This document shows positions 1 to 64,000 of a DNA stretch of 64,000 bases, piece by piece. The notes under the pieces were generated by a model. It was given only the letters and a program-made list of their open reading frames with translations, was not told where the DNA came from and did not search any database. The translations under genes and the position numbers were made by a program. Positions within the stretch are counted from its first letter, which is position 1. The number at the start of each line of letters is the position of its first letter. This DNA is from a virus: positions 1 through 64,000 of the IMG/VR virus record IMGVR_UViG_3300034061_000981; one strand, given 5' to 3'.

Positions 1-114
1 GATGTTGAAATTCAAACTCCGGATCCTCAAGTAGACCCCGAGGTTGATGAATTTGTTGATGTTGAAATTCAAACTCCGGATCCTCAAGTAGACCCCGAGA
101 TCGATGAATTTACT
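1..114 (+). repeat. 57-bp in-frame tandem repeat, at least 2 copies (DVEIQTPDPQVDPE[V/I]DEF)
   Basis: Bases 1-57 and 58-114 are identical over the first 42 nt. The array may continue upstream of the window. Confidence 0.95.
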
Positions 115-1296
115 GGTATAGATGAACAAATAGAAAGACAAAGACAACTTGAAGATGGTTCACTAGAATTTGCCGGTATAGATGACCAAATTGCCGATAA
201 CGAAAATAGATTACAGGAACCACCTGTATTAAATGATGAAGAAGTAGATGCATATATACGACAAGCCGGACAACAAGATGACACAATAGAATCACCTAAC
301 TCAACAACAGAAAATACTGCGGGTTATCAAGCAGACCCAACAATACAAAGGTTCGATGACGGTTCTAGTATACAAACTTTTGACGACGGGTCAACATTAG
401 TTACTGATGCTGATGGTAATGTAACATCTACAAACCCAGGATCTACCGGTGCGTCACGCGGTCTATCAACTTCGTTAGCTGATACAAGAAGTCAAGCGAC
501 ACAACAAGATGTAGCAAATTTTCAAGCAAAGCCTGATTGGCGTGTAAGATTAAGTTTAGCACCTGGTGCAACATATCTTTATAAAGCCGCAACACCGGGT
601 ATTCTTGCACCATTGGCTGCAACAGATGGGGTAATATTTCCATATACTCCTTCTATATCGGTACAATATGCCGCAAGTTATGATCCAGCAGAATTAACAC
701 ATAGTAATTATAAGTTTTTTACTTATAGAGGAAGTTCAGTAGACGGTGTAACTATCACTTGCGACTTTACTGCACAAGATACATTTGAAGCAAATTACTT
801 ATTAGCAGTAATTCATTTCTTTAGAAGTGTGACTAAGATGTTTTATGGACAAGATCAGAATCCAAAGATTGGAACACCTCCCCCATTGTGTTACTTAAGT
901 GGTTTGGGTGCATTTCAATTTGATGCACACCCGTTAGCAATTACCTCGTTTAACTACGCATTACCAACAGAGGTAGATTATATACGAGCAGGATCTACCC
1001 CTACTCCAGCCGGAGTTTCTAGAGCACCAGCTAATACACCTATAAATAGCTTTAGCGTATCAGGTTCCCGAGCAGCCTCAAATGGTGTTGTGCCAGGCGG
1101 AGGAGTAGCACCCCCTCAGTTCACCCCACCAGCCGGCTCAAGAGATGTAACCTATGTACCAACAAAAATGTCAATATCAATATCAGCAGTACCAATCGTA
1201 ACACGTAATGATATTAGTAATAAGTTTAGTTTAACTGAATATGCTACAGGTAAATTGTTAAGAGGAACACAACGTCAAGGCGGAGGAATTTGGTAA
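1..1296 (+). CDS. Baseplate/tail-tube initiator-like protein with acidic repetitive N-terminal extension (5'-partial)
   Basis: Frame 1 is open from base 1 to TAA at 1294-1296, so the track start at 613 is internal. The C-terminal domain (DWRVRLSL...GVIFPYTP...HSNY...FFRSVTKMFYG...GTPPP...SFNYALP.EVDYI) resembles tube-fold baseplate proteins, and the gene lies directly before the gp53-like gene. Confidence 0.65.
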   Translation, partial: DVEIQTPDPQVDPEVDEFVDVEIQTPDPQVDPEIDEFTGIDEQIERQRQLEDGSLEFAGIDDQIADNENRLQEPPVLNDEEVDAYIRQAGQQDDTIESPNSTTENTAGYQADPTIQRFDDGSSIQTFDDGSTLVTDADGNVTSTNPGSTGASRGLSTSLADTRSQATQQDVANFQAKPDWRVRLSLAPGATYLYKAATPGILAPLAATDGVIFPYTPSISVQYAASYDPAELTHSNYKFFTYRGSSVDGVTITCDFTAQDTFEANYLLAVIHFFRSVTKMFYGQDQNPKIGTPPPLCYLSGLGAFQFDAHPLAITSFNYALPTEVDYIRAGSTPTPAGVSRAPANTPINSFSVSGSRAASNGVVPGGGVAPPQFTPPAGSRDVTYVPTKMSISISAVPIVTRNDISNKFSLTEYATGKLLRGTQRQGGGIW

Positions 1297-1607
1297 TGGC
1301 AGTTAATAATATATATCCAGCAACAAGTCCGTACAATACTACGGGCATTGTAAATAATAAGTTTTTAGATATAATGGTCAATAGAACTATTTCAATGCAA
1401 CCATCTGACGTATATTGGGAAATAACACAAGTATATGAATATAGACCTGATATGTTAGCATATGACTTATATAGTGATAGTAGATTGTGGTGGGTATTCG
1501 CACAAAGAAATCCTAATAGATTAAAAGATCCTTATTTTGATTTTGTCACGGGTGTAGGAATATATTTACCTAAGTTAGAATTATTAAAACAAACATTGGG
1601 ACTATAA
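1296..1607 (+). CDS. gp53: Baseplate wedge protein, T4 gp53-like (LysM-like)
   Basis: Motif YEYRPDMLAYDLYSDSRLWWVFAQRNP. The ATG at 1296 overlaps the upstream TAA, with GGAGG at 1282-1286. Confidence 0.8.
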   Translation: MAVNNIYPATSPYNTTGIVNNKFLDIMVNRTISMQPSDVYWEITQVYEYRPDMLAYDLYSDSRLWWVFAQRNPNRLKDPYFDFVTGVGIYLPKLELLKQTLGL

Positions 1608-4355
1608 ATGGATTGGATTATATACGAACGCCGAGGGATCTGGTATGTTGAAAACACTGCCAATGGTTTTAAATATCTTGGGACTCAACCTGCTGTCGCA
1701 ATCAATGTTGCTATAAAAAATGGTAACATGCCTGCAGACCTTGGGCCTAGACTTCTGGCTGACGCAGATGCGATTATTGCAGAGAATACGTCCGCACCTC
1801 CTGCACCTCCGCCGACACCAACTGAACAAACAAATCAACAAAATAGGTCGTACATCGCATCCGGCGGAATCGATGACGATTCTGGATCAATTCTAAGATT
1901 TGATGACGGTTCAAGTATACAAACGTTTGAAGATGGTTCTACTTTAGTCATAGATTCGGATGGCAATACTTCTAGTACACCTACACCTACACCCCCGCCT
2001 ACCAGTAATGCAGGGACAACTCAAGCTGGAAAGTCGGGCACTCCGGCTGGTAAAACGTCTGAACAAAAACCTGGCAAACGCCCTCAAAACCCTTTAGGCA
2101 ACTTTAGTAGCTATACGTATCAATTATCATTGTATATGATAACACCTGACGCATATGATGCGTTTATACAATCAGGTAGAAAAAATATTAATGCATTTCA
2201 AGATATTAACAATACAGGTAACGGTGTATATTTAATTGCACAATCAGGTGGAATTAACAACACAACATCAAAACGTGCTCCTGCCTTTGACCAAGATTTT
2301 TTTATTGATAATTTAAAGATCACACAAGCTATCAATGGTAAAGAAACTGGATCTTCAACGAATACAACTGAGTTGAGTTTTACCATTACTGAACCATATG
2401 GTTTTTCATTTGTATCTAGATTAAAACGGGCGGCAGATGCATTAGCTAAAGTTAGCAGGTCTAAAAATTTTGCAAAATTATCAAACCCAACAAAGCAATT
2501 CTTTATGTTGGGCATACGTTTTCAAGGGTATGATTTAAATGGTAATTTAATAAATTCAAAAGACATACCGGGCACAGACGGAGATCCTCAAGGTAATGCA
2601 TATGGTATATATGAACGTTTCTATGACATAATGATTACTGAAATGAAATTCAAAATTGAAGGTAAAGCAGTAACATATAATATCAAAGCAGTTTCAGTTG
2701 CTAGTGGAAGTGCATTTGGAGTCAAGCGTGGCATTATCGACCAGGGCGCAAAAGTTATAGCGAATACAGTATATAACGCATTGATGGGTGATGATGAGAT
2801 GTATCAAGGGTTATTGACTAAATTGAATAATGACCAAAAGAAACTAAAAGAGTCAAATCCTAAAATTATTCCAAATGAATGGGATGTTGTATTTCTCGGG
2901 GATGCTAAAACTGAAATACAATTAGCAAGTATAGTTAGTAAAGCTGATATTGATAAGCGAAAATGGGCTATGTCTAAAGTAAATGATACCGCAGAAGTTA
3001 ATGTAAGTAAAGAGATAGAAAGCCCGGACAATACAGTTAGAGAAATTACAGTACCCGGTGGTACACCTATATTGCAAGCAGTAAATCAAATTATTTTACA
3101 AAGTGATTTTTTAACAAAAGCATTGACAAAAGTTTACACTACTGCAGAGGAACCTAACCCTAACGGAAAAGACGATGAAATAATTGATGATTCAAAAAAT
3201 CAAATCAAGTGGTATACAATGACTGCTGAAGTTGAAAATTTAGGTTGGGATGAAGCGCAAAACGATTTTGCATATAAAACAACTTATATTATTCAAACAT
3301 ATGATACCCCAGTGGTATTAAGTTCATATGCTAAGAAAACTCCCAAATATCGTGGCCCGCATAAACGATATGAATATTGGTTTACTGGAAAAAATTCTGA
3401 AATATTGAGATATGAACAAATTATGGATAATACATATTTCAACGTTACGCTTGATGCCAGTGGTAATCCAAATGCATCTGGTGGAGATAACGATATAACT
3501 AGTAAAGTTGGAAAACCACAAGACGCACCCAAACAAGGTTTATTGGGTGATGGTTTACAGGCACAAAATTCATATATGACAAGTCTATATGATCCTGGTG
3601 CATTAGCACAAGCTAAGATTCAAATTTTAGGGGATCCAGATTTCTTAATGCAACCGTCACCTAGTAGTATTAATGCTCTTTATAATAAATTCTACGGAAC
3701 TGACGGTTACACAGTTAATCCAAATGGTGGACAAGTGTTTATTGAAATTAATTTCAAAGAACCAGTTGACTACAAGAATAGTAATGGATTATTAAGTATT
3801 AACGAATCTATACTATTTTGGAAATATCCGCCGGCGGTCACAAAAGAAATTAACAGTCGTGGTGGTGGTATAAGCTATATGGTTCTTACCTGTGCAAGTA
3901 CATTTAGTAAAGGTCAATTCTTGCAAGAATTGACCTGTGTGATTAATACATTCCCTGGTATAGATGATACTAAATCTGATGAGGCTGCTGCCGGTCGACC
4001 GTCTAACATAGAAGAAAGTGTATTTGATCCTACGGGTAACAGTGGTAATCGCTCCGGAGCAGGCACTAGCGCACCAACAGAGAACGGTTCTAGTACCACC
4101 GGCAATGATATAGATAACACCGAAGAAGATTATGGTCAAGATTATGAAGATTATGACGATGATTACGATTTACCGACAGACCAACAAACAATAGATACTA
4201 AATTTGGTCCTGTACAGGATGATGATGCGTCAAGCGATACTATAGAATCTGATTTTGGCGCATATGATGACGGTGGTAGAGAAGTTGAAGTTGATATATT
4301 TGGTGATGAAAACGCCGGCCAACCAATTGGTCGTGGTGGTGGCGGAGGAATTTAA
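1608..4355 (+). CDS. Baseplate hub-like protein (gp27/VgrG-hub position) with low-complexity termini
   Basis: 915 aa, located between the gp53-like and gp5-like genes. Motifs NPLGNFSSYTYQLSLY, FTITEPYGFSF, YEYWFTGKNSEIL, IQILGDPDF and STFSKGQFLQEL. Pro/Thr-rich N-terminus and acidic C-terminus. Confidence 0.6.
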   Translation: MDWIIYERRGIWYVENTANGFKYLGTQPAVAINVAIKNGNMPADLGPRLLADADAIIAENTSAPPAPPPTPTEQTNQQNRSYIASGGIDDDSGSILRFDDGSSIQTFEDGSTLVIDSDGNTSSTPTPTPPPTSNAGTTQAGKSGTPAGKTSEQKPGKRPQNPLGNFSSYTYQLSLYMITPDAYDAFIQSGRKNINAFQDINNTGNGVYLIAQSGGINNTTSKRAPAFDQDFFIDNLKITQAINGKETGSSTNTTELSFTITEPYGFSFVSRLKRAADALAKVSRSKNFAKLSNPTKQFFMLGIRFQGYDLNGNLINSKDIPGTDGDPQGNAYGIYERFYDIMITEMKFKIEGKAVTYNIKAVSVASGSAFGVKRGIIDQGAKVIANTVYNALMGDDEMYQGLLTKLNNDQKKLKESNPKIIPNEWDVVFLGDAKTEIQLASIVSKADIDKRKWAMSKVNDTAEVNVSKEIESPDNTVREITVPGGTPILQAVNQIILQSDFLTKALTKVYTTAEEPNPNGKDDEIIDDSKNQIKWYTMTAEVENLGWDEAQNDFAYKTTYIIQTYDTPVVLSSYAKKTPKYRGPHKRYEYWFTGKNSEILRYEQIMDNTYFNVTLDASGNPNASGGDNDITSKVGKPQDAPKQGLLGDGLQAQNSYMTSLYDPGALAQAKIQILGDPDFLMQPSPSSINALYNKFYGTDGYTVNPNGGQVFIEINFKEPVDYKNSNGLLSINESILFWKYPPAVTKEINSRGGGISYMVLTCASTFSKGQFLQELTCVINTFPGIDDTKSDEAAAGRPSNIEESVFDPTGNSGNRSGAGTSAPTENGSSTTGNDIDNTEEDYGQDYEDYDDDYDLPTDQQTIDTKFGPVQDDDASSDTIESDFGAYDDGGREVEVDIFGDENAGQPIGRGGGGGI

Positions 4356-4357
4356 TT

Positions 4358-7300
4358 ATGGCACAAGATTATTTTAAACCTAAAGGTAAAGCTAAAGCAA
4401 GCGAACCAGACGCCGGCGGCGGTGTCATACGCTCAGAACCAGCACTTGGTGTCGTAAAAAATAATATTGACCCTACACGCGGTGGTAGGGTACAAGTTTA
4501 CATTGCTGACTTTGGCGCACCTGACCCGGACGATAGTTCAAGTTGGATTACTGTAGCATACATGAGTCCTTTCTTTGGCGCAACACAAGGCAGCGGTGGC
4601 CAAGATACATTTGGTTCATTTACACAAAATCCAAGTAGCTATGGTATGTGGTTTAGCCCACCTGACATAGGCAGTACAGTAGTTTGCATATTTGTTAATG
4701 GTGATATGAACTATGGTTATTACATAGGTGGTGTACCTACTCCTGAATTATTACAAATGGTTCCTGCAATTGGTTCAAGTGAAAATGTGACTATGAATTC
4801 TGGTGAATCAAATAGTTATGGTGGCGCAACTAAATTACCTGTGACTAATTTAAACGTTGATAACTCATCATTGGCAGATGGTGCAAACTTTTTAAATGCG
4901 GCAAAACCAGTACACAGTTATGTTGCTTCTATATTATCACAACAAGGTCTAATAAGGGATCCAATCAGAGGCCCGATTACTTCTAGTGCATTACGTGAGA
5001 GTCCATCGAGGGTTGGTTGGGGTGTAAGTACACCAGGCCGCCCTATATTTAAAGGTGGATTTACAGATAATAATGTTGCAACTGCGGCTGACAAAAGTTC
5101 AGATAGTACATTAGAAGTTGTTGCACGTAGAGGTGGACATTCTATTGTAATGGATGATGGAGATTTAATTGGTAATGATCAATTGGTTAGAATTCGTTCA
5201 GCATTGGGTCATCAAATTTTAATGAGTGATGATGGACAAACATTGTTCATTATTCATAGTAACGGACAAAGTTATATTGAGTTGGGTAAAGAAGGTACAA
5301 TTGATATGTACGCCACTAACTCAGTTAACATTAGAACACAGGGTGATTTAAATTTACATGCAGATAATAATATCAATATCAATGCTACAAAAGATTTAAA
5401 CATTGCGGCTGACAATATTAACATTCAAGCTGAAACTGATATTAATTTTAGAGCAGGTGCAAACTTTAAAGGATACACCTTAGGAACATATACTATTAAA
5501 GTAGATGGTGCAATGAGTATGGGAGCAGGTGGCTCTGGATCGTATGCATCATCTGGTGATATGTTTATCAATGGTAGTAAAGTTAATTTAAACACCGGCG
5601 AAACATCAACAACACCGGAAGTTGTTGCACCTTTATCAACTATTGCACATACTGATACATTGTTTGATAGTATTAAAGGTTGGGCGGCAGCTCCTGCTAA
5701 GTTACTAAGTATCGTAAGTCGTGCACCGGCTCATGCGCCATGGGCCAATGCAAATCAAGGTGTTGATGTAAAAGTAAACAATAACGCTAGTAATTCATTA
5801 CCTAAAAATCCTTCAGGCGCAGTAGAATCTGCAAATGCATCAGCCGCATCTACTCCGGATAATGTAACAAATCCATCAGTATCATCCACTGTGCCGGCTA
5901 CAAGTCCTGCAAGCTCATCGCTTACCAACTCAGTCACCTCGTCTATGGTAAGCACAGTTGCAACAACAGCGGCTAATATTGCACCTAATGTTGTTGGAAC
6001 AGGCGCCGGCACATTTGAAAACTCAAAGGGAATATTAACCGCAGGTGTAGGGTCAATGGCTCAAACACCAAAACAATTAGAAGCCGCCGGTATATTGAAA
6101 CCTGGTTCAAGTAAATTAGTTGATAGTTTAGTTCAAGGTGGTGCTAATGTTCAAACAGCAATGACTAATAATTTGTTTACTGGTAAAGCTGGAGCAGAAA
6201 ACTTAACAACGATATCTCAAAACACTACTGCACAAGTTAAATCACAAGTAGAGAATTTCCAACAAGCACAAACTGGCTTGATGCAAGCTGGTATTATAAC
6301 TGGTAAAGAAGCACCAACTGCTATAGCAGGTCTAGTTGTAGCTGGAGCAACTGCAGGTCTGCCGGCAACAATAGACTTTGTTAAAAATTCAGCAGGTAAC
6401 ATTGCGAATTCTCTAATAAGTACGTCAACAGGAGCAACAAGCGAAATATCACAATTAGTAGCATCTGGTAATTTTGCGGCAAGTATGGCGACTACTGTAA
6501 CAGGTGGAACAGCGTCTATTGCTAAATCACTAAGTGGTATGAGTACAACTGCGATACAGGGTGTATCTGGATTATTAGATAGTGCTAAGGGAATAGCAGG
6601 CTCAGCTTTTTCAGCAATAACAAGTTCGTTTAAAGCATTTAAACCAAACATTCCGCAAAATCTAAAAGAAATTGCAAACTCAAATGCTACAACTCAAGCC
6701 GCAAACGAAACACAAGCTAACTCTGGTGTAGCAAATCAAATAGCGGCAGGTATATCAGCAACCGTACCAACGTTGGCAAACCCATTAAGCAGTGCTGTAG
6801 GTGCAGCCGCAGGTGCAGCCGCTTTAGTTAATAGAGCAACTACATCAGTGTCATCATTGGCTAGTGGAGTTAATTCACTACCAGGAGGTGCCAGCGCAAT
6901 TGGTGCAATTGTTGGCTCAGCCGGCTCATCTTTGTCAAGTTTACCTAGCATTATTCAAACAAATAATCTAATTAAAAATACATCGGCTGCGGTACAAAAC
7001 GGTATAACTACAAGCGCAGCCGCATTAATCGGTAATGTAGCACTAAGCGCCGGACCATTTAGTAGTATTGCAAACAGGAATGAACTTTTAAATACAAATG
7101 CGTTAACTAAAGGTTTAGCTGAAGGAACACAAAGTTTAGCATCACTAGCGAGTGTCGGTTTACCAGCAGGAGCAGCCGCATCATTGCAAGCAAGTTTAAG
7201 TTCATTAAGCTCATCGAGTCCGTTTCCTATCAAAATGCCAACAGTTGGCGCAAACACAACGGATAGAAGCGAATTAACCGCGCAATTAGGATCTGTCTTG

Positions 7301-7591
7301 GGTGATAAGAGAATTCCTACTCCAAACTTTAGTGGCACAGGTCCATCAAGTTCTGCAAAAGCTGAAGCTGATAAGTTAAATGATTTATTCAAACAACAAC
7401 AAGCACTGATTGTAGAACAAGATAATCAATCAAAAGCAATTAGTAAAGCACGTGATGCTTATATAGAAGCAAGAGATAATTTACCGCAAGGTGATCCGGC
7501 AATTGAAACAGCTAAAGAGGCTTATATAGCAGAAGTTAAGGCATCGGGTCAAATTACAGCTAAGATAAGAGCACTAGCTAATCAAGCATAA
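4358..7591 (+). CDS. gp5: Baseplate central spike, gp5-like (OB fold plus beta-helix) with long Ala/Ser/Thr/Gly-rich C-terminal extension
   Basis: gp5 OB-fold motifs GVVKNNIDPTRGGRVQVYI and PPDIGSTVVCIFVNGD; GHSIVMDDG and GHQILMSD; beta-helix repeats DLNLHADNNININATKDLNIAA. Confidence 0.85.
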   Translation: MAQDYFKPKGKAKASEPDAGGGVIRSEPALGVVKNNIDPTRGGRVQVYIADFGAPDPDDSSSWITVAYMSPFFGATQGSGGQDTFGSFTQNPSSYGMWFSPPDIGSTVVCIFVNGDMNYGYYIGGVPTPELLQMVPAIGSSENVTMNSGESNSYGGATKLPVTNLNVDNSSLADGANFLNAAKPVHSYVASILSQQGLIRDPIRGPITSSALRESPSRVGWGVSTPGRPIFKGGFTDNNVATAADKSSDSTLEVVARRGGHSIVMDDGDLIGNDQLVRIRSALGHQILMSDDGQTLFIIHSNGQSYIELGKEGTIDMYATNSVNIRTQGDLNLHADNNININATKDLNIAADNINIQAETDINFRAGANFKGYTLGTYTIKVDGAMSMGAGGSGSYASSGDMFINGSKVNLNTGETSTTPEVVAPLSTIAHTDTLFDSIKGWAAAPAKLLSIVSRAPAHAPWANANQGVDVKVNNNASNSLPKNPSGAVESANASAASTPDNVTNPSVSSTVPATSPASSSLTNSVTSSMVSTVATTAANIAPNVVGTGAGTFENSKGILTAGVGSMAQTPKQLEAAGILKPGSSKLVDSLVQGGANVQTAMTNNLFTGKAGAENLTTISQNTTAQVKSQVENFQQAQTGLMQAGIITGKEAPTAIAGLVVAGATAGLPATIDFVKNSAGNIANSLISTSTGATSEISQLVASGNFAASMATTVTGGTASIAKSLSGMSTTAIQGVSGLLDSAKGIAGSAFSAITSSFKAFKPNIPQNLKEIANSNATTQAANETQANSGVANQIAAGISATVPTLANPLSSAVGAAAGAAALVNRATTSVSSLASGVNSLPGGASAIGAIVGSAGSSLSSLPSIIQTNNLIKNTSAAVQNGITTSAAALIGNVALSAGPFSSIANRNELLNTNALTKGLAEGTQSLASLASVGLPAGAAASLQASLSSLSSSSPFPIKMPTVGANTTDRSELTAQLGSVLGDKRIPTPNFSGTGPSSSAKAEADKLNDLFKQQQALIVEQDNQSKAISKARDAYIEARDNLPQGDPAIETAKEAYIAEVKASGQITAKIRALANQA

Positions 7592-7594
7592 ATA
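7587..7594 (+). promoter_or_regulatory. Putative T4-type late promoter (CATAAATA)
   Basis: One mismatch to the T4 late consensus TATAAATA, just upstream of the gp25-like ATG. Confidence 0.55.
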
Positions 7595-7599
7595 TTATC

Positions 7600-8049
7600 A
7601 TGCCAAATTATATCGGATTCAGTACAATTAATGCTAACAAACCACAGTCTACTAACCTAAATGCTGGAGTAGACGGTGGTACAGGTTCTATACTGCAACC
7701 TGTCAGAGTGGGTAAAAAGTTTAGATTAGTAGACACTCCCCTTGTTGTCCGTGATTTTTTAAATGCATTAAACATTCAGCAAGGACAAAAAGTAGGAAAA
7801 CCCGAATATGGTACTACTCTTTGGAGTTTTGTGTTTGAACCCAATACCCCTGACACTCAATTTCAATTAGAGAATGAGATACGTAGGGTTGCTAATTTAG
7901 ATCCTAGAATGGTACTAAATTATGTAAAAGCATATCCGCAAGAGAACGGGATACTGCTTGAAGTTGAAATGGCCATAGCACCCTTCAATCAAGCATTTTT
8001 GTTAAATGTGTTCTTTGACAACGCAACAAATATTGCGGTTTTACAGTAA
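7600..8049 (+). CDS. gp25: Baseplate wedge/sheath initiator, gp25-like
   Basis: Motif LNIQQGQKVGKPEYGTTLWSFVFEP...IRRVANLDPRM; gp5-gp25-gp6 gene order. Confidence 0.9.
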   Translation: MPNYIGFSTINANKPQSTNLNAGVDGGTGSILQPVRVGKKFRLVDTPLVVRDFLNALNIQQGQKVGKPEYGTTLWSFVFEPNTPDTQFQLENEIRRVANLDPRMVLNYVKAYPQENGILLEVEMAIAPFNQAFLLNVFFDNATNIAVLQ

Positions 8050-8076
8050 TTCTAAAAATCCATGGTTTTCATTTAA

Positions 8077-8084
8077 GATAAATA
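8077..8084 (+). promoter_or_regulatory. Putative late promoter (GATAAATA)
   Basis: Intergenic, 18 nt upstream of the gp6-like start. The same octamer recurs at 30732 and 31519. Confidence 0.65.
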
Positions 8085-8102
8085 CTTAAAAGAGAACAAC
8101 CT

Positions 8103-11100
8103 ATGGCCACAAGTTCAAGACAATCAGCAATATTTGGTGTAAACGATTGGAAACAAATTTACCAAACGTTTAGCCAAGCCGACTTTAAAAGTTATGATTA
8201 TGAAACACTACGCAAGACTTTCATTGATTATTTGCGTGTGTATTATCCTGAAACATATAATGACTATATTGAATCGTCAGAATTCATTGCACTATTAGAC
8301 GTTATGGCTTTTATGGGTCAAGGTCTTGCTTTCCGCAATGATTTGAATACCCGTGAAAACTTTATTGATACAGCAGAACGTAGAGATAGTGTTATCAAAT
8401 TAGCTAACTTAGTAAGCTATACTCCAAAAAGAAACTTAGCTGGTCAGGGCTATTTGAAAGTAACTAGCATACAAACTACTCAAAATATTACTGATTTGAA
8501 TGGTTTTAACTTAAGTAATATACCTGTATTATGGAATGATCCTGCTAACTCAAATTGGTTAGAACAATTTAACACAATTGTAAATGCTACATTAATTAAC
8601 ACACAAAAAATAGGCCGTCCAGGAAACACAGCACAGATTATTGGTGTGAAGACCGATGAATATACTATGCAAATTCCTGCAGGTACATTGCCAGTTGTAC
8701 CATTCTCAAGTCAAGTTGACGGCATCAACATGGGATTTGAATTATGTAGTGTATCTACAGTAGGTGAAGATTATGTATACGAAATTCCACCTGCACCAAC
8801 AAACAGATTTAATATGTTATACCGTAATGACAAGTTGGGTTACGGTAGTCCAAATACAGGGTTCTTCTTTTATTTCAAACAAGGTACATTGCAGAATTTT
8901 GATTTTACCTTGCAACAAAAAATCAGTAACCAAGTAGTTGATATTGATATTCAAGGTGTTAACAACACTGATACATGGTTGTATCAATTAAGTGAAAATA
9001 ATGGTTCATTGGGATTGTGGAAGCAGGTGAATAACATTTATGCTGATGCATATTTGCAAACTGAATCTAGTTTCAAAGATATTTTCTCTGTTAACTCACG
9101 TTTCAATGACCAAGTAAGTTATGTATTTGGTGACGGTGTGTTCAGTAATATACCAGTTGGCAACTATAGAGCATATGTACGTTCCGGCAACGCATTAACT
9201 TATACAGTTGACCCAACAGAAATGCAAGGCATTTCTATTACTTTTAATTATGTAAGTAGAGTTGGTAGACAAGAATCACTAACAGTTGGTTTATCGTTAC
9301 AAGTTCCCGTATCAAATGCACAAACACGTGAATCGCTTGCTAACATTAAGCAACGTGCTCCAACTCGTTATTATACACAAAATCGTATGGTAAATGGAGA
9401 AGATTATACTAACTTCCCATATACATTGTATAGTTCTATTATTAAATCAAAAGCAATTAATCGCAGTAGCGTTGGTGTATCTAAGAACCTAGACTTACTA
9501 GATCCTACTGGAAAGTATTCAAGCACTAATAGTTTTGCCAATGATGGTGCTATATGGGCAATTGATGATGTTGAAAGCGTACCTCTAGTAATTAATAATT
9601 CAGGTGATATTATTACTTTCTTGACAGACACTTTAGCTAGTATACTGTCAGACAATAGATCCACTCAATATTATTTGCAAAACTATACAAGATATAATGT
9701 TAATACTACTACCGGTGATGGTGTTGTATATTGGCAAACAAGCACAGTAAATGCGAACAGCGGCACTGGTTATTTTTATAATATTCAAAATGGAGATGTA
9801 AGTCCTATATCAGTTGGTACATACTCTACTACTAACGCAAAGTATATTACAAAAGGTGCATTATTACAGTTTACTGCCCCGGCTGGTTTTTACTTTGATA
9901 ACAATAATCGATTAGTAAGCGGAATATCTACTCCTACTACTAAAACTTATATTTGGACAACTGTGTTAAATGTGGTAGGTGATGGTAGCAACAATAGTCA
10001 GGGTAGTTTTGCAAATGGCACGGGGCCAATCACATTAAATGGATATGTCCCTACAGAAGCAATATTATCTGTTGTATTGCCTGCATTTGATAATATTTTA
10101 CCTAACTCGGTTATACAAGAATGTAGAGTGCGTATGGATTTACAACAAGACTTTACTCTTGTTTTTAATAACTCATTGACTATTGCACAAAATCGTTGGA
10201 GTGTTGAGAATGTTAATAACCCTGACTTTTTTGTTTTGTTTGATAGTAATGCATATAATAGATATACAGTAGGCTACCGTTCTCTTGCTTATTACTTTGG
10301 TAGTGTAGCGGATACACGTTTTACATATGAAGCCGGCAAACTTGTTTATGATCCATTTAGTGGTCAAATTTTACAAGACTTTGTAAATGTGTTAGCAACT
10401 AACACTCAACCTGGTAGTAATTATCCATTAGTAAATAATATCTCTGCTAGTGTTGTTGGACAGCCAGTGCAACCTGATGGGTATATTGATGACTTTGAAG
10501 TAGAAATTGCTAGCATCAATGTTAATGATAGAACATTAGTCAATGATCCAGATTTCTTTAATCAAATTACAGGTTATGTAAATGGTAATACTAATATAGG
10601 TATCTATGTGTTCTTTAGAACAATACAAGATGCTATTAATTTGGCACGCACACAGATCGTTCCTTCAACTGAGGTATCATATCAATATCCAACTAAAACT
10701 CAAATTGAAGTTGTGAAATATGATTATCCAGTTGGACAATTATTCTATGCCTATAGTGAAAATGACTTCTATAGATCAGTGCAAGATCAAACAGTTACTA
10801 CACCATCTTATATTTTGGTAATTCAACGTGATTATGGTGTTCTGCCCGGACGCCAAGGCTTGCAATTCCAATATCGTCACAATAGCAATAATACAACACG
10901 TATTAATCCTGCGACTACAAATATTATTGATTTGTATGTAGTAACACAGGCTTACTATACTGCTTATCAAAATTATATACAAGATAGTACAAACACTGTT
11001 CCGGAACCATCACGTCCAACTATTACAGAGTTAACCTCTTACTATCCTCAAATTAATGATTATAAGATGTTAAGTGATAGTGCTATATTGAATAGCGTAG

Positions 11101-11474
11101 TGTTCAAACCATTATTTGGACCTAAGGCAGCACCTGCGTTAAGAGGAACAATTAAAGTTATTAAAAATTCTAACACCAGTGCGAGTGATAGTGAGATACG
11201 TAGTGCAGTACTAACACAGATGAATAATTATTTTAATATTAACAATTGGAACTTTGGAGACACGTTTTATTTCACTGAACTAAGTGCGTATATTCACGCT
11301 GAGATAGGTGAGTTAGTAAGTTCTTGCGTGTTAGTACCTAACGATCCTACAATGCATTTTGGAGATTTATATGAAATTAAATGTTTGCCTTATGAGATAT
11401 TCGTAAATGCCGCAACAGCAAATGATGTAATAGTTATTGCCGCACTTACACCCGCCGAATTACAAATAGCATAA
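8103..11474 (+). CDS. gp6: Baseplate wedge protein, gp6-like (enlarged)
   Basis: Motifs DFKSYDYETLR, ENFIDTAERRDSV..LA.L.SY.PKR, FGDGVF, and RESLANIK.RAP..YYTQNRMVN.EDY (baseplate J/gp6 signature). Confidence 0.88.
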   Translation: MATSSRQSAIFGVNDWKQIYQTFSQADFKSYDYETLRKTFIDYLRVYYPETYNDYIESSEFIALLDVMAFMGQGLAFRNDLNTRENFIDTAERRDSVIKLANLVSYTPKRNLAGQGYLKVTSIQTTQNITDLNGFNLSNIPVLWNDPANSNWLEQFNTIVNATLINTQKIGRPGNTAQIIGVKTDEYTMQIPAGTLPVVPFSSQVDGINMGFELCSVSTVGEDYVYEIPPAPTNRFNMLYRNDKLGYGSPNTGFFFYFKQGTLQNFDFTLQQKISNQVVDIDIQGVNNTDTWLYQLSENNGSLGLWKQVNNIYADAYLQTESSFKDIFSVNSRFNDQVSYVFGDGVFSNIPVGNYRAYVRSGNALTYTVDPTEMQGISITFNYVSRVGRQESLTVGLSLQVPVSNAQTRESLANIKQRAPTRYYTQNRMVNGEDYTNFPYTLYSSIIKSKAINRSSVGVSKNLDLLDPTGKYSSTNSFANDGAIWAIDDVESVPLVINNSGDIITFLTDTLASILSDNRSTQYYLQNYTRYNVNTTTGDGVVYWQTSTVNANSGTGYFYNIQNGDVSPISVGTYSTTNAKYITKGALLQFTAPAGFYFDNNNRLVSGISTPTTKTYIWTTVLNVVGDGSNNSQGSFANGTGPITLNGYVPTEAILSVVLPAFDNILPNSVIQECRVRMDLQQDFTLVFNNSLTIAQNRWSVENVNNPDFFVLFDSNAYNRYTVGYRSLAYYFGSVADTRFTYEAGKLVYDPFSGQILQDFVNVLATNTQPGSNYPLVNNISASVVGQPVQPDGYIDDFEVEIASINVNDRTLVNDPDFFNQITGYVNGNTNIGIYVFFRTIQDAINLARTQIVPSTEVSYQYPTKTQIEVVKYDYPVGQLFYAYSENDFYRSVQDQTVTTPSYILVIQRDYGVLPGRQGLQFQYRHNSNNTTRINPATTNIIDLYVVTQAYYTAYQNYIQDSTNTVPEPSRPTITELTSYYPQINDYKMLSDSAILNSVVFKPLFGPKAAPALRGTIKVIKNSNTSASDSEIRSAVLTQMNNYFNINNWNFGDTFYFTELSAYIHAEIGELVSSCVLVPNDPTMHFGDLYEIKCLPYEIFVNAATANDVIVIAALTPAELQIA

Positions 11475-11477
11475 GTA
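11470..11477 (+). promoter_or_regulatory. Possible late promoter variant (CATAAGTA)
   Basis: Variant of the TAAATA box overlapping the gp6 stop, upstream of the 6408-aa gene. Confidence 0.35.
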
Positions 11478-11502
11478 TAATATAACCATAGAGAATTTTA
11501 TA

Positions 11503-14500
11503 ATGGCAACAAGAATTAGAACGCTGAATTTTTTACCTGAGATATTTAAAACTACAACTAATAGCCAGTTTTTACAAGCTACATTAGACCAGTTAGTTGC
11601 TCAACCTAGTACAAAAAGGATTGAGGGATATATAGGTAGTACATTTGGCTATGGTATCAATGCAAAAAACAAATATGTTATAGAACCAACCAAAGTTAGG
11701 ACAGATTATCAATTAGATCCTGGTGTTGTTTTCTTAAAAGAAAACGACACAACTGCTAATGATTTTATTAGTTATCCTGGTATAATTGATGCATTAAAAT
11801 TAGAAGGCGCTATTACCGGTGACAATAGTAAATTATTTACTAGTCAATTTTATTCTTGGGATAGTTTTACAGATTTAGATAAAATAATTAACTTTAATCA
11901 GTACTACTGGTTACCGGAAGGGCCTGATCGTGTAATTATTTCTTCTGATATTATTTACAACTCAGTAAACTTTACAGTAGTAGATCAAGCAAATGATTAT
12001 CTAATTTCATCAGATATTAATCCAGTAGGTACTCCAAATCCAACACTTACATTATTACGCGGTGGTACATATACGTTTGGTGTAAATCAGGCTACACAAT
12101 TTTGGATTCAAGGTGAACCAGGAGTAACTGGTTATAGTTTAACTCAACCAAACGTACAAACACGTGACGTTTATGGTGTAACTAATAATGGAGCAACTAA
12201 TGGATTAGTTACATTTGTTGTACCTGAAAAGAATGCGCTAGATGAATATAATTTCCCATTAGGTCCCACATGTGGAGTAGTATCTGATTTACCTTTTAGT
12301 CAAGTTAATGGTGCGATTGTTTCTGACATTGGTGGTATTGATGGTGTTACTGCACTTGACGGTTTAACTGTAATGTTTTACAATACAGGTGTTGTTGATG
12401 AATATGGATTTGTATCAAAATTTTACGACCAAACATTATATGATGAAGATGGTGGTTCTTCTTATGCATATCCAGGAACTGAAGAAAACCAACTTAACTT
12501 TGATGGTGGTTACTTCACTGAAGTAAGCGCATATCTTTACAACATAACAATATTACCTGGAAATGTAATACAATTAACACCTGCATCTCTAATACCAACA
12601 AATCAAACAATCATTCCTTCATTTGGTGTTAATTATGGTAATAGAGAATTTTATAGAAATGTCGCCGGCTCCATTCAATTAGTACCATACAATAGTGCAA
12701 TATTGGATCAACTATATTACCAAGATGGATCATCACCTACTAAAGTTGGTGTCATTAGATTAGTTGATAACAATATTACAAATGAAATTAATGTATTAAC
12801 TCAAATATTAGGTAAGAAAAACTATACTGCACCCAATGGTGTTGTGTTTACTAATGGTTTGAAAGTACTATTTCAAGGTAACGTATACCCAGAATCATAT
12901 AACAATGTAGAGTATTATGTTGAAGGTGTAGGTACTGCTATCGAACTCATTCAGGTTGACTCACTAATAAGTCCAGGCCTGTTTACTGAAGGCGTGTTTA
13001 TCCCATGGGATACTACCCCATGGGATATTGGTAATTATGATTCAGGATTGTACATTCCAGTAGAACAAGATTATATTACTATTGCAAGAAATGCAATTAA
13101 TCGTAATGCATGGTCACGTAGTAATCGTTGGTTCCATATAGATGTCATCAATGCGACTGCAACATATAATAATGATCCTACCCTAGTAACAGCATGGGCT
13201 ACACCTGATAATAAAGCTAAACGTCCTATTATTGAATTCTATCCTAACTTACGTTTGTTTGATTCGGGTGTATTAGGTAAAGATCCTATCGATTACATTG
13301 ATACCAGAACAACTGATGCATTTACTTTAGTCGCTGGTCAAGAAAGTTATTATCCTGATGTAGCAGGTTGGTCAACTTACGATGCAACTATTGCACCTGC
13401 TAACTATCCGTCACCGATAACTGATAAAACTATACTATCAACAGAAGCATTAACAAATAAAATTGTAATGAATAATACAATAGGATTGTATGTAAACGAT
13501 ACTATTTCAGTAGCTAGCGTAGTTGGTGATGACCCATTGGCTAATCCGCCCATACCCGGTTTGGTGCCAATTGTACCCGGAACGGCTGGTACTATACAAA
13601 AGTATTATATTACAGAAATATCAGGTAACAAAATAACTGTTTCAACAGAGATACAAGGAACACCGGTTGTACTTGCAACAGATACTCCTGTTAGTCCAGT
13701 AACTACAACAATTTATTCTTACAGTTCAACTATTACAATAGCATCATCAGATGTAAGTGGGTTGTTTGAAGCTGGACAATATATTATTGATTCTGCCGGT
13801 ATATTACCTGATATAACTTATATTAGAAATGTTAACATTGTTGGTTCCGATACTATTATTACTATAGGTTGGGATAGAATTAACTATTCAATGATTGGCA
13901 CTACGGTTGACCCTGAAACCGGAACTACCGGTGTTTCAGTAGTAACAGCAGATACACCATTAAGTAACTATGCATTGTTTGATGGAGCAAGAATTGTATT
14001 TGCGGCAGATGAAAATTTAAGTGTTAGAAATAAAATTTATATTTCACGCTTTTCAACAATTACTCCTAACACAACACCTGTGATTACATTAACGGAAGCT
14101 CCACAAGGAGATGTGTTACCGGATGAACAAACTGCCGTATATCGTGGTTATAACAATCAAGGTAAAGATTTTTACTTTGATGGTATTGAATGGTTTGCTG
14201 GACAACAAAAAATAACTGTCAATCAAGCACCATATTTTGATATATTTGATAGTAATGGAATAAGTTTAGGTAATGGAACCGTATATGTTGGTACATCATT
14301 TACTGGCAGTAAATTATTCAGTTATGGATTAGGCGTTGGTGCTGACGACCCTGTATTAGGTTTTCCTCTACGCTATTCATCTATAGATAATGTAGGTGAT
14401 ATTAGTTTTGATGTCACATTAAACTCACAAACATTCAATTATGTTAGTGGTACCGAACCAATAACTGAGAATGTAAATACAGGCTACGTTTATAATTATA

Positions 14501-17500
14501 CCGACAGGGTTAACTATACTCGTCAGTTAGGATGGCAAACTGCGGTATCACCAAGCGTACAGTATCAAATTTTTGAATCTGATTGGTTTGCAACCACATC
14601 ATCAAATACATTTACATGCGATGTTGCTCCAATGAGTTCATCTGAGACTACTTGGCCTATTGTACAAGTTTATATTAATAATAATTATCTTGATCCATCT
14701 AATTATACAGTAACATCAACCGATACATCAACAACGGTTACAATTCCAACTATCAGTGCAATCGATACAGTTGTTCAAATATTAATATTAAGTAATCAAG
14801 TAAGTAGTACTGCATATTACGGTATTCCTATTAACCTAAGTAATAATCCATTCAACGAAGATGTTACAACAGTTAATATAGGTGACATACGTGGTCAGTA
14901 TCAAAGTATTTTCTATAATAATCCAAACACTACTGGTGAAATTTTTGGACCTAACAATTACCGTGACTTGGGTAATATGGTGCCATGGGGTGACAGAATT
15001 ATTCAAAACAGTGCGTCATTGGCATTGCCTGGCACATTCCTACGCAAACAAAATCTTAATTTATTCAATTCATTGTTGTATAACAGCAGACAATATATTA
15101 CATTTAAAACGTTGCTAGTAGATACAATTAACAATGCAAATTATTCAACCAGATTAACACCGGCACAAATGCTTGATGGTGCAATGGATCAAATTACATC
15201 AAATAAGACTGACAGTCAGCCCTTCTTCTGGAGTGATATGTTGCCATCTAAGTCAGCATATATCAGCAATACATACAGTTTTGCTAACTCGCTTGATGTT
15301 AGTATCTATCCATTAACTAAAGTTTATAATTTTACTACTGCAAATTACAATGGTGTATTAGTATATCTAATACGCAACGGAGTAACAACTCAATTGATTA
15401 CGGGTATTGATTATACAGTAAGCACTACGTCCCCTTCATTAACAGTAACAAAAGATTTATTACCAAATGATCAAATTGTAATTAACGAATATAATCAAAC
15501 ATATGGTTCATATGTTCCAAATACTCCTACAAAATTAGGATTGTACCCTGCGACTATTCCTTCTGTAACATTAGATACAGCATACAACGAACCTACTTAT
15601 TTTATTGTTGGGCATGATGGTTCATTTACTAAGTTATATGGCAACTATGATCCAGAAACAAGTACGCTAGATGACTATAGAGACCAAGTATTATTAGAAT
15701 ATGAAACACGTGTATATAACAATTTGAAGTTAAGCAACGTTATTCCTATAGAATTAACAGACATTTTACCTGGCTTCTTTAGAACAACTGATTATACATA
15801 TGATGAATTTTTGCAAATCTATTCTGAATCTTTCTTAAATTGGGTAGGTGAAAATAGAATCAATTACAAGAGACAGTTATATAATACAGCTAACCCCTTC
15901 ACTTACAACTATGACAATAACAGTAGTAAGATAGCTAATACTTTAATTCAACAGGGTTATTTTAGAGGATTGTATTTGTATTATTATGATACTTCTACAC
16001 CAGATACTACCCCATGGCAAATGATAGGTTATGCTAATGAACCTACGTGGTGGACAAGTCGTTATGGCGCGGCACCTTATACAAGTGACAACTTGGTATT
16101 GTGGGGAGACATGGCTGCAGGTATCGATTGGAATAACGGTAATCCTGTAGTAATACCTAAATATGTTCGTGATGGATTGCTTAGTGTAATCCCAGTAGAT
16201 AGCAATGGTGATTTATTGCCACCAACAATTTCTATTTTAGGAAATTATAACGCCAGAACATTTAATCGTGATTGGAAAGTCGGCGACGTTGGTCCTGCAG
16301 AATTCTCATATCGTAGAAGTAGCACATGGGTATTTGACTTGATGCGAATACTTGCATTGACTCGTCCTGCCGCATTCTACAACTTAGCAGTTGACATTGA
16401 CAATTACAAATATAACGCTGAATTTAATCAGTTCCTAGTAAATGATAGAAGTCATTTGAATGTTAAAAACATTCCAATATATGGTACCGGGACGCCTGCG
16501 ACTAGCTATATTAACTGGATTGTTGATTATGAAAAACAAGCAGGTGTAGATGCAACATCTAACATCACTACATTATTAGATAACTTAGATGTGCGTTTAA
16601 TATATCGTATAGCTGGCTATAGCGATAAAGATTTGTTACAATTCTATGTTGAAAAGAGTTCAGCAAATAGTAATAACAGTTCATTGTTGATTCCGGACGC
16701 AAGCTATCAAGTATTGTTATATGATAATCAACCGTTTGATAAGATTGTATATTCAGGTGTTGTTATACAGATAACAGAGAATGGTTATAAAGTATTTGGC
16801 AACTCACAAACCAACGCATACTTTACAACATTAGTACCTAAAAATAATGGAATTACAGAATCAATCACCGTAGAAAATTTAACAGTTAAGTTAGCAACTG
16901 AATTTTATAATAGAACCGTATTGGTTCCGTACGGAACTGAATTCTATTCAGCACAAGAAGTAGCACAGTTCTTAAATTGCTATGGCAAATATTTAGAATC
17001 TCAAGGTGTAGTATTCGAGCAAATTGAAAATGCTATACCAGTTAACTGGCCACAAATGGTTGCAGAATATATGTACTGGTCGCAAATGGGTTGGGAAGTA
17101 GGAAGTATTACTACAATCAACCCTGCGGCTACATTATTATCTATTGATCGTGACAGCTATATTGTACAACCATTAACATTACGCCAACAAAATTTTGTAT
17201 TGAATCAAAACTTATATCCAATACAATCAACTGATTTGTCTATTGTACGTGAAGGTACTGCTTTCACTGTTCAACCATTGAATCAAGGTGATGCAATTAG
17301 TTATGGTCAATTTAATATCAGTAACTTTGAACATGGCATTGTGTTCAGCAATGTAACATTGTTTAACGATATAATTTATAATTTGATTACTGGTTTAAGG
17401 CAGAACCGTATATTTGTACGTGGTGCAAAGACAGCAGAGTGGAATGGTACAGTAGATGCATATGGATTTATTCTTAACCAAGATAATATTCAACAATGGA

Positions 17501-20500
17501 ATAGCGAATTCAAATACACTAAAGGGGCAATTGTTCTTTATAAGAACAGATATTGGAGTGCATTAGGTATTGTCCAAGCTAAACAATTATTTGATGAACG
17601 TGATTGGAAAGAAATTCCTTACGGTGAGATTCAAAAGGGATTATTACCTAATAGTCAAACACGTTCATATGAAAGTTCATTATACTACAGTTCAGATAAT
17701 GCAAACTTAGAAAAAGATGCTGACTTATTAAGTTTTAGTTTGATTGGATATCGCCCAAGAGATTATCTAGCAATTGCTAATTTAACAGATATTACTCAAG
17801 TAAATGTTTATAAAAACCTGATTAAAGAAAAAGGCACATTAAATGCCGCTAGTGCATTTAAGGGTGCTACATTACCACAAGGTGGCATTGATTATGACAT
17901 TTATGAAAACTGGGCTATCAAGTCAAGTGAGTACGGTGGCGTTTTAAATAACAACTTTATTGAAGTTAGGCTACAAGAGCCGGTACTCACTGGCAATCCT
18001 AGTATTGTTGGTTTAACCAATGGTGTTTATACTGAAGGTGTTCAACAGGAAATACCATTGTATTCTATCTTTAATTACGGTAGACCAATCGATTCTCCTG
18101 ATATATTGCCTACAATCAGTTCAACTGAACCATCTAACTTATTACCTACAGCAGGATATGTAAACTATAATGACGTTAAAATGTCAAGTTATTTTTATTC
18201 TGGGTTATCAAACGCACGTGATGCGTCTGGTGTAAGAGTACCTATCAATAAGTTTTATATACGTGATTATGTTTGGTTAGCAAACTATCTAGCTGATTGG
18301 CAAGTTTATACTCCTGTAAGTTTAGGTTCAATTATTAACGCTAAAAATAATTTAAATGGTACAGTTACTATTACTTTTAGTCAAGCACATAATTTAATTA
18401 AGTATCAACTTTTTGCAATATTAAACTTTAATACACAAATTAACAATTATTATGTTGTGGCTGGGGTAGTAGATCCATTTAGAGTTATTATTAATCTATC
18501 ATTGTCACCTAATATAACTAATTTAACTGGTCAAGGTGTTGGCTTCAGAATGCAAAACCAACGTGTTGCTACCGCACCGGAAATTGCAGACTTACCATCA
18601 TTAATTGATAATGAGTTTAACAAATTAAAAGTTTGGGTTGATACTAATAATGATGGTAGTTGGGCTGTATTCCGTAAGTCATTAAACTATCAATATGATA
18701 AAGAAATTTTAAAAGATAATAGTCAATCATTTGGTAGTGCAGTAGCATATACGCCATCGATGGGTTATTTAATTGGTGATGCAGAAGCAGGTGAAGTATA
18801 TCGTTATTCATATGATATTAAAACTGATTCATATATTATTGACCAAACTATATCAGAAGGTCCGTCTTTTGGATCTACTATTACATATGTAGATGATATA
18901 TTTGTAGTATCAGAACCTACAGGCACACCAAAAGTATACATTTATGAACTAGTAACCACAACATTGGTTAATGACATACTTCCATATCAAACTATTAGCT
19001 CACCGGAAAGTTATATAACTAACTGGGGTAGCGCAACTGCGCTATCAGGGGACAAGAATTGGTTATATATTTCTGATACAGTAAACAATAGTGTTCACGT
19101 TTACCAAAAGTCAACGTTAACTGATTTGTACGAGGCTTCACATATTATAGTAACTCCAAATACAGTAAATGTTGGTAATTTGATGGCAGGGTCTGAATAT
19201 GTTATACAGACAGTGGGTACAACGGATTTCACTGCATTAGGCGCGTTATCTAACAGCGTAGGTGTTATATTTACTTGTAATTCTAGTTCACAAACAGGTA
19301 CAGGTGTAGTAACAGTTGCTGGGGATAAATTTGGATATTCAATTGCAACAGATTATTATGGTGACACAGTAGTAATTGGTACACCTTATCAAAACTATGA
19401 TGTTAATACTGAAAATTATGGTTATGTATATGCGTTTGCAAGAACAGTTCAGAACTTTGAAGTTCAAAGCACAAGTCAATCATATGTACCGCAGTCATTC
19501 CCGTTGTCATGGACTCCAACCTCAGCCACCATAAATGCTACAGCTATTAGTAGCAATGTAATTACAGTAAGTGACTTAACTGGATTAGGAATATCAGCCG
19601 GCGCAACGGGTACCGCAATTATCTTTACTGGCACCGTATTTGGTGGTATATCATTAAATCAAGTATACTATGTTAAATCTATTGTAGATTCAACACACAT
19701 TACAATTTCATTAACACGTGATGGTACAACAATATCATTAACCAACAGTTCTGGTTCAATGACAGCGGTACCACAAACATCACCTCTATACGTAAGTGTT
19801 AACGGTACTTTAATTGAAGATAACACTTATGCTGTAATCAGTTCAACGTTGTATGTCTATAGTGGTCAGACACCAACATTAAATGCAGGTGATATTGTCA
19901 ATGTAAGTGGTTCTAACTTTGTATTAAATCAGATATTAACAAATGAAGAAACACCTAGAGTTGGTGTAGAGTTTGGTACAAGTGTTGATACTAATAATTT
20001 TGCAAATGAAATACTAGTAGGTGCCCCGTTTGAATTAAACGATAAAAATCAAGAGGGAGCAGTACATAGATATACCAATGGTGGTGAGAAATATGGTATT
20101 ATTATTGGTACACAAAACTGCAATATCACTACTCCTAGAACAATATTATTAAATGGCTATTCAGTAACATTACCGGTTGGTAATGCAACACTCGCATCTA
20201 ATGCTATTAATCAAGCTATCATCACTAATATTACATCAACTGCAATTGATGGAAAACTTATCATTCAATTAGTAGATATAGCAATTGGAGTACCAAGTAA
20301 CAAATTATCATTGACTGTATTAGATAGTGCAACACTAGCTGAGATGGGAATAACTGTTTATACTCAAACTCAGAAAATTCTTTGTCCTCGTACCACTGGA
20401 CCAACACAATTTGGTACTGTAATTAAATTCAATGAACAAGGATCATTTGTGGCAAGTGCGCCAATTGGTGCACGTTATACAGCAACTACTTTTGATTTTA

Positions 20501-23500
20501 CTGATGATGAATTAGATAACGATACAGTGTTTGATAATAATGCCACTCAGTGGATAGATACATTTACAAATGCAGGTGCAGTATACATGTTTGATTATTT
20601 GTCTGCATATAACGAAAGTTTAAACAATCCTGGTAAGTTTGTATATGCACAAAGTACAAATGCACAAAACTTAGATTATGGTGCTCAACCAATGTATGGT
20701 CAAGCAATTGATTTTAATAACAATCGTGTGATTGTTGGTACTCCTAACTTTAATCCAGTTCTAAATGCAGAAAATACAAATGGTCAAGTAATTAGTTACA
20801 TAAGTGCAAGTAGTGAACCTGATTGGTCAGTATATAGAAGTTCAGCACCTATAGTAGATATTAACAGTATAGGTCCTATACAGTTGTTTAGTGCTTCAAC
20901 AAATAACACATTAGAAAATTTAGATTACTTTGATCCATTGCAAGGTAAATTATTGGGTGCAGTACAAGAAAACATTGATGTTATTTCAAATAGTGACCCG
21001 GCTGCCTATAATAGTCCGGGTAATACTCAACGTGGTTTAGTATGGGGTGCAAGTCAAGTTGGACAACTTTGGTTCAATACATCTAACACACGATTTGTTA
21101 ACTATCATCAAAACGATGTGATATATAATAGTCAATATTGGGGAAGAGTATTTACCGGCAGTGATGTTGCTGTTTACTCTTGGATAGTTAGTGATGTGCC
21201 TCCTACACAATATGCAGGCCCGGGAACACCATTCAATATTAACACATTTGCTGTTCATGCTGTGCTCAATACTGAAGGCACAGTAGTACCAGTTTATTAT
21301 TATTGGGTAAGAAATACTAACATTGTATTTGATCAACGTGGTAAAACTCTAGCAGATTCAACTATACAATCGTATATTGCACAACCACAGAATGCAGGCA
21401 TTAGTTATTTTGCACCATTACAATCTGATATTTTTGGATTATACAATAGTGGTGCGTATATAAATGCAAATGATACTATATTACATATTGGTTATGCAAC
21501 AGGATCAAATGATGATGTTTCCTACAATCAATTTAGTTTGATTCGTGCAGGATATCCTGATGACTTTTTAGATGGCTTACCTGGATCTGGCGCGGCATAT
21601 CAAAGTAATAATGGTTCGGGGATAACTCAACCGATTGGTTTATATAATAGAATGTTAGATAGTTTGTCAGGCGTGGATACGACAGGAGCAGTAGTACCTA
21701 ACCCATTCTTACCAAAAGCAGTGCAGTCAGGTGTGCTTGCTAGACCACGACAAAGTTTCTTCTATAATAGATATGGTGCATTGAAAAATTATTTACAATA
21801 TGCTAATGCAGTATTAGCACAGTTCCCAATAATGGAAACTAGAAATTCACAATTCTTATATACAGTGGGAGATATTAACCCGTCTACAATTAATAATCCT
21901 GATTGGTCTGGTCCTCCTTTACTATTCTTTGATACACCAAAGTATTGGAACTTAATTAACTGGTGGGCTCCTGGGTACAACGATAACACACGTGCAACAT
22001 TACAAGTTGCTATATATGCTGATTTAGCAACACTAAATGCTGATGTGGGTACTATTGTTACTGTAGCCACAAACGGTGCAGGTAATTCAGAAACATACAT
22101 ATATGAAGCTAATGGCACATGGACTAGAATTGGATTAACAAATGGTACTATTGAGTTTAGTAATTACCTTTGGGATTATTCTGCGGCAAGATTAGGTTGG
22201 GGAGATAATTTCTTTGACACTACACCATATGATACATATCCAAGCGAAGAAACACGTTACATCATTCGTGCATTGAATGAAGAAATTTACACAAACGAAT
22301 TATTAGTATATAGAAATAAGAGTTTGATATTGTTATTTGAATACATTCAAAGTGAGACAATTGAAAGTCAAAATTACTTACCATGGTTGAACAAAACGTC
22401 ATTCATTGACGTATCACATACCATTCGTGAGTTACGTCCAATTGAAGTATTCCAATCTGACTATCAAGATTTCTTAAGTGGCTACTTAAATGAAGTAAAA
22501 CCATACCACGTAGTTATTAAAGAATTCTTGTTTAAGTACACCGGTACTGATGTATTTGAGGGAGACATTACTGATTTTGATTTGCCCTCACAATGGAGTT
22601 CATCAACACAAACATTCATAACACCTCAATTAGTATATGAAAATTCAAATAATGTTAATGAATTCTTACCAACTAACCCTATATGGCAAAACCCTTCATA
22701 TAGCCAATGGTATCAAAATTATGGTTTAAGCATTGTTGGTCAAAATGCATATCCAATATCAATTTTAGAATCATATGTATCATTAAATTCTTCATCACTG
22801 TATGTTACTAATGCCAATGGCTTCCCTGTAGCTGGAACAATTTTAATTGGCACTGAATTAATTACATACAATTCAATTGATTTAGCAACAAATAGATTGT
22901 CAGGTTTATTTCGCGGAGCAATGGGAACAGAGATTCAAGTTCATATACCAGGAGAACAAATCATAATAGATTTGCCTGCTGTATTAGTGTTGAATAGTGG
23001 CCGAGCATATATAAATCCTCCATTGATTACAGCAAATATTGATACTACAATATACCCTGCACCAAGAGTACCTGCTCAACTTGAGGCTATAATGAGTCTT
23101 GACAAGGTTATCGGTGTAAATGTAATTAATCCGGGATCAGGATATGCTGTATTACCCACAATTGATATTCAACCTGCTATTGTAGTTAATGTACCTAGTA
23201 CTAGTATAAACTTAATTAATAGTACAATTGAATTAACATCAGCAGTACTACAAACAGGTGACTTGATTGTTTATAATATTGGTTCATCTTCAACTCAAAT
23301 TGGTGGTTTGTCTATTGGTCAACGTTATTATGTAAAATTATTAGAAGCTACACCATCACCAATTATTGCTCTTTACAGTACATACATTGATGCGGTAAAC
23401 GACCATAATCGAATTGTACTAGTTAGTACGGGCACTGGTACGCAGACATTTAGTGTAGGTGCGTATGCATCCTGTGTGACTAGCGCAACGCCAGTAAGAG

Positions 23501-26500
23501 AAAACAACATCACGTTGCGTTTTGATAGAACATCATACACTTCTAAAGTTGTAGATTGGGAACCGGCTGGTTTTTACGGTTCATTCTATGCAGGTGATTA
23601 TTCTAATGATCAAATTTTTTCTTCATCTTCAATTAAATTGTACAGCACTGACCCGCCTATTGGTGGTATTCTTGCTGGTGAAACATACGGAATTACTGCA
23701 TCAGCACAAGGCGGAGTATTCCAAATATTAGATGTTGAAAATGATCAGGTATTAACATGGTCCTCACGTACAAGAAATACAATACAAACGTACGGCCCCT
23801 CATCATTGTATCCAAATACTATTCGTATTAATCCTAGTACAGGTGGTGCTGAAGTAGCCGGAGAGATTGGTTCTACCATTGGTTTCTATGTTGGTATGCC
23901 AGTTAAGTTTGTTGGCGCTGTACCAGTAGGTAGTTCAATCGTATCTTCTAGCCCTACAACAGATGTTATATATTATGTTAAATCATTGGTAAAATTACCA
24001 AATCCTGATAACCCAAGTGAATTACAAGATACTGGCTTTACAATATCAGATTCAGTAAACGAAGATGGTGTGCCAGCTGGTGTTAAAAACTTATTAGTTT
24101 CCGCTAATGTACCAACTGCCGGTTTAACATTATATGTTGGTCAGTTAACTAACACTGCGGTAATGACTATCAACTACAATAGTTTAAGAAACGCTTCAGC
24201 TACATCAGCAACTAATAATACTGTGACTGTTGATTTAACTGTTACCGGTCAAGATGGTACTACTGAATTCTTCACAGGACTTCCTATCTTCTTTGTTGGT
24301 ACTGAGTTTGGTGGGATTATTGAAAATAGAAAATATTACGTAAATGCAGTCATTGATAGTACTTCATTTACTATGACTGAAACTACTGATCCTACAATTA
24401 TTTACTGTACAGCAACGACTGGTACTGCGGGTAATTTAATTCTATGCCCGACAACTATTGATTTAAGTGTAAATGATCCTGTCATATTCAATGGTATGGG
24501 TATTAATGGTAATGCAGTATCAAATTTTGGTGGCATTGAAAGCGGAACTACTTATTATATCAAAGATATTAACAATGGTTCTTTTACATTAAGTGAGTCA
24601 ATTAATGGTTCGATTTTTGTATTAACTGACCCCCCAATTACAGCAAGCAACTTTACAATTGCACCTATGTTATTACAAACTGAAGTTGTTCAGTTAACAA
24701 ATGCTACTGGCTCAATGCAATTAAATATTGATAATGGACTAAGTCCAGGACAAATTACAGGTCAACAATTTACATTGTACGGCCAAGCTGGTCCCTTTAT
24801 AGATGTTTCAGGCACTGCATCTAACTTGATAGACAGAATTCTTACGTCTACTAGAGCATCTACCCTTAACAGAGTAACATTGGCTACAGTAGGTGGCGGC
24901 ACAACTAGTATCTATGCAAACATGCTATTCAACGTTTCTGCAAATATTGGTGGACTAACTACAACAGGTGGACCATATACAGTAACTGGTTTAGGTACTA
25001 CTGCTGTTAATATTTCTGCTACAAATCCTACTGGTAACTGGTTAACAGTAACGCCGGTGACAGAGTATTTAGATACAACAGCCGCATTATATGAAGGCAT
25101 GCCAATATACTTTACTAATCAATCTTTAGGTGGTGTATCGTTGAATACTGTATATTATGTACATACTATAGGTACAGGCGGTGATGCAGGTAAAATTAAA
25201 ATATCTGAAGATGTAAGTTTAACTACAGTGTTTACAATTATTAGCAGTCAAACAGGCGCAATGATAGGTACCGGAGAACAGTATATTACAACTAGTACTG
25301 CATTGACAAACGGAGTATCGGTTGGTGATAGCACAAGTCTAACACAGTCAGTTGGAACACCAGCAGAATTTGACGTTGGTGCCATCTTAGGTGGGTATAC
25401 TGCTTCTATCGTACAAGTTTTGGCTACTAGTATTGAAATTGGCAAAACTTATACCATCGTGACCTTGGGAACAACTAATTGGAATACTATAGCGGGAACA
25501 TCATTGGTTACTTATGAAGTTGGAGATGTGATTACTGCTGTTGCGTTAGGAACAGGTACTGGATCTGCTTCATTGAATGGGAAGGGCTACGCACTCAACA
25601 ATGTTATTACAATCTTAGGTACAAATTTGGGTGGAACGAGCCCAACAAACGATTTATCATTGACAGTAGCTGCCATTAATTCATACGGTGGGGTTACATC
25701 CACGATTACTAGCGGAACACCTGCAGGATTAGAAAACAAATATTACTTGAAAGTAATAAATCAAGATCAGGTAGAAGTATATAGTGATCCTAATTTAACA
25801 GTTCCAGTAAGTGGTCAAAACTTCCCGTATGTTGGGGCAACAACTACAACCGCAACTGAAAGTGATGGTACTACAGAAATAATTACAGTAGACAGTTCAA
25901 CATATTTTGCAGTTAATGATCCGGTTGTATTTACTGGTAATGTATTTGGTGGCGCAAATCTAGTAGCGGGTCAAACTTATTATATTATATCTAAACCTAC
26001 ATCAACGACTGTAACTATTTCAAATTCAATTGGTGGTAGTGCTGTTAATTTAACAACATCTACTGGTATAATGACAATGGCTAAATCAGGTGATTATGCT
26101 GTATTACCTCAACCGTTCTACTTTGATCCAAGTATTGTAAGATACAGAAACAATGTATATCAGTGTATAATTAGCAACAACGACTCAGAATTTATCATAG
26201 GTAAATGGGAATTGCTATCATCTGGTAGCAGGAAGTTAAATGCATTAGACAGAATTGTTGGTTACTATAAACCAAACAAGACCGATACAGAAGCATGGAA
26301 TCAATATATTAATATGCCCGGAGATGATTTAACTCAATTGGTTAGTGGTATAACTTACCCCAATAGTACATATTTGGGTAATGCTTTCCCCCCGGCGGAA
26401 GAATATACACTTGATACTATATTAGTTGATCAACCATTCTATCCAACTGGCATCGATTTAAAAGCAATTACATATGGAGACAAATATATAGCTGGCTCTG

Positions 26501-29500
26501 ACACTCCTAATACTTCTGTGATTAACACTAGTATTGATAGTGTTGACTGGACAGTGAAGCAATTAACAAATACACCAATTGACGTTACTGATATTATCTA
26601 CACTGGTAGCAAATATATAATCACAACAACTAATAATGCAACACCTGTATTAATAAGTGACAACGGAGTTGAATGGGATTCTACAATAACGTATGTCCCT
26701 ATAAGCAATGTAGCACCTCTTCTAATGAATGGAGTTGGGTATACCAATGGTACGTATATTGCAGTTGGAAATAATATAATTTCATCTACTGATTTAAGTA
26801 CATGGAGAGAAGTGTTTAAGTTCCCTAATGATGGATTAACCAACACATTCAATGATGTTGCATATGTTAATACAGGTGGATTTAATGGCTTTGTTGCAGT
26901 TGGTTTAGGTCAACGTTATGTAACAGGGCAAGCTACAAATACAGCAATTATATACTTTAGTGTACCTAATTATACCAATTGGATTGATTCTCAATTCGAT
27001 GGCACATTATATGGTTTAAACGCAATAGCCTCAAATGGACAAACAATAGTTGCTGTTGGTAATAATGGTATAATTTACACTAGTTTTAATGCACGTGTAT
27101 GGAACCAACAAACATCATCTGTTGTTAATAACTTGAATTCTATCATCTGGGATAATTATAATAATTTATTTGTTGTTGTGGGTGACAACGGTACAATAAT
27201 TACAGCCCCTATTGATGGTTCAATATGGACAGCCAGTACTAGCGGGACTACAGAAGACCTTACAAGTGTAGTATATAATAATGTTGATGGTGAATATGTT
27301 GCAGTGGGATTTAATAATACGGTAGTAAGAACCAATGACGCAGAATCTGCATGGACTAACTCTGCTAATTTTGAAACATTACCTACCGTATATACAGTAC
27401 AAGGTGATGCATTTACAGCTGGTTATGGTCCAGAAGAAATGGTCCCGGGCGTAGTAACAGATACATTAACCATGATTACTGCCACACGTCCAGGTACAAA
27501 TTGGGATGAAACTATATATCAACATGTTGGTTACAGTGTAGTCACCCGTGAGATTACCCCTACGTCAGATACGCAAACAGAATATAGTTTTGCTAACACA
27601 GTAGATACGCCGGCTCAGTTATCTGTATTTGTAATTAATCGCAATACAGGATTAAGTACCAGTATCTATGATGGAATTGACTACACTGTTGATTGGGTAA
27701 ATAAACTTGTTACACTGGATACTCCGATAACTTATGTACCAGCTGGAGTTTCAGATAAATTAAGAATTGATGTATATGAAACTGGTAACGGAGATCAATT
27801 AGTTAAAGCTAATACTGAAACAGATCCAATACGTGATAACGTTGTAACTGGATTCCAAGAGATATATGTTAATGCTAACTACACTGCTGGTATATATCAA
27901 GGTTCAGGTGTAATTAGACCTACAACAGAACCACAGGAAGTTACTGCAATTGCAACAAGCGAAATTACAGACGCTATCACATGTGTAAGCGTAGAAGATT
28001 TTGTATTGAATGGTGTTATCACCTTTAGCGGAGCGGTGTTTGGTAATATTATAGAAGACCAAGTTTACTATGTGAAAACCATTAGTTACGTATCCAATAG
28101 AATTACTATATCAGAAGTTTATAATACTAGTACAGGTACTGCGGGAGCCACATTCTCATTAAGTACAGCAACTGGTAGTATGAAAGCTATTATTCAAGTT
28201 GGTACAGGTACTGTTTGGACTCCACCAATCGTATATCATAATGGTGTTAAATTAGTGTTGGGTCATACTGCTACTGTAACAAGAACTAGAAGTAGTACAA
28301 ATACTGTTACTACTAATACTACCGGTGATTTAGTACCAAATCAAAAAATTAAATTTAGTAATACAATATTTGGTGGCATTGTTCCTTTACAAACATATTA
28401 TATAAAACAGATTATTGATGGTAATGAATTTACTATTTCTGAAACAGAAGGCGGACCTGTATTTGCATTGACAACTGCAACCGGTGGAGCCATGTTTGTG
28501 TCTGCTGATTATGCTATTGGAATAGCTGAGAATGGTATAAGTGCATCACTGTTGCTAGCAAACGAGTATGACATTTCAGTTGATTATCTGACATATACAT
28601 TGTTCGGTGAAACAGTACCATTACAGTATGGTTATACTATACCCGAAACACAATTAATTACAGCAGACGGTACAGTAGGACCATTTAGCTTAGCCAATTA
28701 TGTAAGTGGAAACAATCCATTAAATGCTATTGTTGAAGTTAATGGATTGCGTGTAGACCCGTCAACATATACAATTGATCCTATTGCAAATGAGATTGAG
28801 TTTAATTTAGGTGATGAACCTGCAAACAGTGATACTATTGCTGTAACTAGTTACAATCTAACTGACCGTCAATATTTCAACACGCAAGTTGTAGATACTA
28901 CCGGTGTAACAGTATCAGCAATTAGTAATATTAATAATGCTATTACAGAAACAAGTACCGTTATAATTTGTTCTGGAACTAATAGTGCTAATAATTCTAT
29001 TGTTTGTAACACTACTGCTAATTTAGTAGATGGTCAAGAAATTATATTCAAATCAAATGTACCGAACTCTGACTATGAAGGAAGTGGAATAGATACTACC
29101 GGAAAAGTTTATTATATTCTTGATGCTGATGTAAGCGGAACTGAATTTACTATTTCTGAAACTCCTAACGGTACTGTAGTTGCTGTAGCTACAGTTACAG
29201 CTAATATGGTTGGATATGTAGGTGGCAATTTAGCAATACGAGTTACAACTGCTAATTCAAATAACTTGGTTGATAACGATTTTATTCGTATTGATGGAGT
29301 GTTAGGGTCAATTCAATTAAACAACAATACCTATTATGCTAAGGTAATATCTGCTACTGAGTTTTATTTGTACTCGGAACCATATAATCCTGCATTGGGA
29401 ACGGTTAACTATCCTGTAACATTTGCATCAACATATGTGTCTGGTGGTTATGTTTGGTTAGATCAAACCTTTATTATTACCGATACTATAACGATTGCTA

Positions 29501-30729
29501 CTACTGCAAGTAATAACAGAATTGTAGTAGAAGATAATACAGGAATAGTACCCGGAACTCCAATCTATTTTACTGAGCAGGGTGCTGTAACTGGTACAAC
29601 TATATTAAGTAATATTGAAGCTAATACTGAATATTATGTATTAGACGCCAATCCAGAAACAAGCGTTACTGATTTAGTTGTTGGTTATACTTATAGTATT
29701 TTAGGATTAGGGACGACTACTAATACTGATTGGAATACTATTGCAGGTACAACGGGAGTAACATACATTGTGGGCGATACTTTTGTTGCAGCCGCAACCG
29801 GCACAGGCACCGGTACTACATTGTCATTGCAAGAATTTACTATTTCAGAACAAAGATATCCAGATGAATCAGAATTTGTTTTAACCAACGATACCGGTTC
29901 AGTATTAGTTACTCAATTCCAACAAGTTAACGTTGATAGATTGTGGGTAACAGTTAATGGTTACAGAGTTCCGTCAAGCTCATTGAGAATAAATGAGTTC
30001 AATAACTTAAGTATTTTAACAACAATCGCAACCGGTGATGAAGTCATTATTACTAGTATGATGCCAACTGCTACACCAAATGAAGAAGTTTATTTGTTGA
30101 ATGTATCAACTACAAATCAAGCGGCAGTATACAGAGCTAATACTCAAACTAGAACTTGGTTAGTACAACCTCTACGTAAAACAGATACTACGATTTATTT
30201 GAATGATGCATCACATGTCACATCTACTATTATTCAAAATGTAACTGCGCCGGCAGCAGTTGCTGGAAAAACTAGTATTGGATTAACTGCTAATAAGAAT
30301 GTAATATGTCATGTAACAATTTATAACAATACTACATCATCTATAGTAAATCCTTCAAATTATAGTTTATCTACATTTGAAACAGCCCCTGTTGTAGTAA
30401 TTACCGGTGGTGTATCAGATGAAGATTCACTGACAATTACAATTACTGAGGGTAACTTATTGTATATTAACGGCGAACAAATTGGTTTTGATGAATGCAA
30501 CCTAGAAACTAACACTGTAAGCGGATTAACTCGCGGTGCTAATGGAACAGGAGCCCAAGCAGACATTCCATTATATTCTGAAGTATTTGGTATTATTCCT
30601 GAAAATAGAATGACAGACGTTGTATATTCTAGTGTTTGGAATTCAAACATATATAATACAGTTGAGGGTGATCCACTACAAATTAGCCAAACTGTAGGTG
30701 CAAATTTCTTAAGAGTGGATACAAATTGA
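11503..30729 (+). CDS. Giant (6408 aa) virion structural protein: gp7-position baseplate wedge scaffold with inserted beta-propellers and repeated beta modules
   Basis: Uninterrupted 19.2-kb ORF after gp6. Contains YLNEVKPYH (wedge-type motif), FG-GAP-like blades at about 18730-20750, BNR-like blades at about 26455-27365, and about 12 F.G..FGG...YY[VI] modules. Confidence 0.75.
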   Translation: MATRIRTLNFLPEIFKTTTNSQFLQATLDQLVAQPSTKRIEGYIGSTFGYGINAKNKYVIEPTKVRTDYQLDPGVVFLKENDTTANDFISYPGIIDALKLEGAITGDNSKLFTSQFYSWDSFTDLDKIINFNQYYWLPEGPDRVIISSDIIYNSVNFTVVDQANDYLISSDINPVGTPNPTLTLLRGGTYTFGVNQATQFWIQGEPGVTGYSLTQPNVQTRDVYGVTNNGATNGLVTFVVPEKNALDEYNFPLGPTCGVVSDLPFSQVNGAIVSDIGGIDGVTALDGLTVMFYNTGVVDEYGFVSKFYDQTLYDEDGGSSYAYPGTEENQLNFDGGYFTEVSAYLYNITILPGNVIQLTPASLIPTNQTIIPSFGVNYGNREFYRNVAGSIQLVPYNSAILDQLYYQDGSSPTKVGVIRLVDNNITNEINVLTQILGKKNYTAPNGVVFTNGLKVLFQGNVYPESYNNVEYYVEGVGTAIELIQVDSLISPGLFTEGVFIPWDTTPWDIGNYDSGLYIPVEQDYITIARNAINRNAWSRSNRWFHIDVINATATYNNDPTLVTAWATPDNKAKRPIIEFYPNLRLFDSGVLGKDPIDYIDTRTTDAFTLVAGQESYYPDVAGWSTYDATIAPANYPSPITDKTILSTEALTNKIVMNNTIGLYVNDTISVASVVGDDPLANPPIPGLVPIVPGTAGTIQKYYITEISGNKITVSTEIQGTPVVLATDTPVSPVTTTIYSYSSTITIASSDVSGLFEAGQYIIDSAGILPDITYIRNVNIVGSDTIITIGWDRINYSMIGTTVDPETGTTGVSVVTADTPLSNYALFDGARIVFAADENLSVRNKIYISRFSTITPNTTPVITLTEAPQGDVLPDEQTAVYRGYNNQGKDFYFDGIEWFAGQQKITVNQAPYFDIFDSNGISLGNGTVYVGTSFTGSKLFSYGLGVGADDPVLGFPLRYSSIDNVGDISFDVTLNSQTFNYVSGTEPITENVNTGYVYNYTDRVNYTRQLGWQTAVSPSVQYQIFESDWFATTSSNTFTCDVAPMSSSETTWPIVQVYINNNYLDPSNYTVTSTDTSTTVTIPTISAIDTVVQILILSNQVSSTAYYGIPINLSNNPFNEDVTTVNIGDIRGQYQSIFYNNPNTTGEIFGPNNYRDLGNMVPWGDRIIQNSASLALPGTFLRKQNLNLFNSLLYNSRQYITFKTLLVDTINNANYSTRLTPAQMLDGAMDQITSNKTDSQPFFWSDMLPSKSAYISNTYSFANSLDVSIYPLTKVYNFTTANYNGVLVYLIRNGVTTQLITGIDYTVSTTSPSLTVTKDLLPNDQIVINEYNQTYGSYVPNTPTKLGLYPATIPSVTLDTAYNEPTYFIVGHDGSFTKLYGNYDPETSTLDDYRDQVLLEYETRVYNNLKLSNVIPIELTDILPGFFRTTDYTYDEFLQIYSESFLNWVGENRINYKRQLYNTANPFTYNYDNNSSKIANTLIQQGYFRGLYLYYYDTSTPDTTPWQMIGYANEPTWWTSRYGAAPYTSDNLVLWGDMAAGIDWNNGNPVVIPKYVRDGLLSVIPVDSNGDLLPPTISILGNYNARTFNRDWKVGDVGPAEFSYRRSSTWVFDLMRILALTRPAAFYNLAVDIDNYKYNAEFNQFLVNDRSHLNVKNIPIYGTGTPATSYINWIVDYEKQAGVDATSNITTLLDNLDVRLIYRIAGYSDKDLLQFYVEKSSANSNNSSLLIPDASYQVLLYDNQPFDKIVYSGVVIQITENGYKVFGNSQTNAYFTTLVPKNNGITESITVENLTVKLATEFYNRTVLVPYGTEFYSAQEVAQFLNCYGKYLESQGVVFEQIENAIPVNWPQMVAEYMYWSQMGWEVGSITTINPAATLLSIDRDSYIVQPLTLRQQNFVLNQNLYPIQSTDLSIVREGTAFTVQPLNQGDAISYGQFNISNFEHGIVFSNVTLFNDIIYNLITGLRQNRIFVRGAKTAEWNGTVDAYGFILNQDNIQQWNSEFKYTKGAIVLYKNRYWSALGIVQAKQLFDERDWKEIPYGEIQKGLLPNSQTRSYESSLYYSSDNANLEKDADLLSFSLIGYRPRDYLAIANLTDITQVNVYKNLIKEKGTLNAASAFKGATLPQGGIDYDIYENWAIKSSEYGGVLNNNFIEVRLQEPVLTGNPSIVGLTNGVYTEGVQQEIPLYSIFNYGRPIDSPDILPTISSTEPSNLLPTAGYVNYNDVKMSSYFYSGLSNARDASGVRVPINKFYIRDYVWLANYLADWQVYTPVSLGSIINAKNNLNGTVTITFSQAHNLIKYQLFAILNFNTQINNYYVVAGVVDPFRVIINLSLSPNITNLTGQGVGFRMQNQRVATAPEIADLPSLIDNEFNKLKVWVDTNNDGSWAVFRKSLNYQYDKEILKDNSQSFGSAVAYTPSMGYLIGDAEAGEVYRYSYDIKTDSYIIDQTISEGPSFGSTITYVDDIFVVSEPTGTPKVYIYELVTTTLVNDILPYQTISSPESYITNWGSATALSGDKNWLYISDTVNNSVHVYQKSTLTDLYEASHIIVTPNTVNVGNLMAGSEYVIQTVGTTDFTALGALSNSVGVIFTCNSSSQTGTGVVTVAGDKFGYSIATDYYGDTVVIGTPYQNYDVNTENYGYVYAFARTVQNFEVQSTSQSYVPQSFPLSWTPTSATINATAISSNVITVSDLTGLGISAGATGTAIIFTGTVFGGISLNQVYYVKSIVDSTHITISLTRDGTTISLTNSSGSMTAVPQTSPLYVSVNGTLIEDNTYAVISSTLYVYSGQTPTLNAGDIVNVSGSNFVLNQILTNEETPRVGVEFGTSVDTNNFANEILVGAPFELNDKNQEGAVHRYTNGGEKYGIIIGTQNCNITTPRTILLNGYSVTLPVGNATLASNAINQAIITNITSTAIDGKLIIQLVDIAIGVPSNKLSLTVLDSATLAEMGITVYTQTQKILCPRTTGPTQFGTVIKFNEQGSFVASAPIGARYTATTFDFTDDELDNDTVFDNNATQWIDTFTNAGAVYMFDYLSAYNESLNNPGKFVYAQSTNAQNLDYGAQPMYGQAIDFNNNRVIVGTPNFNPVLNAENTNGQVISYISASSEPDWSVYRSSAPIVDINSIGPIQLFSASTNNTLENLDYFDPLQGKLLGAVQENIDVISNSDPAAYNSPGNTQRGLVWGASQVGQLWFNTSNTRFVNYHQNDVIYNSQYWGRVFTGSDVAVYSWIVSDVPPTQYAGPGTPFNINTFAVHAVLNTEGTVVPVYYYWVRNTNIVFDQRGKTLADSTIQSYIAQPQNAGISYFAPLQSDIFGLYNSGAYINANDTILHIGYATGSNDDVSYNQFSLIRAGYPDDFLDGLPGSGAAYQSNNGSGITQPIGLYNRMLDSLSGVDTTGAVVPNPFLPKAVQSGVLARPRQSFFYNRYGALKNYLQYANAVLAQFPIMETRNSQFLYTVGDINPSTINNPDWSGPPLLFFDTPKYWNLINWWAPGYNDNTRATLQVAIYADLATLNADVGTIVTVATNGAGNSETYIYEANGTWTRIGLTNGTIEFSNYLWDYSAARLGWGDNFFDTTPYDTYPSEETRYIIRALNEEIYTNELLVYRNKSLILLFEYIQSETIESQNYLPWLNKTSFIDVSHTIRELRPIEVFQSDYQDFLSGYLNEVKPYHVVIKEFLFKYTGTDVFEGDITDFDLPSQWSSSTQTFITPQLVYENSNNVNEFLPTNPIWQNPSYSQWYQNYGLSIVGQNAYPISILESYVSLNSSSLYVTNANGFPVAGTILIGTELITYNSIDLATNRLSGLFRGAMGTEIQVHIPGEQIIIDLPAVLVLNSGRAYINPPLITANIDTTIYPAPRVPAQLEAIMSLDKVIGVNVINPGSGYAVLPTIDIQPAIVVNVPSTSINLINSTIELTSAVLQTGDLIVYNIGSSSTQIGGLSIGQRYYVKLLEATPSPIIALYSTYIDAVNDHNRIVLVSTGTGTQTFSVGAYASCVTSATPVRENNITLRFDRTSYTSKVVDWEPAGFYGSFYAGDYSNDQIFSSSSIKLYSTDPPIGGILAGETYGITASAQGGVFQILDVENDQVLTWSSRTRNTIQTYGPSSLYPNTIRINPSTGGAEVAGEIGSTIGFYVGMPVKFVGAVPVGSSIVSSSPTTDVIYYVKSLVKLPNPDNPSELQDTGFTISDSVNEDGVPAGVKNLLVSANVPTAGLTLYVGQLTNTAVMTINYNSLRNASATSATNNTVTVDLTVTGQDGTTEFFTGLPIFFVGTEFGGIIENRKYYVNAVIDSTSFTMTETTDPTIIYCTATTGTAGNLILCPTTIDLSVNDPVIFNGMGINGNAVSNFGGIESGTTYYIKDINNGSFTLSESINGSIFVLTDPPITASNFTIAPMLLQTEVVQLTNATGSMQLNIDNGLSPGQITGQQFTLYGQAGPFIDVSGTASNLIDRILTSTRASTLNRVTLATVGGGTTSIYANMLFNVSANIGGLTTTGGPYTVTGLGTTAVNISATNPTGNWLTVTPVTEYLDTTAALYEGMPIYFTNQSLGGVSLNTVYYVHTIGTGGDAGKIKISEDVSLTTVFTIISSQTGAMIGTGEQYITTSTALTNGVSVGDSTSLTQSVGTPAEFDVGAILGGYTASIVQVLATSIEIGKTYTIVTLGTTNWNTIAGTSLVTYEVGDVITAVALGTGTGSASLNGKGYALNNVITILGTNLGGTSPTNDLSLTVAAINSYGGVTSTITSGTPAGLENKYYLKVINQDQVEVYSDPNLTVPVSGQNFPYVGATTTTATESDGTTEIITVDSSTYFAVNDPVVFTGNVFGGANLVAGQTYYIISKPTSTTVTISNSIGGSAVNLTTSTGIMTMAKSGDYAVLPQPFYFDPSIVRYRNNVYQCIISNNDSEFIIGKWELLSSGSRKLNALDRIVGYYKPNKTDTEAWNQYINMPGDDLTQLVSGITYPNSTYLGNAFPPAEEYTLDTILVDQPFYPTGIDLKAITYGDKYIAGSDTPNTSVINTSIDSVDWTVKQLTNTPIDVTDIIYTGSKYIITTTNNATPVLISDNGVEWDSTITYVPISNVAPLLMNGVGYTNGTYIAVGNNIISSTDLSTWREVFKFPNDGLTNTFNDVAYVNTGGFNGFVAVGLGQRYVTGQATNTAIIYFSVPNYTNWIDSQFDGTLYGLNAIASNGQTIVAVGNNGIIYTSFNARVWNQQTSSVVNNLNSIIWDNYNNLFVVVGDNGTIITAPIDGSIWTASTSGTTEDLTSVVYNNVDGEYVAVGFNNTVVRTNDAESAWTNSANFETLPTVYTVQGDAFTAGYGPEEMVPGVVTDTLTMITATRPGTNWDETIYQHVGYSVVTREITPTSDTQTEYSFANTVDTPAQLSVFVINRNTGLSTSIYDGIDYTVDWVNKLVTLDTPITYVPAGVSDKLRIDVYETGNGDQLVKANTETDPIRDNVVTGFQEIYVNANYTAGIYQGSGVIRPTTEPQEVTAIATSEITDAITCVSVEDFVLNGVITFSGAVFGNIIEDQVYYVKTISYVSNRITISEVYNTSTGTAGATFSLSTATGSMKAIIQVGTGTVWTPPIVYHNGVKLVLGHTATVTRTRSSTNTVTTNTTGDLVPNQKIKFSNTIFGGIVPLQTYYIKQIIDGNEFTISETEGGPVFALTTATGGAMFVSADYAIGIAENGISASLLLANEYDISVDYLTYTLFGETVPLQYGYTIPETQLITADGTVGPFSLANYVSGNNPLNAIVEVNGLRVDPSTYTIDPIANEIEFNLGDEPANSDTIAVTSYNLTDRQYFNTQVVDTTGVTVSAISNINNAITETSTVIICSGTNSANNSIVCNTTANLVDGQEIIFKSNVPNSDYEGSGIDTTGKVYYILDADVSGTEFTISETPNGTVVAVATVTANMVGYVGGNLAIRVTTANSNNLVDNDFIRIDGVLGSIQLNNNTYYAKVISATEFYLYSEPYNPALGTVNYPVTFASTYVSGGYVWLDQTFIITDTITIATTASNNRIVVEDNTGIVPGTPIYFTEQGAVTGTTILSNIEANTEYYVLDANPETSVTDLVVGYTYSILGLGTTTNTDWNTIAGTTGVTYIVGDTFVAAATGTGTGTTLSLQEFTISEQRYPDESEFVLTNDTGSVLVTQFQQVNVDRLWVTVNGYRVPSSSLRINEFNNLSILTTIATGDEVIITSMMPTATPNEEVYLLNVSTTNQAAVYRANTQTRTWLVQPLRKTDTTIYLNDASHVTSTIIQNVTAPAAVAGKTSIGLTANKNVICHVTIYNNTTSSIVNPSNYSLSTFETAPVVVITGGVSDEDSLTITITEGNLLYINGEQIGFDECNLETNTVSGLTRGANGTGAQADIPLYSEVFGIIPENRMTDVVYSSVWNSNIYNTVEGDPLQISQTVGANFLRVDTN

Positions 30730-30731
30730 AA

Positions 30732-30739
30732 GATAAATA
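30732..30739 (+). promoter_or_regulatory. Putative late promoter (GATAAATA)
   Basis: Intergenic, immediately after the giant gene stop and 6 nt before the ATG at 30746. Confidence 0.6.
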
Positions 30740-30745
30740 AGTATT

Positions 30746-30898
30746 ATGAACGAACAAGTACAAGAATCTAATAAATCAAATCCTGAACGTCCAGGGCCAA
30801 AACCCAATGAACATGGGGGATTTTACTTTTCTTCCAATGTAAAAATAACAGATCCAAACACTAAAGAAGTGTTGGTCCAAATGCGAGGCGATAACTAA
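30746..30898 (+). CDS. Small 50-aa protein absent from the ORF track (MNEQVQESNKSNPERPGPKPNEHGGFYFSSNVKITDPNTKEVLVQMRGDN)
   Basis: Fills the gap exactly, its TAA overlaps the next ATG (TAATG), and its C-terminal half resembles the N-terminus of the next protein. Confidence 0.75.
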   Translation: MNEQVQESNKSNPERPGPKPNEHGGFYFSSNVKITDPNTKEVLVQMRGDN

Positions 30899-31518
30899 TG
30901 TCAGTAATTAACTTATCATATAAAATAGAGGGATTTTTGAAAATTTACGATCCTAACAACGGTGAGGTCTTTGTAGATAAGAAAAATGCTATCAATTACG
31001 AGAATATGTCGGAAGCTATTGCTGACACATTAAGTAGTCGTGGTTACGGGGAAATTTATCAAATGGCTTTCGGTAATGGGGGTGCAAGTGTTTCCGAAAC
31101 CGGAGTTATCACATATTTGCCCCCAAATACCGTTGGTCAAAATGCGGCATTATACAATCAAACCTACGCTAAAATTGTTGACGATACTAGCGTTTTTAAC
31201 TTAGATCCTACACGTAATAAAATGACTGTAAGTCACACTACAGGTAAGGTTTATACAGACATTTTAGTACAATGTTTATTGGATTACGGTGAACCAGCTG
31301 GCCAAGCGGCGTTTGATAACAGCACACAAACTGATTCTGCTTTTATTTTTGACGAATTAGGTTTGCTTGCTAACTATGGAACGGACACTACAGGACAAGT
31401 AATTACTAGACTATTAACGCATGTGATTTTTCACCCTGTACAAAAGAGTTTAAACAGACAAATTCAAATAGATTACACTGTCAGAATTCAGAGTTTGACT
31501 AATTTAGTAACAATATAA
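30898..31518 (+). CDS. Virion structural protein (baseplate/fibre attachment-like)
   Basis: 206 aa; MAFGNGG, LDYGEP.GQ.AFD, FDELGL and LLTHVIFHPVQKSLNR.IQIDYTVRIQ resemble fibre-collar/baseplate small subunits; tail-module context. Confidence 0.55.
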   Translation: MSVINLSYKIEGFLKIYDPNNGEVFVDKKNAINYENMSEAIADTLSSRGYGEIYQMAFGNGGASVSETGVITYLPPNTVGQNAALYNQTYAKIVDDTSVFNLDPTRNKMTVSHTTGKVYTDILVQCLLDYGEPAGQAAFDNSTQTDSAFIFDELGLLANYGTDTTGQVITRLLTHVIFHPVQKSLNRQIQIDYTVRIQSLTNLVTI

Positions 31519-31526
31519 GATAAATA
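31519..31526 (+). promoter_or_regulatory. Putative late promoter (GATAAATA)
   Basis: Intergenic, followed by a GGAG ribosome-binding site and the ATG at 31548. Confidence 0.65.
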
Positions 31527-31547
31527 GAATATCGGAGTAATTTCAAA

Positions 31548-32783
31548 ATGGCATATACAATTGTAAAAAGTAATGGTCAAGTCCTGACAACCATTCCTGA
31601 CGGTACTATAAACACCTCTAGTACCTCATTGGCACTCCCTGGTAGAAACTATGCTGGTTATGGTCAATATGTTGACACAAACTTTGTTTGGTTAGCTCAG
31701 AATTTTGCAAATACTAGCCCTCCTCCTAACCCATTACAAGGTCAGTTGTGGTATAACACAAATGCTAACACATTGTATGTTTGCCCGGCTGACGGAACAG
31801 CTAACGCAAATGCATGGTTAGCATTAACAACGACATCTAGTGGTGGAACAACAACGTTTGGAACAGTAACAGTAACTGGAAATATCGCTTCAAATAACAT
31901 GACTGTTACCAATGGTATTACAGCAGACACAATTACAGTACGTTTAGCAACAGTAACAGCTAATGCATCAATTGCAAACGCAAACGTTACTACTGCTAAT
32001 ATAGGAACACTAGAAACTCAAGTTATTACAACCGGAGCCGCAAATGCAGCCGGCACATTAACAGGTACGTGGACTGCAAATGGTGGATTAGCAGGTAATA
32101 CAATGATTGTTACTGGTGGAAACATTTATGCGGCAACTGGTATTAAAGTTAATCCACTTAACTTATATGATTTAACAGGTAATGTAATTACGTTTACTGG
32201 CACTTATACCAATGGTAACGTATTTGATTATCTAACTGGTTCTAATTCTATAACTAGTTTCAATGGAACATTAGGCAGTATAGCAAGACCTATATCAAGT
32301 ATTACAACAGCAAATATTACAACTGGTGGTAATACAACCGGAGGTCAAATAACTGGCAATTGGCAATTAACATCCGGGTCAAGATTACAAGCAACATACG
32401 CTGACTTAGCAGAACGTTTTGAAGCAGATGCATATTACGATGCTGGTACTGTTGTTGAATTGGGTGGTATAAAAGAAATTACATCAGTTCAATATGAATT
32501 ATCAGAAGATGTATTTGGTGTAGTTTCTGATACTGCGGCCTATTTAATGAACTCTGGTGCAGGATCAGATGAAACTCATCCACCAATCGCAGTTTCTGGT
32601 CGTGTTCAAGTTAAAGTTACTGGTATAGTTAAAAAAGGTCAACGTTTAGTAAGTGCAGGCAATGGTATTGCACGTGCGGCATTACCAAGTGAAGCGACTG
32701 CATTTAATACAATCGGTCGTTCATTGGTTGATAAATTAGATGAAAAAGTTGGTACTGTACTAGCGATGGTAACAATAAAATAA
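31548..32783 (+). CDS. Tail fibre protein with C-terminal intramolecular-chaperone (autocleavage-type) domain
   Basis: N-terminal anchor (GRNYAGYG...NFA...P.NPL.GQLWY), Thr/Asn/Gly-rich shaft, and C-terminal YADLAERF...GTVV...GVVS...PIAVSGRVQVKV...KGQRLVS. Confidence 0.75.
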   Translation: MAYTIVKSNGQVLTTIPDGTINTSSTSLALPGRNYAGYGQYVDTNFVWLAQNFANTSPPPNPLQGQLWYNTNANTLYVCPADGTANANAWLALTTTSSGGTTTFGTVTVTGNIASNNMTVTNGITADTITVRLATVTANASIANANVTTANIGTLETQVITTGAANAAGTLTGTWTANGGLAGNTMIVTGGNIYAATGIKVNPLNLYDLTGNVITFTGTYTNGNVFDYLTGSNSITSFNGTLGSIARPISSITTANITTGGNTTGGQITGNWQLTSGSRLQATYADLAERFEADAYYDAGTVVELGGIKEITSVQYELSEDVFGVVSDTAAYLMNSGAGSDETHPPIAVSGRVQVKVTGIVKKGQRLVSAGNGIARAALPSEATAFNTIGRSLVDKLDEKVGTVLAMVTIK

Positions 32784-32793
32784 GGAATAAAGA

Positions 32794-33747
32794 ATGTCAT
32801 ACGCACAATTTGATTTAATTCAAGCAACCGACTATAATACATTAGTGGGAACAAACCCCAATACAACGTCAGGTACACTTAATACAGTTTGGTCTACTGG
32901 TGGAACAACTGCCGGTTATGGTCAAACAGCACTTGCTACTGTAGCAGTAGCGCAAATTGTGGGAGCCAACGAATGGGCAAACTTAGTTAATAGAACTTCT
33001 AATTCAGCAACACATCAAGGCACTTCTATCACTAGTGTTACTGCTCCTGTTGCAGGAAATGTTGTAACATTTGTATCTGCTATACCCACAAACTTAACAA
33101 CAATTTATAACAGTCGTCTAAATGCCGCAACACAAGGAGCAACAACTGCAAATACAGCAACATTTGGTAGTACATGGTCAGCCGCATTGACATTTACTCA
33201 TACTGTTACATTTGCTAACGGTGATGCCGCACGATATTTCTTTAATTCAGGCGGACAATTAAAACTAACATGTTCTAATCCTAACAGCACAGCAGGTATT
33301 AACTTATTGTTTAATAACTTATGTTCTAATGTTGGTACAATTGTTCAAAGTGCACCTACTTCTGGTGCAGTAACTATTTCTGGTGTAAGCTATAATGGTA
33401 TTACTAAAATTGGTGGTGGTGGCAATGCTCCTACTATTAGTGCAGGTTCTGGTTATTATGCTATGACTACATCTAACGCTACCGTATTCACACAAACTGC
33501 CTCAACGGGTCCATCTGGTTATTTAGGTACGTTCATTCGTGTAATTGCTAGATCAAACGGTACTCAAGGTTCAAACGGTGATTCTGGTTCTGTTATTACA
33601 CTGCATACGATTTGGGATGAGGTTCCAGATGGTTTAGTAGTTGGTACTGGTTCTGCCGTAACTGTTACAGCCCAAGCTCCAGAAACAACGAATTTGGCTA
33701 ACACTTGGGGAACAATTACTATAGCCGGTTCAGTATCAGGCTCATAA
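32794..33747 (+). CDS. Ser/Thr/Gly-rich virion structural protein, paralog A
   Basis: 317 aa, AGGA ribosome-binding site, motifs GYGQ and ARYFFNSGG; colinear with the next gene. Confidence 0.65.
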   Translation: MSYAQFDLIQATDYNTLVGTNPNTTSGTLNTVWSTGGTTAGYGQTALATVAVAQIVGANEWANLVNRTSNSATHQGTSITSVTAPVAGNVVTFVSAIPTNLTTIYNSRLNAATQGATTANTATFGSTWSAALTFTHTVTFANGDAARYFFNSGGQLKLTCSNPNSTAGINLLFNNLCSNVGTIVQSAPTSGAVTISGVSYNGITKIGGGGNAPTISAGSGYYAMTTSNATVFTQTASTGPSGYLGTFIRVIARSNGTQGSNGDSGSVITLHTIWDEVPDGLVVGTGSAVTVTAQAPETTNLANTWGTITIAGSVSGS

Positions 33748-33768
33748 TTCTAACTAGTACATACTATA

Positions 33769-34728
33769 ATGACTTATGCACTGTACGGCAATATTGCATC
33801 TTTTGATTATAATACTTTAGTTGGAACTAACCCGTCTACTAGTTCAGGTGCATTAAACAGTGTTTGGGCCATTGGTGGAAATAATGCTGGTTATGGTCAA
33901 CCAGCATTAGCGCAAGTCGCATACAGTAGTAGAATTAATTCTTCTAATTGGGCAAATTTAATAAACACTACTGGTACAGTTGCTACACATCAAGGTACCT
34001 CTATTACTAGTATTACTGCGCCCGCTCTCAATGGGCCAATTCCATATATAGCCGCCCTTCCTACTAACTTAACATCTATATATAATAGTAGACTGAATGC
34101 CGCAACTCAAGGTGCTACTACTGCTAATACAGCAACTTACAACAGCACATGGAGCAACGTATTAATATTTACACACACTATTTCTTTTGCAAATGGTGAT
34201 GCCACAAGATACTTCTTTAACGCAGGTGGGCAACTAAAAGTAACATGCTCACATGCTAACAACATTGCAGGTATTAATTTATTAATGCATAATTTAGCAA
34301 GTAATATTGGTACAGTTGTTATGAGTTCCCCAACGTCAGGTTCAATTACTGTATCCGGTGCTAGTTATAATGGTGTTACTAAAGTTGGGGGAGGGTTACC
34401 GGCCCCCACAATTTCACCGGATAAGGGTTATTATGCAATGACTACTGCCAACACTAATATATTCACACAGACAGCCAGCACAGGACCTGCTTACTATTTA
34501 AATACAAATATTTCAATAATTGCTAAATCAAATGGAACACAAGGTTCAAATCAAGATGCCGGTAACGTAATTACACTTTACACCGTTTGGGATGAAATTT
34601 CATTAGGTTCTGTCGCCGTAGTAGGAGCCGGCTCAAGTACTACTGTCACTGTACAAGCACCCGAAACAACAAATTTGGCTAACTCTTGGGGCCCAATAAA
34701 TATTACCGGTACTGTATTCGGTTCATAA
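33769..34728 (+). CDS. Ser/Thr/Gly-rich virion structural protein, paralog B
   Basis: 319 aa; shares exact blocks with paralog A (DYNTLVGTNP, IYNSRLNAATQGATTANTAT, QAPETTNLAN). Confidence 0.65.
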   Translation: MTYALYGNIASFDYNTLVGTNPSTSSGALNSVWAIGGNNAGYGQPALAQVAYSSRINSSNWANLINTTGTVATHQGTSITSITAPALNGPIPYIAALPTNLTSIYNSRLNAATQGATTANTATYNSTWSNVLIFTHTISFANGDATRYFFNAGGQLKVTCSHANNIAGINLLMHNLASNIGTVVMSSPTSGSITVSGASYNGVTKVGGGLPAPTISPDKGYYAMTTANTNIFTQTASTGPAYYLNTNISIIAKSNGTQGSNQDAGNVITLYTVWDEISLGSVAVVGAGSSTTVTVQAPETTNLANSWGPINITGTVFGS

Positions 34729-34753
34729 TTTTTTAACATCACCTTTGTATCTA

Positions 34754-34761
34754 TCTAAATA
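34754..34761 (+). promoter_or_regulatory. Putative late promoter (TCTAAATA) heading the enzyme cluster
   Basis: TAAATA core in the 48-nt gap, followed by AGGAG and the ATG at 34777. Confidence 0.5.
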
Positions 34762-34776
34762 CTCGTAGGAGCCTAT

Positions 34777-35085
34777 ATGGATACAAAAACATTAATAGCA
34801 GAAGCCAAAGCTCGCTTCGCACATAACTCAGCTAAAGCATATCTTAAAGACAAATATGACAGCAAATTAATTGTTGCTGATCAAGGTGGTCTATGGCGAG
34901 CTGACCGACAAACCATTTCTTTTCTAAATTCAATGAGCAATGACAATTACATTGTTGTAATTGATACCTTTGATAACCCAGTTCAAGTTAGTCGTGAAAA
35001 GTTATTGGAAACATTAACAACTACATATAATGCAGTTATGCTTGAATGGCATAAAGAATGGTCTGAACTAGAGAAAAAAAGATGA
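34777..35085 (+). CDS. Hypothetical protein, possibly a tail-fibre assembly chaperone (DUF4376-like)
   Basis: 102 aa, strong ribosome-binding site. GGLWRAD...IDTFDNPVQV loosely recalls phage fibre chaperones; the function is tentative. Confidence 0.4.
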   Translation: MDTKTLIAEAKARFAHNSAKAYLKDKYDSKLIVADQGGLWRADRQTISFLNSMSNDNYIVVIDTFDNPVQVSREKLLETLTTTYNAVMLEWHKEWSELEKKR

Positions 35086-35885
35086 GCAAAGGTGCATTAC
35101 TATTTGCGTTTAATTCACCTAAGTACAACTACTATGAAATGGCAGTTGCTACAGCCAAACGAATTAATCATTTTTTAAATTTACCTGTTACTATAGTGAC
35201 TGATGAAAAGTCATTACCCGACGTTAGTGATTACACTTTTGATAAAACTATTCTAACTACAGCAGATGCGTCTAATAAACGTGATTGGGGAGTTTGGATC
35301 AATAAAGGAAGATTTCAAGCGTATGATTTAAGTCCATACGATGAAACGTTATTGTTAGATACTGATTATATGGTAAATTCTGATAAGTTAATAAAAACAT
35401 TTGAATTACCAACTGATTTTTGTTGCCACGACAATACTAGTTTTTTAATGCACCCCTCGGTTCCACAAGAGGTATTAAGTGTATATAGTTTCAAAACGTT
35501 ATGGGCTACAGCCGTTAATTTTAAGAAAACTAAACGTGCTAAATCAATATTTGATTCGTTAAAAATGATTCAAAATAATTTTGATCATTATGCAAACATA
35601 CATGGATTTATATCAGTTACTTTTCGCAATGATTATGCATTGACTTTAGCAACACGTATTGTCAACGGACACACCACAGTACCTGAAGATATAATACCTT
35701 GGAATTTAGTTCACGTTGGTAAAAATACAACAGTGTATAGAAATAGTGACGACCCATTAAACACCGAATATACTGTTATGTTTGATAATTGGGTTAGGGG
35801 TAAAATTCGTAAAGAATATACTATTATTAAAAATATGGATTTTCATGTTATGAATAAAGAAAACTTTATGGAGTTAATTAAATGA
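35082..35885 (+). CDS. GT-A fold glycosyltransferase-like protein (GT8-like)
   Basis: AYDLSPYDETLLLDTDY (DxD motif), WATAVNFKK, FRNDYALTLA, and a C-terminal HVMNK. Confidence 0.7.
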   Translation: MSKGALLFAFNSPKYNYYEMAVATAKRINHFLNLPVTIVTDEKSLPDVSDYTFDKTILTTADASNKRDWGVWINKGRFQAYDLSPYDETLLLDTDYMVNSDKLIKTFELPTDFCCHDNTSFLMHPSVPQEVLSVYSFKTLWATAVNFKKTKRAKSIFDSLKMIQNNFDHYANIHGFISVTFRNDYALTLATRIVNGHTTVPEDIIPWNLVHVGKNTTVYRNSDDPLNTEYTVMFDNWVRGKIRKEYTIIKNMDFHVMNKENFMELIK

Positions 35886-36637
35886 CAAGAGGATTTGTTA
35901 TTATGGCTCAGGGACAAGATTATGTCAAATGTGCCACTGCTCTTACGGCAAGTATAAAACGAGTTATGCCTAATGCTGATATAACCGTTGTTACTACAAA
36001 AATGTTGCCATATGGTGATCAGGCGCCCAATACTAATTGGAAACTTCAAAATGACTGGCAAGTATATGAAGCAAGTCCATATGACGAAACTATTAAATTA
36101 GAAGCAGATATGTACATACCACGCAACATTGACCACTGGTGGGATATATTGTCACCGCAGGATGTTGTAGTATCTAGTCATATAAGAAACTTTAAACAAG
36201 AAATATCGGATGTTAGAATGTATCGTAGATTTATTGATGACAATAATTTACCTGACGCATATAACGCAATTACATATTTTAAAAAGTCAGACACCGCAAA
36301 ACAATTTTTTAATATTGTAAGAGATGTTTTTGAGAATTGGGAAGAGTATAAGGAAATATTAAAATGTAATCCACAAGAAATAGCAACCACTGATTGGGCA
36401 TATGCTATTGCTTGTCATGTTATGGGCATTGAAAAAACAATGCTACCATCATTTACAGAAATGTCAATGGTACATATGAAACAATATATTAATGGAACAT
36501 CTACTGAAAATTGGACTGATACATTTATATATGAGTGTTTACCAAATCAAATTAGAGTACAAACAGTCCCACAACAGTATCCATTTCACTATCATATTAA
36601 GAACTTTTCTGATAAAATACTTGAAAGTATAAAATGA
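35882..36637 (+). CDS. GT-A fold glycosyltransferase-like protein, paralog of the preceding gene
   Basis: VYEASPYDETIKLEADM (ExD), YNAITYFKK, TTDWAYAIA and FHYHIK. Confidence 0.7.
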   Translation: MTRGFVIMAQGQDYVKCATALTASIKRVMPNADITVVTTKMLPYGDQAPNTNWKLQNDWQVYEASPYDETIKLEADMYIPRNIDHWWDILSPQDVVVSSHIRNFKQEISDVRMYRRFIDDNNLPDAYNAITYFKKSDTAKQFFNIVRDVFENWEEYKEILKCNPQEIATTDWAYAIACHVMGIEKTMLPSFTEMSMVHMKQYINGTSTENWTDTFIYECLPNQIRVQTVPQQYPFHYHIKNFSDKILESIK

Positions 36638-36990
36638 ACACTGAAAACAACCAAGAAGAATATGTTATAATATGGGAACAGCCCAAGCTAGAACCACCTG
36701 AGTTTAGGTTATATTATGATGAACACGGTGCTGTTGTATGTTACACCGGAGATAAATCTACAACCGGTGATTATATAGTTATTGATGCACTTACATTTGC
36801 ACAAGCAAGACCTGACGTAAGAGTTATCAACGGCAAAATATCTACTGTTTATCCCAATGCGGTTGTGCATAAGTTAATGCCAAGTAAGGATGAGGGGATA
36901 GATTGTCATCCGGAAGATATAAGTATACTTGTTGATAAAAAAGATTACAATAAAAAACAAAAATGGAAACTAACTACATATGAACTCTGA
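36634..36990 (+). CDS. Hypothetical protein
   Basis: 118 aa, overlapping both neighbours; no family recognised. Confidence 0.7.
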   Translation: MNTENNQEEYVIIWEQPKLEPPEFRLYYDEHGAVVCYTGDKSTTGDYIVIDALTFAQARPDVRVINGKISTVYPNAVVHKLMPSKDEGIDCHPEDISILVDKKDYNKKQKWKLTTYEL

Positions 36991-37933
36991 AGATATTATT
37001 GACGTAGCAGATTTAGATTGTATCTATCTAAGCTACGATGAGCCACAGAAAGAAGAATTCTGGCTAAAGATTAAGAACATGGTGCCTTGGGCAAAACGTG
37101 TTGACGGTGTTAAAGGTAGTGATGCCGCACATAAAGCCGCAGGTGAAGCAAGTGATACCGAACGATTTATTTTAATTGACGGTGATAATATGCCTGATGA
37201 AGAATTTTTCAATATTCAATTAAACTTTACTGGTAAAGACCCGTCGTTTAAAAAAGCACAGTTTCGTTGGAAAGCAATAAACGCAATCAACGGTTTACGC
37301 TATGGCAATGGCGGTATGAGTAGCTGGACAAAAGAATACGTTGCTAAAATGAAAACTCACGAACATCAAACAGATGGTGATGTATCACGCATTGCTGACT
37401 TCTGTATGGGAGGCAATGATAATTTGTATTGGGCGATGTATAACTGCTATAGCACAACACATCCTAACTATACGCCATTTCAAGCATGGCGCGCAGGATT
37501 CCGTGAAGGGGTAAAGATGAGTTTAGACAGAGGTGCTAGACCAACAGTAGAACAATTTAAACAAACAGTAGCAACACGTAATTTAAACAATCTAACTATT
37601 TGGCACAACATCGGTCGTGATGTAGAGAACGGAGAGTGGGCTATTTATGGTGCTCGTCTTGGAACGTATATGACTATGTTGACTGAATGGGACCACGCAA
37701 ATGTGCAATGGTTTGATAACTATACAGTATTGTGGGAAGAACATATGAATAGAGACCCTGATCGTGAGTCAGCGTTGCTCGGAGCCGCACTGCATGACAA
37801 ATTGGGACTACCGATGAACCACTTTGACAGTGGACAAAGTAAATTCTTTAAGCGTCACTATAAAGCAGACTTTCATAATTTAGATCCTCTAGTAACTGAG
37901 ATGGATGTGATTCGTAGAATCGAAGGATGGTAA
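36980..37933 (+). CDS. GT-A fold glycosyltransferase-like protein
   Basis: YLSYDEP, GVKGSDAAHKAA, FILIDGDN (DxD), YGNGG and QAWRAGFREGVKM. Confidence 0.6.
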   Translation: MNSEDIIDVADLDCIYLSYDEPQKEEFWLKIKNMVPWAKRVDGVKGSDAAHKAAGEASDTERFILIDGDNMPDEEFFNIQLNFTGKDPSFKKAQFRWKAINAINGLRYGNGGMSSWTKEYVAKMKTHEHQTDGDVSRIADFCMGGNDNLYWAMYNCYSTTHPNYTPFQAWRAGFREGVKMSLDRGARPTVEQFKQTVATRNLNNLTIWHNIGRDVENGEWAIYGARLGTYMTMLTEWDHANVQWFDNYTVLWEEHMNRDPDRESALLGAALHDKLGLPMNHFDSGQSKFFKRHYKADFHNLDPLVTEMDVIRRIEGW

Positions 37934-39327
37934 TGAGTAGCGAACAACAAAGAATTAAAGACATTAAGATTAAGATTGAGAACGAAGCAGGTCCTACATT
38001 TTGTCTTGCTAAATGGCATCACGTAACTATGTATTTGCAATCAGGTGAAACACATAGTTGTTATCACCCACAACCTCATAAAATTCCATTAGAAGAATTG
38101 AAAGATAATCCTTCAGCACTACACAATACACAATTCAAAAAAGATGAACGCAAAATGATGCTGGAAGGTGAAAAGCCAACAGGTTGTCAATATTGCTGGA
38201 ACATTGAAGCAATGGGCCCAGATTATATTAGTGATAGACACATTCGTAATGCTAGTATTTTTACAGAAGAACGCTATGAACAAACAACTAAAGGTGCATG
38301 GAATCAAAATATTAATCCAGAATACTTAGAAATCAACTTTGGTAACGAATGTAATTTCAAGTGCGGTTACTGTCATCCAAAATATTCAACTAGCTTTTAC
38401 AATGAGATTAAGAAGCATGGCCCTGTTACTACAGTAAAGAACCATCGTTGTGATGTTGATTGGATGACATTGTATCAGCGTGAAGAAGAAAACCCATACG
38501 TTGATGCATTCTGGGAGTGGTGGCCCGAACTACGCAAGACATTGAATATTATGCGTGTAACCGGTGGCGAACCTACGATGCACACTAGTACATGGAAATT
38601 GTTAAAAGAAATTGAACAAGATCCTATGCCTTGGTTAGAGTTGAATATAAACAGTAACTTAGGTACTAAGACTGCATTGGTTGAGAAACTAGCGCATAGT
38701 GTTAAAAAATTAGTAGACGATAAAAAAATTCGTGCATTCAAACTATTCACTAGCTTAGATACATGGGGTCCTAAGGCTGAATATATTCGTACAGGATTAG
38801 ATTTAGAATTGTGGGAAAAGAATTTCCATACGTATCTACAGAACACCGACAGCCCAATCACGTTTATGATTACTTTCAATATCTTTAGTGTTACTACATT
38901 TAAAGAATTCTTGGGTAAGTTTTTAGAATGGCGCAAACAATATGGTTGGTATGATGACCGAAAAGAACATCGTGTTCGGTTTGATACCCCTTACTTACGT
39001 GACCCTATTCAATACGATATGAACATTTTACCTAAGGACGAATTTATGCCTTACATGCGTGACGCATTATCATTCATGGAAGCTAATGTAGATGACAATC
39101 GTGCCGACGCATTTACTACTATTGAGTTTGAAAAATTCAAGCGTGTAGTTGACTACATGAATGAAACTAAATACTCAGACACAAAGTTAATTGAAGGTCG
39201 TAGAGATTTCTACAATTGGTTCAATGAATTAGATGAACGCAGGGATACAGATATGTTATCAGTTTTTCCTGAGTATATGAATTTTTATAGACTTTGCCAA
39301 GAAGTTAATCAATTGAATCCAAAATGA
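37933..39327 (+). CDS. Radical SAM enzyme with N-terminal twitch/SPASM-like Fe-S domain
   Basis: FCLAKW...HSCYHP...CQYC precedes CNFKCGYC and TGGEP. Start refined to the TAATG overlap. Confidence 0.9.
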   Translation: MSSEQQRIKDIKIKIENEAGPTFCLAKWHHVTMYLQSGETHSCYHPQPHKIPLEELKDNPSALHNTQFKKDERKMMLEGEKPTGCQYCWNIEAMGPDYISDRHIRNASIFTEERYEQTTKGAWNQNINPEYLEINFGNECNFKCGYCHPKYSTSFYNEIKKHGPVTTVKNHRCDVDWMTLYQREEENPYVDAFWEWWPELRKTLNIMRVTGGEPTMHTSTWKLLKEIEQDPMPWLELNINSNLGTKTALVEKLAHSVKKLVDDKKIRAFKLFTSLDTWGPKAEYIRTGLDLELWEKNFHTYLQNTDSPITFMITFNIFSVTTFKEFLGKFLEWRKQYGWYDDRKEHRVRFDTPYLRDPIQYDMNILPKDEFMPYMRDALSFMEANVDDNRADAFTTIEFEKFKRVVDYMNETKYSDTKLIEGRRDFYNWFNELDERRDTDMLSVFPEYMNFYRLCQEVNQLNPK

Positions 39328-40598
39328 GCAAGAAAAAAACTAAAATAACAGTTGAAGATTTATCTACTAGTAAGACACTATGTGTTGTGCCATGGATACA
39401 TATCCACACTAATCCTAGTGGCATTGCTACTCCTTGCTGTATCGCAGAATCGTGCACCAAACCCGAAGGTGTAGGAAACGCACGTGAACAATCATTGATG
39501 GAAATTGTTAATTCTGAATCAATGAAACAATTGCGTTTAGATATGTTAGCCGGAGTTAAAAATTCTGAATGTACCAAATGTTATGAACATGAGGATCAGG
39601 GTATAAAAAGTTTTAGAAATATGATTAACGATGAATTTAGTCATCACTATGATGCTATGAATTCAACAAAGAAAGATGGATCACTCAAAGAATTTAAAAT
39701 GAGATACTTTGATATCCGTTTTAATAACATTTGTAATTTTAAATGTAGAACATGTGGTTCAGGATTTAGTACTCAATGGGAACAAGAAGATTTAAAAAAT
39801 AAAGTTTGGAATGCAAAAGTCATTCCAAAGAATGATAATAAAAAATTCTTAGCAGAGGTAGTGGATCAAATTCCAAATATGGAAACAGCATACTTTGCCG
39901 GTGGCGAGCCACTAATTACCGAAGAACATTATATTCTACTAGAAGAAATGATTCGTAGTGGCAAGACTGATATCAAACTAAGATATAATACTAACTTAAG
40001 CAATCTTAAATTTAAAGACAAAGACCTGTTGTCCTTGTGGAAACACTTTGAAAAGGGTGTAGATGTTTATGCAAGTATTGACCATTACGGTGAACGTGCA
40101 GAATATATTCGTCACGGAACTGATTGGGGTGTAGTTGAATCTAACTTCAACTTAGTTAAAAAAACATCCTTCATAAAACTACACATGAATACCGTATTAA
40201 GTGTATTCAACGTTTTAACTATAAATGAATTCTATCAGTATCTATATGATAATAATATGTACTCAAACAAAGATTCAGTATATATGTTATATAATATGTC
40301 AACTCCGGAATTTTTAGCATGTCATATATTGCCACCTGATTTAAAAATCAAAGCTAAAGAAAGTTTAGAACAGACTGTTAAGTTTTTAAAATCTAAAAAA
40401 TTTAAAGTACACCAAATAAAACAGATAACAGATGCTATTCCTTGGGCTATGTCTAAGGATTCTTGGGAACAACAAAAAATGAATTTTAGAAGTGAAGTCA
40501 AAAGATTAGATAAAATTAGAGATGAAAACTTTAAACAGACATTTCCTGAATTAGCTATGTTATTAGAACCCGAATACAAAAGATTGTGGCCAGTATGA
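39324..40598 (+). CDS. Radical SAM enzyme with N-terminal twitch/SPASM-like domain
   Basis: LCVVPW...PCC...CTKC, CNFKCRTC and AGGEP. Confidence 0.9.
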   Translation: MSKKKTKITVEDLSTSKTLCVVPWIHIHTNPSGIATPCCIAESCTKPEGVGNAREQSLMEIVNSESMKQLRLDMLAGVKNSECTKCYEHEDQGIKSFRNMINDEFSHHYDAMNSTKKDGSLKEFKMRYFDIRFNNICNFKCRTCGSGFSTQWEQEDLKNKVWNAKVIPKNDNKKFLAEVVDQIPNMETAYFAGGEPLITEEHYILLEEMIRSGKTDIKLRYNTNLSNLKFKDKDLLSLWKHFEKGVDVYASIDHYGERAEYIRHGTDWGVVESNFNLVKKTSFIKLHMNTVLSVFNVLTINEFYQYLYDNNMYSNKDSVYMLYNMSTPEFLACHILPPDLKIKAKESLEQTVKFLKSKKFKVHQIKQITDAIPWAMSKDSWEQQKMNFRSEVKRLDKIRDENFKQTFPELAMLLEPEYKRLWPV

Positions 40599-41845
40599 AC
40601 AAAGATTATCTATCCAAGATGAACAAAAATTATTTATTAAACGAGAGCAAGACTTTTTGCATGTTCCCTTGGGTACATTTAAATGTGACACCAAAAGGTG
40701 ATATCTATCCTTGCTGTAGTAACGACTACACAAAACCATTTGGTAATACAAAAGAAACTTCATTAAAAGAAGCATTCAACAGTCCGCAAATGAAACAGTT
40801 GCGTTTGGACATGTTAGCTGATAAGAAAAATGATATATGTAACTTTTGTTATAAACACGAAGAAGCAGGACCTCATTCATTTAGAAACTATAGCAAAGAA
40901 CAATTTGCTAAACACTATGATGAAACAATTCCTACAACACTAGATGACGGAACTGTTCCCGAATTCAAAATGCATTATTTTGATATTCGTTTCAGTAATA
41001 TTTGTAACTTTAAATGTAGAACATGCGGGTCAGAGTTTAGTAGTCAATGGGGAGCAGAGATGCGAGCCAATCACGATCCAAAACATCCTATTGTTATTCA
41101 TGCCGATGAAAAGGGTAATCTATTACGTGAAGTATTGGAACAAGTAGAACATATTGATTTAGCATACTTTGCTGGTGGTGAACCTACATTGACCGAAGAA
41201 CATTATATAATGCTTGAAGAAATGATTCGTAAAGGTCGTAGTGATATTGTTCTACGATACAACACTAACGCTAGTAACATTAAGTTCAAAGACTATGACT
41301 TACTAGATATGTGGAAGTACTTTAAAAAGATTGAATTGAGTTGTAGTATTGACCATTATGGTGAAAGAGCAGAATGGTTACGTCATGGAACTGATTGGGG
41401 TGTAGTAGAGTCCAATCTATTAAAGTTCCGTGAACTAGATTATGTTAGTTTTCAAATGAATACGGTATTCAGCATCTTTAACTATAGTACAATCGGTGAG
41501 TTCTATCAGTATTTAAAAGATAAGAATATTATCCGCAGAGAAGATTGGTATCATAGTTTGTACTTGGCTGTACACCCTAGCTATTATTCTGGTAAGAGTT
41601 TGCCCAAAGAATTAAAAGTAGAAGCCGCAGAAAAGGCATTGGCTTGGGCAAAGGCTAATGAAGGTGATGGTACATCACTAAGTAGATTAGTGACTGATGC
41701 TGTAAACTTTGCGGCAGATGATGATACTTGGACTGAAAATAAAGAAACATTCTTTTTACATACAGGTTCAGGAGATAGAATTCGAGGTGAAAGTTTCTGG
41801 AAAACGTTTCCTGAATTAAATAAATTACGTGATTTAACGGAGTAA
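40595..41845 (+). CDS. Radical SAM enzyme with N-terminal twitch/SPASM-like domain
   Basis: FCMFPW...PCC...CNFC, CNFKCRTC and AGGEP. Start refined to the ATGA overlap (alternative ATG at 40619). Confidence 0.9.
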   Translation: MNKDYLSKMNKNYLLNESKTFCMFPWVHLNVTPKGDIYPCCSNDYTKPFGNTKETSLKEAFNSPQMKQLRLDMLADKKNDICNFCYKHEEAGPHSFRNYSKEQFAKHYDETIPTTLDDGTVPEFKMHYFDIRFSNICNFKCRTCGSEFSSQWGAEMRANHDPKHPIVIHADEKGNLLREVLEQVEHIDLAYFAGGEPTLTEEHYIMLEEMIRKGRSDIVLRYNTNASNIKFKDYDLLDMWKYFKKIELSCSIDHYGERAEWLRHGTDWGVVESNLLKFRELDYVSFQMNTVFSIFNYSTIGEFYQYLKDKNIIRREDWYHSLYLAVHPSYYSGKSLPKELKVEAAEKALAWAKANEGDGTSLSRLVTDAVNFAADDDTWTENKETFFLHTGSGDRIRGESFWKTFPELNKLRDLTE

Positions 41846-41847
41846 TA

Positions 41848-43119
41848 ATGCAAGATTCAATTGTTGTAGAAAATTTAGTAAAACATGGTAAACATTTTTG
41901 TGTGTTACCCTGGGTCCACTTTCATTCATGGCCAGATGGTCGAGTGATGCCATGTTGTGTTGCTGACAGCGGAATGCCTGTAGCTGAAATAAAAGAAGAA
42001 GAATCAATCATCCAAATGATGAATAGTGATGACTTCAAAAAGATTCGTTCAGCTATGCTTAACGATGAACCAGTAGAAGCGTGTAAGCGTTGCTATGACT
42101 TAGAGTTAATGGGTACATGGACAATGCGTCAAAGTCACAATAAGCGCAAAGGTCTTGAATACGTCAAAGAAATTAGTGAAATAACAAGTGATGACGGTAC
42201 CATTAGTGACTTTAAAATGAAATACATGGACTTACGTTTTAGTAACATGTGTAATATGAAATGTCGCAGTTGTGGCCCTGGTTGCTCAAGTCTATGGGCA
42301 CAAGAATTTTTAGACGAACGAGGTGAAGAAGTATTTGAACAATACTTCAAAACAAAAAAGATTGTTATTAACAAAGCAGATGAAGTTGGATTCTTAGCTA
42401 AACTAAAACCATACTTGAAAGACGTTACTGAAGTATATTTTGCTGGTGGTGAAATTATTATTACTCCTGAACACTATGAGTGTTTAGACTATTGGATTGA
42501 TAACGGATTGAACGAACAGATTGAGTTAACATACACAACTAACTTTAGCTCATTGAAGTACAAAGACAAAGACTTAATCGGTTATTGGAAGAAGTTTCCC
42601 AAGCTCAAAATTTGGGCTAGCTTAGACGGCATGGGCGAGACAGCAGAATTGATTCGTAAAGGTACTGACTGGGATCGTATTGTTAAAAACATCAAAGCAG
42701 TTAAAGAACAAGTGCCACATGCTGAGTTCCAAATCACTCCTACAATTAGCATCTGGAATGTGTTCCACTTCCCTGACTTTTTTGACTACATGATTGACAA
42801 TGGGTTCATTGATACTAAGAGTAGCCCGCGTTTTAATCTAGCAACTAATCCATGGTACGCAAACATTATGATTCTTCCTGTGTCTGTTAAGCGCAGACTA
42901 GCTGAATTATATCGTGTATATCAGAACAAGTATAAAGACAACCAAGATATCTATAACGGCTTTAAGATGATTATCTACAATTTGACAGTTGGTGATGAAA
43001 ACAAAGGTGGTATCTTAGAATTTAAACAGTTCAACGATGAGTTGGATCAATTTAGAGATGAGAAGTTTGAGGACATTTGTCCAGAAATTAAAGAGGTATA
43101 TGAATGGGCAAAAAGCTAA
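41848..43119 (+). CDS. Radical SAM enzyme with N-terminal twitch/SPASM-like domain
   Basis: FCVLPW...PCC...CKRC, CNMKCRSC and AGGEI. Confidence 0.9.
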   Translation: MQDSIVVENLVKHGKHFCVLPWVHFHSWPDGRVMPCCVADSGMPVAEIKEEESIIQMMNSDDFKKIRSAMLNDEPVEACKRCYDLELMGTWTMRQSHNKRKGLEYVKEISEITSDDGTISDFKMKYMDLRFSNMCNMKCRSCGPGCSSLWAQEFLDERGEEVFEQYFKTKKIVINKADEVGFLAKLKPYLKDVTEVYFAGGEIIITPEHYECLDYWIDNGLNEQIELTYTTNFSSLKYKDKDLIGYWKKFPKLKIWASLDGMGETAELIRKGTDWDRIVKNIKAVKEQVPHAEFQITPTISIWNVFHFPDFFDYMIDNGFIDTKSSPRFNLATNPWYANIMILPVSVKRRLAELYRVYQNKYKDNQDIYNGFKMIIYNLTVGDENKGGILEFKQFNDELDQFRDEKFEDICPEIKEVYEWAKS

Positions 43120-44072
43120 TAGCGATTGAGGCCCCGCAGCCTTATCTCGCAATTACTTGGCAAGTTAATAACTATTGTAACTTCAAATGTAGTTACTGTA
43201 ATCCAGGTAACTGGGGAGGCACAGATATTAATGATGGTAATTTAGATTTATATATCAACAATTTATCTACTATGATTAGTAAGTATAAAGCCGCCGGCTA
43301 TAAGAACTTTAAGTTCTTCTTTAGCGGTGGAGAACCTACTGCATGGAAGAACTTTATTCCAATATGTGAATGGATTTATAAAGAACTTCCACGTGCTACA
43401 TTAGCAGTCAATACAAATTTAAGTCGCCCGTTGGCGTGGTGGGAAAAGCATTATCATTTGTTTGATGATGTTGTTGCAAGTTACCATGTAGAGTTTAGCG
43501 ATAAAAAACGTTATGAAGAAAATAGTATCTTCTTATGTGATAAAGTCAATTACCTTTCTACAAAAATGTTGATGCATGAGGAAAGATTCTGGGAAGTTGT
43601 TGAGTATGGTAATTATTTGAAAACAGTAATGCCAAACTATTTCTTAGAATGGACTCCGTTGTTTGATGAGATGAGTGTTAATGCAGGTCCATGGCAATAT
43701 AAAGATTCTGCGAAAGAAGCATGGTTGCGTGAACACACTACTGAGATTCAACAAACTAAGCGTAAGCCTATGAAAAGAACAACACTTACTGTTAGTTACA
43801 ATAAATACGATGATAACAGTACAGAAGTATGTAATAGTAATGAAGTTATTGTTGCAGGTAACAATTTCTTCAGTGGCTGGAATTGTAACGTAGGTGATGC
43901 TATCTTTATCAATCCAGTAGGAGAAATGAGTTTAGCAAGTTGCGGTATGGGTGGTTATGTAGGTCACATATTGACTGATATTAACCGTGTAGGACCAAAA
44001 CAAATTGTTTGTGAAAAAGAACACTGCCATTGCGGTACTGATATTATTATACCAAAGTTTTTAGAAGAATAA
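43104..44072 (+). CDS. Radical SAM enzyme with C-terminal twitch-like Cys cluster
   Basis: CNFKCSYC and SGGEP; C-terminal GWNCNVG...ASC...CEKEHCHC. Confidence 0.9.
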   Translation: MGKKLIAIEAPQPYLAITWQVNNYCNFKCSYCNPGNWGGTDINDGNLDLYINNLSTMISKYKAAGYKNFKFFFSGGEPTAWKNFIPICEWIYKELPRATLAVNTNLSRPLAWWEKHYHLFDDVVASYHVEFSDKKRYEENSIFLCDKVNYLSTKMLMHEERFWEVVEYGNYLKTVMPNYFLEWTPLFDEMSVNAGPWQYKDSAKEAWLREHTTEIQQTKRKPMKRTTLTVSYNKYDDNSTEVCNSNEVIVAGNNFFSGWNCNVGDAIFINPVGEMSLASCGMGGYVGHILTDINRVGPKQIVCEKEHCHCGTDIIIPKFLEE

Positions 44073-44073
44073 A

Positions 44074-45393
44074 ATGAGTGATAAAAAAATTAATTTAGTA
44101 TATAATTGGCTTGGTCCTAAAGGTCCTATTCCAAACACAGAGGTACCTAATGTATTACATTTAGCTGCCGTAGGAGAATCAACTACTACTAATAGCCCAA
44201 ACTTTTGGTGTGACAGTATATGGCATTTAATGTTTTGCAACAAACCAGGATATGGTATTAGTAGTGCTGTATTCTTAGGTCTAGATGATGTGTTCATTTA
44301 TCCTTTTTCTATTACATGGAGAATAAATTTTACTTCTTATTTTCATAAAGGTGGAGGGATTTTAGAGTACTCACATACCAATGGTCAACTTAAACATTTA
44401 GTTGCAACTGGCAAAGGGTTTATTTTAATTGAAGATGCCGCAGAAGCTCACATTGAACCATCTCAAATACAAGCAATGCATACATATTTTAATGAGAGTC
44501 ATATTCCCATGAATAAGATAATATATGTTACTGGCTGTATGAATGCACAAGCATTGTATGATGAGTGGTGTCTAATAAATGGAATTAATCATCCTAGGGA
44601 TAAAATGAATATATTATCATATCCCACTTCACAAAATAGTTTAGCAACATATTTTAACGTATGGAACCCTCAAGTTCCTGAATATGATACTGAACGTGTT
44701 CCTGAAAAATTATTTTTATCCTGGAATCGTAGATTTAGACCACATAGAACTGCAATGGCATTTGGTTTAGATAAACTAGGATTAGTAGATAGATCATACT
44801 TAAGTATAGGATTAGTAGACCCGGAAAATTCTGCAATGCACATAACACATACGTTGCAGGATCATTTACTTTATCAACTGGACATACAACCCGAAGATAA
44901 AATTCGTTTTGTAAACAAATTACCATTAGTATTAGATGGTGAAAACGATGTTAATCAAATGTGTCAGGATTTCAATGATGCTACTAGACCCTTTTATCAG
45001 AATAGTTTAGTGAGTCTTGTATCCGAAACAAATTTTTTGGAAAACGAAGTATCATTAACTGAAAAATCATTTAAACCTTTTAAAGAAAAACACCCATTTA
45101 TTACTGTAGGGGTCAACGGTACATTACAAGCATTAAGAGATATGGGATTTATAACGTTTGGAGCCTTTTGGGATGAAAGTTATGATAACATAATTAGCCC
45201 AATAGAGAGAATGGCAGCAATTCTAAATGTATGTAAAGACATTGCTACTTGGGATAGTGAAAAAATTAAAGATTTTAGACGCAGAGTTAAACCTATCTTA
45301 GACCACAATTATGAAATATTAAAAATAGAATATTCATATGTACTTGCGGCTAAGATAAAAGATAGAATATTTGAAATAATAAATAACAAATGA
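44074..45393 (+). CDS. GT-B glycosyltransferase-like protein (GT10-like TEK family), copy 1
   Basis: FLSWNRRFRPHR...SLVSET...LTEKSFKP...HPF...GFITF...DESYD. Confidence 0.6.
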   Translation: MSDKKINLVYNWLGPKGPIPNTEVPNVLHLAAVGESTTTNSPNFWCDSIWHLMFCNKPGYGISSAVFLGLDDVFIYPFSITWRINFTSYFHKGGGILEYSHTNGQLKHLVATGKGFILIEDAAEAHIEPSQIQAMHTYFNESHIPMNKIIYVTGCMNAQALYDEWCLINGINHPRDKMNILSYPTSQNSLATYFNVWNPQVPEYDTERVPEKLFLSWNRRFRPHRTAMAFGLDKLGLVDRSYLSIGLVDPENSAMHITHTLQDHLLYQLDIQPEDKIRFVNKLPLVLDGENDVNQMCQDFNDATRPFYQNSLVSLVSETNFLENEVSLTEKSFKPFKEKHPFITVGVNGTLQALRDMGFITFGAFWDESYDNIISPIERMAAILNVCKDIATWDSEKIKDFRRRVKPILDHNYEILKIEYSYVLAAKIKDRIFEIINNK

Positions 45394-46367
45394 AAAAAAT
45401 ATTAGTATGCGGTGCAGGAGGATTCATTGGATCACACCTGGTAGAAAAATTGAAAGAACAAGGTCATTATGTAATAGGTTCTGACCTTCATTATCCGTTA
45501 TACAATGAAACTCCAGCAGATGAGTTTTATATTATGGACTTGCGTGAACAAGAGAATGTTCGTAGATTAATCACTAGTGACATTGATGAGATATACCAAC
45601 TAGCGGCTGATATGGGAGGCGCCGGCTATATCTTTACAGGTGAGCATGATGCTGACATTATGCATAACAGTTGTCAAATCAATTTGAACATATTAGATTC
45701 AATGGTTAAATCCAAGGTTAAAAAAGTTTTCTATAGTTCAAGCGCATGTATGTATCCAAGTCATAATCAGGAAGATCCTGATAATCCTTTATTAGCAGAA
45801 GATAGCGCATATCCTGCAAACCCTGACAGCGAGTATGGTTGGGAGAAACTGTTCTCAGAACGTTTATATATGACATATGGGCGTAACTATAACTTGGACG
45901 TTCGTATCGCACGTTTTCACAACATCTTTGGCCCAAGAGGTTCTTGGGATAATGGTAAAGAAAAAGCACCAGCGGCATTGTGCCGCAAAGTAGCACTATG
46001 CAAAGATGGTGGTGTTATTGACGTATGGGGCCCGGGCAATCAAACACGTTCATTCTTGTTTATTGATGAATGTGTTGAAGGTATGCAACGTATTATGACT
46101 AGTGAGTATACTAAGCCAGTCAATCTAGGTAGCACTAGAATGATTAGTATCAATAACTTAGTTTTACTGATTGCAAAATTAAATGGAAAAAATGTTAATA
46201 TTCGTAACATTGATGGGCCACGCGGTGTTATGGGTCGTAATAGTGACAACAGATTAATTAAAGAAACAATTAATTGGGCACCAGATGAAGATTTAGAATC
46301 AGGCTTAATTAAAACATATAACTGGATTGATGAACAAATTAGTAGAGGCATCAAAGACAACAAATGA
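45390..46367 (+). CDS. GME: GDP-mannose 3',5'-epimerase-like NAD-dependent epimerase (extended SDR)
   Basis: GAGGFIG, QLAADMGGAGYI, SSSACMYP, YGWEKL, RFHNIFGP, EKAPAALCRK and GVMGRNSDN match GME-specific motifs, including the catalytic Cys and Lys positions. Confidence 0.88.
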   Translation: MKKILVCGAGGFIGSHLVEKLKEQGHYVIGSDLHYPLYNETPADEFYIMDLREQENVRRLITSDIDEIYQLAADMGGAGYIFTGEHDADIMHNSCQINLNILDSMVKSKVKKVFYSSSACMYPSHNQEDPDNPLLAEDSAYPANPDSEYGWEKLFSERLYMTYGRNYNLDVRIARFHNIFGPRGSWDNGKEKAPAALCRKVALCKDGGVIDVWGPGNQTRSFLFIDECVEGMQRIMTSEYTKPVNLGSTRMISINNLVLLIAKLNGKNVNIRNIDGPRGVMGRNSDNRLIKETINWAPDEDLESGLIKTYNWIDEQISRGIKDNK

Positions 46368-47389
46368 TTACATGTTATTTTGTAAATCACGTATCTTTAC
46401 GAGGTAGAGAACATATAGTTGTTAATGAAATAGAAAATATAAATCCTGATATAATTATAGGATTGTGTTTAGAAGAATTTGATTACCACTATATTTTTGA
46501 AAAATTCTTCAAGGTAATTCAACCATATTTAATACGTACAAACAAAATAATGAAACTTATTGCACCGTACGTTGATTCTAAACCTGTACCTAATAATATA
46601 ATAGTTGAAAAGTCATATGGATATTATCATTGGTCATGTGGTTCAATAGAGAATTGCATAGAAAATAAAATAGAGTTCAACTTTACTGATACTACTAAAC
46701 TGTTTACAAATTATAATAACAATAACAAATATCAACGTGCTATGTTGGTAGATGAGTTTGTAAAAAATGATTTATTGAAAGACGGGATTGTAACATTAAA
46801 TAAACCCGAAATGAGACTAGCCGACGGCCGCCCATATATTTATAAATATCACGATGGTTCAAAAATAGTTGATGAGACAGATTTTGTGTTAAATGCAAAG
46901 TATGAATACAATGCTGGAATGTTTCCAAAAAGTTATTTTAATGGATTTATAGATATAGTTTCAGAATCTACATATGATGCTGGTGAGTTTTTTATTACTG
47001 AAAAAACAGCTAAACCAATTGGTGCCCTTAAACCTTTTTTAGTTTTTGGTCCACCACTAGTGCACCAACATTTATATAATAATTATGGCATTGAATATTA
47101 TAATGAATTGTTTGACTATTCATTTGATATAGAAGAAGATATTGAAAAACGTATTGATGGAATAGTTCAAAATTTATTAAGGTTAAGACAACTTTCAAAT
47201 GCTGAACTTATATCTATGTATAAATCTATTAACGATAAATTAATATGTAATAGAAAAAACTATTTACAAATTAAAACAGATCGAGTTTATATACCCGAAT
47301 CTTTAAAATTTTTAGAACAGTATGACAATGGTGTTAAATGCTACGGTGATACTAAAGCGAGTATATTACATATGATAGGAATAAAATGA
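46364..47389 (+). CDS. GT-B glycosyltransferase-like protein (TEK family), copy 2
   Basis: FTNYNNNNKYQR...FIDIVSES...FITEKTAKP...KPF...ELFDYSFD. Confidence 0.6.
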   Translation: MITCYFVNHVSLRGREHIVVNEIENINPDIIIGLCLEEFDYHYIFEKFFKVIQPYLIRTNKIMKLIAPYVDSKPVPNNIIVEKSYGYYHWSCGSIENCIENKIEFNFTDTTKLFTNYNNNNKYQRAMLVDEFVKNDLLKDGIVTLNKPEMRLADGRPYIYKYHDGSKIVDETDFVLNAKYEYNAGMFPKSYFNGFIDIVSESTYDAGEFFITEKTAKPIGALKPFLVFGPPLVHQHLYNNYGIEYYNELFDYSFDIEEDIEKRIDGIVQNLLRLRQLSNAELISMYKSINDKLICNRKNYLQIKTDRVYIPESLKFLEQYDNGVKCYGDTKASILHMIGIK

Positions 47390-48270
47390 CAAAAAAATAT
47401 ATTATTGGTTTAGGATGTAGCTGGACACAAGGTGAAGGTGGTTATCCTGAAGAAATATGGAAACAATATAACGGCAGCCCTCAACGTGCATTAAGATGTA
47501 AAGATGATTACGCTATACGACACTATGAACATGAAAATAGTTGGGTTAACGTATTATGTCGTGACCACTTCCCTGAATATGAACCTGTTAATCTAGGTGT
47601 CAAAGGTATAGGTAATCGTGCGGCGGTAGGACAATTACATTTTTGTGATAAAGTAGACTTTAACAATAGTACTGGTATTATTGTATTAATGTTAAGTGGT
47701 TTTGAAAGATTAGATTTGTTCCAGCAATATCCACATACTAGTGACGGGCAGAATGATTTTTATTCTAAGAATGAATTTCGTCATTATAAATGGAGAACAG
47801 CATGGCCAATTCCAAATCATAGTACAGGCGATACATCATACTGGGATGTGTATGCTAGAGAATTATGGAGTGAACAGTTTGTCTCCGCACATCAAATGTG
47901 TAATTTATTAGAACTACAAACGTTTGCAAAAGCATATGGGTATAAAGTTGTTGTGGCTAATGGATTTAATCAACGGCAAGAGGGTATTAAACAATACCTA
48001 CGTGATAATGCAGGTTATTTAGTTGATAAATTTGATTGGTCAACGTATATACATGATACTACTCCATATTCCGCTTTTGTACAAAAGCTAGTAGAACTTG
48101 ATGGACTAATTCAACCTGAGCATTGGGGTGGATTCCATCAATATTATAGTCAGCGTGATTGGCCTGCTAAATACTTGACAAACTGTGACGGAGCACATCC
48201 TACAGTAGATGGTTATAAAGCAATAGGAAGTGAACTTGCACGGTTTATCAAATTACGCGGATATGTCTAA
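47386..48270 (+). CDS. SGNH/GDSL-like hydrolase or O-acyltransferase, copy 1
   Basis: LGCSWTQG (block I), NLGVKGIGN (block II) and C-terminal DGAHP. Confidence 0.65.
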   Translation: MTKKYIIGLGCSWTQGEGGYPEEIWKQYNGSPQRALRCKDDYAIRHYEHENSWVNVLCRDHFPEYEPVNLGVKGIGNRAAVGQLHFCDKVDFNNSTGIIVLMLSGFERLDLFQQYPHTSDGQNDFYSKNEFRHYKWRTAWPIPNHSTGDTSYWDVYARELWSEQFVSAHQMCNLLELQTFAKAYGYKVVVANGFNQRQEGIKQYLRDNAGYLVDKFDWSTYIHDTTPYSAFVQKLVELDGLIQPEHWGGFHQYYSQRDWPAKYLTNCDGAHPTVDGYKAIGSELARFIKLRGYV

Positions 48271-50200
48271 ACGAAAAATTAGTTTTGTAAACCCAAACTT
48301 TTCACAAGGACCCAGAGAGTTTAACGCATATTACTTGCCTTATACTCCTGCCGTTCTTTGGGCATACAGCCAGCAATTCCCTAAAATATCAAACAATTAT
48401 GAGCTAGGTGATTTCATTTGGCGCAGAGATTTAATTGAAGAAGCAGTTGAATTATTGAAAGATAATGACGTTGTTGGCTTTAGTACATATGTTTGGAACC
48501 GTAGCTATAATGCAGTGCTTGGTCGTGAATTAAAAAAGGCCAACCCAAACATATTCATTATTGCTGGTGGACCTGAATACCCCATAGAGAAACCAGACTT
48601 TTTTGTAAAGTACCCCTTCATTGATATATGTGTGAAACTTGAAGGTGAAATTTCAATGAAAAAAATACTCATTGAAAGATTAAAAGATAAACCAGACTAT
48701 ACAACTATTCCAGGACTGTTAATTAATGACAACGGCAACACAATTGATACGGGTGATAGTAAACGCATTGAAGATTTAGATAGTATTCCTAGTCCATATC
48801 TATTGGGTATATTTGATAAATTGATGAAGAAGCATCCCGAAGTACGTTGGAATGTAACACTAGAAACAAATCGTGGTTGTCCCTATGCTTGTACATTCTG
48901 TGACTGGGGTAGTTTAACATACAACAAAGTTAAGAAATTTGGACTAGAACGTGTTTACCATGAACTAGAATGGATTGGTAAAAATGGTTGCGACTTTGTA
49001 AGTATTACCGATGCAAACTTTGGTATCTTTGCTGAACGTGATAGTTTAATTGCTGACAAACTAATTGAAGTGCAAAAGAAGTGGGGTAACCCACGTGCTT
49101 ATACAATTGCATGGGCAAAGAATCAAAAACAAGAAGTTGTTGATATTGTACATAAGTTGATTTACGAAGGTGGAAGCAAGATGGGTCTTAATTTATCTGT
49201 ACAGTCAATGGATGACGATGTATTAGATATCATTAAGCGCAAGAACCTTGAAATGAATAAGATTGAAGAAGTATTTAAACTGTGTGAGGAATATAATATT
49301 CCACTATACACAGAACTAATTCTAGGATTGCCCGGCGAAACTATGAGAAGTTGGAAAGAAAACTTTTATAAACTATATAAGAGTGGCAACCATACTGGCA
49401 TTACTGTATATCAAGCACAATTACTTGAGAACGCAGAGATGAATTTAACTCAGCGTAAGATGTATAAACTAGAGGGCAAGATTGTTTATGACTATCTAGT
49501 TGGTACATACAATGAACATGAATTAAAAGAGGGTATTGAAGTAATTGTTAGTACCCGTGACTTACCACGTGAACAAATGATTGAAGCACAAGTGTTTAGT
49601 TGGTTTATGAATACTTTTCATATTAATGGCATAACCAATTATATCTCACGTGTGTTGTATAAAAAACACAATATTGAATACAGTGACTTCTATGATAAAC
49701 TATGGAAGTATGTTGCAGAAGATGAATGGTTAGCAAGCGAAGTTAAACGTATTGAAGATCATTACGAGAAGTGGACTACTGACGGGTTAATCAATCATAC
49801 TCCAATTGAGGGTATGGAGATTCATGGCTGGAATCTAATTCACAGTACAGTAATTAATTTGCACAGCGCAAGCAAACATAATCATATCTTTAATGTAATT
49901 GAAAAGTTCCTACGTAGTGAGTATGATATTGAAGAAAGTCTATTACAAGACTTAATGACATTCCAGCGTACATTCTTAATTGACTATAACGAGATTCAGA
50001 ACTATACAAAAACTATTACGTTTAAGCATGACATTCCTGGCTATGTGCAGAATACACATGATTTAAATACTGAATCTACATATGAGTTTGAATTCCCGGA
50101 AGATCATAACATGTCATTACAACGTTTCTGCGAACAGATTTTCTTTGCACGTAGAAGAAACTTTGGTAAAGCGTGGATAACTAAAAATGGCACTAATTAA
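48263..50200 (+). CDS. Cobalamin-binding radical SAM enzyme (class B methylase-like), copy 1
   Basis: B12-binding region (VVGFSTYVWN, IIAGGPE, EGE), ETNRGCPYACTFCDW, DANFG and ELILGLPGET. The ATG at 48263 is preferred over the GTG at 48230. Confidence 0.88.
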   Translation: MSKRKISFVNPNFSQGPREFNAYYLPYTPAVLWAYSQQFPKISNNYELGDFIWRRDLIEEAVELLKDNDVVGFSTYVWNRSYNAVLGRELKKANPNIFIIAGGPEYPIEKPDFFVKYPFIDICVKLEGEISMKKILIERLKDKPDYTTIPGLLINDNGNTIDTGDSKRIEDLDSIPSPYLLGIFDKLMKKHPEVRWNVTLETNRGCPYACTFCDWGSLTYNKVKKFGLERVYHELEWIGKNGCDFVSITDANFGIFAERDSLIADKLIEVQKKWGNPRAYTIAWAKNQKQEVVDIVHKLIYEGGSKMGLNLSVQSMDDDVLDIIKRKNLEMNKIEEVFKLCEEYNIPLYTELILGLPGETMRSWKENFYKLYKSGNHTGITVYQAQLLENAEMNLTQRKMYKLEGKIVYDYLVGTYNEHELKEGIEVIVSTRDLPREQMIEAQVFSWFMNTFHINGITNYISRVLYKKHNIEYSDFYDKLWKYVAEDEWLASEVKRIEDHYEKWTTDGLINHTPIEGMEIHGWNLIHSTVINLHSASKHNHIFNVIEKFLRSEYDIEESLLQDLMTFQRTFLIDYNEIQNYTKTITFKHDIPGYVQNTHDLNTESTYEFEFPEDHNMSLQRFCEQIFFARRRNFGKAWITKNGTN

Positions 50201-51323
50201 TAAAGACAATACATGGTTTCTTGGAGTTAACGAATATCATCATCGTCCTATATCATATACAAGAGATATACATAACTTTGAAGATACTGATTATTGGTAC
50301 GCTGAATTCTTTGGTCCTGAGTCGATTAATTATTTATTAAACCCCGATGTATTGTCAATAGACGCATTAACTAGAATACAAAATAAAACGTGTGTATTAA
50401 TGTTGAATAATGCACATGAAGCGTTTCACACAGTGGTAAAATCAATATATGATATTGCTGTAATACAATTGAGTATTCCCCCGGAACAAATTATATTGAT
50501 AAGTGAATCAGCCATCATTGACAAAGAAGTAGAAAAAATAGCAAACGAATATAATTTAGGAAAAATTAAAACTGAATGGATGCGAATGTTTGAACGTGCT
50601 GTTTCAACGATAAACCATAAACCGTTAGAAACATTAAAATATAAACATTACGATAAGAAGTTCGTTAATTTTAATAGACGTTGGAGATTGCATCGTCCTG
50701 CATTGGTTGCGTTATTAGAAATAAAAAGTTTATTAGATAAGGGTTATGTTAGCCTTGCAAAGACAGAAGAATATAATGACACATGGGATGTATTCTTTGA
50801 ACATATGTCTTGGACGTTAAGACATAATCCTAATTTTGTTGATACTTTTGTTCGTAATAAAGAAAAAATTAGTAATATTCCAGCAATGATATTGGACCAA
50901 ACTGATATGACAATCAACCATGCACACAAACTAACAGACTCAACCGACATATATTATGAAAATACATACTTTAGCGTAGTATCCGAAACTAATTTTTTTA
51001 AAGCAATTGCTGAAGGGATATTTGTTAGTGAAAAGATTTTTAGACCAATACTAAAAAAACATCCATTTATTTTAGTGTCCAGACCACATACGCTAAGTAT
51101 AATGAGAAATATTGGATATAAAACATTTGATTCTATTATCAATGAGGATTACGACAAAGAAGAAGATGATTGTAAACGTATGTTAATGATAGTAGATGAA
51201 ATAGATAGGTTATGTCATTTAAATGATGATCAATTACGTGTGTTTTTACATAAGGCAAAAATGATCACGGAGTATAATTATATGATACTTTTTAGTAAAA
51301 GGGAGTTTTTAACAAAATTATGA
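50187..51323 (+). CDS. GT-B glycosyltransferase-like protein (TEK family), copy 3
   Basis: FVNFNRRWRLHR...YFSVVSET...VSEKIFRP...HPF...GYKTF...NEDYD. Confidence 0.6.
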   Translation: MALINKDNTWFLGVNEYHHRPISYTRDIHNFEDTDYWYAEFFGPESINYLLNPDVLSIDALTRIQNKTCVLMLNNAHEAFHTVVKSIYDIAVIQLSIPPEQIILISESAIIDKEVEKIANEYNLGKIKTEWMRMFERAVSTINHKPLETLKYKHYDKKFVNFNRRWRLHRPALVALLEIKSLLDKGYVSLAKTEEYNDTWDVFFEHMSWTLRHNPNFVDTFVRNKEKISNIPAMILDQTDMTINHAHKLTDSTDIYYENTYFSVVSETNFFKAIAEGIFVSEKIFRPILKKHPFILVSRPHTLSIMRNIGYKTFDSIINEDYDKEEDDCKRMLMIVDEIDRLCHLNDDQLRVFLHKAKMITEYNYMILFSKREFLTKL

Positions 51324-52141
51324 TTACAGATTTAACAAAATACAAAAGAATATTTGCGTTTGGATGTAGTTTTACGTCCTACATTTACCCTACATGGGCT
51401 GACATTATATATAAATCAATGTCACCTGATGTTGAATTTTATAACTTTGGCAAATCAGGTGGCGGTAATGTCTTTATTGCAAATAGAATTACAGAAGCAA
51501 ATAGAAAGTATAAATTTACAGAAACTGATTTAGTGGTAGTATTATGGTCTACCCATGCTAGAATTGATTTTTTTAAAACAGACAGTGGTTGGAAAACCCC
51601 CGGTAATATATATACTCAAGGAATGTTGAGTGAACATTCAGTTCGTGAGTTAGAAGATTTAAATTGGTTTTTGCTTAGAGATTTATCTATGATTGATTTA
51701 ACTACATCATATTTAAATAATCTACCATGTGGTTCAATCAAATTAATGTCAGTTCCATTTAATTATGAAAGCAGATATAAAAATAAAGTTTTGTTGAATA
51801 AGTATCTTACAACTTCTATAATAGAAACATACAGTGAACTACTTAAAGAATATCCTAACCCATCATTGTATGAATTTATGAATTATAAATGGTCATCATC
51901 TATAAAATATAAACATCATCATCATCCGGAACAAGATGTTTTTATTGATTATCATCCCACTCCGGTTGATTACGCAAACTATTTAATTAAGTGTAATGTA
52001 CCAATAACACAAGAGGCAATTAATTACGCACATGAATCATTGGATAAAATGTTAGTTGAGGGAATAACACATCCTGACATAGTTACTATGTTCCCTGATT
52101 GTGACGAAAGAGTTAGTAATGCATTTAAACAACTATGGTAA
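51320..52141 (+). CDS. SGNH/GDSL-like hydrolase or O-acyltransferase, copy 2
   Basis: FGCSFT, NFGKSGGGN, VVLWST..R.D and DYHPTP. Confidence 0.65.
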   Translation: MITDLTKYKRIFAFGCSFTSYIYPTWADIIYKSMSPDVEFYNFGKSGGGNVFIANRITEANRKYKFTETDLVVVLWSTHARIDFFKTDSGWKTPGNIYTQGMLSEHSVRELEDLNWFLLRDLSMIDLTTSYLNNLPCGSIKLMSVPFNYESRYKNKVLLNKYLTTSIIETYSELLKEYPNPSLYEFMNYKWSSSIKYKHHHHPEQDVFIDYHPTPVDYANYLIKCNVPITQEAINYAHESLDKMLVEGITHPDIVTMFPDCDERVSNAFKQLW

Positions 52142-53136
52142 AATTATGTTATAACCCAGTTGATGGCATTGAGACAGATAAAATTATAGCTGATATCAAT
52201 AAGTTTAATCCTTCAAAAATCATTATTTTTAATGAATTAGAATGGGAATTAAAACATATTAATTTCGAATTTGTTCAATTATTAAAAGACAGAAATATTG
52301 AAATAGAAATAATATATGGAAGTTTCTATGACAATTCTTATGATAAGTATTGCAACCGAATGGGATTGGATAATAGTAATCTGACATTCTGGCCTACATA
52401 TTGGATAAATTGGACGGAGATATGTTTAAAAGGCGAAATAGATTATACTAAACACACAGTTAACACTGATTTTAAATATCCATTTATCTGTTTAAACAAC
52501 AAAAATCATAAGCATAGAGCCGCATTGATTGATCATTTAGCAAAGTATAATTTACTTAATAAAGGAGTAGTAACTTGGCACAAATTTGCTAATTGTATGC
52601 ATGGATATGAATTTAAATATTATGATGATAGTATTAGATTAATTGATGATGACTTTGTGACTAAATTAGATTCATTCTTAATACCTAAACAATGGCATGA
52701 ATCGTTTTTGCATGTCGTGGGTGAGGCTACAATCAATACACATTTTATTACAGAGAAAACAATTATTCCCATATTAATGAAAAAGCCATTTGTTTGTATT
52801 TCTAAACAAGGATATAATCAACGATTATTAGATTTGGGTTTTGTTTTGTACGATGAAATAATTGATTATTCATATGATAATTTAGAAGATGTAGGTGATA
52901 GAGCAGATAAACTATGTGAAAGCATTAGTAAAATTCCTACAAACTATTCAAAATTGTATGAGATACTAAAACCAAAAATAGAACATAATTATAATAGATG
53001 CTTAGAGATTATCAGGGATAAAAAATATATTCCTAAATCTGCAATCGACCGTGTCGCTAATATGAAAGATAGTGATTATATACCAATGCATACTGACCTT
53101 AGGTATGAAAGAATGTTGAAAGAATGTAATGATTAA
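52135..53136 (+). CDS. GT-B glycosyltransferase-like protein (TEK family), copy 4
   Basis: FICLNNKNHKHR...FLHVVGEA...FITEKT..P...KPF...EIIDYSYD. Confidence 0.6.
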   Translation: MVKLCYNPVDGIETDKIIADINKFNPSKIIIFNELEWELKHINFEFVQLLKDRNIEIEIIYGSFYDNSYDKYCNRMGLDNSNLTFWPTYWINWTEICLKGEIDYTKHTVNTDFKYPFICLNNKNHKHRAALIDHLAKYNLLNKGVVTWHKFANCMHGYEFKYYDDSIRLIDDDFVTKLDSFLIPKQWHESFLHVVGEATINTHFITEKTIIPILMKKPFVCISKQGYNQRLLDLGFVLYDEIIDYSYDNLEDVGDRADKLCESISKIPTNYSKLYEILKPKIEHNYNRCLEIIRDKKYIPKSAIDRVANMKDSDYIPMHTDLRYERMLKECND

Positions 53137-54172
53137 GATTACTAACGTTTGGACAAATACATTTAAAGAATTTGTAGATGATGTTAGTGACAAAATTTCA
53201 GGAGTTACTTTGGTAATTCTTGATTGTTTGAATGAAGTTGATTACTATGACAAGGTATTTAAAAAACAGGATATCGATAGGTTATTAGAAATCACACAAC
53301 AATATAATGTCCCGGTTAAAATACTAACACCAAACTTAAACAAAAATAAAAAACTTGATAAATTCACACATATAGAAATTATATGTTGGTCTACCTTTTG
53401 GTTTACTAGAACATATAGAGTTTGGACATATCCAGATACTATTGATTATAATCAAATAAAAGGTATTGATATTAAAAATGAAAATGTTTGTAAAAATTTT
53501 GAATTAACTTATCCATATGTATGTCTTAATAATATTAGAAAAAATCATAGAAGCAACCTAATGGATATGCTAGCAAAACATGATTTAATCAAACATGGGG
53601 CAGTATCATGGCGCGATGTATGCCGAGCCGGCGTATCTGATAATTATTCTTATAAACATTGGAAACCTGAAATAATAATTTTAGATTTTGGTGTAAATGA
53701 CATTTTTAAACAAGAAACTATGCCGTTAGAATTTAATCATTCATTTATGCAAATAGTAACTGAATCAGATGATACGGAAACTTTTTTTAGTGAAAAAACA
53801 GCAACACCCATGTTTTTAAATAAACCATTTTTAGTTGCAACTAATTGTGGGTTTCACACCGACTTAAAAAAGCATGGATTTGAATTATATGATGAGTTAT
53901 TTGATTATTCATTTGATGATGAACCTGATATGGAACTCAGATATGATAAATTGGTGCAGAATTTAAAATCATATATAGGATTAAGTCCGTCAGATTTACA
54001 AAAACAGTATGATAAGGTGGCTGATAAAATTACATATAACAGAAAACTGGCAATGAAATATGCGCTTCATGTACCAAAAGAAGTAATGGATTTGCACTTA
54101 TTGGTAGAAGAAAAAGTTCAGGATTATACGGGCCCACTAAATAATATCAAATATATAGGTGAAGGATACTAA
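53129..54172 (+). CDS. GT-B glycosyltransferase-like protein (TEK family), copy 5
   Basis: YVCLNNIRKNHR...FMQIVTES...FSEKT..P...KPF...ELFDYSFD. Confidence 0.6.
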   Translation: MIKITNVWTNTFKEFVDDVSDKISGVTLVILDCLNEVDYYDKVFKKQDIDRLLEITQQYNVPVKILTPNLNKNKKLDKFTHIEIICWSTFWFTRTYRVWTYPDTIDYNQIKGIDIKNENVCKNFELTYPYVCLNNIRKNHRSNLMDMLAKHDLIKHGAVSWRDVCRAGVSDNYSYKHWKPEIIILDFGVNDIFKQETMPLEFNHSFMQIVTESDDTETFFSEKTATPMFLNKPFLVATNCGFHTDLKKHGFELYDELFDYSFDDEPDMELRYDKLVQNLKSYIGLSPSDLQKQYDKVADKITYNRKLAMKYALHVPKEVMDLHLLVEEKVQDYTGPLNNIKYIGEGY

Positions 54173-55365
54173 TGAAAAAAGTAGCAATGATTGGTGTTGG
54201 CAAATTAGGTCAAGATTGTGCCGAAGTTATGGCAGATGCAGGAAATGATGTAGTTGGATATGATATTGAAATTAGAAATCCAGCTTTCCCGATGTTACCT
54301 ACAATAGCTGACGCAGTTAGAGATAGAGATATTATTTTTATTGCGGCACCTACGCCGCACGATCCTATATATGGTGGCGAAACTCCAACAAGTCATTTAC
54401 CAAACAAAGACTTTGATTATACAATCGTTACCAATATTCTACAAGAAGTTAATAAACACGTTAATAAAAGTCAATTAGTTGTGCTCATCAGTACCGTATT
54501 ACCCGGAACAGTTCGCTCTTTACTTGAACCATGTATCACTAACGCACGGTTCATTTACAATCCATACTTAATTGCAATGGGGACTATCAAATGGGATATG
54601 GTTAATCCTGAGATGGTTATCATTGGTACAGAAGATGGTAGTATTACTGGTGATGCTAGTGAACTAATTGACTTTTATAATGTGTTTATGCAAAACAATC
54701 CACGATATGAAGTCGGTACGTGGGATGAAGCAGAATCAATTAAGATTTTCTATAACACATTTATCAGTACAAAACTTGCATTAGTTAATATGATTCAAGA
54801 CGTTGCTGAAACAAATGGTAATATCAACGTAGATGTTGTTACTAACGCATTGGCTAAATCAACATATAGAATTATGGGTCCAATGTACATGAAGGCTGCA
54901 TTGGGAGATGCGGGTGCTTGTCATCCAAGAGATAATATTGCACTACGTTATCTAGCAGAACGACTAGACTTGGGTTATGATTTGTTTGATAGCATTATGA
55001 CCGCTAGAGAAAAACAAGCTGAACGTATGGCACAAAAATGCCTACAGTATGGTAAAAATGTTACTATCATCGGTAAAGCGTACAAGCCAGGTGTACCGTA
55101 TTTAAATGGTAGTGCAAGTATGTTAGTTGGTCACTATGTTGAAAAGCATGGTGGCACAGTTCATTATTATGATTTGAATACAGGTGATACTGATTTGCGT
55201 GAAGATTGGACTGAAGTTTATCTAGTTGGTTACTGGGAAAATTGGGTGGATAGAATCTCATTGCATAATGCAGGATGTGTATTAATTGATCCCTGGAGAA
55301 AAGCAGAATCAAGACACCACACTGGTGAGATTGTGTATTACGGTAATACTAGAAAGAAAACGTAA
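54172..55365 (+). CDS. UDP-glucose/GDP-mannose dehydrogenase family protein
   Basis: IGVGKLG Rossmann motif, AAPTP, STVLPGT, AESIKIFYNTF, catalytic GACHPRD and AYKP. Confidence 0.88.
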   Translation: MKKVAMIGVGKLGQDCAEVMADAGNDVVGYDIEIRNPAFPMLPTIADAVRDRDIIFIAAPTPHDPIYGGETPTSHLPNKDFDYTIVTNILQEVNKHVNKSQLVVLISTVLPGTVRSLLEPCITNARFIYNPYLIAMGTIKWDMVNPEMVIIGTEDGSITGDASELIDFYNVFMQNNPRYEVGTWDEAESIKIFYNTFISTKLALVNMIQDVAETNGNINVDVVTNALAKSTYRIMGPMYMKAALGDAGACHPRDNIALRYLAERLDLGYDLFDSIMTAREKQAERMAQKCLQYGKNVTIIGKAYKPGVPYLNGSASMLVGHYVEKHGGTVHYYDLNTGDTDLREDWTEVYLVGYWENWVDRISLHNAGCVLIDPWRKAESRHHTGEIVYYGNTRKKT

Positions 55366-57254
55366 TGAGAATCTCCCGGGAGTTAATGGCAGAGCATACG
55401 TTTGTTGCTTTCCCTGAAATAAAACAATATGAAAATAATATACACTTTATTGATGCAACCATTGGTAGAAGAGAAATATTTTTAACTAGAGACACTGTTG
55501 AAATAGTAAATGAAATAAAACAAGCATATAGTCAAGGAAAAACTAAATTTTTCTTTTATATGTTTACCGAAGCGGTGATGTCCCATATTGTTTTTAAAGT
55601 ACACAGGATAGCTAAGTTACTTCAAGATATTATACCTTCTGAAAATTTCTTTTATTTGTCTGGGGCAATTAACGGTGAAGAAGCGTATGAAAAGGTTGCA
55701 CAACGACACAATTTTACTTTTAGAATAAGCATATTGTCTGCGTCAATGTTCCATCATTACTTAAAAAAAACAACATTAAGTTACGAAATTGATTACAACA
55801 TATTTGAAGTTAAAGTAAAACCTAAAAAGTTTCTTTGTTTCAATAAACTTGAACGAGAACAACGTTTAAGATTAATTGAACGAATGTTGAAAAATAATTA
55901 TGTTGATTTGGGATATTATTCATTTGAATCATCTAATAGTGATAATTTTAATATAATTGCAAACCGATTAGACCCAACACGATTTCCTTATATAAAAGCA
56001 AATAAACATAAGTTCCCGTTAAGATTAAATATAAAAGAAGATCGTACTAACCCAGTTAATATTATACCGGAAGACTTAGACTATTTTAAGAACAGTTATT
56101 TTAGTATTGTAAATGAAACAATATTTTACGGTACTAGTAGCTCTAGGACAAATAATTTATCACATCAGCCCAATGCAGAGTATTCAAGTATATTTGTATC
56201 AGAGAAAACATTTAAGTGTTTGGCTCTAAAACATCCTTTTGTTGTTTTTGGCAGACCGGGTTTTATTAAAGGATTACATAAATTGGGATTCAAAACATTT
56301 AGTCCCTACATTGACGAATCATACGATGATATCGTGGATGACGATGAACGATTTAATAAAATCTTTAATGAAATAGATAGACTAATTAATTTAAGTGATG
56401 ACGAGTGGTTAGCTTTATTACAACACTTAGAACCTATAGTTGAATATAATCACGGTTTATTTTTAGATAAAGAGTTTCACGGTATAACTGAAAATCCAAC
56501 AAGGTTCTTTGCAGACATTAAACCAAAAAAACAATTAAAAACATTGAATGAAGTTCTATTAAAAAGTGATTATATAGAATTAATGCCAATTATTGAAATA
56601 AAAGATTGGTCAATGCAAACTAGAACATTGAACAGTGGAATAGTAGTAGAATATCCAACATATTTAGATGGTGGCGGATTAGAGATGGTTAATGAGTTAG
56701 TTAATGTAATTAAAACTACGGGTAAATCATCCTATGATAGGGGTTGTGAATGGTGTGCAGGTTTTGGTGTATTGGGCTTTGATGTTTTAGGACTAGGATT
56801 AGCAAAGCATATGGTCTTTACTGATTACTTTGCAGCCGCAATAGAAAACTGTTTGGCTACTGCTAGTAAAAACAACATAAGTGATAAAGTAACCGGGTAT
56901 ATCTCAGGTACCATCAGGGGCATACCAAATGAAAAATGGGATTTAGTTATCAGTAATCCACCTCATGTATTTGATAAAGAATATTTTATAGAGACATTAC
57001 CGGGCGGTAAAGAAAATAATCATAACATAGATAATTCTTGTAGATTAATTGTTGACCAAAACTTTGCAATACATAAAGAATTCTTCAAAAACATTAAAGA
57101 AAAATTAACTAAAGATGCTGATGTATATCTCATTGAAGCATTAAAAGATGGTTTTATCAATGAATGGGCAGAACAGGGTGGATTATATGTACATGCAACC
57201 TATCCTATAACTGCACTACCGCATGGACAAATATTCCATTTCAAGTTGAAATAA
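55365..57254 (+). CDS. Fusion protein: TEK-family glycosyltransferase (copy 6) plus class I SAM methyltransferase
   Basis: N-terminal FLCFNK..R..R, YFSIVNET, VSEKTFK, HPF and DESYD; C-terminal (from about 56613) EWCAGFGVLG and DLVISNPPH. Confidence 0.75.
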   Translation: MRISRELMAEHTFVAFPEIKQYENNIHFIDATIGRREIFLTRDTVEIVNEIKQAYSQGKTKFFFYMFTEAVMSHIVFKVHRIAKLLQDIIPSENFFYLSGAINGEEAYEKVAQRHNFTFRISILSASMFHHYLKKTTLSYEIDYNIFEVKVKPKKFLCFNKLEREQRLRLIERMLKNNYVDLGYYSFESSNSDNFNIIANRLDPTRFPYIKANKHKFPLRLNIKEDRTNPVNIIPEDLDYFKNSYFSIVNETIFYGTSSSRTNNLSHQPNAEYSSIFVSEKTFKCLALKHPFVVFGRPGFIKGLHKLGFKTFSPYIDESYDDIVDDDERFNKIFNEIDRLINLSDDEWLALLQHLEPIVEYNHGLFLDKEFHGITENPTRFFADIKPKKQLKTLNEVLLKSDYIELMPIIEIKDWSMQTRTLNSGIVVEYPTYLDGGGLEMVNELVNVIKTTGKSSYDRGCEWCAGFGVLGFDVLGLGLAKHMVFTDYFAAAIENCLATASKNNISDKVTGYISGTIRGIPNEKWDLVISNPPHVFDKEYFIETLPGGKENNHNIDNSCRLIVDQNFAIHKEFFKNIKEKLTKDADVYLIEALKDGFINEWAEQGGLYVHATYPITALPHGQIFHFKLK

Positions 57255-57282
57255 ATTAAGTTTTATAGTATAATTTTAATAG

Positions 57283-57290
57283 ATTAAATA
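57283..57290 (+). promoter_or_regulatory. Putative internal late promoter (ATTAAATA)
   Basis: TAAATA core in the only sizeable gap of the enzyme cluster, followed by TAAGGAG and a TTG start. Confidence 0.45.
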
Positions 57291-57314
57291 CTACTTGAAG
57301 TAAGGAGATATTGT

Positions 57315-59597
57315 TTGGATTCAAACACCGATTCGAAGGTAGTTCTAAAAGAAAGACCCACAGCAGATGTTGCAGATGAACGTCATCAAGCGATGATGGA
57401 TGCCATTGCGCCCTATGCTAAAAAATCTATACAGAAAAATTTAACTCCAGTATATGTAGATTATAAAACACGCAACACAAAAATGGTATTGGTATTGTGC
57501 CCTGAATGGTCACCTTACATGCCTCCGTTTTCGTTAGCAAAACTATCCGGAATTGCTAAAGCTGCCGGATATGAAACAAATATTATAGATTTGAATGTTA
57601 GAGCATACAATGCTCATAAAAACGATTGGAGACCAAATAACAAATTACCCTTTAGGTTGTGGGATCCAGCCGCAAGTTGGCACTGGTTGGGTGACACGTA
57701 TTCCAAAGATATTCACCCTGTACTAGAACCATTACTCTCACAAGCTATTGATGAAATTGTTGCAATGAAGCCTGACGTTGTTGGCTTTAGTGTTTATTAC
57801 ATTAGTGAAGAACCCACTAAGTGGATGTGCCAAGAGTTAAAGCGTAGACTACCTAATGTAAAGATTGCAGTAGGCGGCCCTAATGTACATAAACATTGGT
57901 TTGCAATTCACGATTACTATGACTATGTTATTGTAGGTGAGGGTGAAAACAATCTATTAGTCATGCTTGATGAAATTGAAGAAAAGATTGAAGTTCAATA
58001 TCCACGAGTATTAACACAACCTGAAGACCAGCGTATCAATATTAACAATTTGCCGATGCCAGACTATGAAAGTATTGACTTCTCACAGTATGAGATGCCA
58101 AATGGTATCAACAGTGAAATTAGTCGAGGTTGTACAGCTAAATGTACATTCTGTGAAGAAACACACTTCTGGAAATATCGTCAACGTCAAGCAGTTGATT
58201 TGATTACAGAGATTGAGTGGTTATATTACAATAAAGGTACTGATGTTATTTGGTTTATTGATAGTCTTATTAATGGTAATATCAATGAACTTAGAGCATT
58301 TGCATTAGCACTCAAAAATAAAAATTTAGAGGTTAAATTTGCAGGTTATGCACGACATGATGGTCGTATGGATAAAGCATACTTGAAAGATTTAGCAGAT
58401 GGTGGTTGTTTGCGATTTAACTTTGGTAGTGAATCCGGAAGTCAAAAAGTATTAGACGATATGGCTAAGGGTGTGACTATTAAAGAGATGGAACAAAACT
58501 TTATTGATTGTAAAGAATTGGGTATAGGAAGCGATACTAACTGGATTGTAGGATTCTCCACTGAGGATTATCAAGACTACTCAGATACAATGACATTACA
58601 ATGGCGTATGCGTGAAAATATTAGTAACATGGGTTTAGGGGTAGGCTTTGCAGTAGGTCCAGAAACTATTGTAGGACAGAATCCACATAGATTTAATGTT
58701 AGCTATCATAAGTATCAGAATCATTGGATTACTAATGATTTATCTAAAGGTGGTACACACATTATGATGCGTGTGAAAAATATTCACATATGGGCTGACT
58801 TAATATCACATTGCAAAGAAGGTCCGGCAACCACATATCCAGTTCGTTTCGCACTAGCACAAAAGCATTATAAGATTAAATTTAATGATCCGCTATGCCG
58901 TAAAGAGATGAATTATGAAAAATTTGATTATGATATCATTCCACCGGTAGATCCTAACAATAAATTTGCAAATCAGCTTGTGAATGAAATATGGCCATTA
59001 TTAAGAAATATTTGGAGAGCAAGAGGCGGATATGAAGCAGAGATACTTTTTAATCCTGAACTTGATTTAGTAGAATTTGGATCGCAATTTGGTCCGGGTA
59101 TGTTTAATGCCGTATATAAGTTTAAGATTAGTGATGATGGAAAGTGGGAAGCAGACTTTGATATGCACTTTAATCAACATATTGATAACCCAGAAGATAA
59201 TAGATTACCTCCTCCAGAAGGTCGTAGGGGTCCTTTCTATGCACAAGATTATTCAAGGGCACAATCTAATACAGTTAAACGTGCTAGAAGATTAGCAAAA
59301 CCAAAATGGTCAGATGAAAAAGGTCGTAGTGGTCAAGACTTTACTGATTTATTAAATGAAGAAGAATATTTAAATAAAAATATAGATTTTACCTTTGACC
59401 TACATTATGTAGGCACTGGTGATTGGGGTAACTATGCTGATTATGAAGTAAAAGTATCTGATAAGAAACGTGATGCTATTCCTGAAAAAGAAGTAATGTA
59501 TATACCTAAAGTACCTGTGTCCCCAGTAGTTCCTGAAATTGCTACAATTGATATTTCTCAGATTAAAAAAAGTAGAAGACCATTGTTTCCAGTATGA
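57315..59597 (+). CDS. Cobalamin-binding radical SAM enzyme, copy 2, with long C-terminal extension
   Basis: PPFSLAKL, PDVVGFSVY, VGGP, GEGE, SRGCTAKCTFC and FGSESGSQKVLDDM.KG. TTG start with a strong ribosome-binding site. Confidence 0.88.
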   Translation: MDSNTDSKVVLKERPTADVADERHQAMMDAIAPYAKKSIQKNLTPVYVDYKTRNTKMVLVLCPEWSPYMPPFSLAKLSGIAKAAGYETNIIDLNVRAYNAHKNDWRPNNKLPFRLWDPAASWHWLGDTYSKDIHPVLEPLLSQAIDEIVAMKPDVVGFSVYYISEEPTKWMCQELKRRLPNVKIAVGGPNVHKHWFAIHDYYDYVIVGEGENNLLVMLDEIEEKIEVQYPRVLTQPEDQRININNLPMPDYESIDFSQYEMPNGINSEISRGCTAKCTFCEETHFWKYRQRQAVDLITEIEWLYYNKGTDVIWFIDSLINGNINELRAFALALKNKNLEVKFAGYARHDGRMDKAYLKDLADGGCLRFNFGSESGSQKVLDDMAKGVTIKEMEQNFIDCKELGIGSDTNWIVGFSTEDYQDYSDTMTLQWRMRENISNMGLGVGFAVGPETIVGQNPHRFNVSYHKYQNHWITNDLSKGGTHIMMRVKNIHIWADLISHCKEGPATTYPVRFALAQKHYKIKFNDPLCRKEMNYEKFDYDIIPPVDPNNKFANQLVNEIWPLLRNIWRARGGYEAEILFNPELDLVEFGSQFGPGMFNAVYKFKISDDGKWEADFDMHFNQHIDNPEDNRLPPPEGRRGPFYAQDYSRAQSNTVKRARRLAKPKWSDEKGRSGQDFTDLLNEEEYLNKNIDFTFDLHYVGTGDWGNYADYEVKVSDKKRDAIPEKEVMYIPKVPVSPVVPEIATIDISQIKKSRRPLFPV

Positions 59598-60184
59598 ACT
59601 CGGTAGAACATTTTGAGAAAATAGTTGCAGAATATTACAATGCACCATATGCGATAGCAACTGATTGTTGCACACATGCAATTGAATTGTGTTTGCGACT
59701 TACTGAGCCTGTGTATGTTAAATGCCCTAATCATACATATCTCAGTATTCCAATGACGTTCAGTAAGTTAAAACTTCAGTGGAATTTCACTGACGAAAAA
59801 TGGCAAGACTACTACACTATTACCAATACTAATATTATAGATGCCGCCGTTTATTGGAAAAAGAATAGCTATATCAGAAACACATTGATGTGCTTGAGTT
59901 TTCAATATAAGAAACATTTGAACATTGGTCGTGGTGGTATGATTCTACTTGACAATACAGAACAGTATGAACAATTACTAAAGATGCGATATGACGGTAG
60001 GTTAGACAACATACCCTGGGCAGAGCAAGACATTGATATAATAGGATATCATTATTACATGACTCCTGAAAATGCTGATATCGGTATTGAGAAATTTAAG
60101 ACAGCAAGTATAACAGAACCTAAACAATGGTCATATAAAGATTATCCTGATTTAAAGAAAATGAAAGTGTTCAATGCTAAGTAA
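59594..60184 (+). CDS. Shortened DegT/DnrJ/StrS-family PLP aminotransferase-like protein
   Basis: FEKIVAEYY...AIATDCCTHA, IIDAA, SFQYKKHLNIGRGG (Schiff-base Lys region) and GYHYYM; only 196 aa. Confidence 0.75.
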   Translation: MNSVEHFEKIVAEYYNAPYAIATDCCTHAIELCLRLTEPVYVKCPNHTYLSIPMTFSKLKLQWNFTDEKWQDYYTITNTNIIDAAVYWKKNSYIRNTLMCLSFQYKKHLNIGRGGMILLDNTEQYEQLLKMRYDGRLDNIPWAEQDIDIIGYHYYMTPENADIGIEKFKTASITEPKQWSYKDYPDLKKMKVFNAK

Positions 60185-61145
60185 AAACGAATGGGATCCA
60201 CTACAATCAGTTATTGTAGGTATTGCTGATGATGCTAAGATTCCTAAACTTGATACTAGTTTACGTTGTGTAAACTATGCAGACTTACAGTCTACAATAC
60301 AAGTTGGTAACTATCCGCAACAAGTTATTGACGAAGCAAACGAAGATTTAAATAATTTAGTATCATTCTTAGAGGGTGAAAGTGTCACAATATACAGACC
60401 TAACACAAAGTTTGTGCCTGAGTATTATAACTACTGCCCACGTGATACTGTGTTAGTGCATGATGACTTAATATTAACTACACCTAATCCTTTACGAGCA
60501 AGACAAACAGAACATCTTGCTATGTTAGATACACTAAAAGAACACGGTAGTGTTATTACTAAATTGCATTCTGGTCATGAAAGTCTGTACAATACAAATT
60601 GTGTAGGTAATCCAAATATACTTGCATTGAATGAGACTGAGCCTGCGTTTGATGCGGCAAACATATTGCGTTCAAATGATGATTTGTTTTATCTAGTAAG
60701 TAATAGTGGTAATAAAGCTGGCGCTAAATATCTGCAAGAATTATATCCTGATAAGAAGGTTCATACGATTGAAGGTGTGTATAGTTATATGCACTTAGAT
60801 AGTACAATTGCATTATTGCGTGAGGGATTGATGTTACTGAATCCTGCACGTATTAAGAGTATTGAACAACTACCCAAACCATTGCAATCATGGGATGTTA
60901 TTTGGGCGCCCGAGCCAGTTGATATTGGTCATTACCCGGGATACTGCAATGCTAGTACATGGGTAAGTATCAATTTGTTTAGTGTTAATCCTAACTTAGT
61001 TATAGTTGAAGAACACCAAAACAACTTGCGTAGTGAATTAGAAAAATATAATATAGAATGTGCTATGTTACCAATGCGTCACGCACGAACACTGGGAGGA
61101 TGCTTTCATTGTGTAACACTAGATTTAATTAGGAATCATGTATGA
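60174..61145 (+). CDS. Amidinotransferase (inosamine-phosphate/glycine amidinotransferase family)
   Basis: NEWDPL, YCPRD, FDAAN, SGN..G, HLDST and GGCFHCVTLD; the Asp-His-Cys triad is intact. Confidence 0.9.
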   Translation: MLSKNEWDPLQSVIVGIADDAKIPKLDTSLRCVNYADLQSTIQVGNYPQQVIDEANEDLNNLVSFLEGESVTIYRPNTKFVPEYYNYCPRDTVLVHDDLILTTPNPLRARQTEHLAMLDTLKEHGSVITKLHSGHESLYNTNCVGNPNILALNETEPAFDAANILRSNDDLFYLVSNSGNKAGAKYLQELYPDKKVHTIEGVYSYMHLDSTIALLREGLMLLNPARIKSIEQLPKPLQSWDVIWAPEPVDIGHYPGYCNASTWVSINLFSVNPNLVIVEEHQNNLRSELEKYNIECAMLPMRHARTLGGCFHCVTLDLIRNHV

Positions 61146-62914
61146 AAGAAAAATGGAAAAGAGGTCATTTTGGAAGATTCTGGGACCTTAATGAGTTTAA
61201 AAAATTTGATTATGTTCGTCAACCCATTACTGCTGAAGAAGTAGCTGAGTGGGAATCACAGGGCTATGACCATGTTAAAAGTTTTACTGGTCAAATGTAT
61301 GACAATAGAAACCCTATGCCTGATTGGATACAAACCTTTAAGGGTCTTTTTCTTACGTATAAAAATATGACATTTACTTTCTATAAGATGAGTACATTAG
61401 AAATAATGCCAGAGCACTCAGATCATTATAGAACGTATATAAAAATGTTTGATGCTAAAAGTGAAAATGTTCATCGTATTTTAGTAATGCTTGAAGATTG
61501 GAAACCGGGTCATTATTTAGAAATTGATGGGGTTGGGATTACCAATTGGATTGCAGGAGATTACTTTATGTGGCGCGCCGATTGTAAACATGCCGCCGCA
61601 AATATAGGCATAGAAGATAGGTATACATTACAAATAACATGTGAAGAAGTTGAAATTACTGACACATGGAATACGTTACATTGGTATAATATTCCCGATA
61701 TGATCTCTAGGGATAGTTCTTATCTATATTATATGGATCGCATTTTAAGTTTTATACCAAAGGATATTAGTACTAATCCAATGTTCATTTATATGTTTAA
61801 CGAAAACATAAATGAATTAGAAAATATAACACATGATGACTTTGCTATAAATGAATTAAACAATAAAGGTTTAACAATTTATTTAACGGAACCTTTATGT
61901 AGCTATCTAGTAGGAGCCCCACAATGGCATCCACCTAAAGGAACTAAACATAATATGATGTTTTACTCTGAGTTTGAAGGTTTTGAACGCCCCCAACAAT
62001 TTAGAGCAGATGAATTGGATAGCATTGAAAGATATGTAATTAGAAATCAATTAACAAATGTAAAAGTTTATACATGTGACTATGATGCAAAAAAATGGTA
62101 TCCGTACTATTCAGATTTTATGCAAATTGGTTATGATGATTTGTTTGTAAAATCTGTATTACCTAAAAAGATTTACAATCCAGAAGTAGAACCTAATTTT
62201 ACTAAAAAATTTATTTGTTTAAATTGGAGATATACTCCACATAGACAAATGCTAGCGGCATATGTCGCTCCCCTATCAAGTCATGTCAGTTGGTATTTTA
62301 GAGGCGAGTTGGGAATTGTGGGACGGCAATATTGGTGTGATATATTTAACATTCAAATGCGTGACCCGGAAGTGTTTGGTAAATTAATAGCCGGTGTCGA
62401 ATATTTAAATATACATTCTCCTATGAATGTTGATTTAAATCTTACAGAACCAGTTACTATATTACATTCATATTTTAGACATTGCATGCCTAATGGCACA
62501 CTATTTGACCATACTAAAGGTGAATTAGATGAAAATAAGATGGAAGAATCATATAGAGATGTGTTTTGCGATATTGTTACTGAATCAAGATTTGCACAAC
62601 CAACCGGCAATTATAGCGAAAAAACGTTTCACCCTATGTGGTTTAAGAAGCCCTTTGTGTTGGCTGCACCTCCTAACACATTAAAGTTATTAAAAGAGCA
62701 TGGCTTTAAAACATTTAGTGATTTTTGGGATGAGTCATATGATTCAATTACTATACACGAAGAACGTTTATTAAAGATTTTTGAAGTAATTGATTTTATT
62801 AATAATAAATCAATAGAAGAACTACAAGAAATGTATGTTCAAATGAAACCAATATTAGAACACAATTACAATTTAATAAAAGAAAAATTACCACCAATTG
62901 GGATACAAAAATGA
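61142..62914 (+). CDS. Fusion protein: 2OG-Fe(II) oxygenase-like domain plus TEK-family glycosyltransferase (copy 7)
   Basis: N-terminal PEHSD...DWKPGH...HAAANIG..RYTLQIT (HxD..H..R pattern); C-terminal FICLNWRYTPHR, DIVTES, YSEKT, KPF and DESYD. Confidence 0.75.
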   Translation: MKEKWKRGHFGRFWDLNEFKKFDYVRQPITAEEVAEWESQGYDHVKSFTGQMYDNRNPMPDWIQTFKGLFLTYKNMTFTFYKMSTLEIMPEHSDHYRTYIKMFDAKSENVHRILVMLEDWKPGHYLEIDGVGITNWIAGDYFMWRADCKHAAANIGIEDRYTLQITCEEVEITDTWNTLHWYNIPDMISRDSSYLYYMDRILSFIPKDISTNPMFIYMFNENINELENITHDDFAINELNNKGLTIYLTEPLCSYLVGAPQWHPPKGTKHNMMFYSEFEGFERPQQFRADELDSIERYVIRNQLTNVKVYTCDYDAKKWYPYYSDFMQIGYDDLFVKSVLPKKIYNPEVEPNFTKKFICLNWRYTPHRQMLAAYVAPLSSHVSWYFRGELGIVGRQYWCDIFNIQMRDPEVFGKLIAGVEYLNIHSPMNVDLNLTEPVTILHSYFRHCMPNGTLFDHTKGELDENKMEESYRDVFCDIVTESRFAQPTGNYSEKTFHPMWFKKPFVLAAPPNTLKLLKEHGFKTFSDFWDESYDSITIHEERLLKIFEVIDFINNKSIEELQEMYVQMKPILEHNYNLIKEKLPPIGIQK

Positions 62915-63669
62915 AAGAAAAAATATTATTAATTGCAGGCTGTAGTCATGCCGCCGGAAGTGAGATTGACGGGAGTGAGGATAGTGAATACAATAGACAC
63001 CACTGTTTTGGTAGTGAGTTAGCATCAAAATTAGGTCGTAAACCTATCAATATGTCAATTGCAGGCAATACTAATAGTGGTATAGCAAGAAGTATACTTA
63101 AGTGGTTTTCTGCAAATTATAACCCTAAAAAGATAGATGTTATAGTATTAGTAGCTTGGACTGACAGTACACGAATGGAAGCCCCTGTAACAGAATTATG
63201 TAATCCTCCCCAGCCTTGTTACGCTAATTGGCTCGATATAACCTGTTCTAACTTTTTTAGGTCAACTATGGGTTATGAAGGTGATAAAAACAAACCCGGC
63301 GAAGTTGAAAGAATAAAAAGCATACAAAGATTTATAGCAGAAAATGAACAAATGGTTGAAATTATGTCTATAAACTATGTATTACAAATACAATATTTTT
63401 TACAATCAATAAAAGTAAATTATTTGATGTGTAATACAATGCCTATATTTATGGACCATACCAAGCATTTGGGATATTATTTAAATCTTATTGATGCGAC
63501 TAAATATTATGGTATATACAACAGTGAAGAAGCATTTTTTCCTAAATATAGAAAAGAAGGCTATGTCAATCCAAAAGCAAAATATTGGCATCACGATGAA
63601 ATCCCACATCAACTGTTTGCAGAAGAATTATACAACTTTATACAGGAGAACAAAAATGTTCATAGTTAG
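62911..63669 (+). CDS. SGNH/GDSL-like hydrolase or O-acyltransferase, copy 3
   Basis: AGCSHAAG, NMSIAGNTNSGI, VAWTD..R.E and C-terminal WHHDEIPH. Confidence 0.6.
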   Translation: MKEKILLIAGCSHAAGSEIDGSEDSEYNRHHCFGSELASKLGRKPINMSIAGNTNSGIARSILKWFSANYNPKKIDVIVLVAWTDSTRMEAPVTELCNPPQPCYANWLDITCSNFFRSTMGYEGDKNKPGEVERIKSIQRFIAENEQMVEIMSINYVLQIQYFLQSIKVNYLMCNTMPIFMDHTKHLGYYLNLIDATKYYGIYNSEEAFFPKYRKEGYVNPKAKYWHHDEIPHQLFAEELYNFIQENKNVHS

Positions 63670-63754
63670 ATGGTTTAAAAATTTAGTTAGAGAATACAAG
63701 TACCGCAAGCGCATTAAAGAATTACGCAAACGAGATCCATTTATTTACAAATGA
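63656..63754 (+). CDS. Small basic 32-aa protein (MFIVRWFKNLVREYKYRKRIKELRKRDPFIYK)
   Basis: CAGGAG ribosome-binding site at 63643-63648; the stop overlaps the next ATG (ATGA). The track start at 63491 is probably too long. Confidence 0.65.
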   Translation: MFIVRWFKNLVREYKYRKRIKELRKRDPFIYK

Positions 63755-64000
63755 ACTATATCGGTATAAGTGCAGGCTTCCATGATGCGGCCCTAAGCGT
63801 CATAGATAGTAACGGCAATATTGTCTTTGCTGGTCATAGTGAACGCTACAGCAAACAAAAACATGACAAACATTTGTCAATGGGTATTGTTGAGGATGCG
63901 TTAACTTATTGTAACGATGAAGTTGAGATTCACTATTACGAACGTCCAGGGATGAAGTTTTTGCGACAATTACGTTCAGGTGAAAAGCCTAAACTATCTA
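63751..64000 (+). CDS. Carbamoyltransferase, NodU/CmcH/TobZ family (3'-partial)
   Basis: Manual translation gives MNYIGISAGFHDAALSVIDSNGNIVFAGHSERYSKQKHD...HYYERP, the family N-terminal signature. The frame is open to the window end. Confidence 0.88.
   Translation, partial: MNYIGISAGFHDAALSVIDSNGNIVFAGHSERYSKQKHDKHLSMGIVEDALTYCNDEVEIHYYERPGMKFLRQLRSGEKPKLS

Follow-up and report, generated by a model that had tools for sequence, protein, structure and literature searches.

The window analyzed here, a stretch of 64,000 nucleotides from a 107,619-bp contig, belongs to an uncultured freshwater T4-like jumbo phage and carries a phage-encoded, late-type operon of soluble glycan-assembly and tailoring enzymes joined to the fibre genes. 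This description is supported by the layout of the genes, the promoter-like box ahead of them and the identities of the enzymes, and a glycan pathway is well supported. As acceptor of the glycan a virion protein is favoured, followed by the host surface, a free or peptide-bound product, or DNA. Our leading proposal, to which we give somewhat less than an even chance, is that this late fibre-linked operon builds a heavily edited, strain-specific glycan, most probably on a virion protein synthesized concurrently. The phage would then bear its own variable sugar coat.

Between 34777 and 64000 the ORF listing has 27 ORFs, all on the + strand and the last one clipped by the window edge, and adding a 32-codon ORF at 63656-63754 gives 28 co-oriented genes from 34,777 to the window end. 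Neighbouring ORFs overlap by 1-41 nt or are separated by 0-2 nt, and the sole gap larger than 2 nt in the chain is one of 60 nt (57255-57314), exactly as the initial annotation had claimed. The operon extends past 64000 to 71,967 with a carbamoyltransferase (63751-65244), a 1896-aa repeat protein (65255-70945) and an eighth GT-B paralog (70942-71967). As a whole it covers about 37 kb and encodes about 31 soluble enzymes of the sugar-transferring, sugar-decorating and radical SAM types. The cluster lies directly behind gpV, gp25, a giant protein and the fibre genes. The three fibre-type genes immediately upstream (31548..34728, +), whose products are candidate acceptors, show a weak match to the Peptidase_G2 intramolecular chaperone, and two of them (32794 and 33769) are paralogs that are 66% identical and contain 25-28% Ser+Thr. 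The same contig carries a porin gene at 72631-73512.

A late-promoter-like box, TCTAAATACT, precedes the cluster (34754..34763, +), with AGGAG at 34767-34771 and the ATG of the first cluster gene 14 nt on. This 10-mer or a close variant is found at -21 to -24 before the first cluster gene in 79/79 relatives. The motif (A/G/C)TAAATA(C/T) also occurs ahead of genes 8103, 31548, 88814, 90494 (terminase) and 92064; TAAATA boxes lie 12-30 nt ahead of baseplate, fibre, terminase and cluster genes, where fewer than one is expected by chance, and an internal box (57285..57290, +) is located inside the 60-nt gap. Neighbouring non-structural genes are headed by sigma70-like TTGACA-N17-TATAAT promoters. 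The box that the initial annotation described as common to cluster and structural genes is therefore real, and from this motif we infer that the cluster is probably transcribed late.

The cluster opens with a conserved five-gene head, all on the + strand. Its first gene encodes a 102-aa protein (34777..35085) present in 79/80 relatives at 50-80% identity, with zero Pfam or PHROG matches. It is followed by two distant paralogs of 267 and 251 aa (35082..36637) and by a 118-aa protein (36634..36990) that is kept in 80/80 relatives and has no family match in Pfam or PHROG. The two paralogs (35082 and 35882) belong to phrog_1903, have ORF353/352 of Ralstonia phage RsoM2USA as homologues and carry a GT8-like SPYDET..LDTDY / LEADM motif, on which we regard them as putative GT-A enzymes; they gave no PDB profile match and an insignificant hhalign alignment to the GT-A family. 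The head closes with a GT-A fold glycosyltransferase containing a DxD motif (ILIDGDN; 36980..37933), the best conserved gene of the region with 77-88% identity across 80 relatives and with homologues in more than 8000 clusters at 90% identity and 1134 at 50%. Its AF2 model (pLDDT 93.2) had SunS, BcsA and PBCV-1 A64R as best Foldseek matches, and VIA Z values of 8-9.5 were obtained over residues 5-165 against B4GALNT1, SunS, WrtF and SpsA. Long relatives of this enzyme carry fused GT1/GT28 domains.

Seven members of one paralogous, Pfam-negative GT-B family are encoded in the window, again on the + strand. Paralog 1 (439 aa, 44074..45393) scores 387 bits with the family HMM, and paralogs 2 (341 aa, 46364..47389) and 3 (378 aa, 50187..51323) were recognized by paralogy and the same HMM. 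Paralogs 4 and 5 (333 and 347 aa) occupy 52135..54172. Paralog 6 (residues ~57-372) is fused to a C-terminal MTS-type SAM methyltransferase with an NPPH motif (55365..57254), and paralog 7 (residues 344-590) to a 2OG-oxygenase-like N-terminal domain (residues 2-166; 61142..62914). The member that was modelled, 52135-53136 (AF2 pLDDT 93.5), matched WaaG and H. pylori alpha1,3-FucT in Foldseek; in VIA-align it was closest to T4 BGT (Z 10.9, 253 residues), followed by FUT11 (9.7) and FUT9 (9.3), and reached Z 9.1 with T4 alpha-glucosyltransferase. Of the ten GT-like domains first counted, the seven GT-B, as paralogs of the modelled member, and one GT-A are backed by models and fold matches, whereas the other two (35082 and 35882) have the motif only.

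The two T4 matches and the fusion of a GT-B paralog to an amino-methyltransferase-type domain with NPPH are what would be expected if the enzymes decorated the bases of phage DNA before packaging as a protection against restriction. DNA hypermodification loci also differ between close relatives. We nevertheless consider this very unlikely: GT10 fucosyltransferases trail BGT by no more than about 1-1.5 in Z, no known DNA sugar modification comes near a set of eight transferases, and these enzymes have acidic pI values (5.5-6.9) and are encoded behind a late-type promoter within the fibre module. Furthermore, relatives have a single ThyA homologue, which is a canonical thymidylate synthase, including that of the closest complete relative, and in G003 and G005 keeps the Asn that specifies dUMP, so that no supply of hmC or hmU is visible, and no TET/JBP or 2OG_Oxy_3 match was found in the present contig, G001 or G003. 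The DNA alternative raised in the initial annotation is weakened by these observations, although T4 beta-glucosyltransferase is still the best GT-B fold match.

Seven radical SAM enzymes had been announced, and all seven were recovered with CxxxCxxC in every one: four NF033640 N-terminal-twitch enzymes, one other and two B12-dependent enzymes, all on the + strand. The four N-twitch enzymes (37927-39327, 39324-40598, 40586-41845 and 41848-43119, within 37927..43119) score 320-384 bits against NCBIfam NF033640 (cut-off 170), have Pfam SPASM N-terminal to Radical_SAM and share four invariant N-terminal Cys in addition to CxxxCxxC. Their weak secondary NCBIfam matches include sactipeptide, ranthipeptide and dynobactin maturases and also MoaA, viperin and ArsS; this mixing of peptide maturases with MoaA and viperin counts against a virion glycan. 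The fifth enzyme (322 aa, 43104..44072) has CNFKCSYC at residue 25 and a Cys-rich C-terminus, and matches Radical_SAM, viperin and MoaA weakly. The first B12-binding enzyme (48230..50200; Pfam B12-binding and Radical_SAM) is of the KedN5-like C-methyltransferase type, with 248 bits for NF033712, under the cut-off of 700; the second (760 aa, 57315..59597) matches Pfam B12-binding with 45.5 bits and Radical_SAM with 56 bits.

Most of the sugar-tailoring enzymes initially named were confirmed, the methyltransferase domain of the paralog 6 fusion and the following ones by Pfam profiles, all on the + strand: an NAD-dependent NDP-sugar epimerase/reductase of the SDR type (45390..46367; PF01370, 146.9 bits), with GDP-fucose synthase as top NCBIfam match under its cut-off; an NDP-sugar 6-dehydrogenase of the UDP-glucose / GDP-mannose dehydrogenase family (54172..55365; PF03721, PF00984), with 146 bits for TIGR03026, under the cut-off of 189.8; a mini DegT-type PLP protein of 196 aa (59594..60184; PF01041, 55.4 bits), which retains the SFxxxK lysine in the PDB alignment; and the start of a NodU/TobZ-type carbamoyltransferase (63751..64000, to contig position 65244; PF16861, 164 bits; PF02543, 123 bits). 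The StrB1-type amidinotransferase (60174..61145, +) has the GGCFHC active-site motif and matches PDB 1bwd StrB1 over its full length (E 6.9e-63). Cyanophage S-SCSM2R has the same short DegT form (ORF305, 54% identity) and an amidinotransferase, ORF309, 57% identical to the present one. The 2OG oxygenase assignment is weak: residues 2-166 of the 61142 protein show an HxD...H pattern (HSD...H) and 32% identity to S-SCSM2R ORF308, but the function is borrowed from the annotation of that ORF. The SGNH assignment of the three proposed proteins, by GCS...DxxH-type motifs, is likewise weak: a 294-aa protein, SGNH-like by motif only (GCS..GQND..DGAH; 47386..48270, +), has a GDSL match at E 0.13 and no PDB match; a 273-aa protein with an N-terminal GCS motif, SGNH-like at most (51320..52141, +), has no family match in Pfam or PHROG; and a DUF6071-like protein with an N-terminal GCS motif (62911..63669, +) is borderline (PF19547, 26.9 bits, cut-off 27). 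The 32-codon ORF (63656..63754, +) encodes a basic peptide ending YRKRIKELRKRDPFIYK, and its stop overlaps the carbamoyltransferase start (ATGA). Relatives keep this ORF, and so do two loci from metagenome bins (L094 and L120), which may themselves be phage; in L094 it lies immediately 5' of the carbamoyltransferase.

A StrB1-type amidinotransferase, a DegT protein and a TobZ/NodU carbamoyltransferase form a toolkit as in aminoglycoside tailoring. B12 radical SAM methylases of the GenK/KedN5 type and twitch enzymes resembling BtrN belong to it too. The product could then be a free or peptide-bound specialised metabolite, either a cationic aminoglycoside-like pseudo-oligosaccharide or a glycosylated, radical-SAM-edited peptide on the 32-aa ORF, used as a DNA counter-ion in packaging or as a weapon against the host or competing phages. 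In agreement with this, the GT-A enzyme has the peptide glycosyltransferase SunS as its top Foldseek match, and the conserved basic peptide is translationally coupled to the carbamoyltransferase, in L094 and L120 as well. We regard such a metabolite as quite unlikely, since eight transferases are a large number for one small molecule and the peptide is missing where relatives lack the carbamoyltransferase and has no Ser, Thr or Cys in its conserved part. In addition, Pfam revealed no cyclitol synthase, kinase, exporter, leader protease or resistance gene, about a dozen ORFs matching no family.

Comparison with relatives separates a fixed frame from a variable middle. The frame consists of the fibres, five genes closing with the GT-A gene, at least one N-twitch radical SAM gene and the terminal giant repeat protein (1896 aa, 65255-70945), which has a degenerate GT-A domain and about 17 aromatic- and proline-rich repeats, FDFSWHPD..PPYIY.FG. 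The position after the fibres is kept in 80/80 related loci and in four near-complete relatives (CheckV completeness 95-100%), and a minimal form of the island occupies the equal position in the cultured Ralstonia phage RsoM2USA. Recent capture of a host LPS or capsule locus, which the initial annotation had considered, is not what we find, because hundreds of related phage contigs carry the nearest homologues of the cluster genes and every relative keeps the frame in synteny. The middle is hypervariable, with 16 radical SAM genes and zero GT-B at one extreme and almost the same set as here at the other. GT-B paralogs are missing in 3/4 relatives examined across the whole island and in 28/57 loci over the first ~10 kb past the GT-A gene, and the relative with 16 radical SAM genes has GT-A only; both points count against a virion glycan. 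On these gene contents conservation does not extend to the GT-rich set, and what the relatives share may therefore be a function other than oligosaccharide assembly.

N-twitch genes, which unlike GT-B genes occur in 57/57 relatives, could instead mature a protein: radical SAM arrays would cross-link or edit a structural protein, the terminal repeats or the fibres, and the sugar enzymes would be lineage-specific additions. The relative with 16 radical SAM genes and zero GT-B, the peptide maturases among the secondary matches and the repeats of the terminal protein all point in this direction. However, the GT-A gene is conserved even better than the radical SAM genes and is always next to them, the remaining secondary matches (MoaA, viperin, ArsS) work on nucleotides and sugars, and radical SAM gene number does not track repeat-protein length. 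We rate protein maturation without a glycan core as the least probable of the readings considered.

In a scan of all cluster proteins no hydrophobic 19-mer reached a Kyte-Doolittle value of 1.6 or more, in agreement with the absence of membrane proteins reported initially. The step from there to a cytoplasmic acceptor is weaker than stated, because the glycosyltransferases of O-antigen synthesis are as a rule soluble or peripheral and could draw on lipid-linked intermediates and exporters of the host; that soluble transferases could equally do so here counts against a virion glycan. As O-antigen transferases are typically without membrane segments, the lack of such segments is compatible with enzymes acting on host undecaprenyl-linked O-antigen or capsule intermediates, exported by host flippase and ligase. 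The surface altered during a long latent period would block superinfection and keep progeny off debris. This is the published reading of fibre-adjacent islands (PMC7029224) and of cyanophage 'LPS' clusters (PMC12801897), the island is hypervariable as O-antigen loci are, and the contig has the porin gene. We still hold it to be unlikely, if the strongest of the alternatives: a priming phosphoglycosyl transferase, flippase, polymerase and ligase are all missing from the cluster, the promoter is the late type common to virion genes whereas exclusion functions are expected early, and the terminal giant repeat protein and the strict fibre linkage are left without a role.

The virion-protein reading can be laid out as a pathway. 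The dehydrogenase, epimerase and radical SAM enzymes would turn NDP-sugars of the host into unusual donors; a soluble acceptor would be primed by the GT-A enzyme(s) and the chain lengthened by the eight GT10-like GT-B paralogs. The sugars would then be aminated, amidinated, carbamoylated, C- and N-methylated and perhaps (de)acylated, giving a strain-specific, partly cationic oligosaccharide. The acceptor would be a simultaneously made virion protein: the Ser/Thr-rich fibres, the 6408-aa giant protein or the terminal repeat protein. A precedent in favour of this reading is established in mycobacteriophages, whose virions are reported to be glycosylated by phage-encoded transferases adjoining structural genes (Freeman et al. 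2023, as cited in PMC12801897).

The designation 'candidate new system' in the initial annotation was too strong, as the island is a variant of already described fibre-adjacent sugar/radical-SAM clusters. T4-like pelagi- and cyanomyophages have a fibre-adjacent "host recognition cluster" with glycosyltransferase, Ugd and radical-SAM islands, interpreted as soluble transferases working on host lipid-linked intermediates with host exporters (PMC7029224). Cultured cyanophage S-SCSM2R has a DegT / radical SAM / amidinotransferase / GT cluster, and cyanophage sugar gene clusters are read as 'LPS' clusters (PMC12801897). Unlike the present fibre-joined island, the related sub-cluster of S-SCSM2R lies away from the tail genes, which counts against a virion glycan. 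In RsoM2USA, the homologue of the giant protein was detected in virions by mass spectrometry (PMC8504454).

The contig from which the window was taken (its first 64 kb) is 107,619 bp long with an estimated completeness of 30% (CheckV), and the genomes of its near-complete relatives span 335-352 kb. The region 5' of the island encodes a gpV-type spike protein with an OB domain, gp25, a 1123-aa wedge-type protein, a 6408-aa ORF and three fibre-type genes, and a T4-type large terminase (TerL), gp32, a UvsX-like RecA and UvsW are encoded farther along the contig. This combination indicates that the phage is a T4-like jumbo phage. The only isolate sharing the island core is the Ralstonia phage RsoM2USA (343.8 kb). 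The 6408-aa protein is encoded by a single ORF (11503-30729 in the window) flanked by the baseplate genes and the fibre genes. With a pI of 4.3 the protein is acidic; it contains 19.5% Ser+Thr and displays partial similarity to PA5oct-type virion structural proteins only. Its homologue in RsoM2USA (ORF361) was detected in virions by mass spectrometry, in a study where ten gel bands of virion proteins were identified (PMC8504454). A Bacteroidota host, an idea raised by missing Shine-Dalgarno sites, was dropped because AGGAG precedes the operon-leading genes and the nearest isolate infects Ralstonia.

Behind the fibre genes, 27 plus-strand ORFs between 34,777 and 64,000 are linked by overlaps or by gaps of at most 2 nt. 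The initial annotation had counted 28 genes with a single gap larger than 2 nt, and we obtained the same figures once a 32-codon ORF was included, the gap being at 57,255-57,314. The operon continues past the window end with genes encoding a carbamoyltransferase (to 65,244), a 1896-aa repeat protein (65,255-70,945) and a further transferase (70,942-71,967). It is followed by a 663-nt gap containing a tmRNA and then by a porin gene of Gram-negative type (contig positions 72631-73512, or L002:10632-11513; PF13609, 73 bits). This phage-encoded porin is kept in the relatives with 46-63% identity. A Kyte-Doolittle scan of all the cluster proteins revealed no 19-residue stretch with a mean hydropathy of at least 1.6. 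The 32-codon ORF (63656-63754 in the window, plus strand) has its own AGGAG, overlaps the stop codon of the preceding gene and ends over the start of the carbamoyltransferase gene; it encodes a basic peptide ending in YRKRIKELRKRDPFIYK. The C-terminal motif of this peptide is kept in the relatives and in two loci from metagenome bins (L094 and L120). In L094 the peptide ORF lies directly 5' of the carbamoyltransferase gene, and the peptide is missing wherever the carbamoyltransferase is missing.

A box with the sequence (A/G/C)TAAATA(C/T) is found 12-30 nt upstream of the 8103 baseplate gene, the 31548 fibre gene, the first cluster gene, gene 57315, the terminase gene and two neighbouring large genes, positions in which less than one occurrence is expected by chance. 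Upstream of the first cluster gene, the 10-mer TCTAAATACT occupies positions 34,754-34,763 and AGGAG comes next. Of 79 relatives, 76 have the TAAATA box at -21 to -24 from this gene and 3 have it at another upstream position; the exact 10-mer is present in 66 of the 79, with a variable flanking spacer. The T4 late promoter, TATAAATA, resembles this type of box, and because of this resemblance the island would be transcribed late. The small genes 3' of the cluster have TTGACA-N17-TATAAT instead of the TAAATA box of the structural and cluster genes, so that the sequence itself distinguishes two classes of promoter. Near-consensus promoters of the TTGACA-N17-TATAAT type stand before the run of small genes at contig positions 74700-77700 and 98750-99850.

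Four of the cluster genes, named here by their start coordinates (37927, 39324, 40586 and 41848), encode members of NCBIfam family NF033640, the N-terminal-twitch (N-twitch) radical SAM enzymes, with scores of 320, 384, 371 and 370 bits against a cut-off of 170. These proteins carry a four-Cys auxiliary-cluster domain N-terminal to the CxxxCxxC core, with invariant cysteines. Their weak secondary matches are to nucleotide or sugar enzymes (MoaA, viperin and ArsS) and also to peptide maturases; radical-SAM maturation of a structural protein remains one of the alternative readings of the island. The 43104 protein is a fifth radical SAM enzyme, and 48230 and 57315 are radical SAM enzymes with a B12-binding domain, 48230 being nearest to KedN5-type C-methyltransferases with a score below the cut-off of that family. 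Among the other tailoring enzymes, 45390 is an SDR NDP-sugar epimerase/reductase, 54172 an NDP-sugar dehydrogenase and 63751 a NodU/TobZ-type carbamoyltransferase with both domains over cut-off (PF16861, 164.4 bits; PF02543, 123.1 bits), and the C-terminus of 55365 is an MTS-type methyltransferase with an NPPH motif. The 60174 protein is a full-length homologue of the inosamine-phosphate amidinotransferase StrB1 (PDB 1bwd, E 6.9e-63, residues 4-320), and the GGCFHC near its C-terminus matches the catalytic Cys motif of StrB1/AGAT amidinotransferases. The 59594 gene encodes a 196-aa DegT-type protein retaining the Schiff-base lysine motif. We rejected the possibility that it is a pseudogene, since the same short DegT form recurs in the cultured cyanophage S-SCSM2R (ORF305, 54% identity) and is therefore a conserved form, not a broken gene. 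The same cyanophage encodes counterparts of the amidinotransferase 60174 (ORF309, 57%) and of the N-terminal domain of 61142 (ORF308, 32%). The 2OG oxygenase and three SGNH proteins proposed initially stay at the level of motif or annotation. For the SGNH candidates, 47386 matches PF00657 at E 0.13, 62911 matches DUF6071 with 26.9 bits against a cut-off of 27, and block evidence is limited to GCS / GxND / DxxH-like motifs. Most of the island ORFs without assigned function gave no match in Pfam, PHROGs or NCBIfam, even at E values up to 10.

The enzyme set is coherent for the production and transfer of modified sugars. The tailoring enzymes would supply oxidation to uronic acids, epimerisation or reduction, transamination, amidination, carbamoylation and C- and N-methylation, and transfer would be carried out by eight GT-B and one to three GT-A transferases. 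The eight GT-B enzymes form a single paralog family (44074, 46364, 50187, 52135, 53129, the N-terminal part of 55365, the C-terminal part of 61142, and 70942). None of the 8 paralogs matches a Pfam family at E <=0.01, a search of GenBank phages with one of them gave no match, and the relatives of the family, about 190, are all unnamed and come from the same kind of contigs. G+C content drops to 0.28-0.30 at window positions 50000-54000, where GT-B paralogs 3-5 are encoded, against 0.33-0.40 elsewhere, with unchanged strand skews. The structural model of 52135 (pLDDT 93.5) has a GT-B fold. Foldseek placed WaaG and the H. pylori alpha1,3-fucosyltransferase in its top ranks, and VIA-align returned T4 beta-glucosyltransferase (BGT) first (1c3j; Z 10.9, rmsd 4.3 over 253 residues, 9% identity), followed by FUT11, a chlorovirus transferase, FUT9 and T4 alpha-glucosyltransferase (Z 9.1-9.7), the next ranks lying within about 1.2 of BGT. 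R128, E197 and E207-K208 are invariant in the family, including a (T/S)EK pair; the invariant Arg and this pair are reminiscent of the GT10 signature F.V.(S/T)E..........TEK and may correspond to GT10 catalytic residues. The GT10 enzymes H. pylori FucT, FUT9 and FUT11 score at Z 8.9-9.7, level with many other GT-B enzymes, and the paralogs do not match the GT10 sequence profile (PF00852). The model of 36980 (pLDDT 93.2) has a GT-A fold, with matches including SunS, B4GALNT1, SpsA and PBCV-1 A64R; its DxD is conserved, and distant relatives are fused to GT1/GT28 domains. The 35082 and 35882 proteins have a GT8-like motif only. Searching PDB sequences with the GT-B, GT-A and 35082/35882 profiles returned chance-level matches only, and hhalign of the 35082/35882 pair against the GT-A family aligned the DxD regions with a probability of 1.7%, so the GT-A status of the pair is kept at motif level. 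Of the 10 GT-like domains announced in the initial annotation, 8 are thus supported, the two others being 35082 and 35882.

The first rank of T4 beta-glucosyltransferase among the fold matches would fit a modification of phage DNA, which remains an alternative reading, yet the transferases are acidic and no TET/JBP enzyme scored over cut-off in this contig or in the relatives G001 and G003. More generally, a supply of hydroxymethylated pyrimidines (dCMP/dUMP hydroxymethylase, TET) was sought and none was found, in a contig that is itself only 30% complete, and classical hmC or hmU glycosylation was considered and set aside for want of such a supply enzyme. The single ThyA homologue of each relative is a canonical thymidylate synthase by comparison with the PDB, with Asn at the specificity site in the near-complete genomes G003 and G005, which also speaks against DNA modification. 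In a third genome, G001, the thymidylate synthase (locus L138, 95204-96097) has Asp at the position of E. coli ThyA Asn177 (GDTHIYQDH). Asp in place of Asn177 switches ThyA from dUMP to dCMP. This substitution is absent from G003 and G005 and was therefore set aside as evidence; G001 is also the relative with 16 N-twitch radical SAM genes.

We compared the island across 80 related loci and four near-complete genomes. The shared order is the giant protein, a 206-aa protein, the fibres, 34777-35082-35882-36634-36980, a variable module and a giant repeat protein. The best conserved island gene is that of the GT-A 36980 (77-88% identity). The variable module comprises 16 N-twitch radical SAM genes and a carbamoyltransferase gene, with no GT-B, in G001, four radical SAM genes within about 7 kb in G002 and radical SAM genes only in G005, and in G003 it resembles that of the studied phage. 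Among the 57 loci with at least 9 kb downstream of the GT-A gene, N-twitch genes are present in all 57 (1-7 per locus) and GT-B paralogs in 29. The 1896-aa protein of the studied phage (contig positions 65255-70945; L002:3256-8946) contains about 17 repeats of about 70 aa with the consensus NW.VP.NID.S.FDFSWHPD..PPYIY.FGTQW..GGP.Y.V.GATE.KY, then degenerate copies and finally a 36980-like GT-A domain in which FAK replaces DGD. It matches no family, and ESM Atlas on the repeat region gave no usable match. A repeat protein closes the island in all four near-complete relatives; in the relatives this protein measures 1380-2298 aa and its last domain is likewise a 36980-like GT-A minus DxD. In RsoM2USA the island takes a minimal form, ORF346-354, also behind the giant protein and fibres; it comprises two homologues of 35082/35882, the GT-A (ORF350), a single N-twitch enzyme (ORF349) and another GT-A-like gene. 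We rejected a recent capture of a host locus: the closest relatives of the island are found on phage contigs, all of which share the syntenic frame, and the identity of bacterial radical SAM homologues is at most about 38%.

T4-like pelagimyophages and cyanomyophages carry fibre-side hypervariable islands, designated the host recognition cluster (HRC), which hold glycosyltransferases, Ugd-type genes and radical-SAM cassettes and whose genes are read as modifying the host O-chain (Zaragoza-Solas et al. 2020, PMC7029224). The present island resembles the HRC in being a large, hypervariable and non-syntenic region among the structural genes of a T4-like aquatic myophage, beside the tail fibres and after a giant structural gene, and in combining glycosyltransferases, UDP-glucose dehydrogenase-type or LPS-type sugar genes and radical-SAM cassettes, which are gained and lost between close relatives. 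A host surface glycan as target of the enzymes, the published reading for such islands (PMC7029224), remains an alternative. The differences from the HRC are that the studied phage belongs to another lineage, jumbo (about 350 kb) and with RsoM2USA as nearest isolate, and no VrlC homologue was found, the upstream 6408-aa protein matching PA5oct-type virion proteins only. Moreover, the island closes the structural block and is followed by the tmRNA, the porin gene and sigma70-type early genes, whereas the HRC precedes the neck genes, and it keeps to a constant frame, with a GT-A head, N-twitch radical SAM genes and a repeat protein at the end, in one tight operon behind a conserved late-type box. 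S-SCSM2R, also T4-like, has a large sugar/'antibiotic' gene cluster with DegT, radical SAM and amidinotransferase genes (ORF301-310, PQ898602; PMC12801897), and shares with the island the mini-DegT, the amidinotransferase and a 2OG-oxygenase-like domain among glycosyltransferases and a radical SAM gene. Its cluster is nevertheless much shorter, lies away from the tail genes and has no N-twitch arrays, GT-B paralog family, carbamoyltransferase or giant repeat protein. The studied island stands apart by its lineage, its single tight 37-kb operon, a conserved frame that ends in a repeat protein, a GT-B family of eight members and the N-twitch arrays.

The island also assembles the enzyme classes of aminoglycoside tailoring (StrB1, BtrN, GenK, TobZ and DegT-type transaminases). 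This toolkit, the resemblance of GT-A 36980 to SunS and the conserved 32-aa peptide of the operon would fit a free or peptide-bound product, a reading that we also retain. Unlike in aminoglycoside pathways, eight transferases point to a longer chain, and no cyclitol-forming enzyme (DOIS/inositol-phosphate synthase), kinase, exporter or resistance gene was found among the Pfam matches of about 31 ORFs, of which about a dozen match no family. Mimivirus fibril and PBCV-1 capsid glycosylation provide a precedent for viruses that make sugars in the cytoplasm with enzymes of their own, independently of the host, and attach them to virion proteins, but in eukaryotic viruses and without radical SAM enzymes, and the likeness of PBCV-1 A64R to GT-A 36980 is at the fold level only. 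In tailed phages, glycosyltransferases of mycobacteriophages were reportedly shown by Freeman et al. in 2023, in Cell Host Microbe (cited in PMC12801897), to decorate capsid and tail proteins. The likeness lies in soluble phage glycosyltransferases encoded beside structural genes; the differences are that those systems comprise 2-4 genes, make simple glycans in Actinobacteria hosts and have no sequence relation to the island, and that glycosylation is demonstrated there and predicted here.

We favor a virion protein as the acceptor, on circumstantial grounds: the island shares its promoter class with virion genes, it stays strictly tied to the fibres, as seen even in the distant RsoM2USA, all its products are soluble and the transferases acidic, and the fibres are Ser/Thr-rich. 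Going further, we put forward as a tentative model, which we hold somewhat doubtful as a whole, that a tailed phage of a Gram-negative host might coat its own fibre or baseplate proteins with a cationic oligosaccharide that varies between strains and would be a viral 'O-antigen'. Its sugars would be edited by N-twitch radical SAM enzymes, either at the NDP-sugar stage or once the glycan is assembled. In many aquatic T4-like phages, the hypervariable islands beside the fibres might then serve as virion-coat factories and not as host-surface modifiers. If the product is a virion glycan, phage self-glycosylation would extend from mycobacteriophages to abundant aquatic jumbo phages, the reading of fibre-side 'LPS genes' would change, and the finding would bear on host range, on the evasion of defences and on the stability of particles. 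Core genes of the island have a very wide distribution: at 90% identity the GT-A family by itself comprises over 8000 clusters from public metagenomes, and over 400 viral contigs carry the island. The minimal core in the cultured RsoM2USA makes the question directly testable.

NF033640 is a catalogued family without a characterised member; the four island genes score over its cut-off, with the auxiliary-cluster cysteines N-terminal to CxxxCxxC. Its genes occur here in tandem arrays of 1-16, in phages and in Bdellovibrionota chromosomes, and arrays of up to 16 per genome represent a large untapped set of radical enzymes, probably acting in sugar chemistry. A 2017 study drew attention to 12 radical SAM genes in a marine T4-like genome (PMC5332604). 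The arrays in genuine Bdellovibrionota chromosomes lie beside Obg, nucleotidyltransferase and histidine kinase genes. Two short contigs binned as Flavobacteriaceae and Crocinitomicaceae (L085 and L133) encode radical SAM proteins with up to 78% identity to those of the island together with 36980- and 65255-like pieces; they are fragments of the studied phage lineage that probably owe their placement to contamination of the bins, not to a host link. We observed 4-8 N-twitch genes in tandem in L120, L123, L087, L089 and L124 (Bdellovibrionota and one gammaproteobacterial bin), and chromosomal neighbours are clear in L123 and L098. L120 may itself be phage; beside its array it holds genes for a 2OG oxygenase, a GT-A-like protein, a nucleosidase and a B12 radical SAM enzyme, as well as the peptide motif.

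Follow-up and report, generated by a model that had tools for sequence, protein, structure and literature searches.

What does a jumbo-myovirus make with an aminotransferase, an amidinotransferase and a carbamoyltransferase encoded almost back to back? The question is raised by the 3′ end of a 64,000-nucleotide stretch of viral DNA (the window), for which a sequence-only reading had described an aminoglycoside-like tailoring kit. The open reading frames are present as that reading described them, including a gene for a B12-binding radical SAM enzyme in the same run, and the probability that they serve the cytoplasmic tailoring of a phage-built glycan, with amino, then guanidino, and carbamoyl groups being added, is put at about 0.5. 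The enzyme types are known; their occurrence in phages, with a half-size aminotransferase among them, is new, the functions being predicted.

Gene organization and genomic context

The jumbo-myovirus contig carries one co-oriented run of overlapping genes across the stretch. The best reading is that the run belongs to an island of about 30 genes, all with cytoplasmic products, that builds a glycan, the stretch being its downstream tailoring sub-module. The island includes a nucleotide-sugar dehydrogenase and an SDR epimerase and lies in the structural region of the phage, with the tail and fibre genes on one side and a giant glycosyltransferase-array protein on the other. The sole gap in the run of more than a few bases (57255-57314), upstream of the B12 radical SAM gene, contains a promoter-like site (TTGAAA-17-TATAAT, 57246..57274, + strand, 11 of 12 positions matched) and may be where a sub-operon begins, but the evidence for a promoter is weak since such sites are no more frequent in the region than shuffled expectation.

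No membrane segment was found in any of 29 island proteins and no exporter is among them, which bears on the idea that the genes remodel the LPS or capsule sugars of the host surface during infection, for example as a superinfection block. The host is taken to be Gram-negative from a porin gene on the contig, and cyanophage relatives have the LPS-type enzymes KdsA and KdsB beside a paralogous amidinotransferase/oxygenase pair. Against this, the 29 proteins include no lipid-carrier priming transferase, flippase or polymerase and the phage would need to feed the host machinery, leaving surface remodelling improbable.

The amidinotransferase occurs in 61 environmental viral loci (58-73% identity), about 30 of which keep the order nucleotide-sugar dehydrogenase, methyltransferase-like protein, B12 radical SAM enzyme, half-size aminotransferase, amidinotransferase, oxygenase/GT-B protein, DUF6071 protein, carbamoyltransferase and giant glycosyltransferase protein. 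Among 62 related loci the half-size aminotransferase is present in 52, the 590-aa oxygenase/GT-B protein or one part of it in 59 and the carbamoyltransferase in 27, making the last an optional member of the cluster.

The half-size PLP protein

The gene described as a DegT aminotransferase (59594..60184, + strand) encodes a PLP-domain protein of 196 aa from the DegT/DnrJ/EryC1/StrS lineage of sugar aminotransferases, here called miniDegT; its start overlaps the end of the B12 radical SAM gene by 4 nt and its end overlaps the amidinotransferase gene by 11 nt. The lineage and the overlap were thus correctly noted, but the protein is half-size and its Pfam match to DegT_DnrJ_EryC1 (55.4 bits) partial, covering only profile positions 164-237 of 360, as the C-terminal small domain is absent and the large domain has lost some 55 residues that would separate its second conserved block from the third. 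The view that it is a truncated DegT gene was rejected, as it belongs to a large selected family in its own right, which keeps a length of about 195 aa across 52 related loci and has 842 representatives at E<=1e-10, mostly of 190-240 aa. Residues T27, Y49, D83 and S102-F103-x3-K107 are invariant, so retaining the PLP lysine and aspartate. The AF2 model (pLDDT 94.6) has its best Foldseek matches in GDP-perosamine synthase, AtmS13, CalS13 and ArnB (TMq 0.69-0.79), the nearest structural neighbours being aminotransferases of NDP-4-keto sugars. A homodimer of the DegT type, formed through invariant residues, is predicted with an ipSAE of 0.84 against 0.01 for the best of three controls, with 100% contact agreement between runs and partner pLDDT >= 93; in calibration the mark was passed by 20 of 30 solved homomers compared with 1 of 23 monomers, and as DegT dimers have already been solved the pass may reflect likeness to those structures. 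With only the mini-domain present, aminotransferase activity is predicted rather than assured, and a protein without a whole domain could have some other PLP activity or none.

Fusions tie miniDegT to glycosylation, in that 10 of 13 long forms carry the same GT-B domain as the 590-aa protein; one is fused to an oxygenase and one miniDegT to GTP cyclohydrolase I. In ten loci the amidinotransferase, oxygenase and GT-B domain occur with no miniDegT within 10 kb, indicating that the amine can have another source.

The amidinotransferase and the question of a diffusible product

The following gene (60174..61145, + strand) encodes, as had been proposed, an amidinotransferase; it has 323 aa, is predicted to be L-arginine-dependent and belongs to the StrB1 clade. 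In a phmmer search of the PDB, residues 4-320 matched StrB1 (1BWD) with an E value of 6.9e-63, compared with 9e-36 for HsvA, 2e-31 for SxtG and 3e-30 for AGAT (216 bits for StrB1 against 104-127 for the others), while Pfam and NCBIfam gave no match. D91, D160, H207, D209, R226 and C313 are invariant across 24 phage homologues, leaving the catalytic residues intact. There are more than 6,700 metagenomic homologues, and in the tree the phage sequences form one clade (support 100) whose nearest cellular neighbour is a Pseudobdellovibrionaceae MAG, in which miniDegT, a GT-B-like protein and the amidinotransferase form a three-gene cassette amid housekeeping genes.

Streptidine is made by StsC followed by StrB1, and the locus had been read in an aminoglycoside- or streptidine-like frame. 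This frame was rejected because genes for a cyclitol core are missing from two near-complete relatives, of 364 and 335 kb, which showed no DOI/DHQ-synthase-like gene, myo-inositol-1-phosphate synthase or Gfo/Idh/MocA dehydrogenase. The wider proposal, that the infected cell makes an antibiotic-like or signalling small molecule with guanidino and carbamoyl groups and releases it at lysis, had been left open and is kept here as an unlikely alternative. A typical small-molecule cluster in Pseudomonas and Burkholderia genomes encodes, besides a StrB1-like amidinotransferase (40%), a carbamoyltransferase (33%), an aminotransferase of class III, an oxidase resembling haem oxygenase and exporters of the LysE type, and homologous genes of Synechococcus phage S-SCSM2R were labelled 'antibiotic synthesis genes', a proposal made there without tests (PMC12801897). 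In contrast, the phage island has neither cyclitol genes nor an exporter or membrane protein and is located among structural genes, and its many glycosyltransferase domains and GT-B fusions point to an oligomer or polymer.

The oxygenase/GT-B, radical SAM and DUF6071 proteins

Three genes lie between those for the amidinotransferase and carbamoyltransferase that had been omitted from the sub-operon, namely the 590-aa oxygenase/GT-B fusion, the SGNH-like DUF6071 protein and a micro-ORF of 32 codons. The N-terminal domain of the fusion (61142..61654, + strand) is a small 2OG/Fe(II) oxygenase of the DSBH fold, with the motif H92-x-D94...H150 and R160 read from the translation and an AF2 model (pLDDT 87.6) closest to PiuC (9qn0, VIA Z 13.2) and P4H (4iw3, VIA Z 11.8), P4H also being the Foldseek match; in many loci it is a separate ORF of about 167 aa adjoining the amidinotransferase gene. 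The C-terminal part (61655..62914, + strand) resembles GT-B glycosyltransferases, with VIA Z scores of 9.6 to T4 beta-glucosyltransferase (1c3j), 9.3 to EXT1/2 and 8.9 to both alpha1,3-fucosyltransferase (5zoi) and the phage HY126 transferase, and as these scores are middling (Z ~9) it is assigned at fold level only. BLASTP links it to paralogues across the island, including window ORFs 44074, 50187 and 55365.

The DUF6071 protein (62911..63669, + strand, 252 aa), present in 24 related loci, scores 26.9 bits against a Pfam cut-off of 27; its blocks G-C-S-H, G-N and D-x-x-H, read from the translation, are SGNH/GDSL-like, and activity as an esterase or acyltransferase is possible. Just after the gap in the run, the 760-aa B12-binding radical SAM enzyme (57315..59597, + strand; Pfam B12-binding 45.5 bits, Radical_SAM 56 bits), whose gene is directly 5′ of miniDegT in about 35 related loci, is probably a tailoring enzyme of the C-methyltransferase type, its best NCBIfam matches being B12 radical SAM methyltransferases, all far under cut-off. 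The B12 and SPASM radical SAM enzymes and the P4H-like oxygenase also fit peptide modification.

Protein or peptide modification was accordingly considered as an alternative and seems quite unlikely. In this reading the amidinotransferase would make homoarginine-type groups on the side chains of lysine or on some other amine of a protein, the oxygenase would hydroxylate residues, and the substrate of the radical SAM enzymes would be a virion protein or the micro-protein. Protein prolyl hydroxylases (P4H/EF-Tu and PHD) are the closest structures of the oxygenase, the nearest families of the B12 enzyme are RiPP methyltransferases, there are SPASM radical SAM paralogues upstream and a basic micro-protein that is conserved, and virion preparations of S-SCSM2R contained a distant amidinotransferase paralogue and a 2OG oxygenase (PMC12801897). 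However, the fusion partner of the tailoring domains is GT-B rather than a peptide-binding domain, nucleotide-sugar enzymes belong to the conserved order, the relatives of miniDegT are sugar aminotransferases, the radical SAM scores are low as noted, and the micro-ORF follows the carbamoyltransferase and not the radical SAM genes.

The carbamoyltransferase, its micro-ORF and the question of DNA

The window ends within the first 83 codons (63751..64000, + strand) of an O-carbamoyltransferase of the NodU/CmcH/TobZ family; the whole protein of 497 aa ends at contig base 65244 (L003:5752-7245), beyond the window. Its assignment was borne out by both Pfam domains on the contig (Carbam_trans_N 123 bits, Carbam_trans_C 164 bits), with the reservation that the gene is an optional part of the cluster. 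The PDB matches are NovN (9s2t, E 5e-51), GdmN (8e-44) and TobZ (2e-36), two of which, NovN and TobZ, act on sugars, and the motifs HD, HHLSHA, GPRALGNRS and NTS are aligned. The micro-ORF (63656..63754, + strand) has its own Shine-Dalgarno sequence and a stop that overlaps the carbamoyltransferase start (ATGA); its 32-aa product is basic in the C-terminal half and ends in PFIYK. By tblastn it was found in all 27 loci with the carbamoyltransferase and in none without, its last 17 codons show 135 synonymous against 26 non-synonymous differences, and in two cyanobacteria small PFIY-ending ORFs adjoin carbamoyltransferase genes.

A 5hmC carbamoyltransferase has been published from environmental phages (Yang et al., 2021, eLife; PMC8670742), and DNA had been proposed as a possible target. 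The paralogous GT-B proteins and the carbamoyltransferase would then decorate a hydroxylated or hydroxymethylated base, by analogy with 5-carbamoyloxymethylcytosine or arabinosyl-5-hydroxycytosine, with amine and guanidine on DNA-linked sugars; this reading is given a low probability. The GT-B neighbours do include T4 beta-glucosyltransferase and, in HY126, a DNA arabinosyltransferase, but such scores are within the range given by any GT-B. GTP cyclohydrolase I, found fused to miniDegT, is an enzyme of the deazaguanine and pterin pathways, and cytoplasmic island proteins would suit a DNA target. The 5hmC system needs a dCMP hydroxymethylase and is accompanied by a thymidylate-synthase homologue that has Asp177 (PMC8670742), whereas the single homologue in the contig and in its 100%- and 95%-complete relatives is canonical (Asn177, His147) and passes the NCBIfam thymidylate-synthase equivalog cut-offs. 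Searches of these three genomes turned up neither a C5 DNA methylase nor TGT/DpdA, a Tet/JBP search of them, run without a positive control, was empty, and around ten glycosyltransferase-like domains with a giant array far exceed any known DNA glycosylation. Carbamoylation of 5hmC is therefore unsupported.

A proposed pathway for glycan tailoring

Co-conservation in many phages of three transferase families with intact catalytic motifs, amid sugar genes, makes the conversion of a sugar amine to a guanidine, together with O-carbamoylation, a reasonable chemical prediction, and to this extent the earlier proposal of a guanidino and carbamoyl decoration stands. In the glycan reading a keto-sugar, supplied either by the host or with two enzymes of the island, the nucleotide-sugar dehydrogenase and the SDR epimerase/dehydratase, would be transaminated by the dimeric miniDegT. 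The amidino group of L-arginine would pass through Cys313 of the amidinotransferase to the new sugar amine, giving a guanidino sugar and ornithine. The oxygenase of the fusion would hydroxylate the unit and its GT-B domain transfer or hold it, the B12 radical SAM enzyme may C-methylate and the SGNH-like protein may handle an ester; where present, the NodU/TobZ-type enzyme with its micro-protein would O-carbamoylate a hydroxyl via carbamoyl-AMP. The order of these steps and the sugar are inferred by analogy with the enzyme families. Given the repeated GT-B fusions, and since miniDegT has no domain to close the nucleotide-sugar pocket, tailoring may take place on the chain as it grows, with the enzymes docked to GT-B modules. 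Judged from gene position alone, a virion (tail fibre) protein is the leading guess for the glycan acceptor.

Comparison with known systems

Bluensidine, whose single ring bears a guanidino group and a carbamoyl group, offers a chemical analogy, and we know of no natural guanidino-sugar glycoconjugate. The phage amidinotransferase aligns over its full length with StrB1, the inosamine-phosphate amidinotransferase of streptomycin synthesis, and keeps its Cys-His-Asp catalytic residues and both guanidinium-binding aspartates, but is shorter (323 vs 348 aa), forms a separate phage-only clade and is set in a hexose/uronic-acid glycan island. Likewise, miniDegT shares with GDP-perosamine synthase, AtmS13/CalS13, ArnB and StsC the PLP-binding large-domain fold, the Schiff-base lysine (SFxxxK), the pyridine-nitrogen Asp and the Thr and aromatic PLP contacts, while being about half their size (196 vs ~370 aa) and often fused to a GT-B domain.

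The carbamoyltransferase has the Kae1-like and YrdC-like domains of NovN, GdmN and TobZ with their motifs, but at 497 vs 576-702 aa lacks about 70 N-domain residues, is coupled to a micro-ORF and scores 139.6 against the NodU equivalog, far under the cut-off of 1000. It is of the same Pfam family as the 5hmC carbamoyltransferase and like it phage-encoded, the accompanying synthase homologue differing at position 177 (PMC8670742). In S-SCSM2R, a T4-like cyanophage with other glycosyltransferases, the orthologues are an 'AHBA synthase' (ORF305, 54% identity to miniDegT), an 'inosamine amidinotransferase' (ORF309, 57%) and a 2OG oxygenase (ORF308, 32% to the oxygenase domain), unaccompanied by a carbamoyltransferase, B12 radical SAM enzyme or micro-ORF.

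Genomic setting of the proposed tailoring genes

The genes at the end of the window are best explained by the tailoring of a sugar to give a guanidino product, a reading to which we assign a probability of roughly 0.5. They form the last part of a run of about 30 genes on an IMG/VR virus contig of 107.6 kb (completeness estimate about 30%), of which the window covers the first 64 kb. The head, baseplate-hub and baseplate-wedge genes of the contig match phage families, and the baseplate-wedge protein shares about 33% identity with its counterparts in jumbo myoviruses of 350-490 kb, among them Serratia phage BF and Agrobacterium phage Atu_ph07. Every gene of the region lies on the + strand and the run, in which stops and starts overlap, follows a 6,408-aa ORF (11503-30729) and a few fibre-type ORFs. 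It includes several radical SAM/SPASM enzymes, two B12 radical SAM enzymes, an SDR epimerase, a nucleotide-sugar dehydrogenase and a methyltransferase-like protein, the dehydrogenase and SDR enzymes being of the nucleotide-hexose type. Three paralogous radical SAM proteins of about 420 aa are encoded at 39324-43119 (+), with more radical SAM genes flanking them; by Pfam, the SPASM domain of these proteins lies on the N-terminal side of the radical SAM core. Downstream of the island (contig 72631-74721; 14632-16722 of L003, the fetched locus from the same contig) are genes for a Porin_4 Gram-negative porin, an AhpC/TSA peroxiredoxin and a carboxymuconolactone-decarboxylase-family protein, which hint at a Gram-negative host.

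The sole real gap in the run precedes a B12 radical SAM gene (57315-59597) and holds a promoter-like site matching 11 of 12 positions, such sites having no overall enrichment. This gene overlaps the start of a 196-aa DegT-like ORF (59594-60184; hereafter miniDegT), which in turn overlaps by 11 nt the gene for a StrB1-type amidinotransferase of 323 aa (60174-61145). A 590-aa protein (61142-62914), a DUF6071 protein of 252 aa (62911-63669), a 32-aa micro-ORF (63656-63754) and a 497-aa carbamoyltransferase (63751 to contig base 65244) follow. The DegT, amidinotransferase and carbamoyltransferase genes named in an earlier sequence-only reading are present and co-linear as it described, while its DegT aminotransferase is half-size, three intervening genes had been missed and most of the carbamoyltransferase lies past the window end. 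With these genes intact and widely conserved, the guanidino and carbamoyl decoration that it predicted is a reasonable one.

The amidinotransferase

The amidinotransferase was placed in the AGAT/StrB1 family, which has the pentein fold, by a PDB sequence search, Pfam and NCBIfam models giving no hit. Residues 4-320 align with residues 7-339 of the StrB1 chain (1BWD, E 6.9e-63), with full-length matches to HsvA, SxtG and AGAT next (E 1e-30 to 1e-36). StrB1 residues C332, H227, D229, D108 and D179 correspond in the alignment to C313, H207, D209, D91 and D160, and R226 is spaced as Arg322 is in AGAT. These six, which comprise the catalytic Cys-His-Asp residues and those expected to bind the guanidinium and carboxylate groups of the arginine donor, are invariant in 24 phage homologues. 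The gene is found on 61 viral contigs at 58-73% identity and more than 6,700 metagenomic proteins match it at E<=1e-10, some of them on 330-480-kb contigs. All 44 phage sequences fall into a single clade (support 100) of a tree that also included 81 cellular homologues, and the nearest neighbour of this clade is the enzyme of a Pseudobdellovibrionaceae MAG. A search for fusions found long amidinotransferase forms in the bacterial clade only, joined to class II aminoacyl-tRNA-synthetase-like domains and uninformative on the phage enzyme. On some viral contigs (L029-L031) two copies, 64-66% identical to the window protein, lie about 4 kb apart at positions ~6115 and 10001, and each is accompanied by an oxygenase- or GT-like neighbour of its own.

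A half-size DegT-like protein

The PF01041 match of miniDegT is partial, scoring 55.4 bits against a cut-off of 19.8 with the best stretch confined to profile positions 164-237. A truncated pseudogene, one reading of the ORF, was rejected for its constant length and conservation in 52 of the 62 related loci, where the ORF encodes 193-210 aa. An alignment of 37 sequences, 41-78% identical to the copy in the window, has 39 invariant columns, T27, Y49, D83 and S102-F103-x3-K107 among them, and the Schiff-base lysine of AtmS13 aligns with K107 in the motif SFQYKKH. The PLP-binding residues expected of the DegT/DnrJ/EryC1/StrS family are kept, namely the lysine, the aspartate to the pyridine nitrogen, the phosphate-binding Thr/Ser and the stacking aromatic. 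Members of that family have two domains in about 360-400 aa with a small C-terminal domain, whereas the miniDegT model (AlphaFold pLDDT 94.6) consists of the large domain only. Foldseek matched it to the PLP-binding large domain of NDP-keto-sugar aminotransferases (GDP-perosamine synthase, AtmS13, CalS13, ArnB and AHBA synthase) with TMq of 0.69-0.79, only about 40% of those chains being covered (TMt 0.39-0.43).

A homodimer was predicted with an ipSAE of 0.84 against 0.01 for the best control, three runs agreeing and partner pLDDT being at least 93, and the predicted interface is made of invariant residues. The mark applied was reached in calibration by 20 of 30 solved homomers and one of 23 monomers. 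Since solved DegT dimers exist, which the prediction may simply echo, it points to similarity and is no proof. When 1.84 billion representatives were searched with a profile, 842 matched at E<=1e-10 and 233 matched at E<=1e-30, most of them 190-240 aa long. We conclude that miniDegT represents a distinct family of minimal PLP enzymes, with aminotransferase activity inferred.

Oxygenase, glycosyltransferase and gene linkage

Pfam, NCBIfam and PDB sequence searches gave no match for the 590-aa protein and its identity comes from structure (model pLDDT 87.6). Residues 1-171 fold as a small oxygenase of the 2OG/Fe(II) type, which carries H92-x-D94, H150 and R160 and scores Z 13.2 against PiuC and Z 11.8 against a prolyl hydroxylase in VIA. 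Residues ~180-587 have a GT-B fold, with middling VIA Z scores against T4 beta-glucosyltransferase (9.6), EXT1/2 (9.3), an alpha1,3-fucosyltransferase (8.9) and a phage DNA arabinosyltransferase (8.9); the match list for the whole model was filled by the oxygenase domain so that the GT-B part was barely probed. The two halves are separate genes in many related loci. The DUF6071 protein, a borderline Pfam match, carries SGNH-type blocks (G-C-S-H, G-N and D-x-x-H).

Comparison of the island proteins with the 62 related loci by tblastn showed that about 30 of the loci share a gene order: nucleotide-sugar dehydrogenase, methyltransferase-like protein, B12 radical SAM enzyme, miniDegT, amidinotransferase, oxygenase/GT-B protein, sometimes DUF6071, carbamoyltransferase and a giant 1,896-aa protein. 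The amidinotransferase is most tightly linked to the oxygenase/GT-B protein or a part of it (59 loci) and to miniDegT (52 loci), with the carbamoyltransferase being optional (27 loci) and some small loci having only amidinotransferase, oxygenase and GT-B. In the T4-like cyanophage S-SCSM2R, miniDegT, oxygenase and amidinotransferase lie amid glycosyltransferases. The Pseudobdellovibrionaceae MAG carries the minimal system, in which miniDegT, a GT-B-like protein and the amidinotransferase make up a three-gene cassette (L067:7943-11020) amid housekeeping genes (ThiL-like, PilZ, TetR and PLD).

Ten of 13 long miniDegT proteins are fusions to the GT-B family of the 590-aa protein, the others including one fusion each to the oxygenase domain, GTP cyclohydrolase I and PF08795. 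Within the window, members of that GT-B family are likewise joined to the oxygenase and to the methyltransferase-like protein. Judged from gene architecture, these fusions indicate that the tailoring enzymes would work together with glycosyl transfer. The GTP cyclohydrolase I fusion (metagenomic protein P0133, 445 aa) is the sole one pointing away from sugars, toward pterin/deazaguanine chemistry.

The carbamoyltransferase and its micro-ORF

The carbamoyltransferase has both domains of its family (Carbam_trans_N, 123.1 bits; Carbam_trans_C, 164.4 bits). As in NodU, CmcH and TobZ, a Kae1-like N-terminal and a YrdC-like C-terminal domain are present together with the metal and carbamoyl-AMP motifs, which align to NovN. 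It misses the NodU equivalog cut-off (139.6 vs 1000) and its nearest solved relatives are NovN, GdmN and TobZ.

The apparent gap of 81 nt before this gene is filled by the micro-ORF, which has its own Shine-Dalgarno sequence and a stop overlapping the next start. It is present in all 27 related loci with a carbamoyltransferase and in none without. The last 17 residues hardly vary and are under strong purifying selection, synonymous codon differences numbering 135 and non-synonymous ones 26. A Pfam search of the micro-protein gave chance-level rows only. It may be akin to the SxtK-like small proteins, which we take to be short ORFs beside NodU-type carbamoyltransferases with a basic patch and a C-terminal PFIY. 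In two of three fetched cyanobacterial carbamoyltransferase loci there is an ORF of 39-54 aa that ends APFIYTLF and encodes a basic patch and a membrane helix; the basic patch and PFIY are common to these and the phage micro-ORF while the membrane helix is found only in the cyanobacterial ORFs. No PFIY-type micro-ORF was found beside Pseudomonas, Burkholderia or actinomycete carbamoyltransferase loci. The micro-protein may be a small, SxtK-like partner of the carbamoyltransferase, while a C-terminal half that does not vary and a stop codon overlapping the following start may also fit a regulatory leader peptide.

Possible acceptors of the proposed glycan

Three targets other than the virion were considered, an aminocyclitol, DNA and an exported product. 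Membership of a streptidine or aminoglycoside pathway, the frame in which the sequence-only reading had placed these genes, was rejected as the cyclitol-forming enzymes and inositol dehydrogenase were not found in three genomes, namely this contig and two relatives (364 kb, 100% complete; 335 kb, 95% complete). Profiles PF01761 (DHQ/DOI-synthase), PF07994 (inositol-1-phosphate synthase) and PF01408 (Gfo/Idh/MocA) were absent from all three with control genomes positive, although supply by the host is possible.

DNA was also suggested as a target by analogy with phage carbamoyltransferases acting on 5hmC. Such a carbamoyltransferase co-occurs with a thymidylate-synthase homologue bearing Asp177 (E. 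coli numbering), a dCMP hydroxymethylase (PMC8670742). That system needs the Asp177 homologue (Yang et al., 2021), whereas the one PF00303 match in each of the genomes searched has Asn177, in the motif PFNIASY, and His147, in PCH, and passes the thymidylate-synthase equivalog cut-offs. C5 methylase and TGT profiles were not found in these genomes, and a Tet_JBP search was negative, a weak result as it was run without a positive control. On these results neither 5hmC carbamoylation nor a DNA target is supported.

None of 29 island proteins has a 19-residue hydrophobic window above 1.6, and hence there would be no flippase, polymerase, priming transferase or exporter among them. With export functions absent and the island adjoining fibre genes, virion proteins become the leading guess as acceptor, a tentative one in that we consider the virion a rather unlikely target. 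A candidate acceptor is the 6,408-aa ORF, which lies between the baseplate genes and the glycan island, has a composition high in Thr, Asn, Ser and Gly and low in Lys, and is probably a giant fibre or adhesin; its Thr/Ser richness is usual for fibres.

Proposed pathway

From family chemistry, the mini PLP enzyme would aminate a keto-sugar and arginine-dependent amidino transfer via Cys313 would turn the amine into a guanidine. Neighbouring enzymes would hydroxylate, C-methylate and handle an ester and, where the gene is present, a hydroxyl would be O-carbamoylated via carbamoyl-AMP. Tailoring domains are fused to GT-B modules, and the domain with which the nucleotide-sugar pocket is closed is absent from miniDegT; from this it may be speculated that it is the chain, and not the free nucleotide sugar, that is tailored.

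In its fullest form, which we regard as unlikely, this would mean that large environmental phages build a cationic guanidino/carbamoyl glycan wholly in the cytoplasm and attach it to their own virion, probably to the giant tail fibre, the chain being tailored as it grows by domain-minimised enzymes docked on or fused to GT-B. Should that hold, a PLP aminotransferase of 195 aa would be the smallest fold-type-I enzyme and the micro-protein an obligatory partner or sensor of the carbamoyltransferase. Guanidino sugars would in that case add a new class to the components of glycoconjugates. The sugar-tailoring prediction by itself, if it holds, would have phages make a positively charged guanidino decoration that no glycoconjugate is known to carry, by means of a half-size PLP family with hundreds of unannotated members. 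A cationic carbamoylated virion glycan could alter adsorption to negatively charged cell surfaces, enzyme resistance and recognition by defence systems. The module is abundant and present in a cultured cyanophage, which makes the prediction directly testable.

Comparison with known systems

A literature search found one paper naming these genes in a phage, the S-SCSM2R genome paper, and none on the module, the mini-PLP family or a guanidino-sugar glycoconjugate. In that paper an 'AHBA synthase', an 'inosamine amidinotransferase' and a radical SAM gene were listed as antibiotic synthesis genes, with no experiments (PMC12801897), a reading that the present result corrects for these homologues. 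A distant amidinotransferase paralogue and a 2OG oxygenase were reported from S-SCSM2R virion preparations, ORF266 and ORF269 being in the virion proteome (PMC12801897). The paralogue is 22% identical to the amidinotransferase and keeps the catalytic Cys, while the oxygenase domain of the 590-aa protein has no similarity to ORF267. ORF266-269 (L162:7354-10337, the fetched S-SCSM2R locus) comprise this second amidinotransferase-like gene beside two 2OG oxygenases and KdsA/KdsB.

A Pseudomonas chlororaphis locus (L109:7753-16476) encodes a haem-oxygenase-like oxidase, a StrB1-like amidinotransferase, a LysE protein, a carbamoyltransferase, a class III aminotransferase, a formyltransferase-like protein and a second LysE protein, and is a probable small-molecule gene cluster, with similar clusters in about 10 Pseudomonas, Burkholderia and Paraburkholderia loci. 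The aminotransferase, carbamoyltransferase and StrB1-like amidinotransferase are combined there with LysE exporters, in contrast to the phage island, which has no exporters.

Chemical precedents for the proposed steps are found in streptidine, in which StsC acts before StrB1, and in bluensidine, which bears one guanidino and one carbamoyl group. The acceptor of StrB1 is scyllo-inosamine phosphate, whereas the gene context, in which cyclitol genes were not found, speaks against the same acceptor for the phage enzyme. The enzymes belong to known families, the novelty lying in the phage setting, the minimal PLP enzyme, the GT-B fusions and the micro-ORF.
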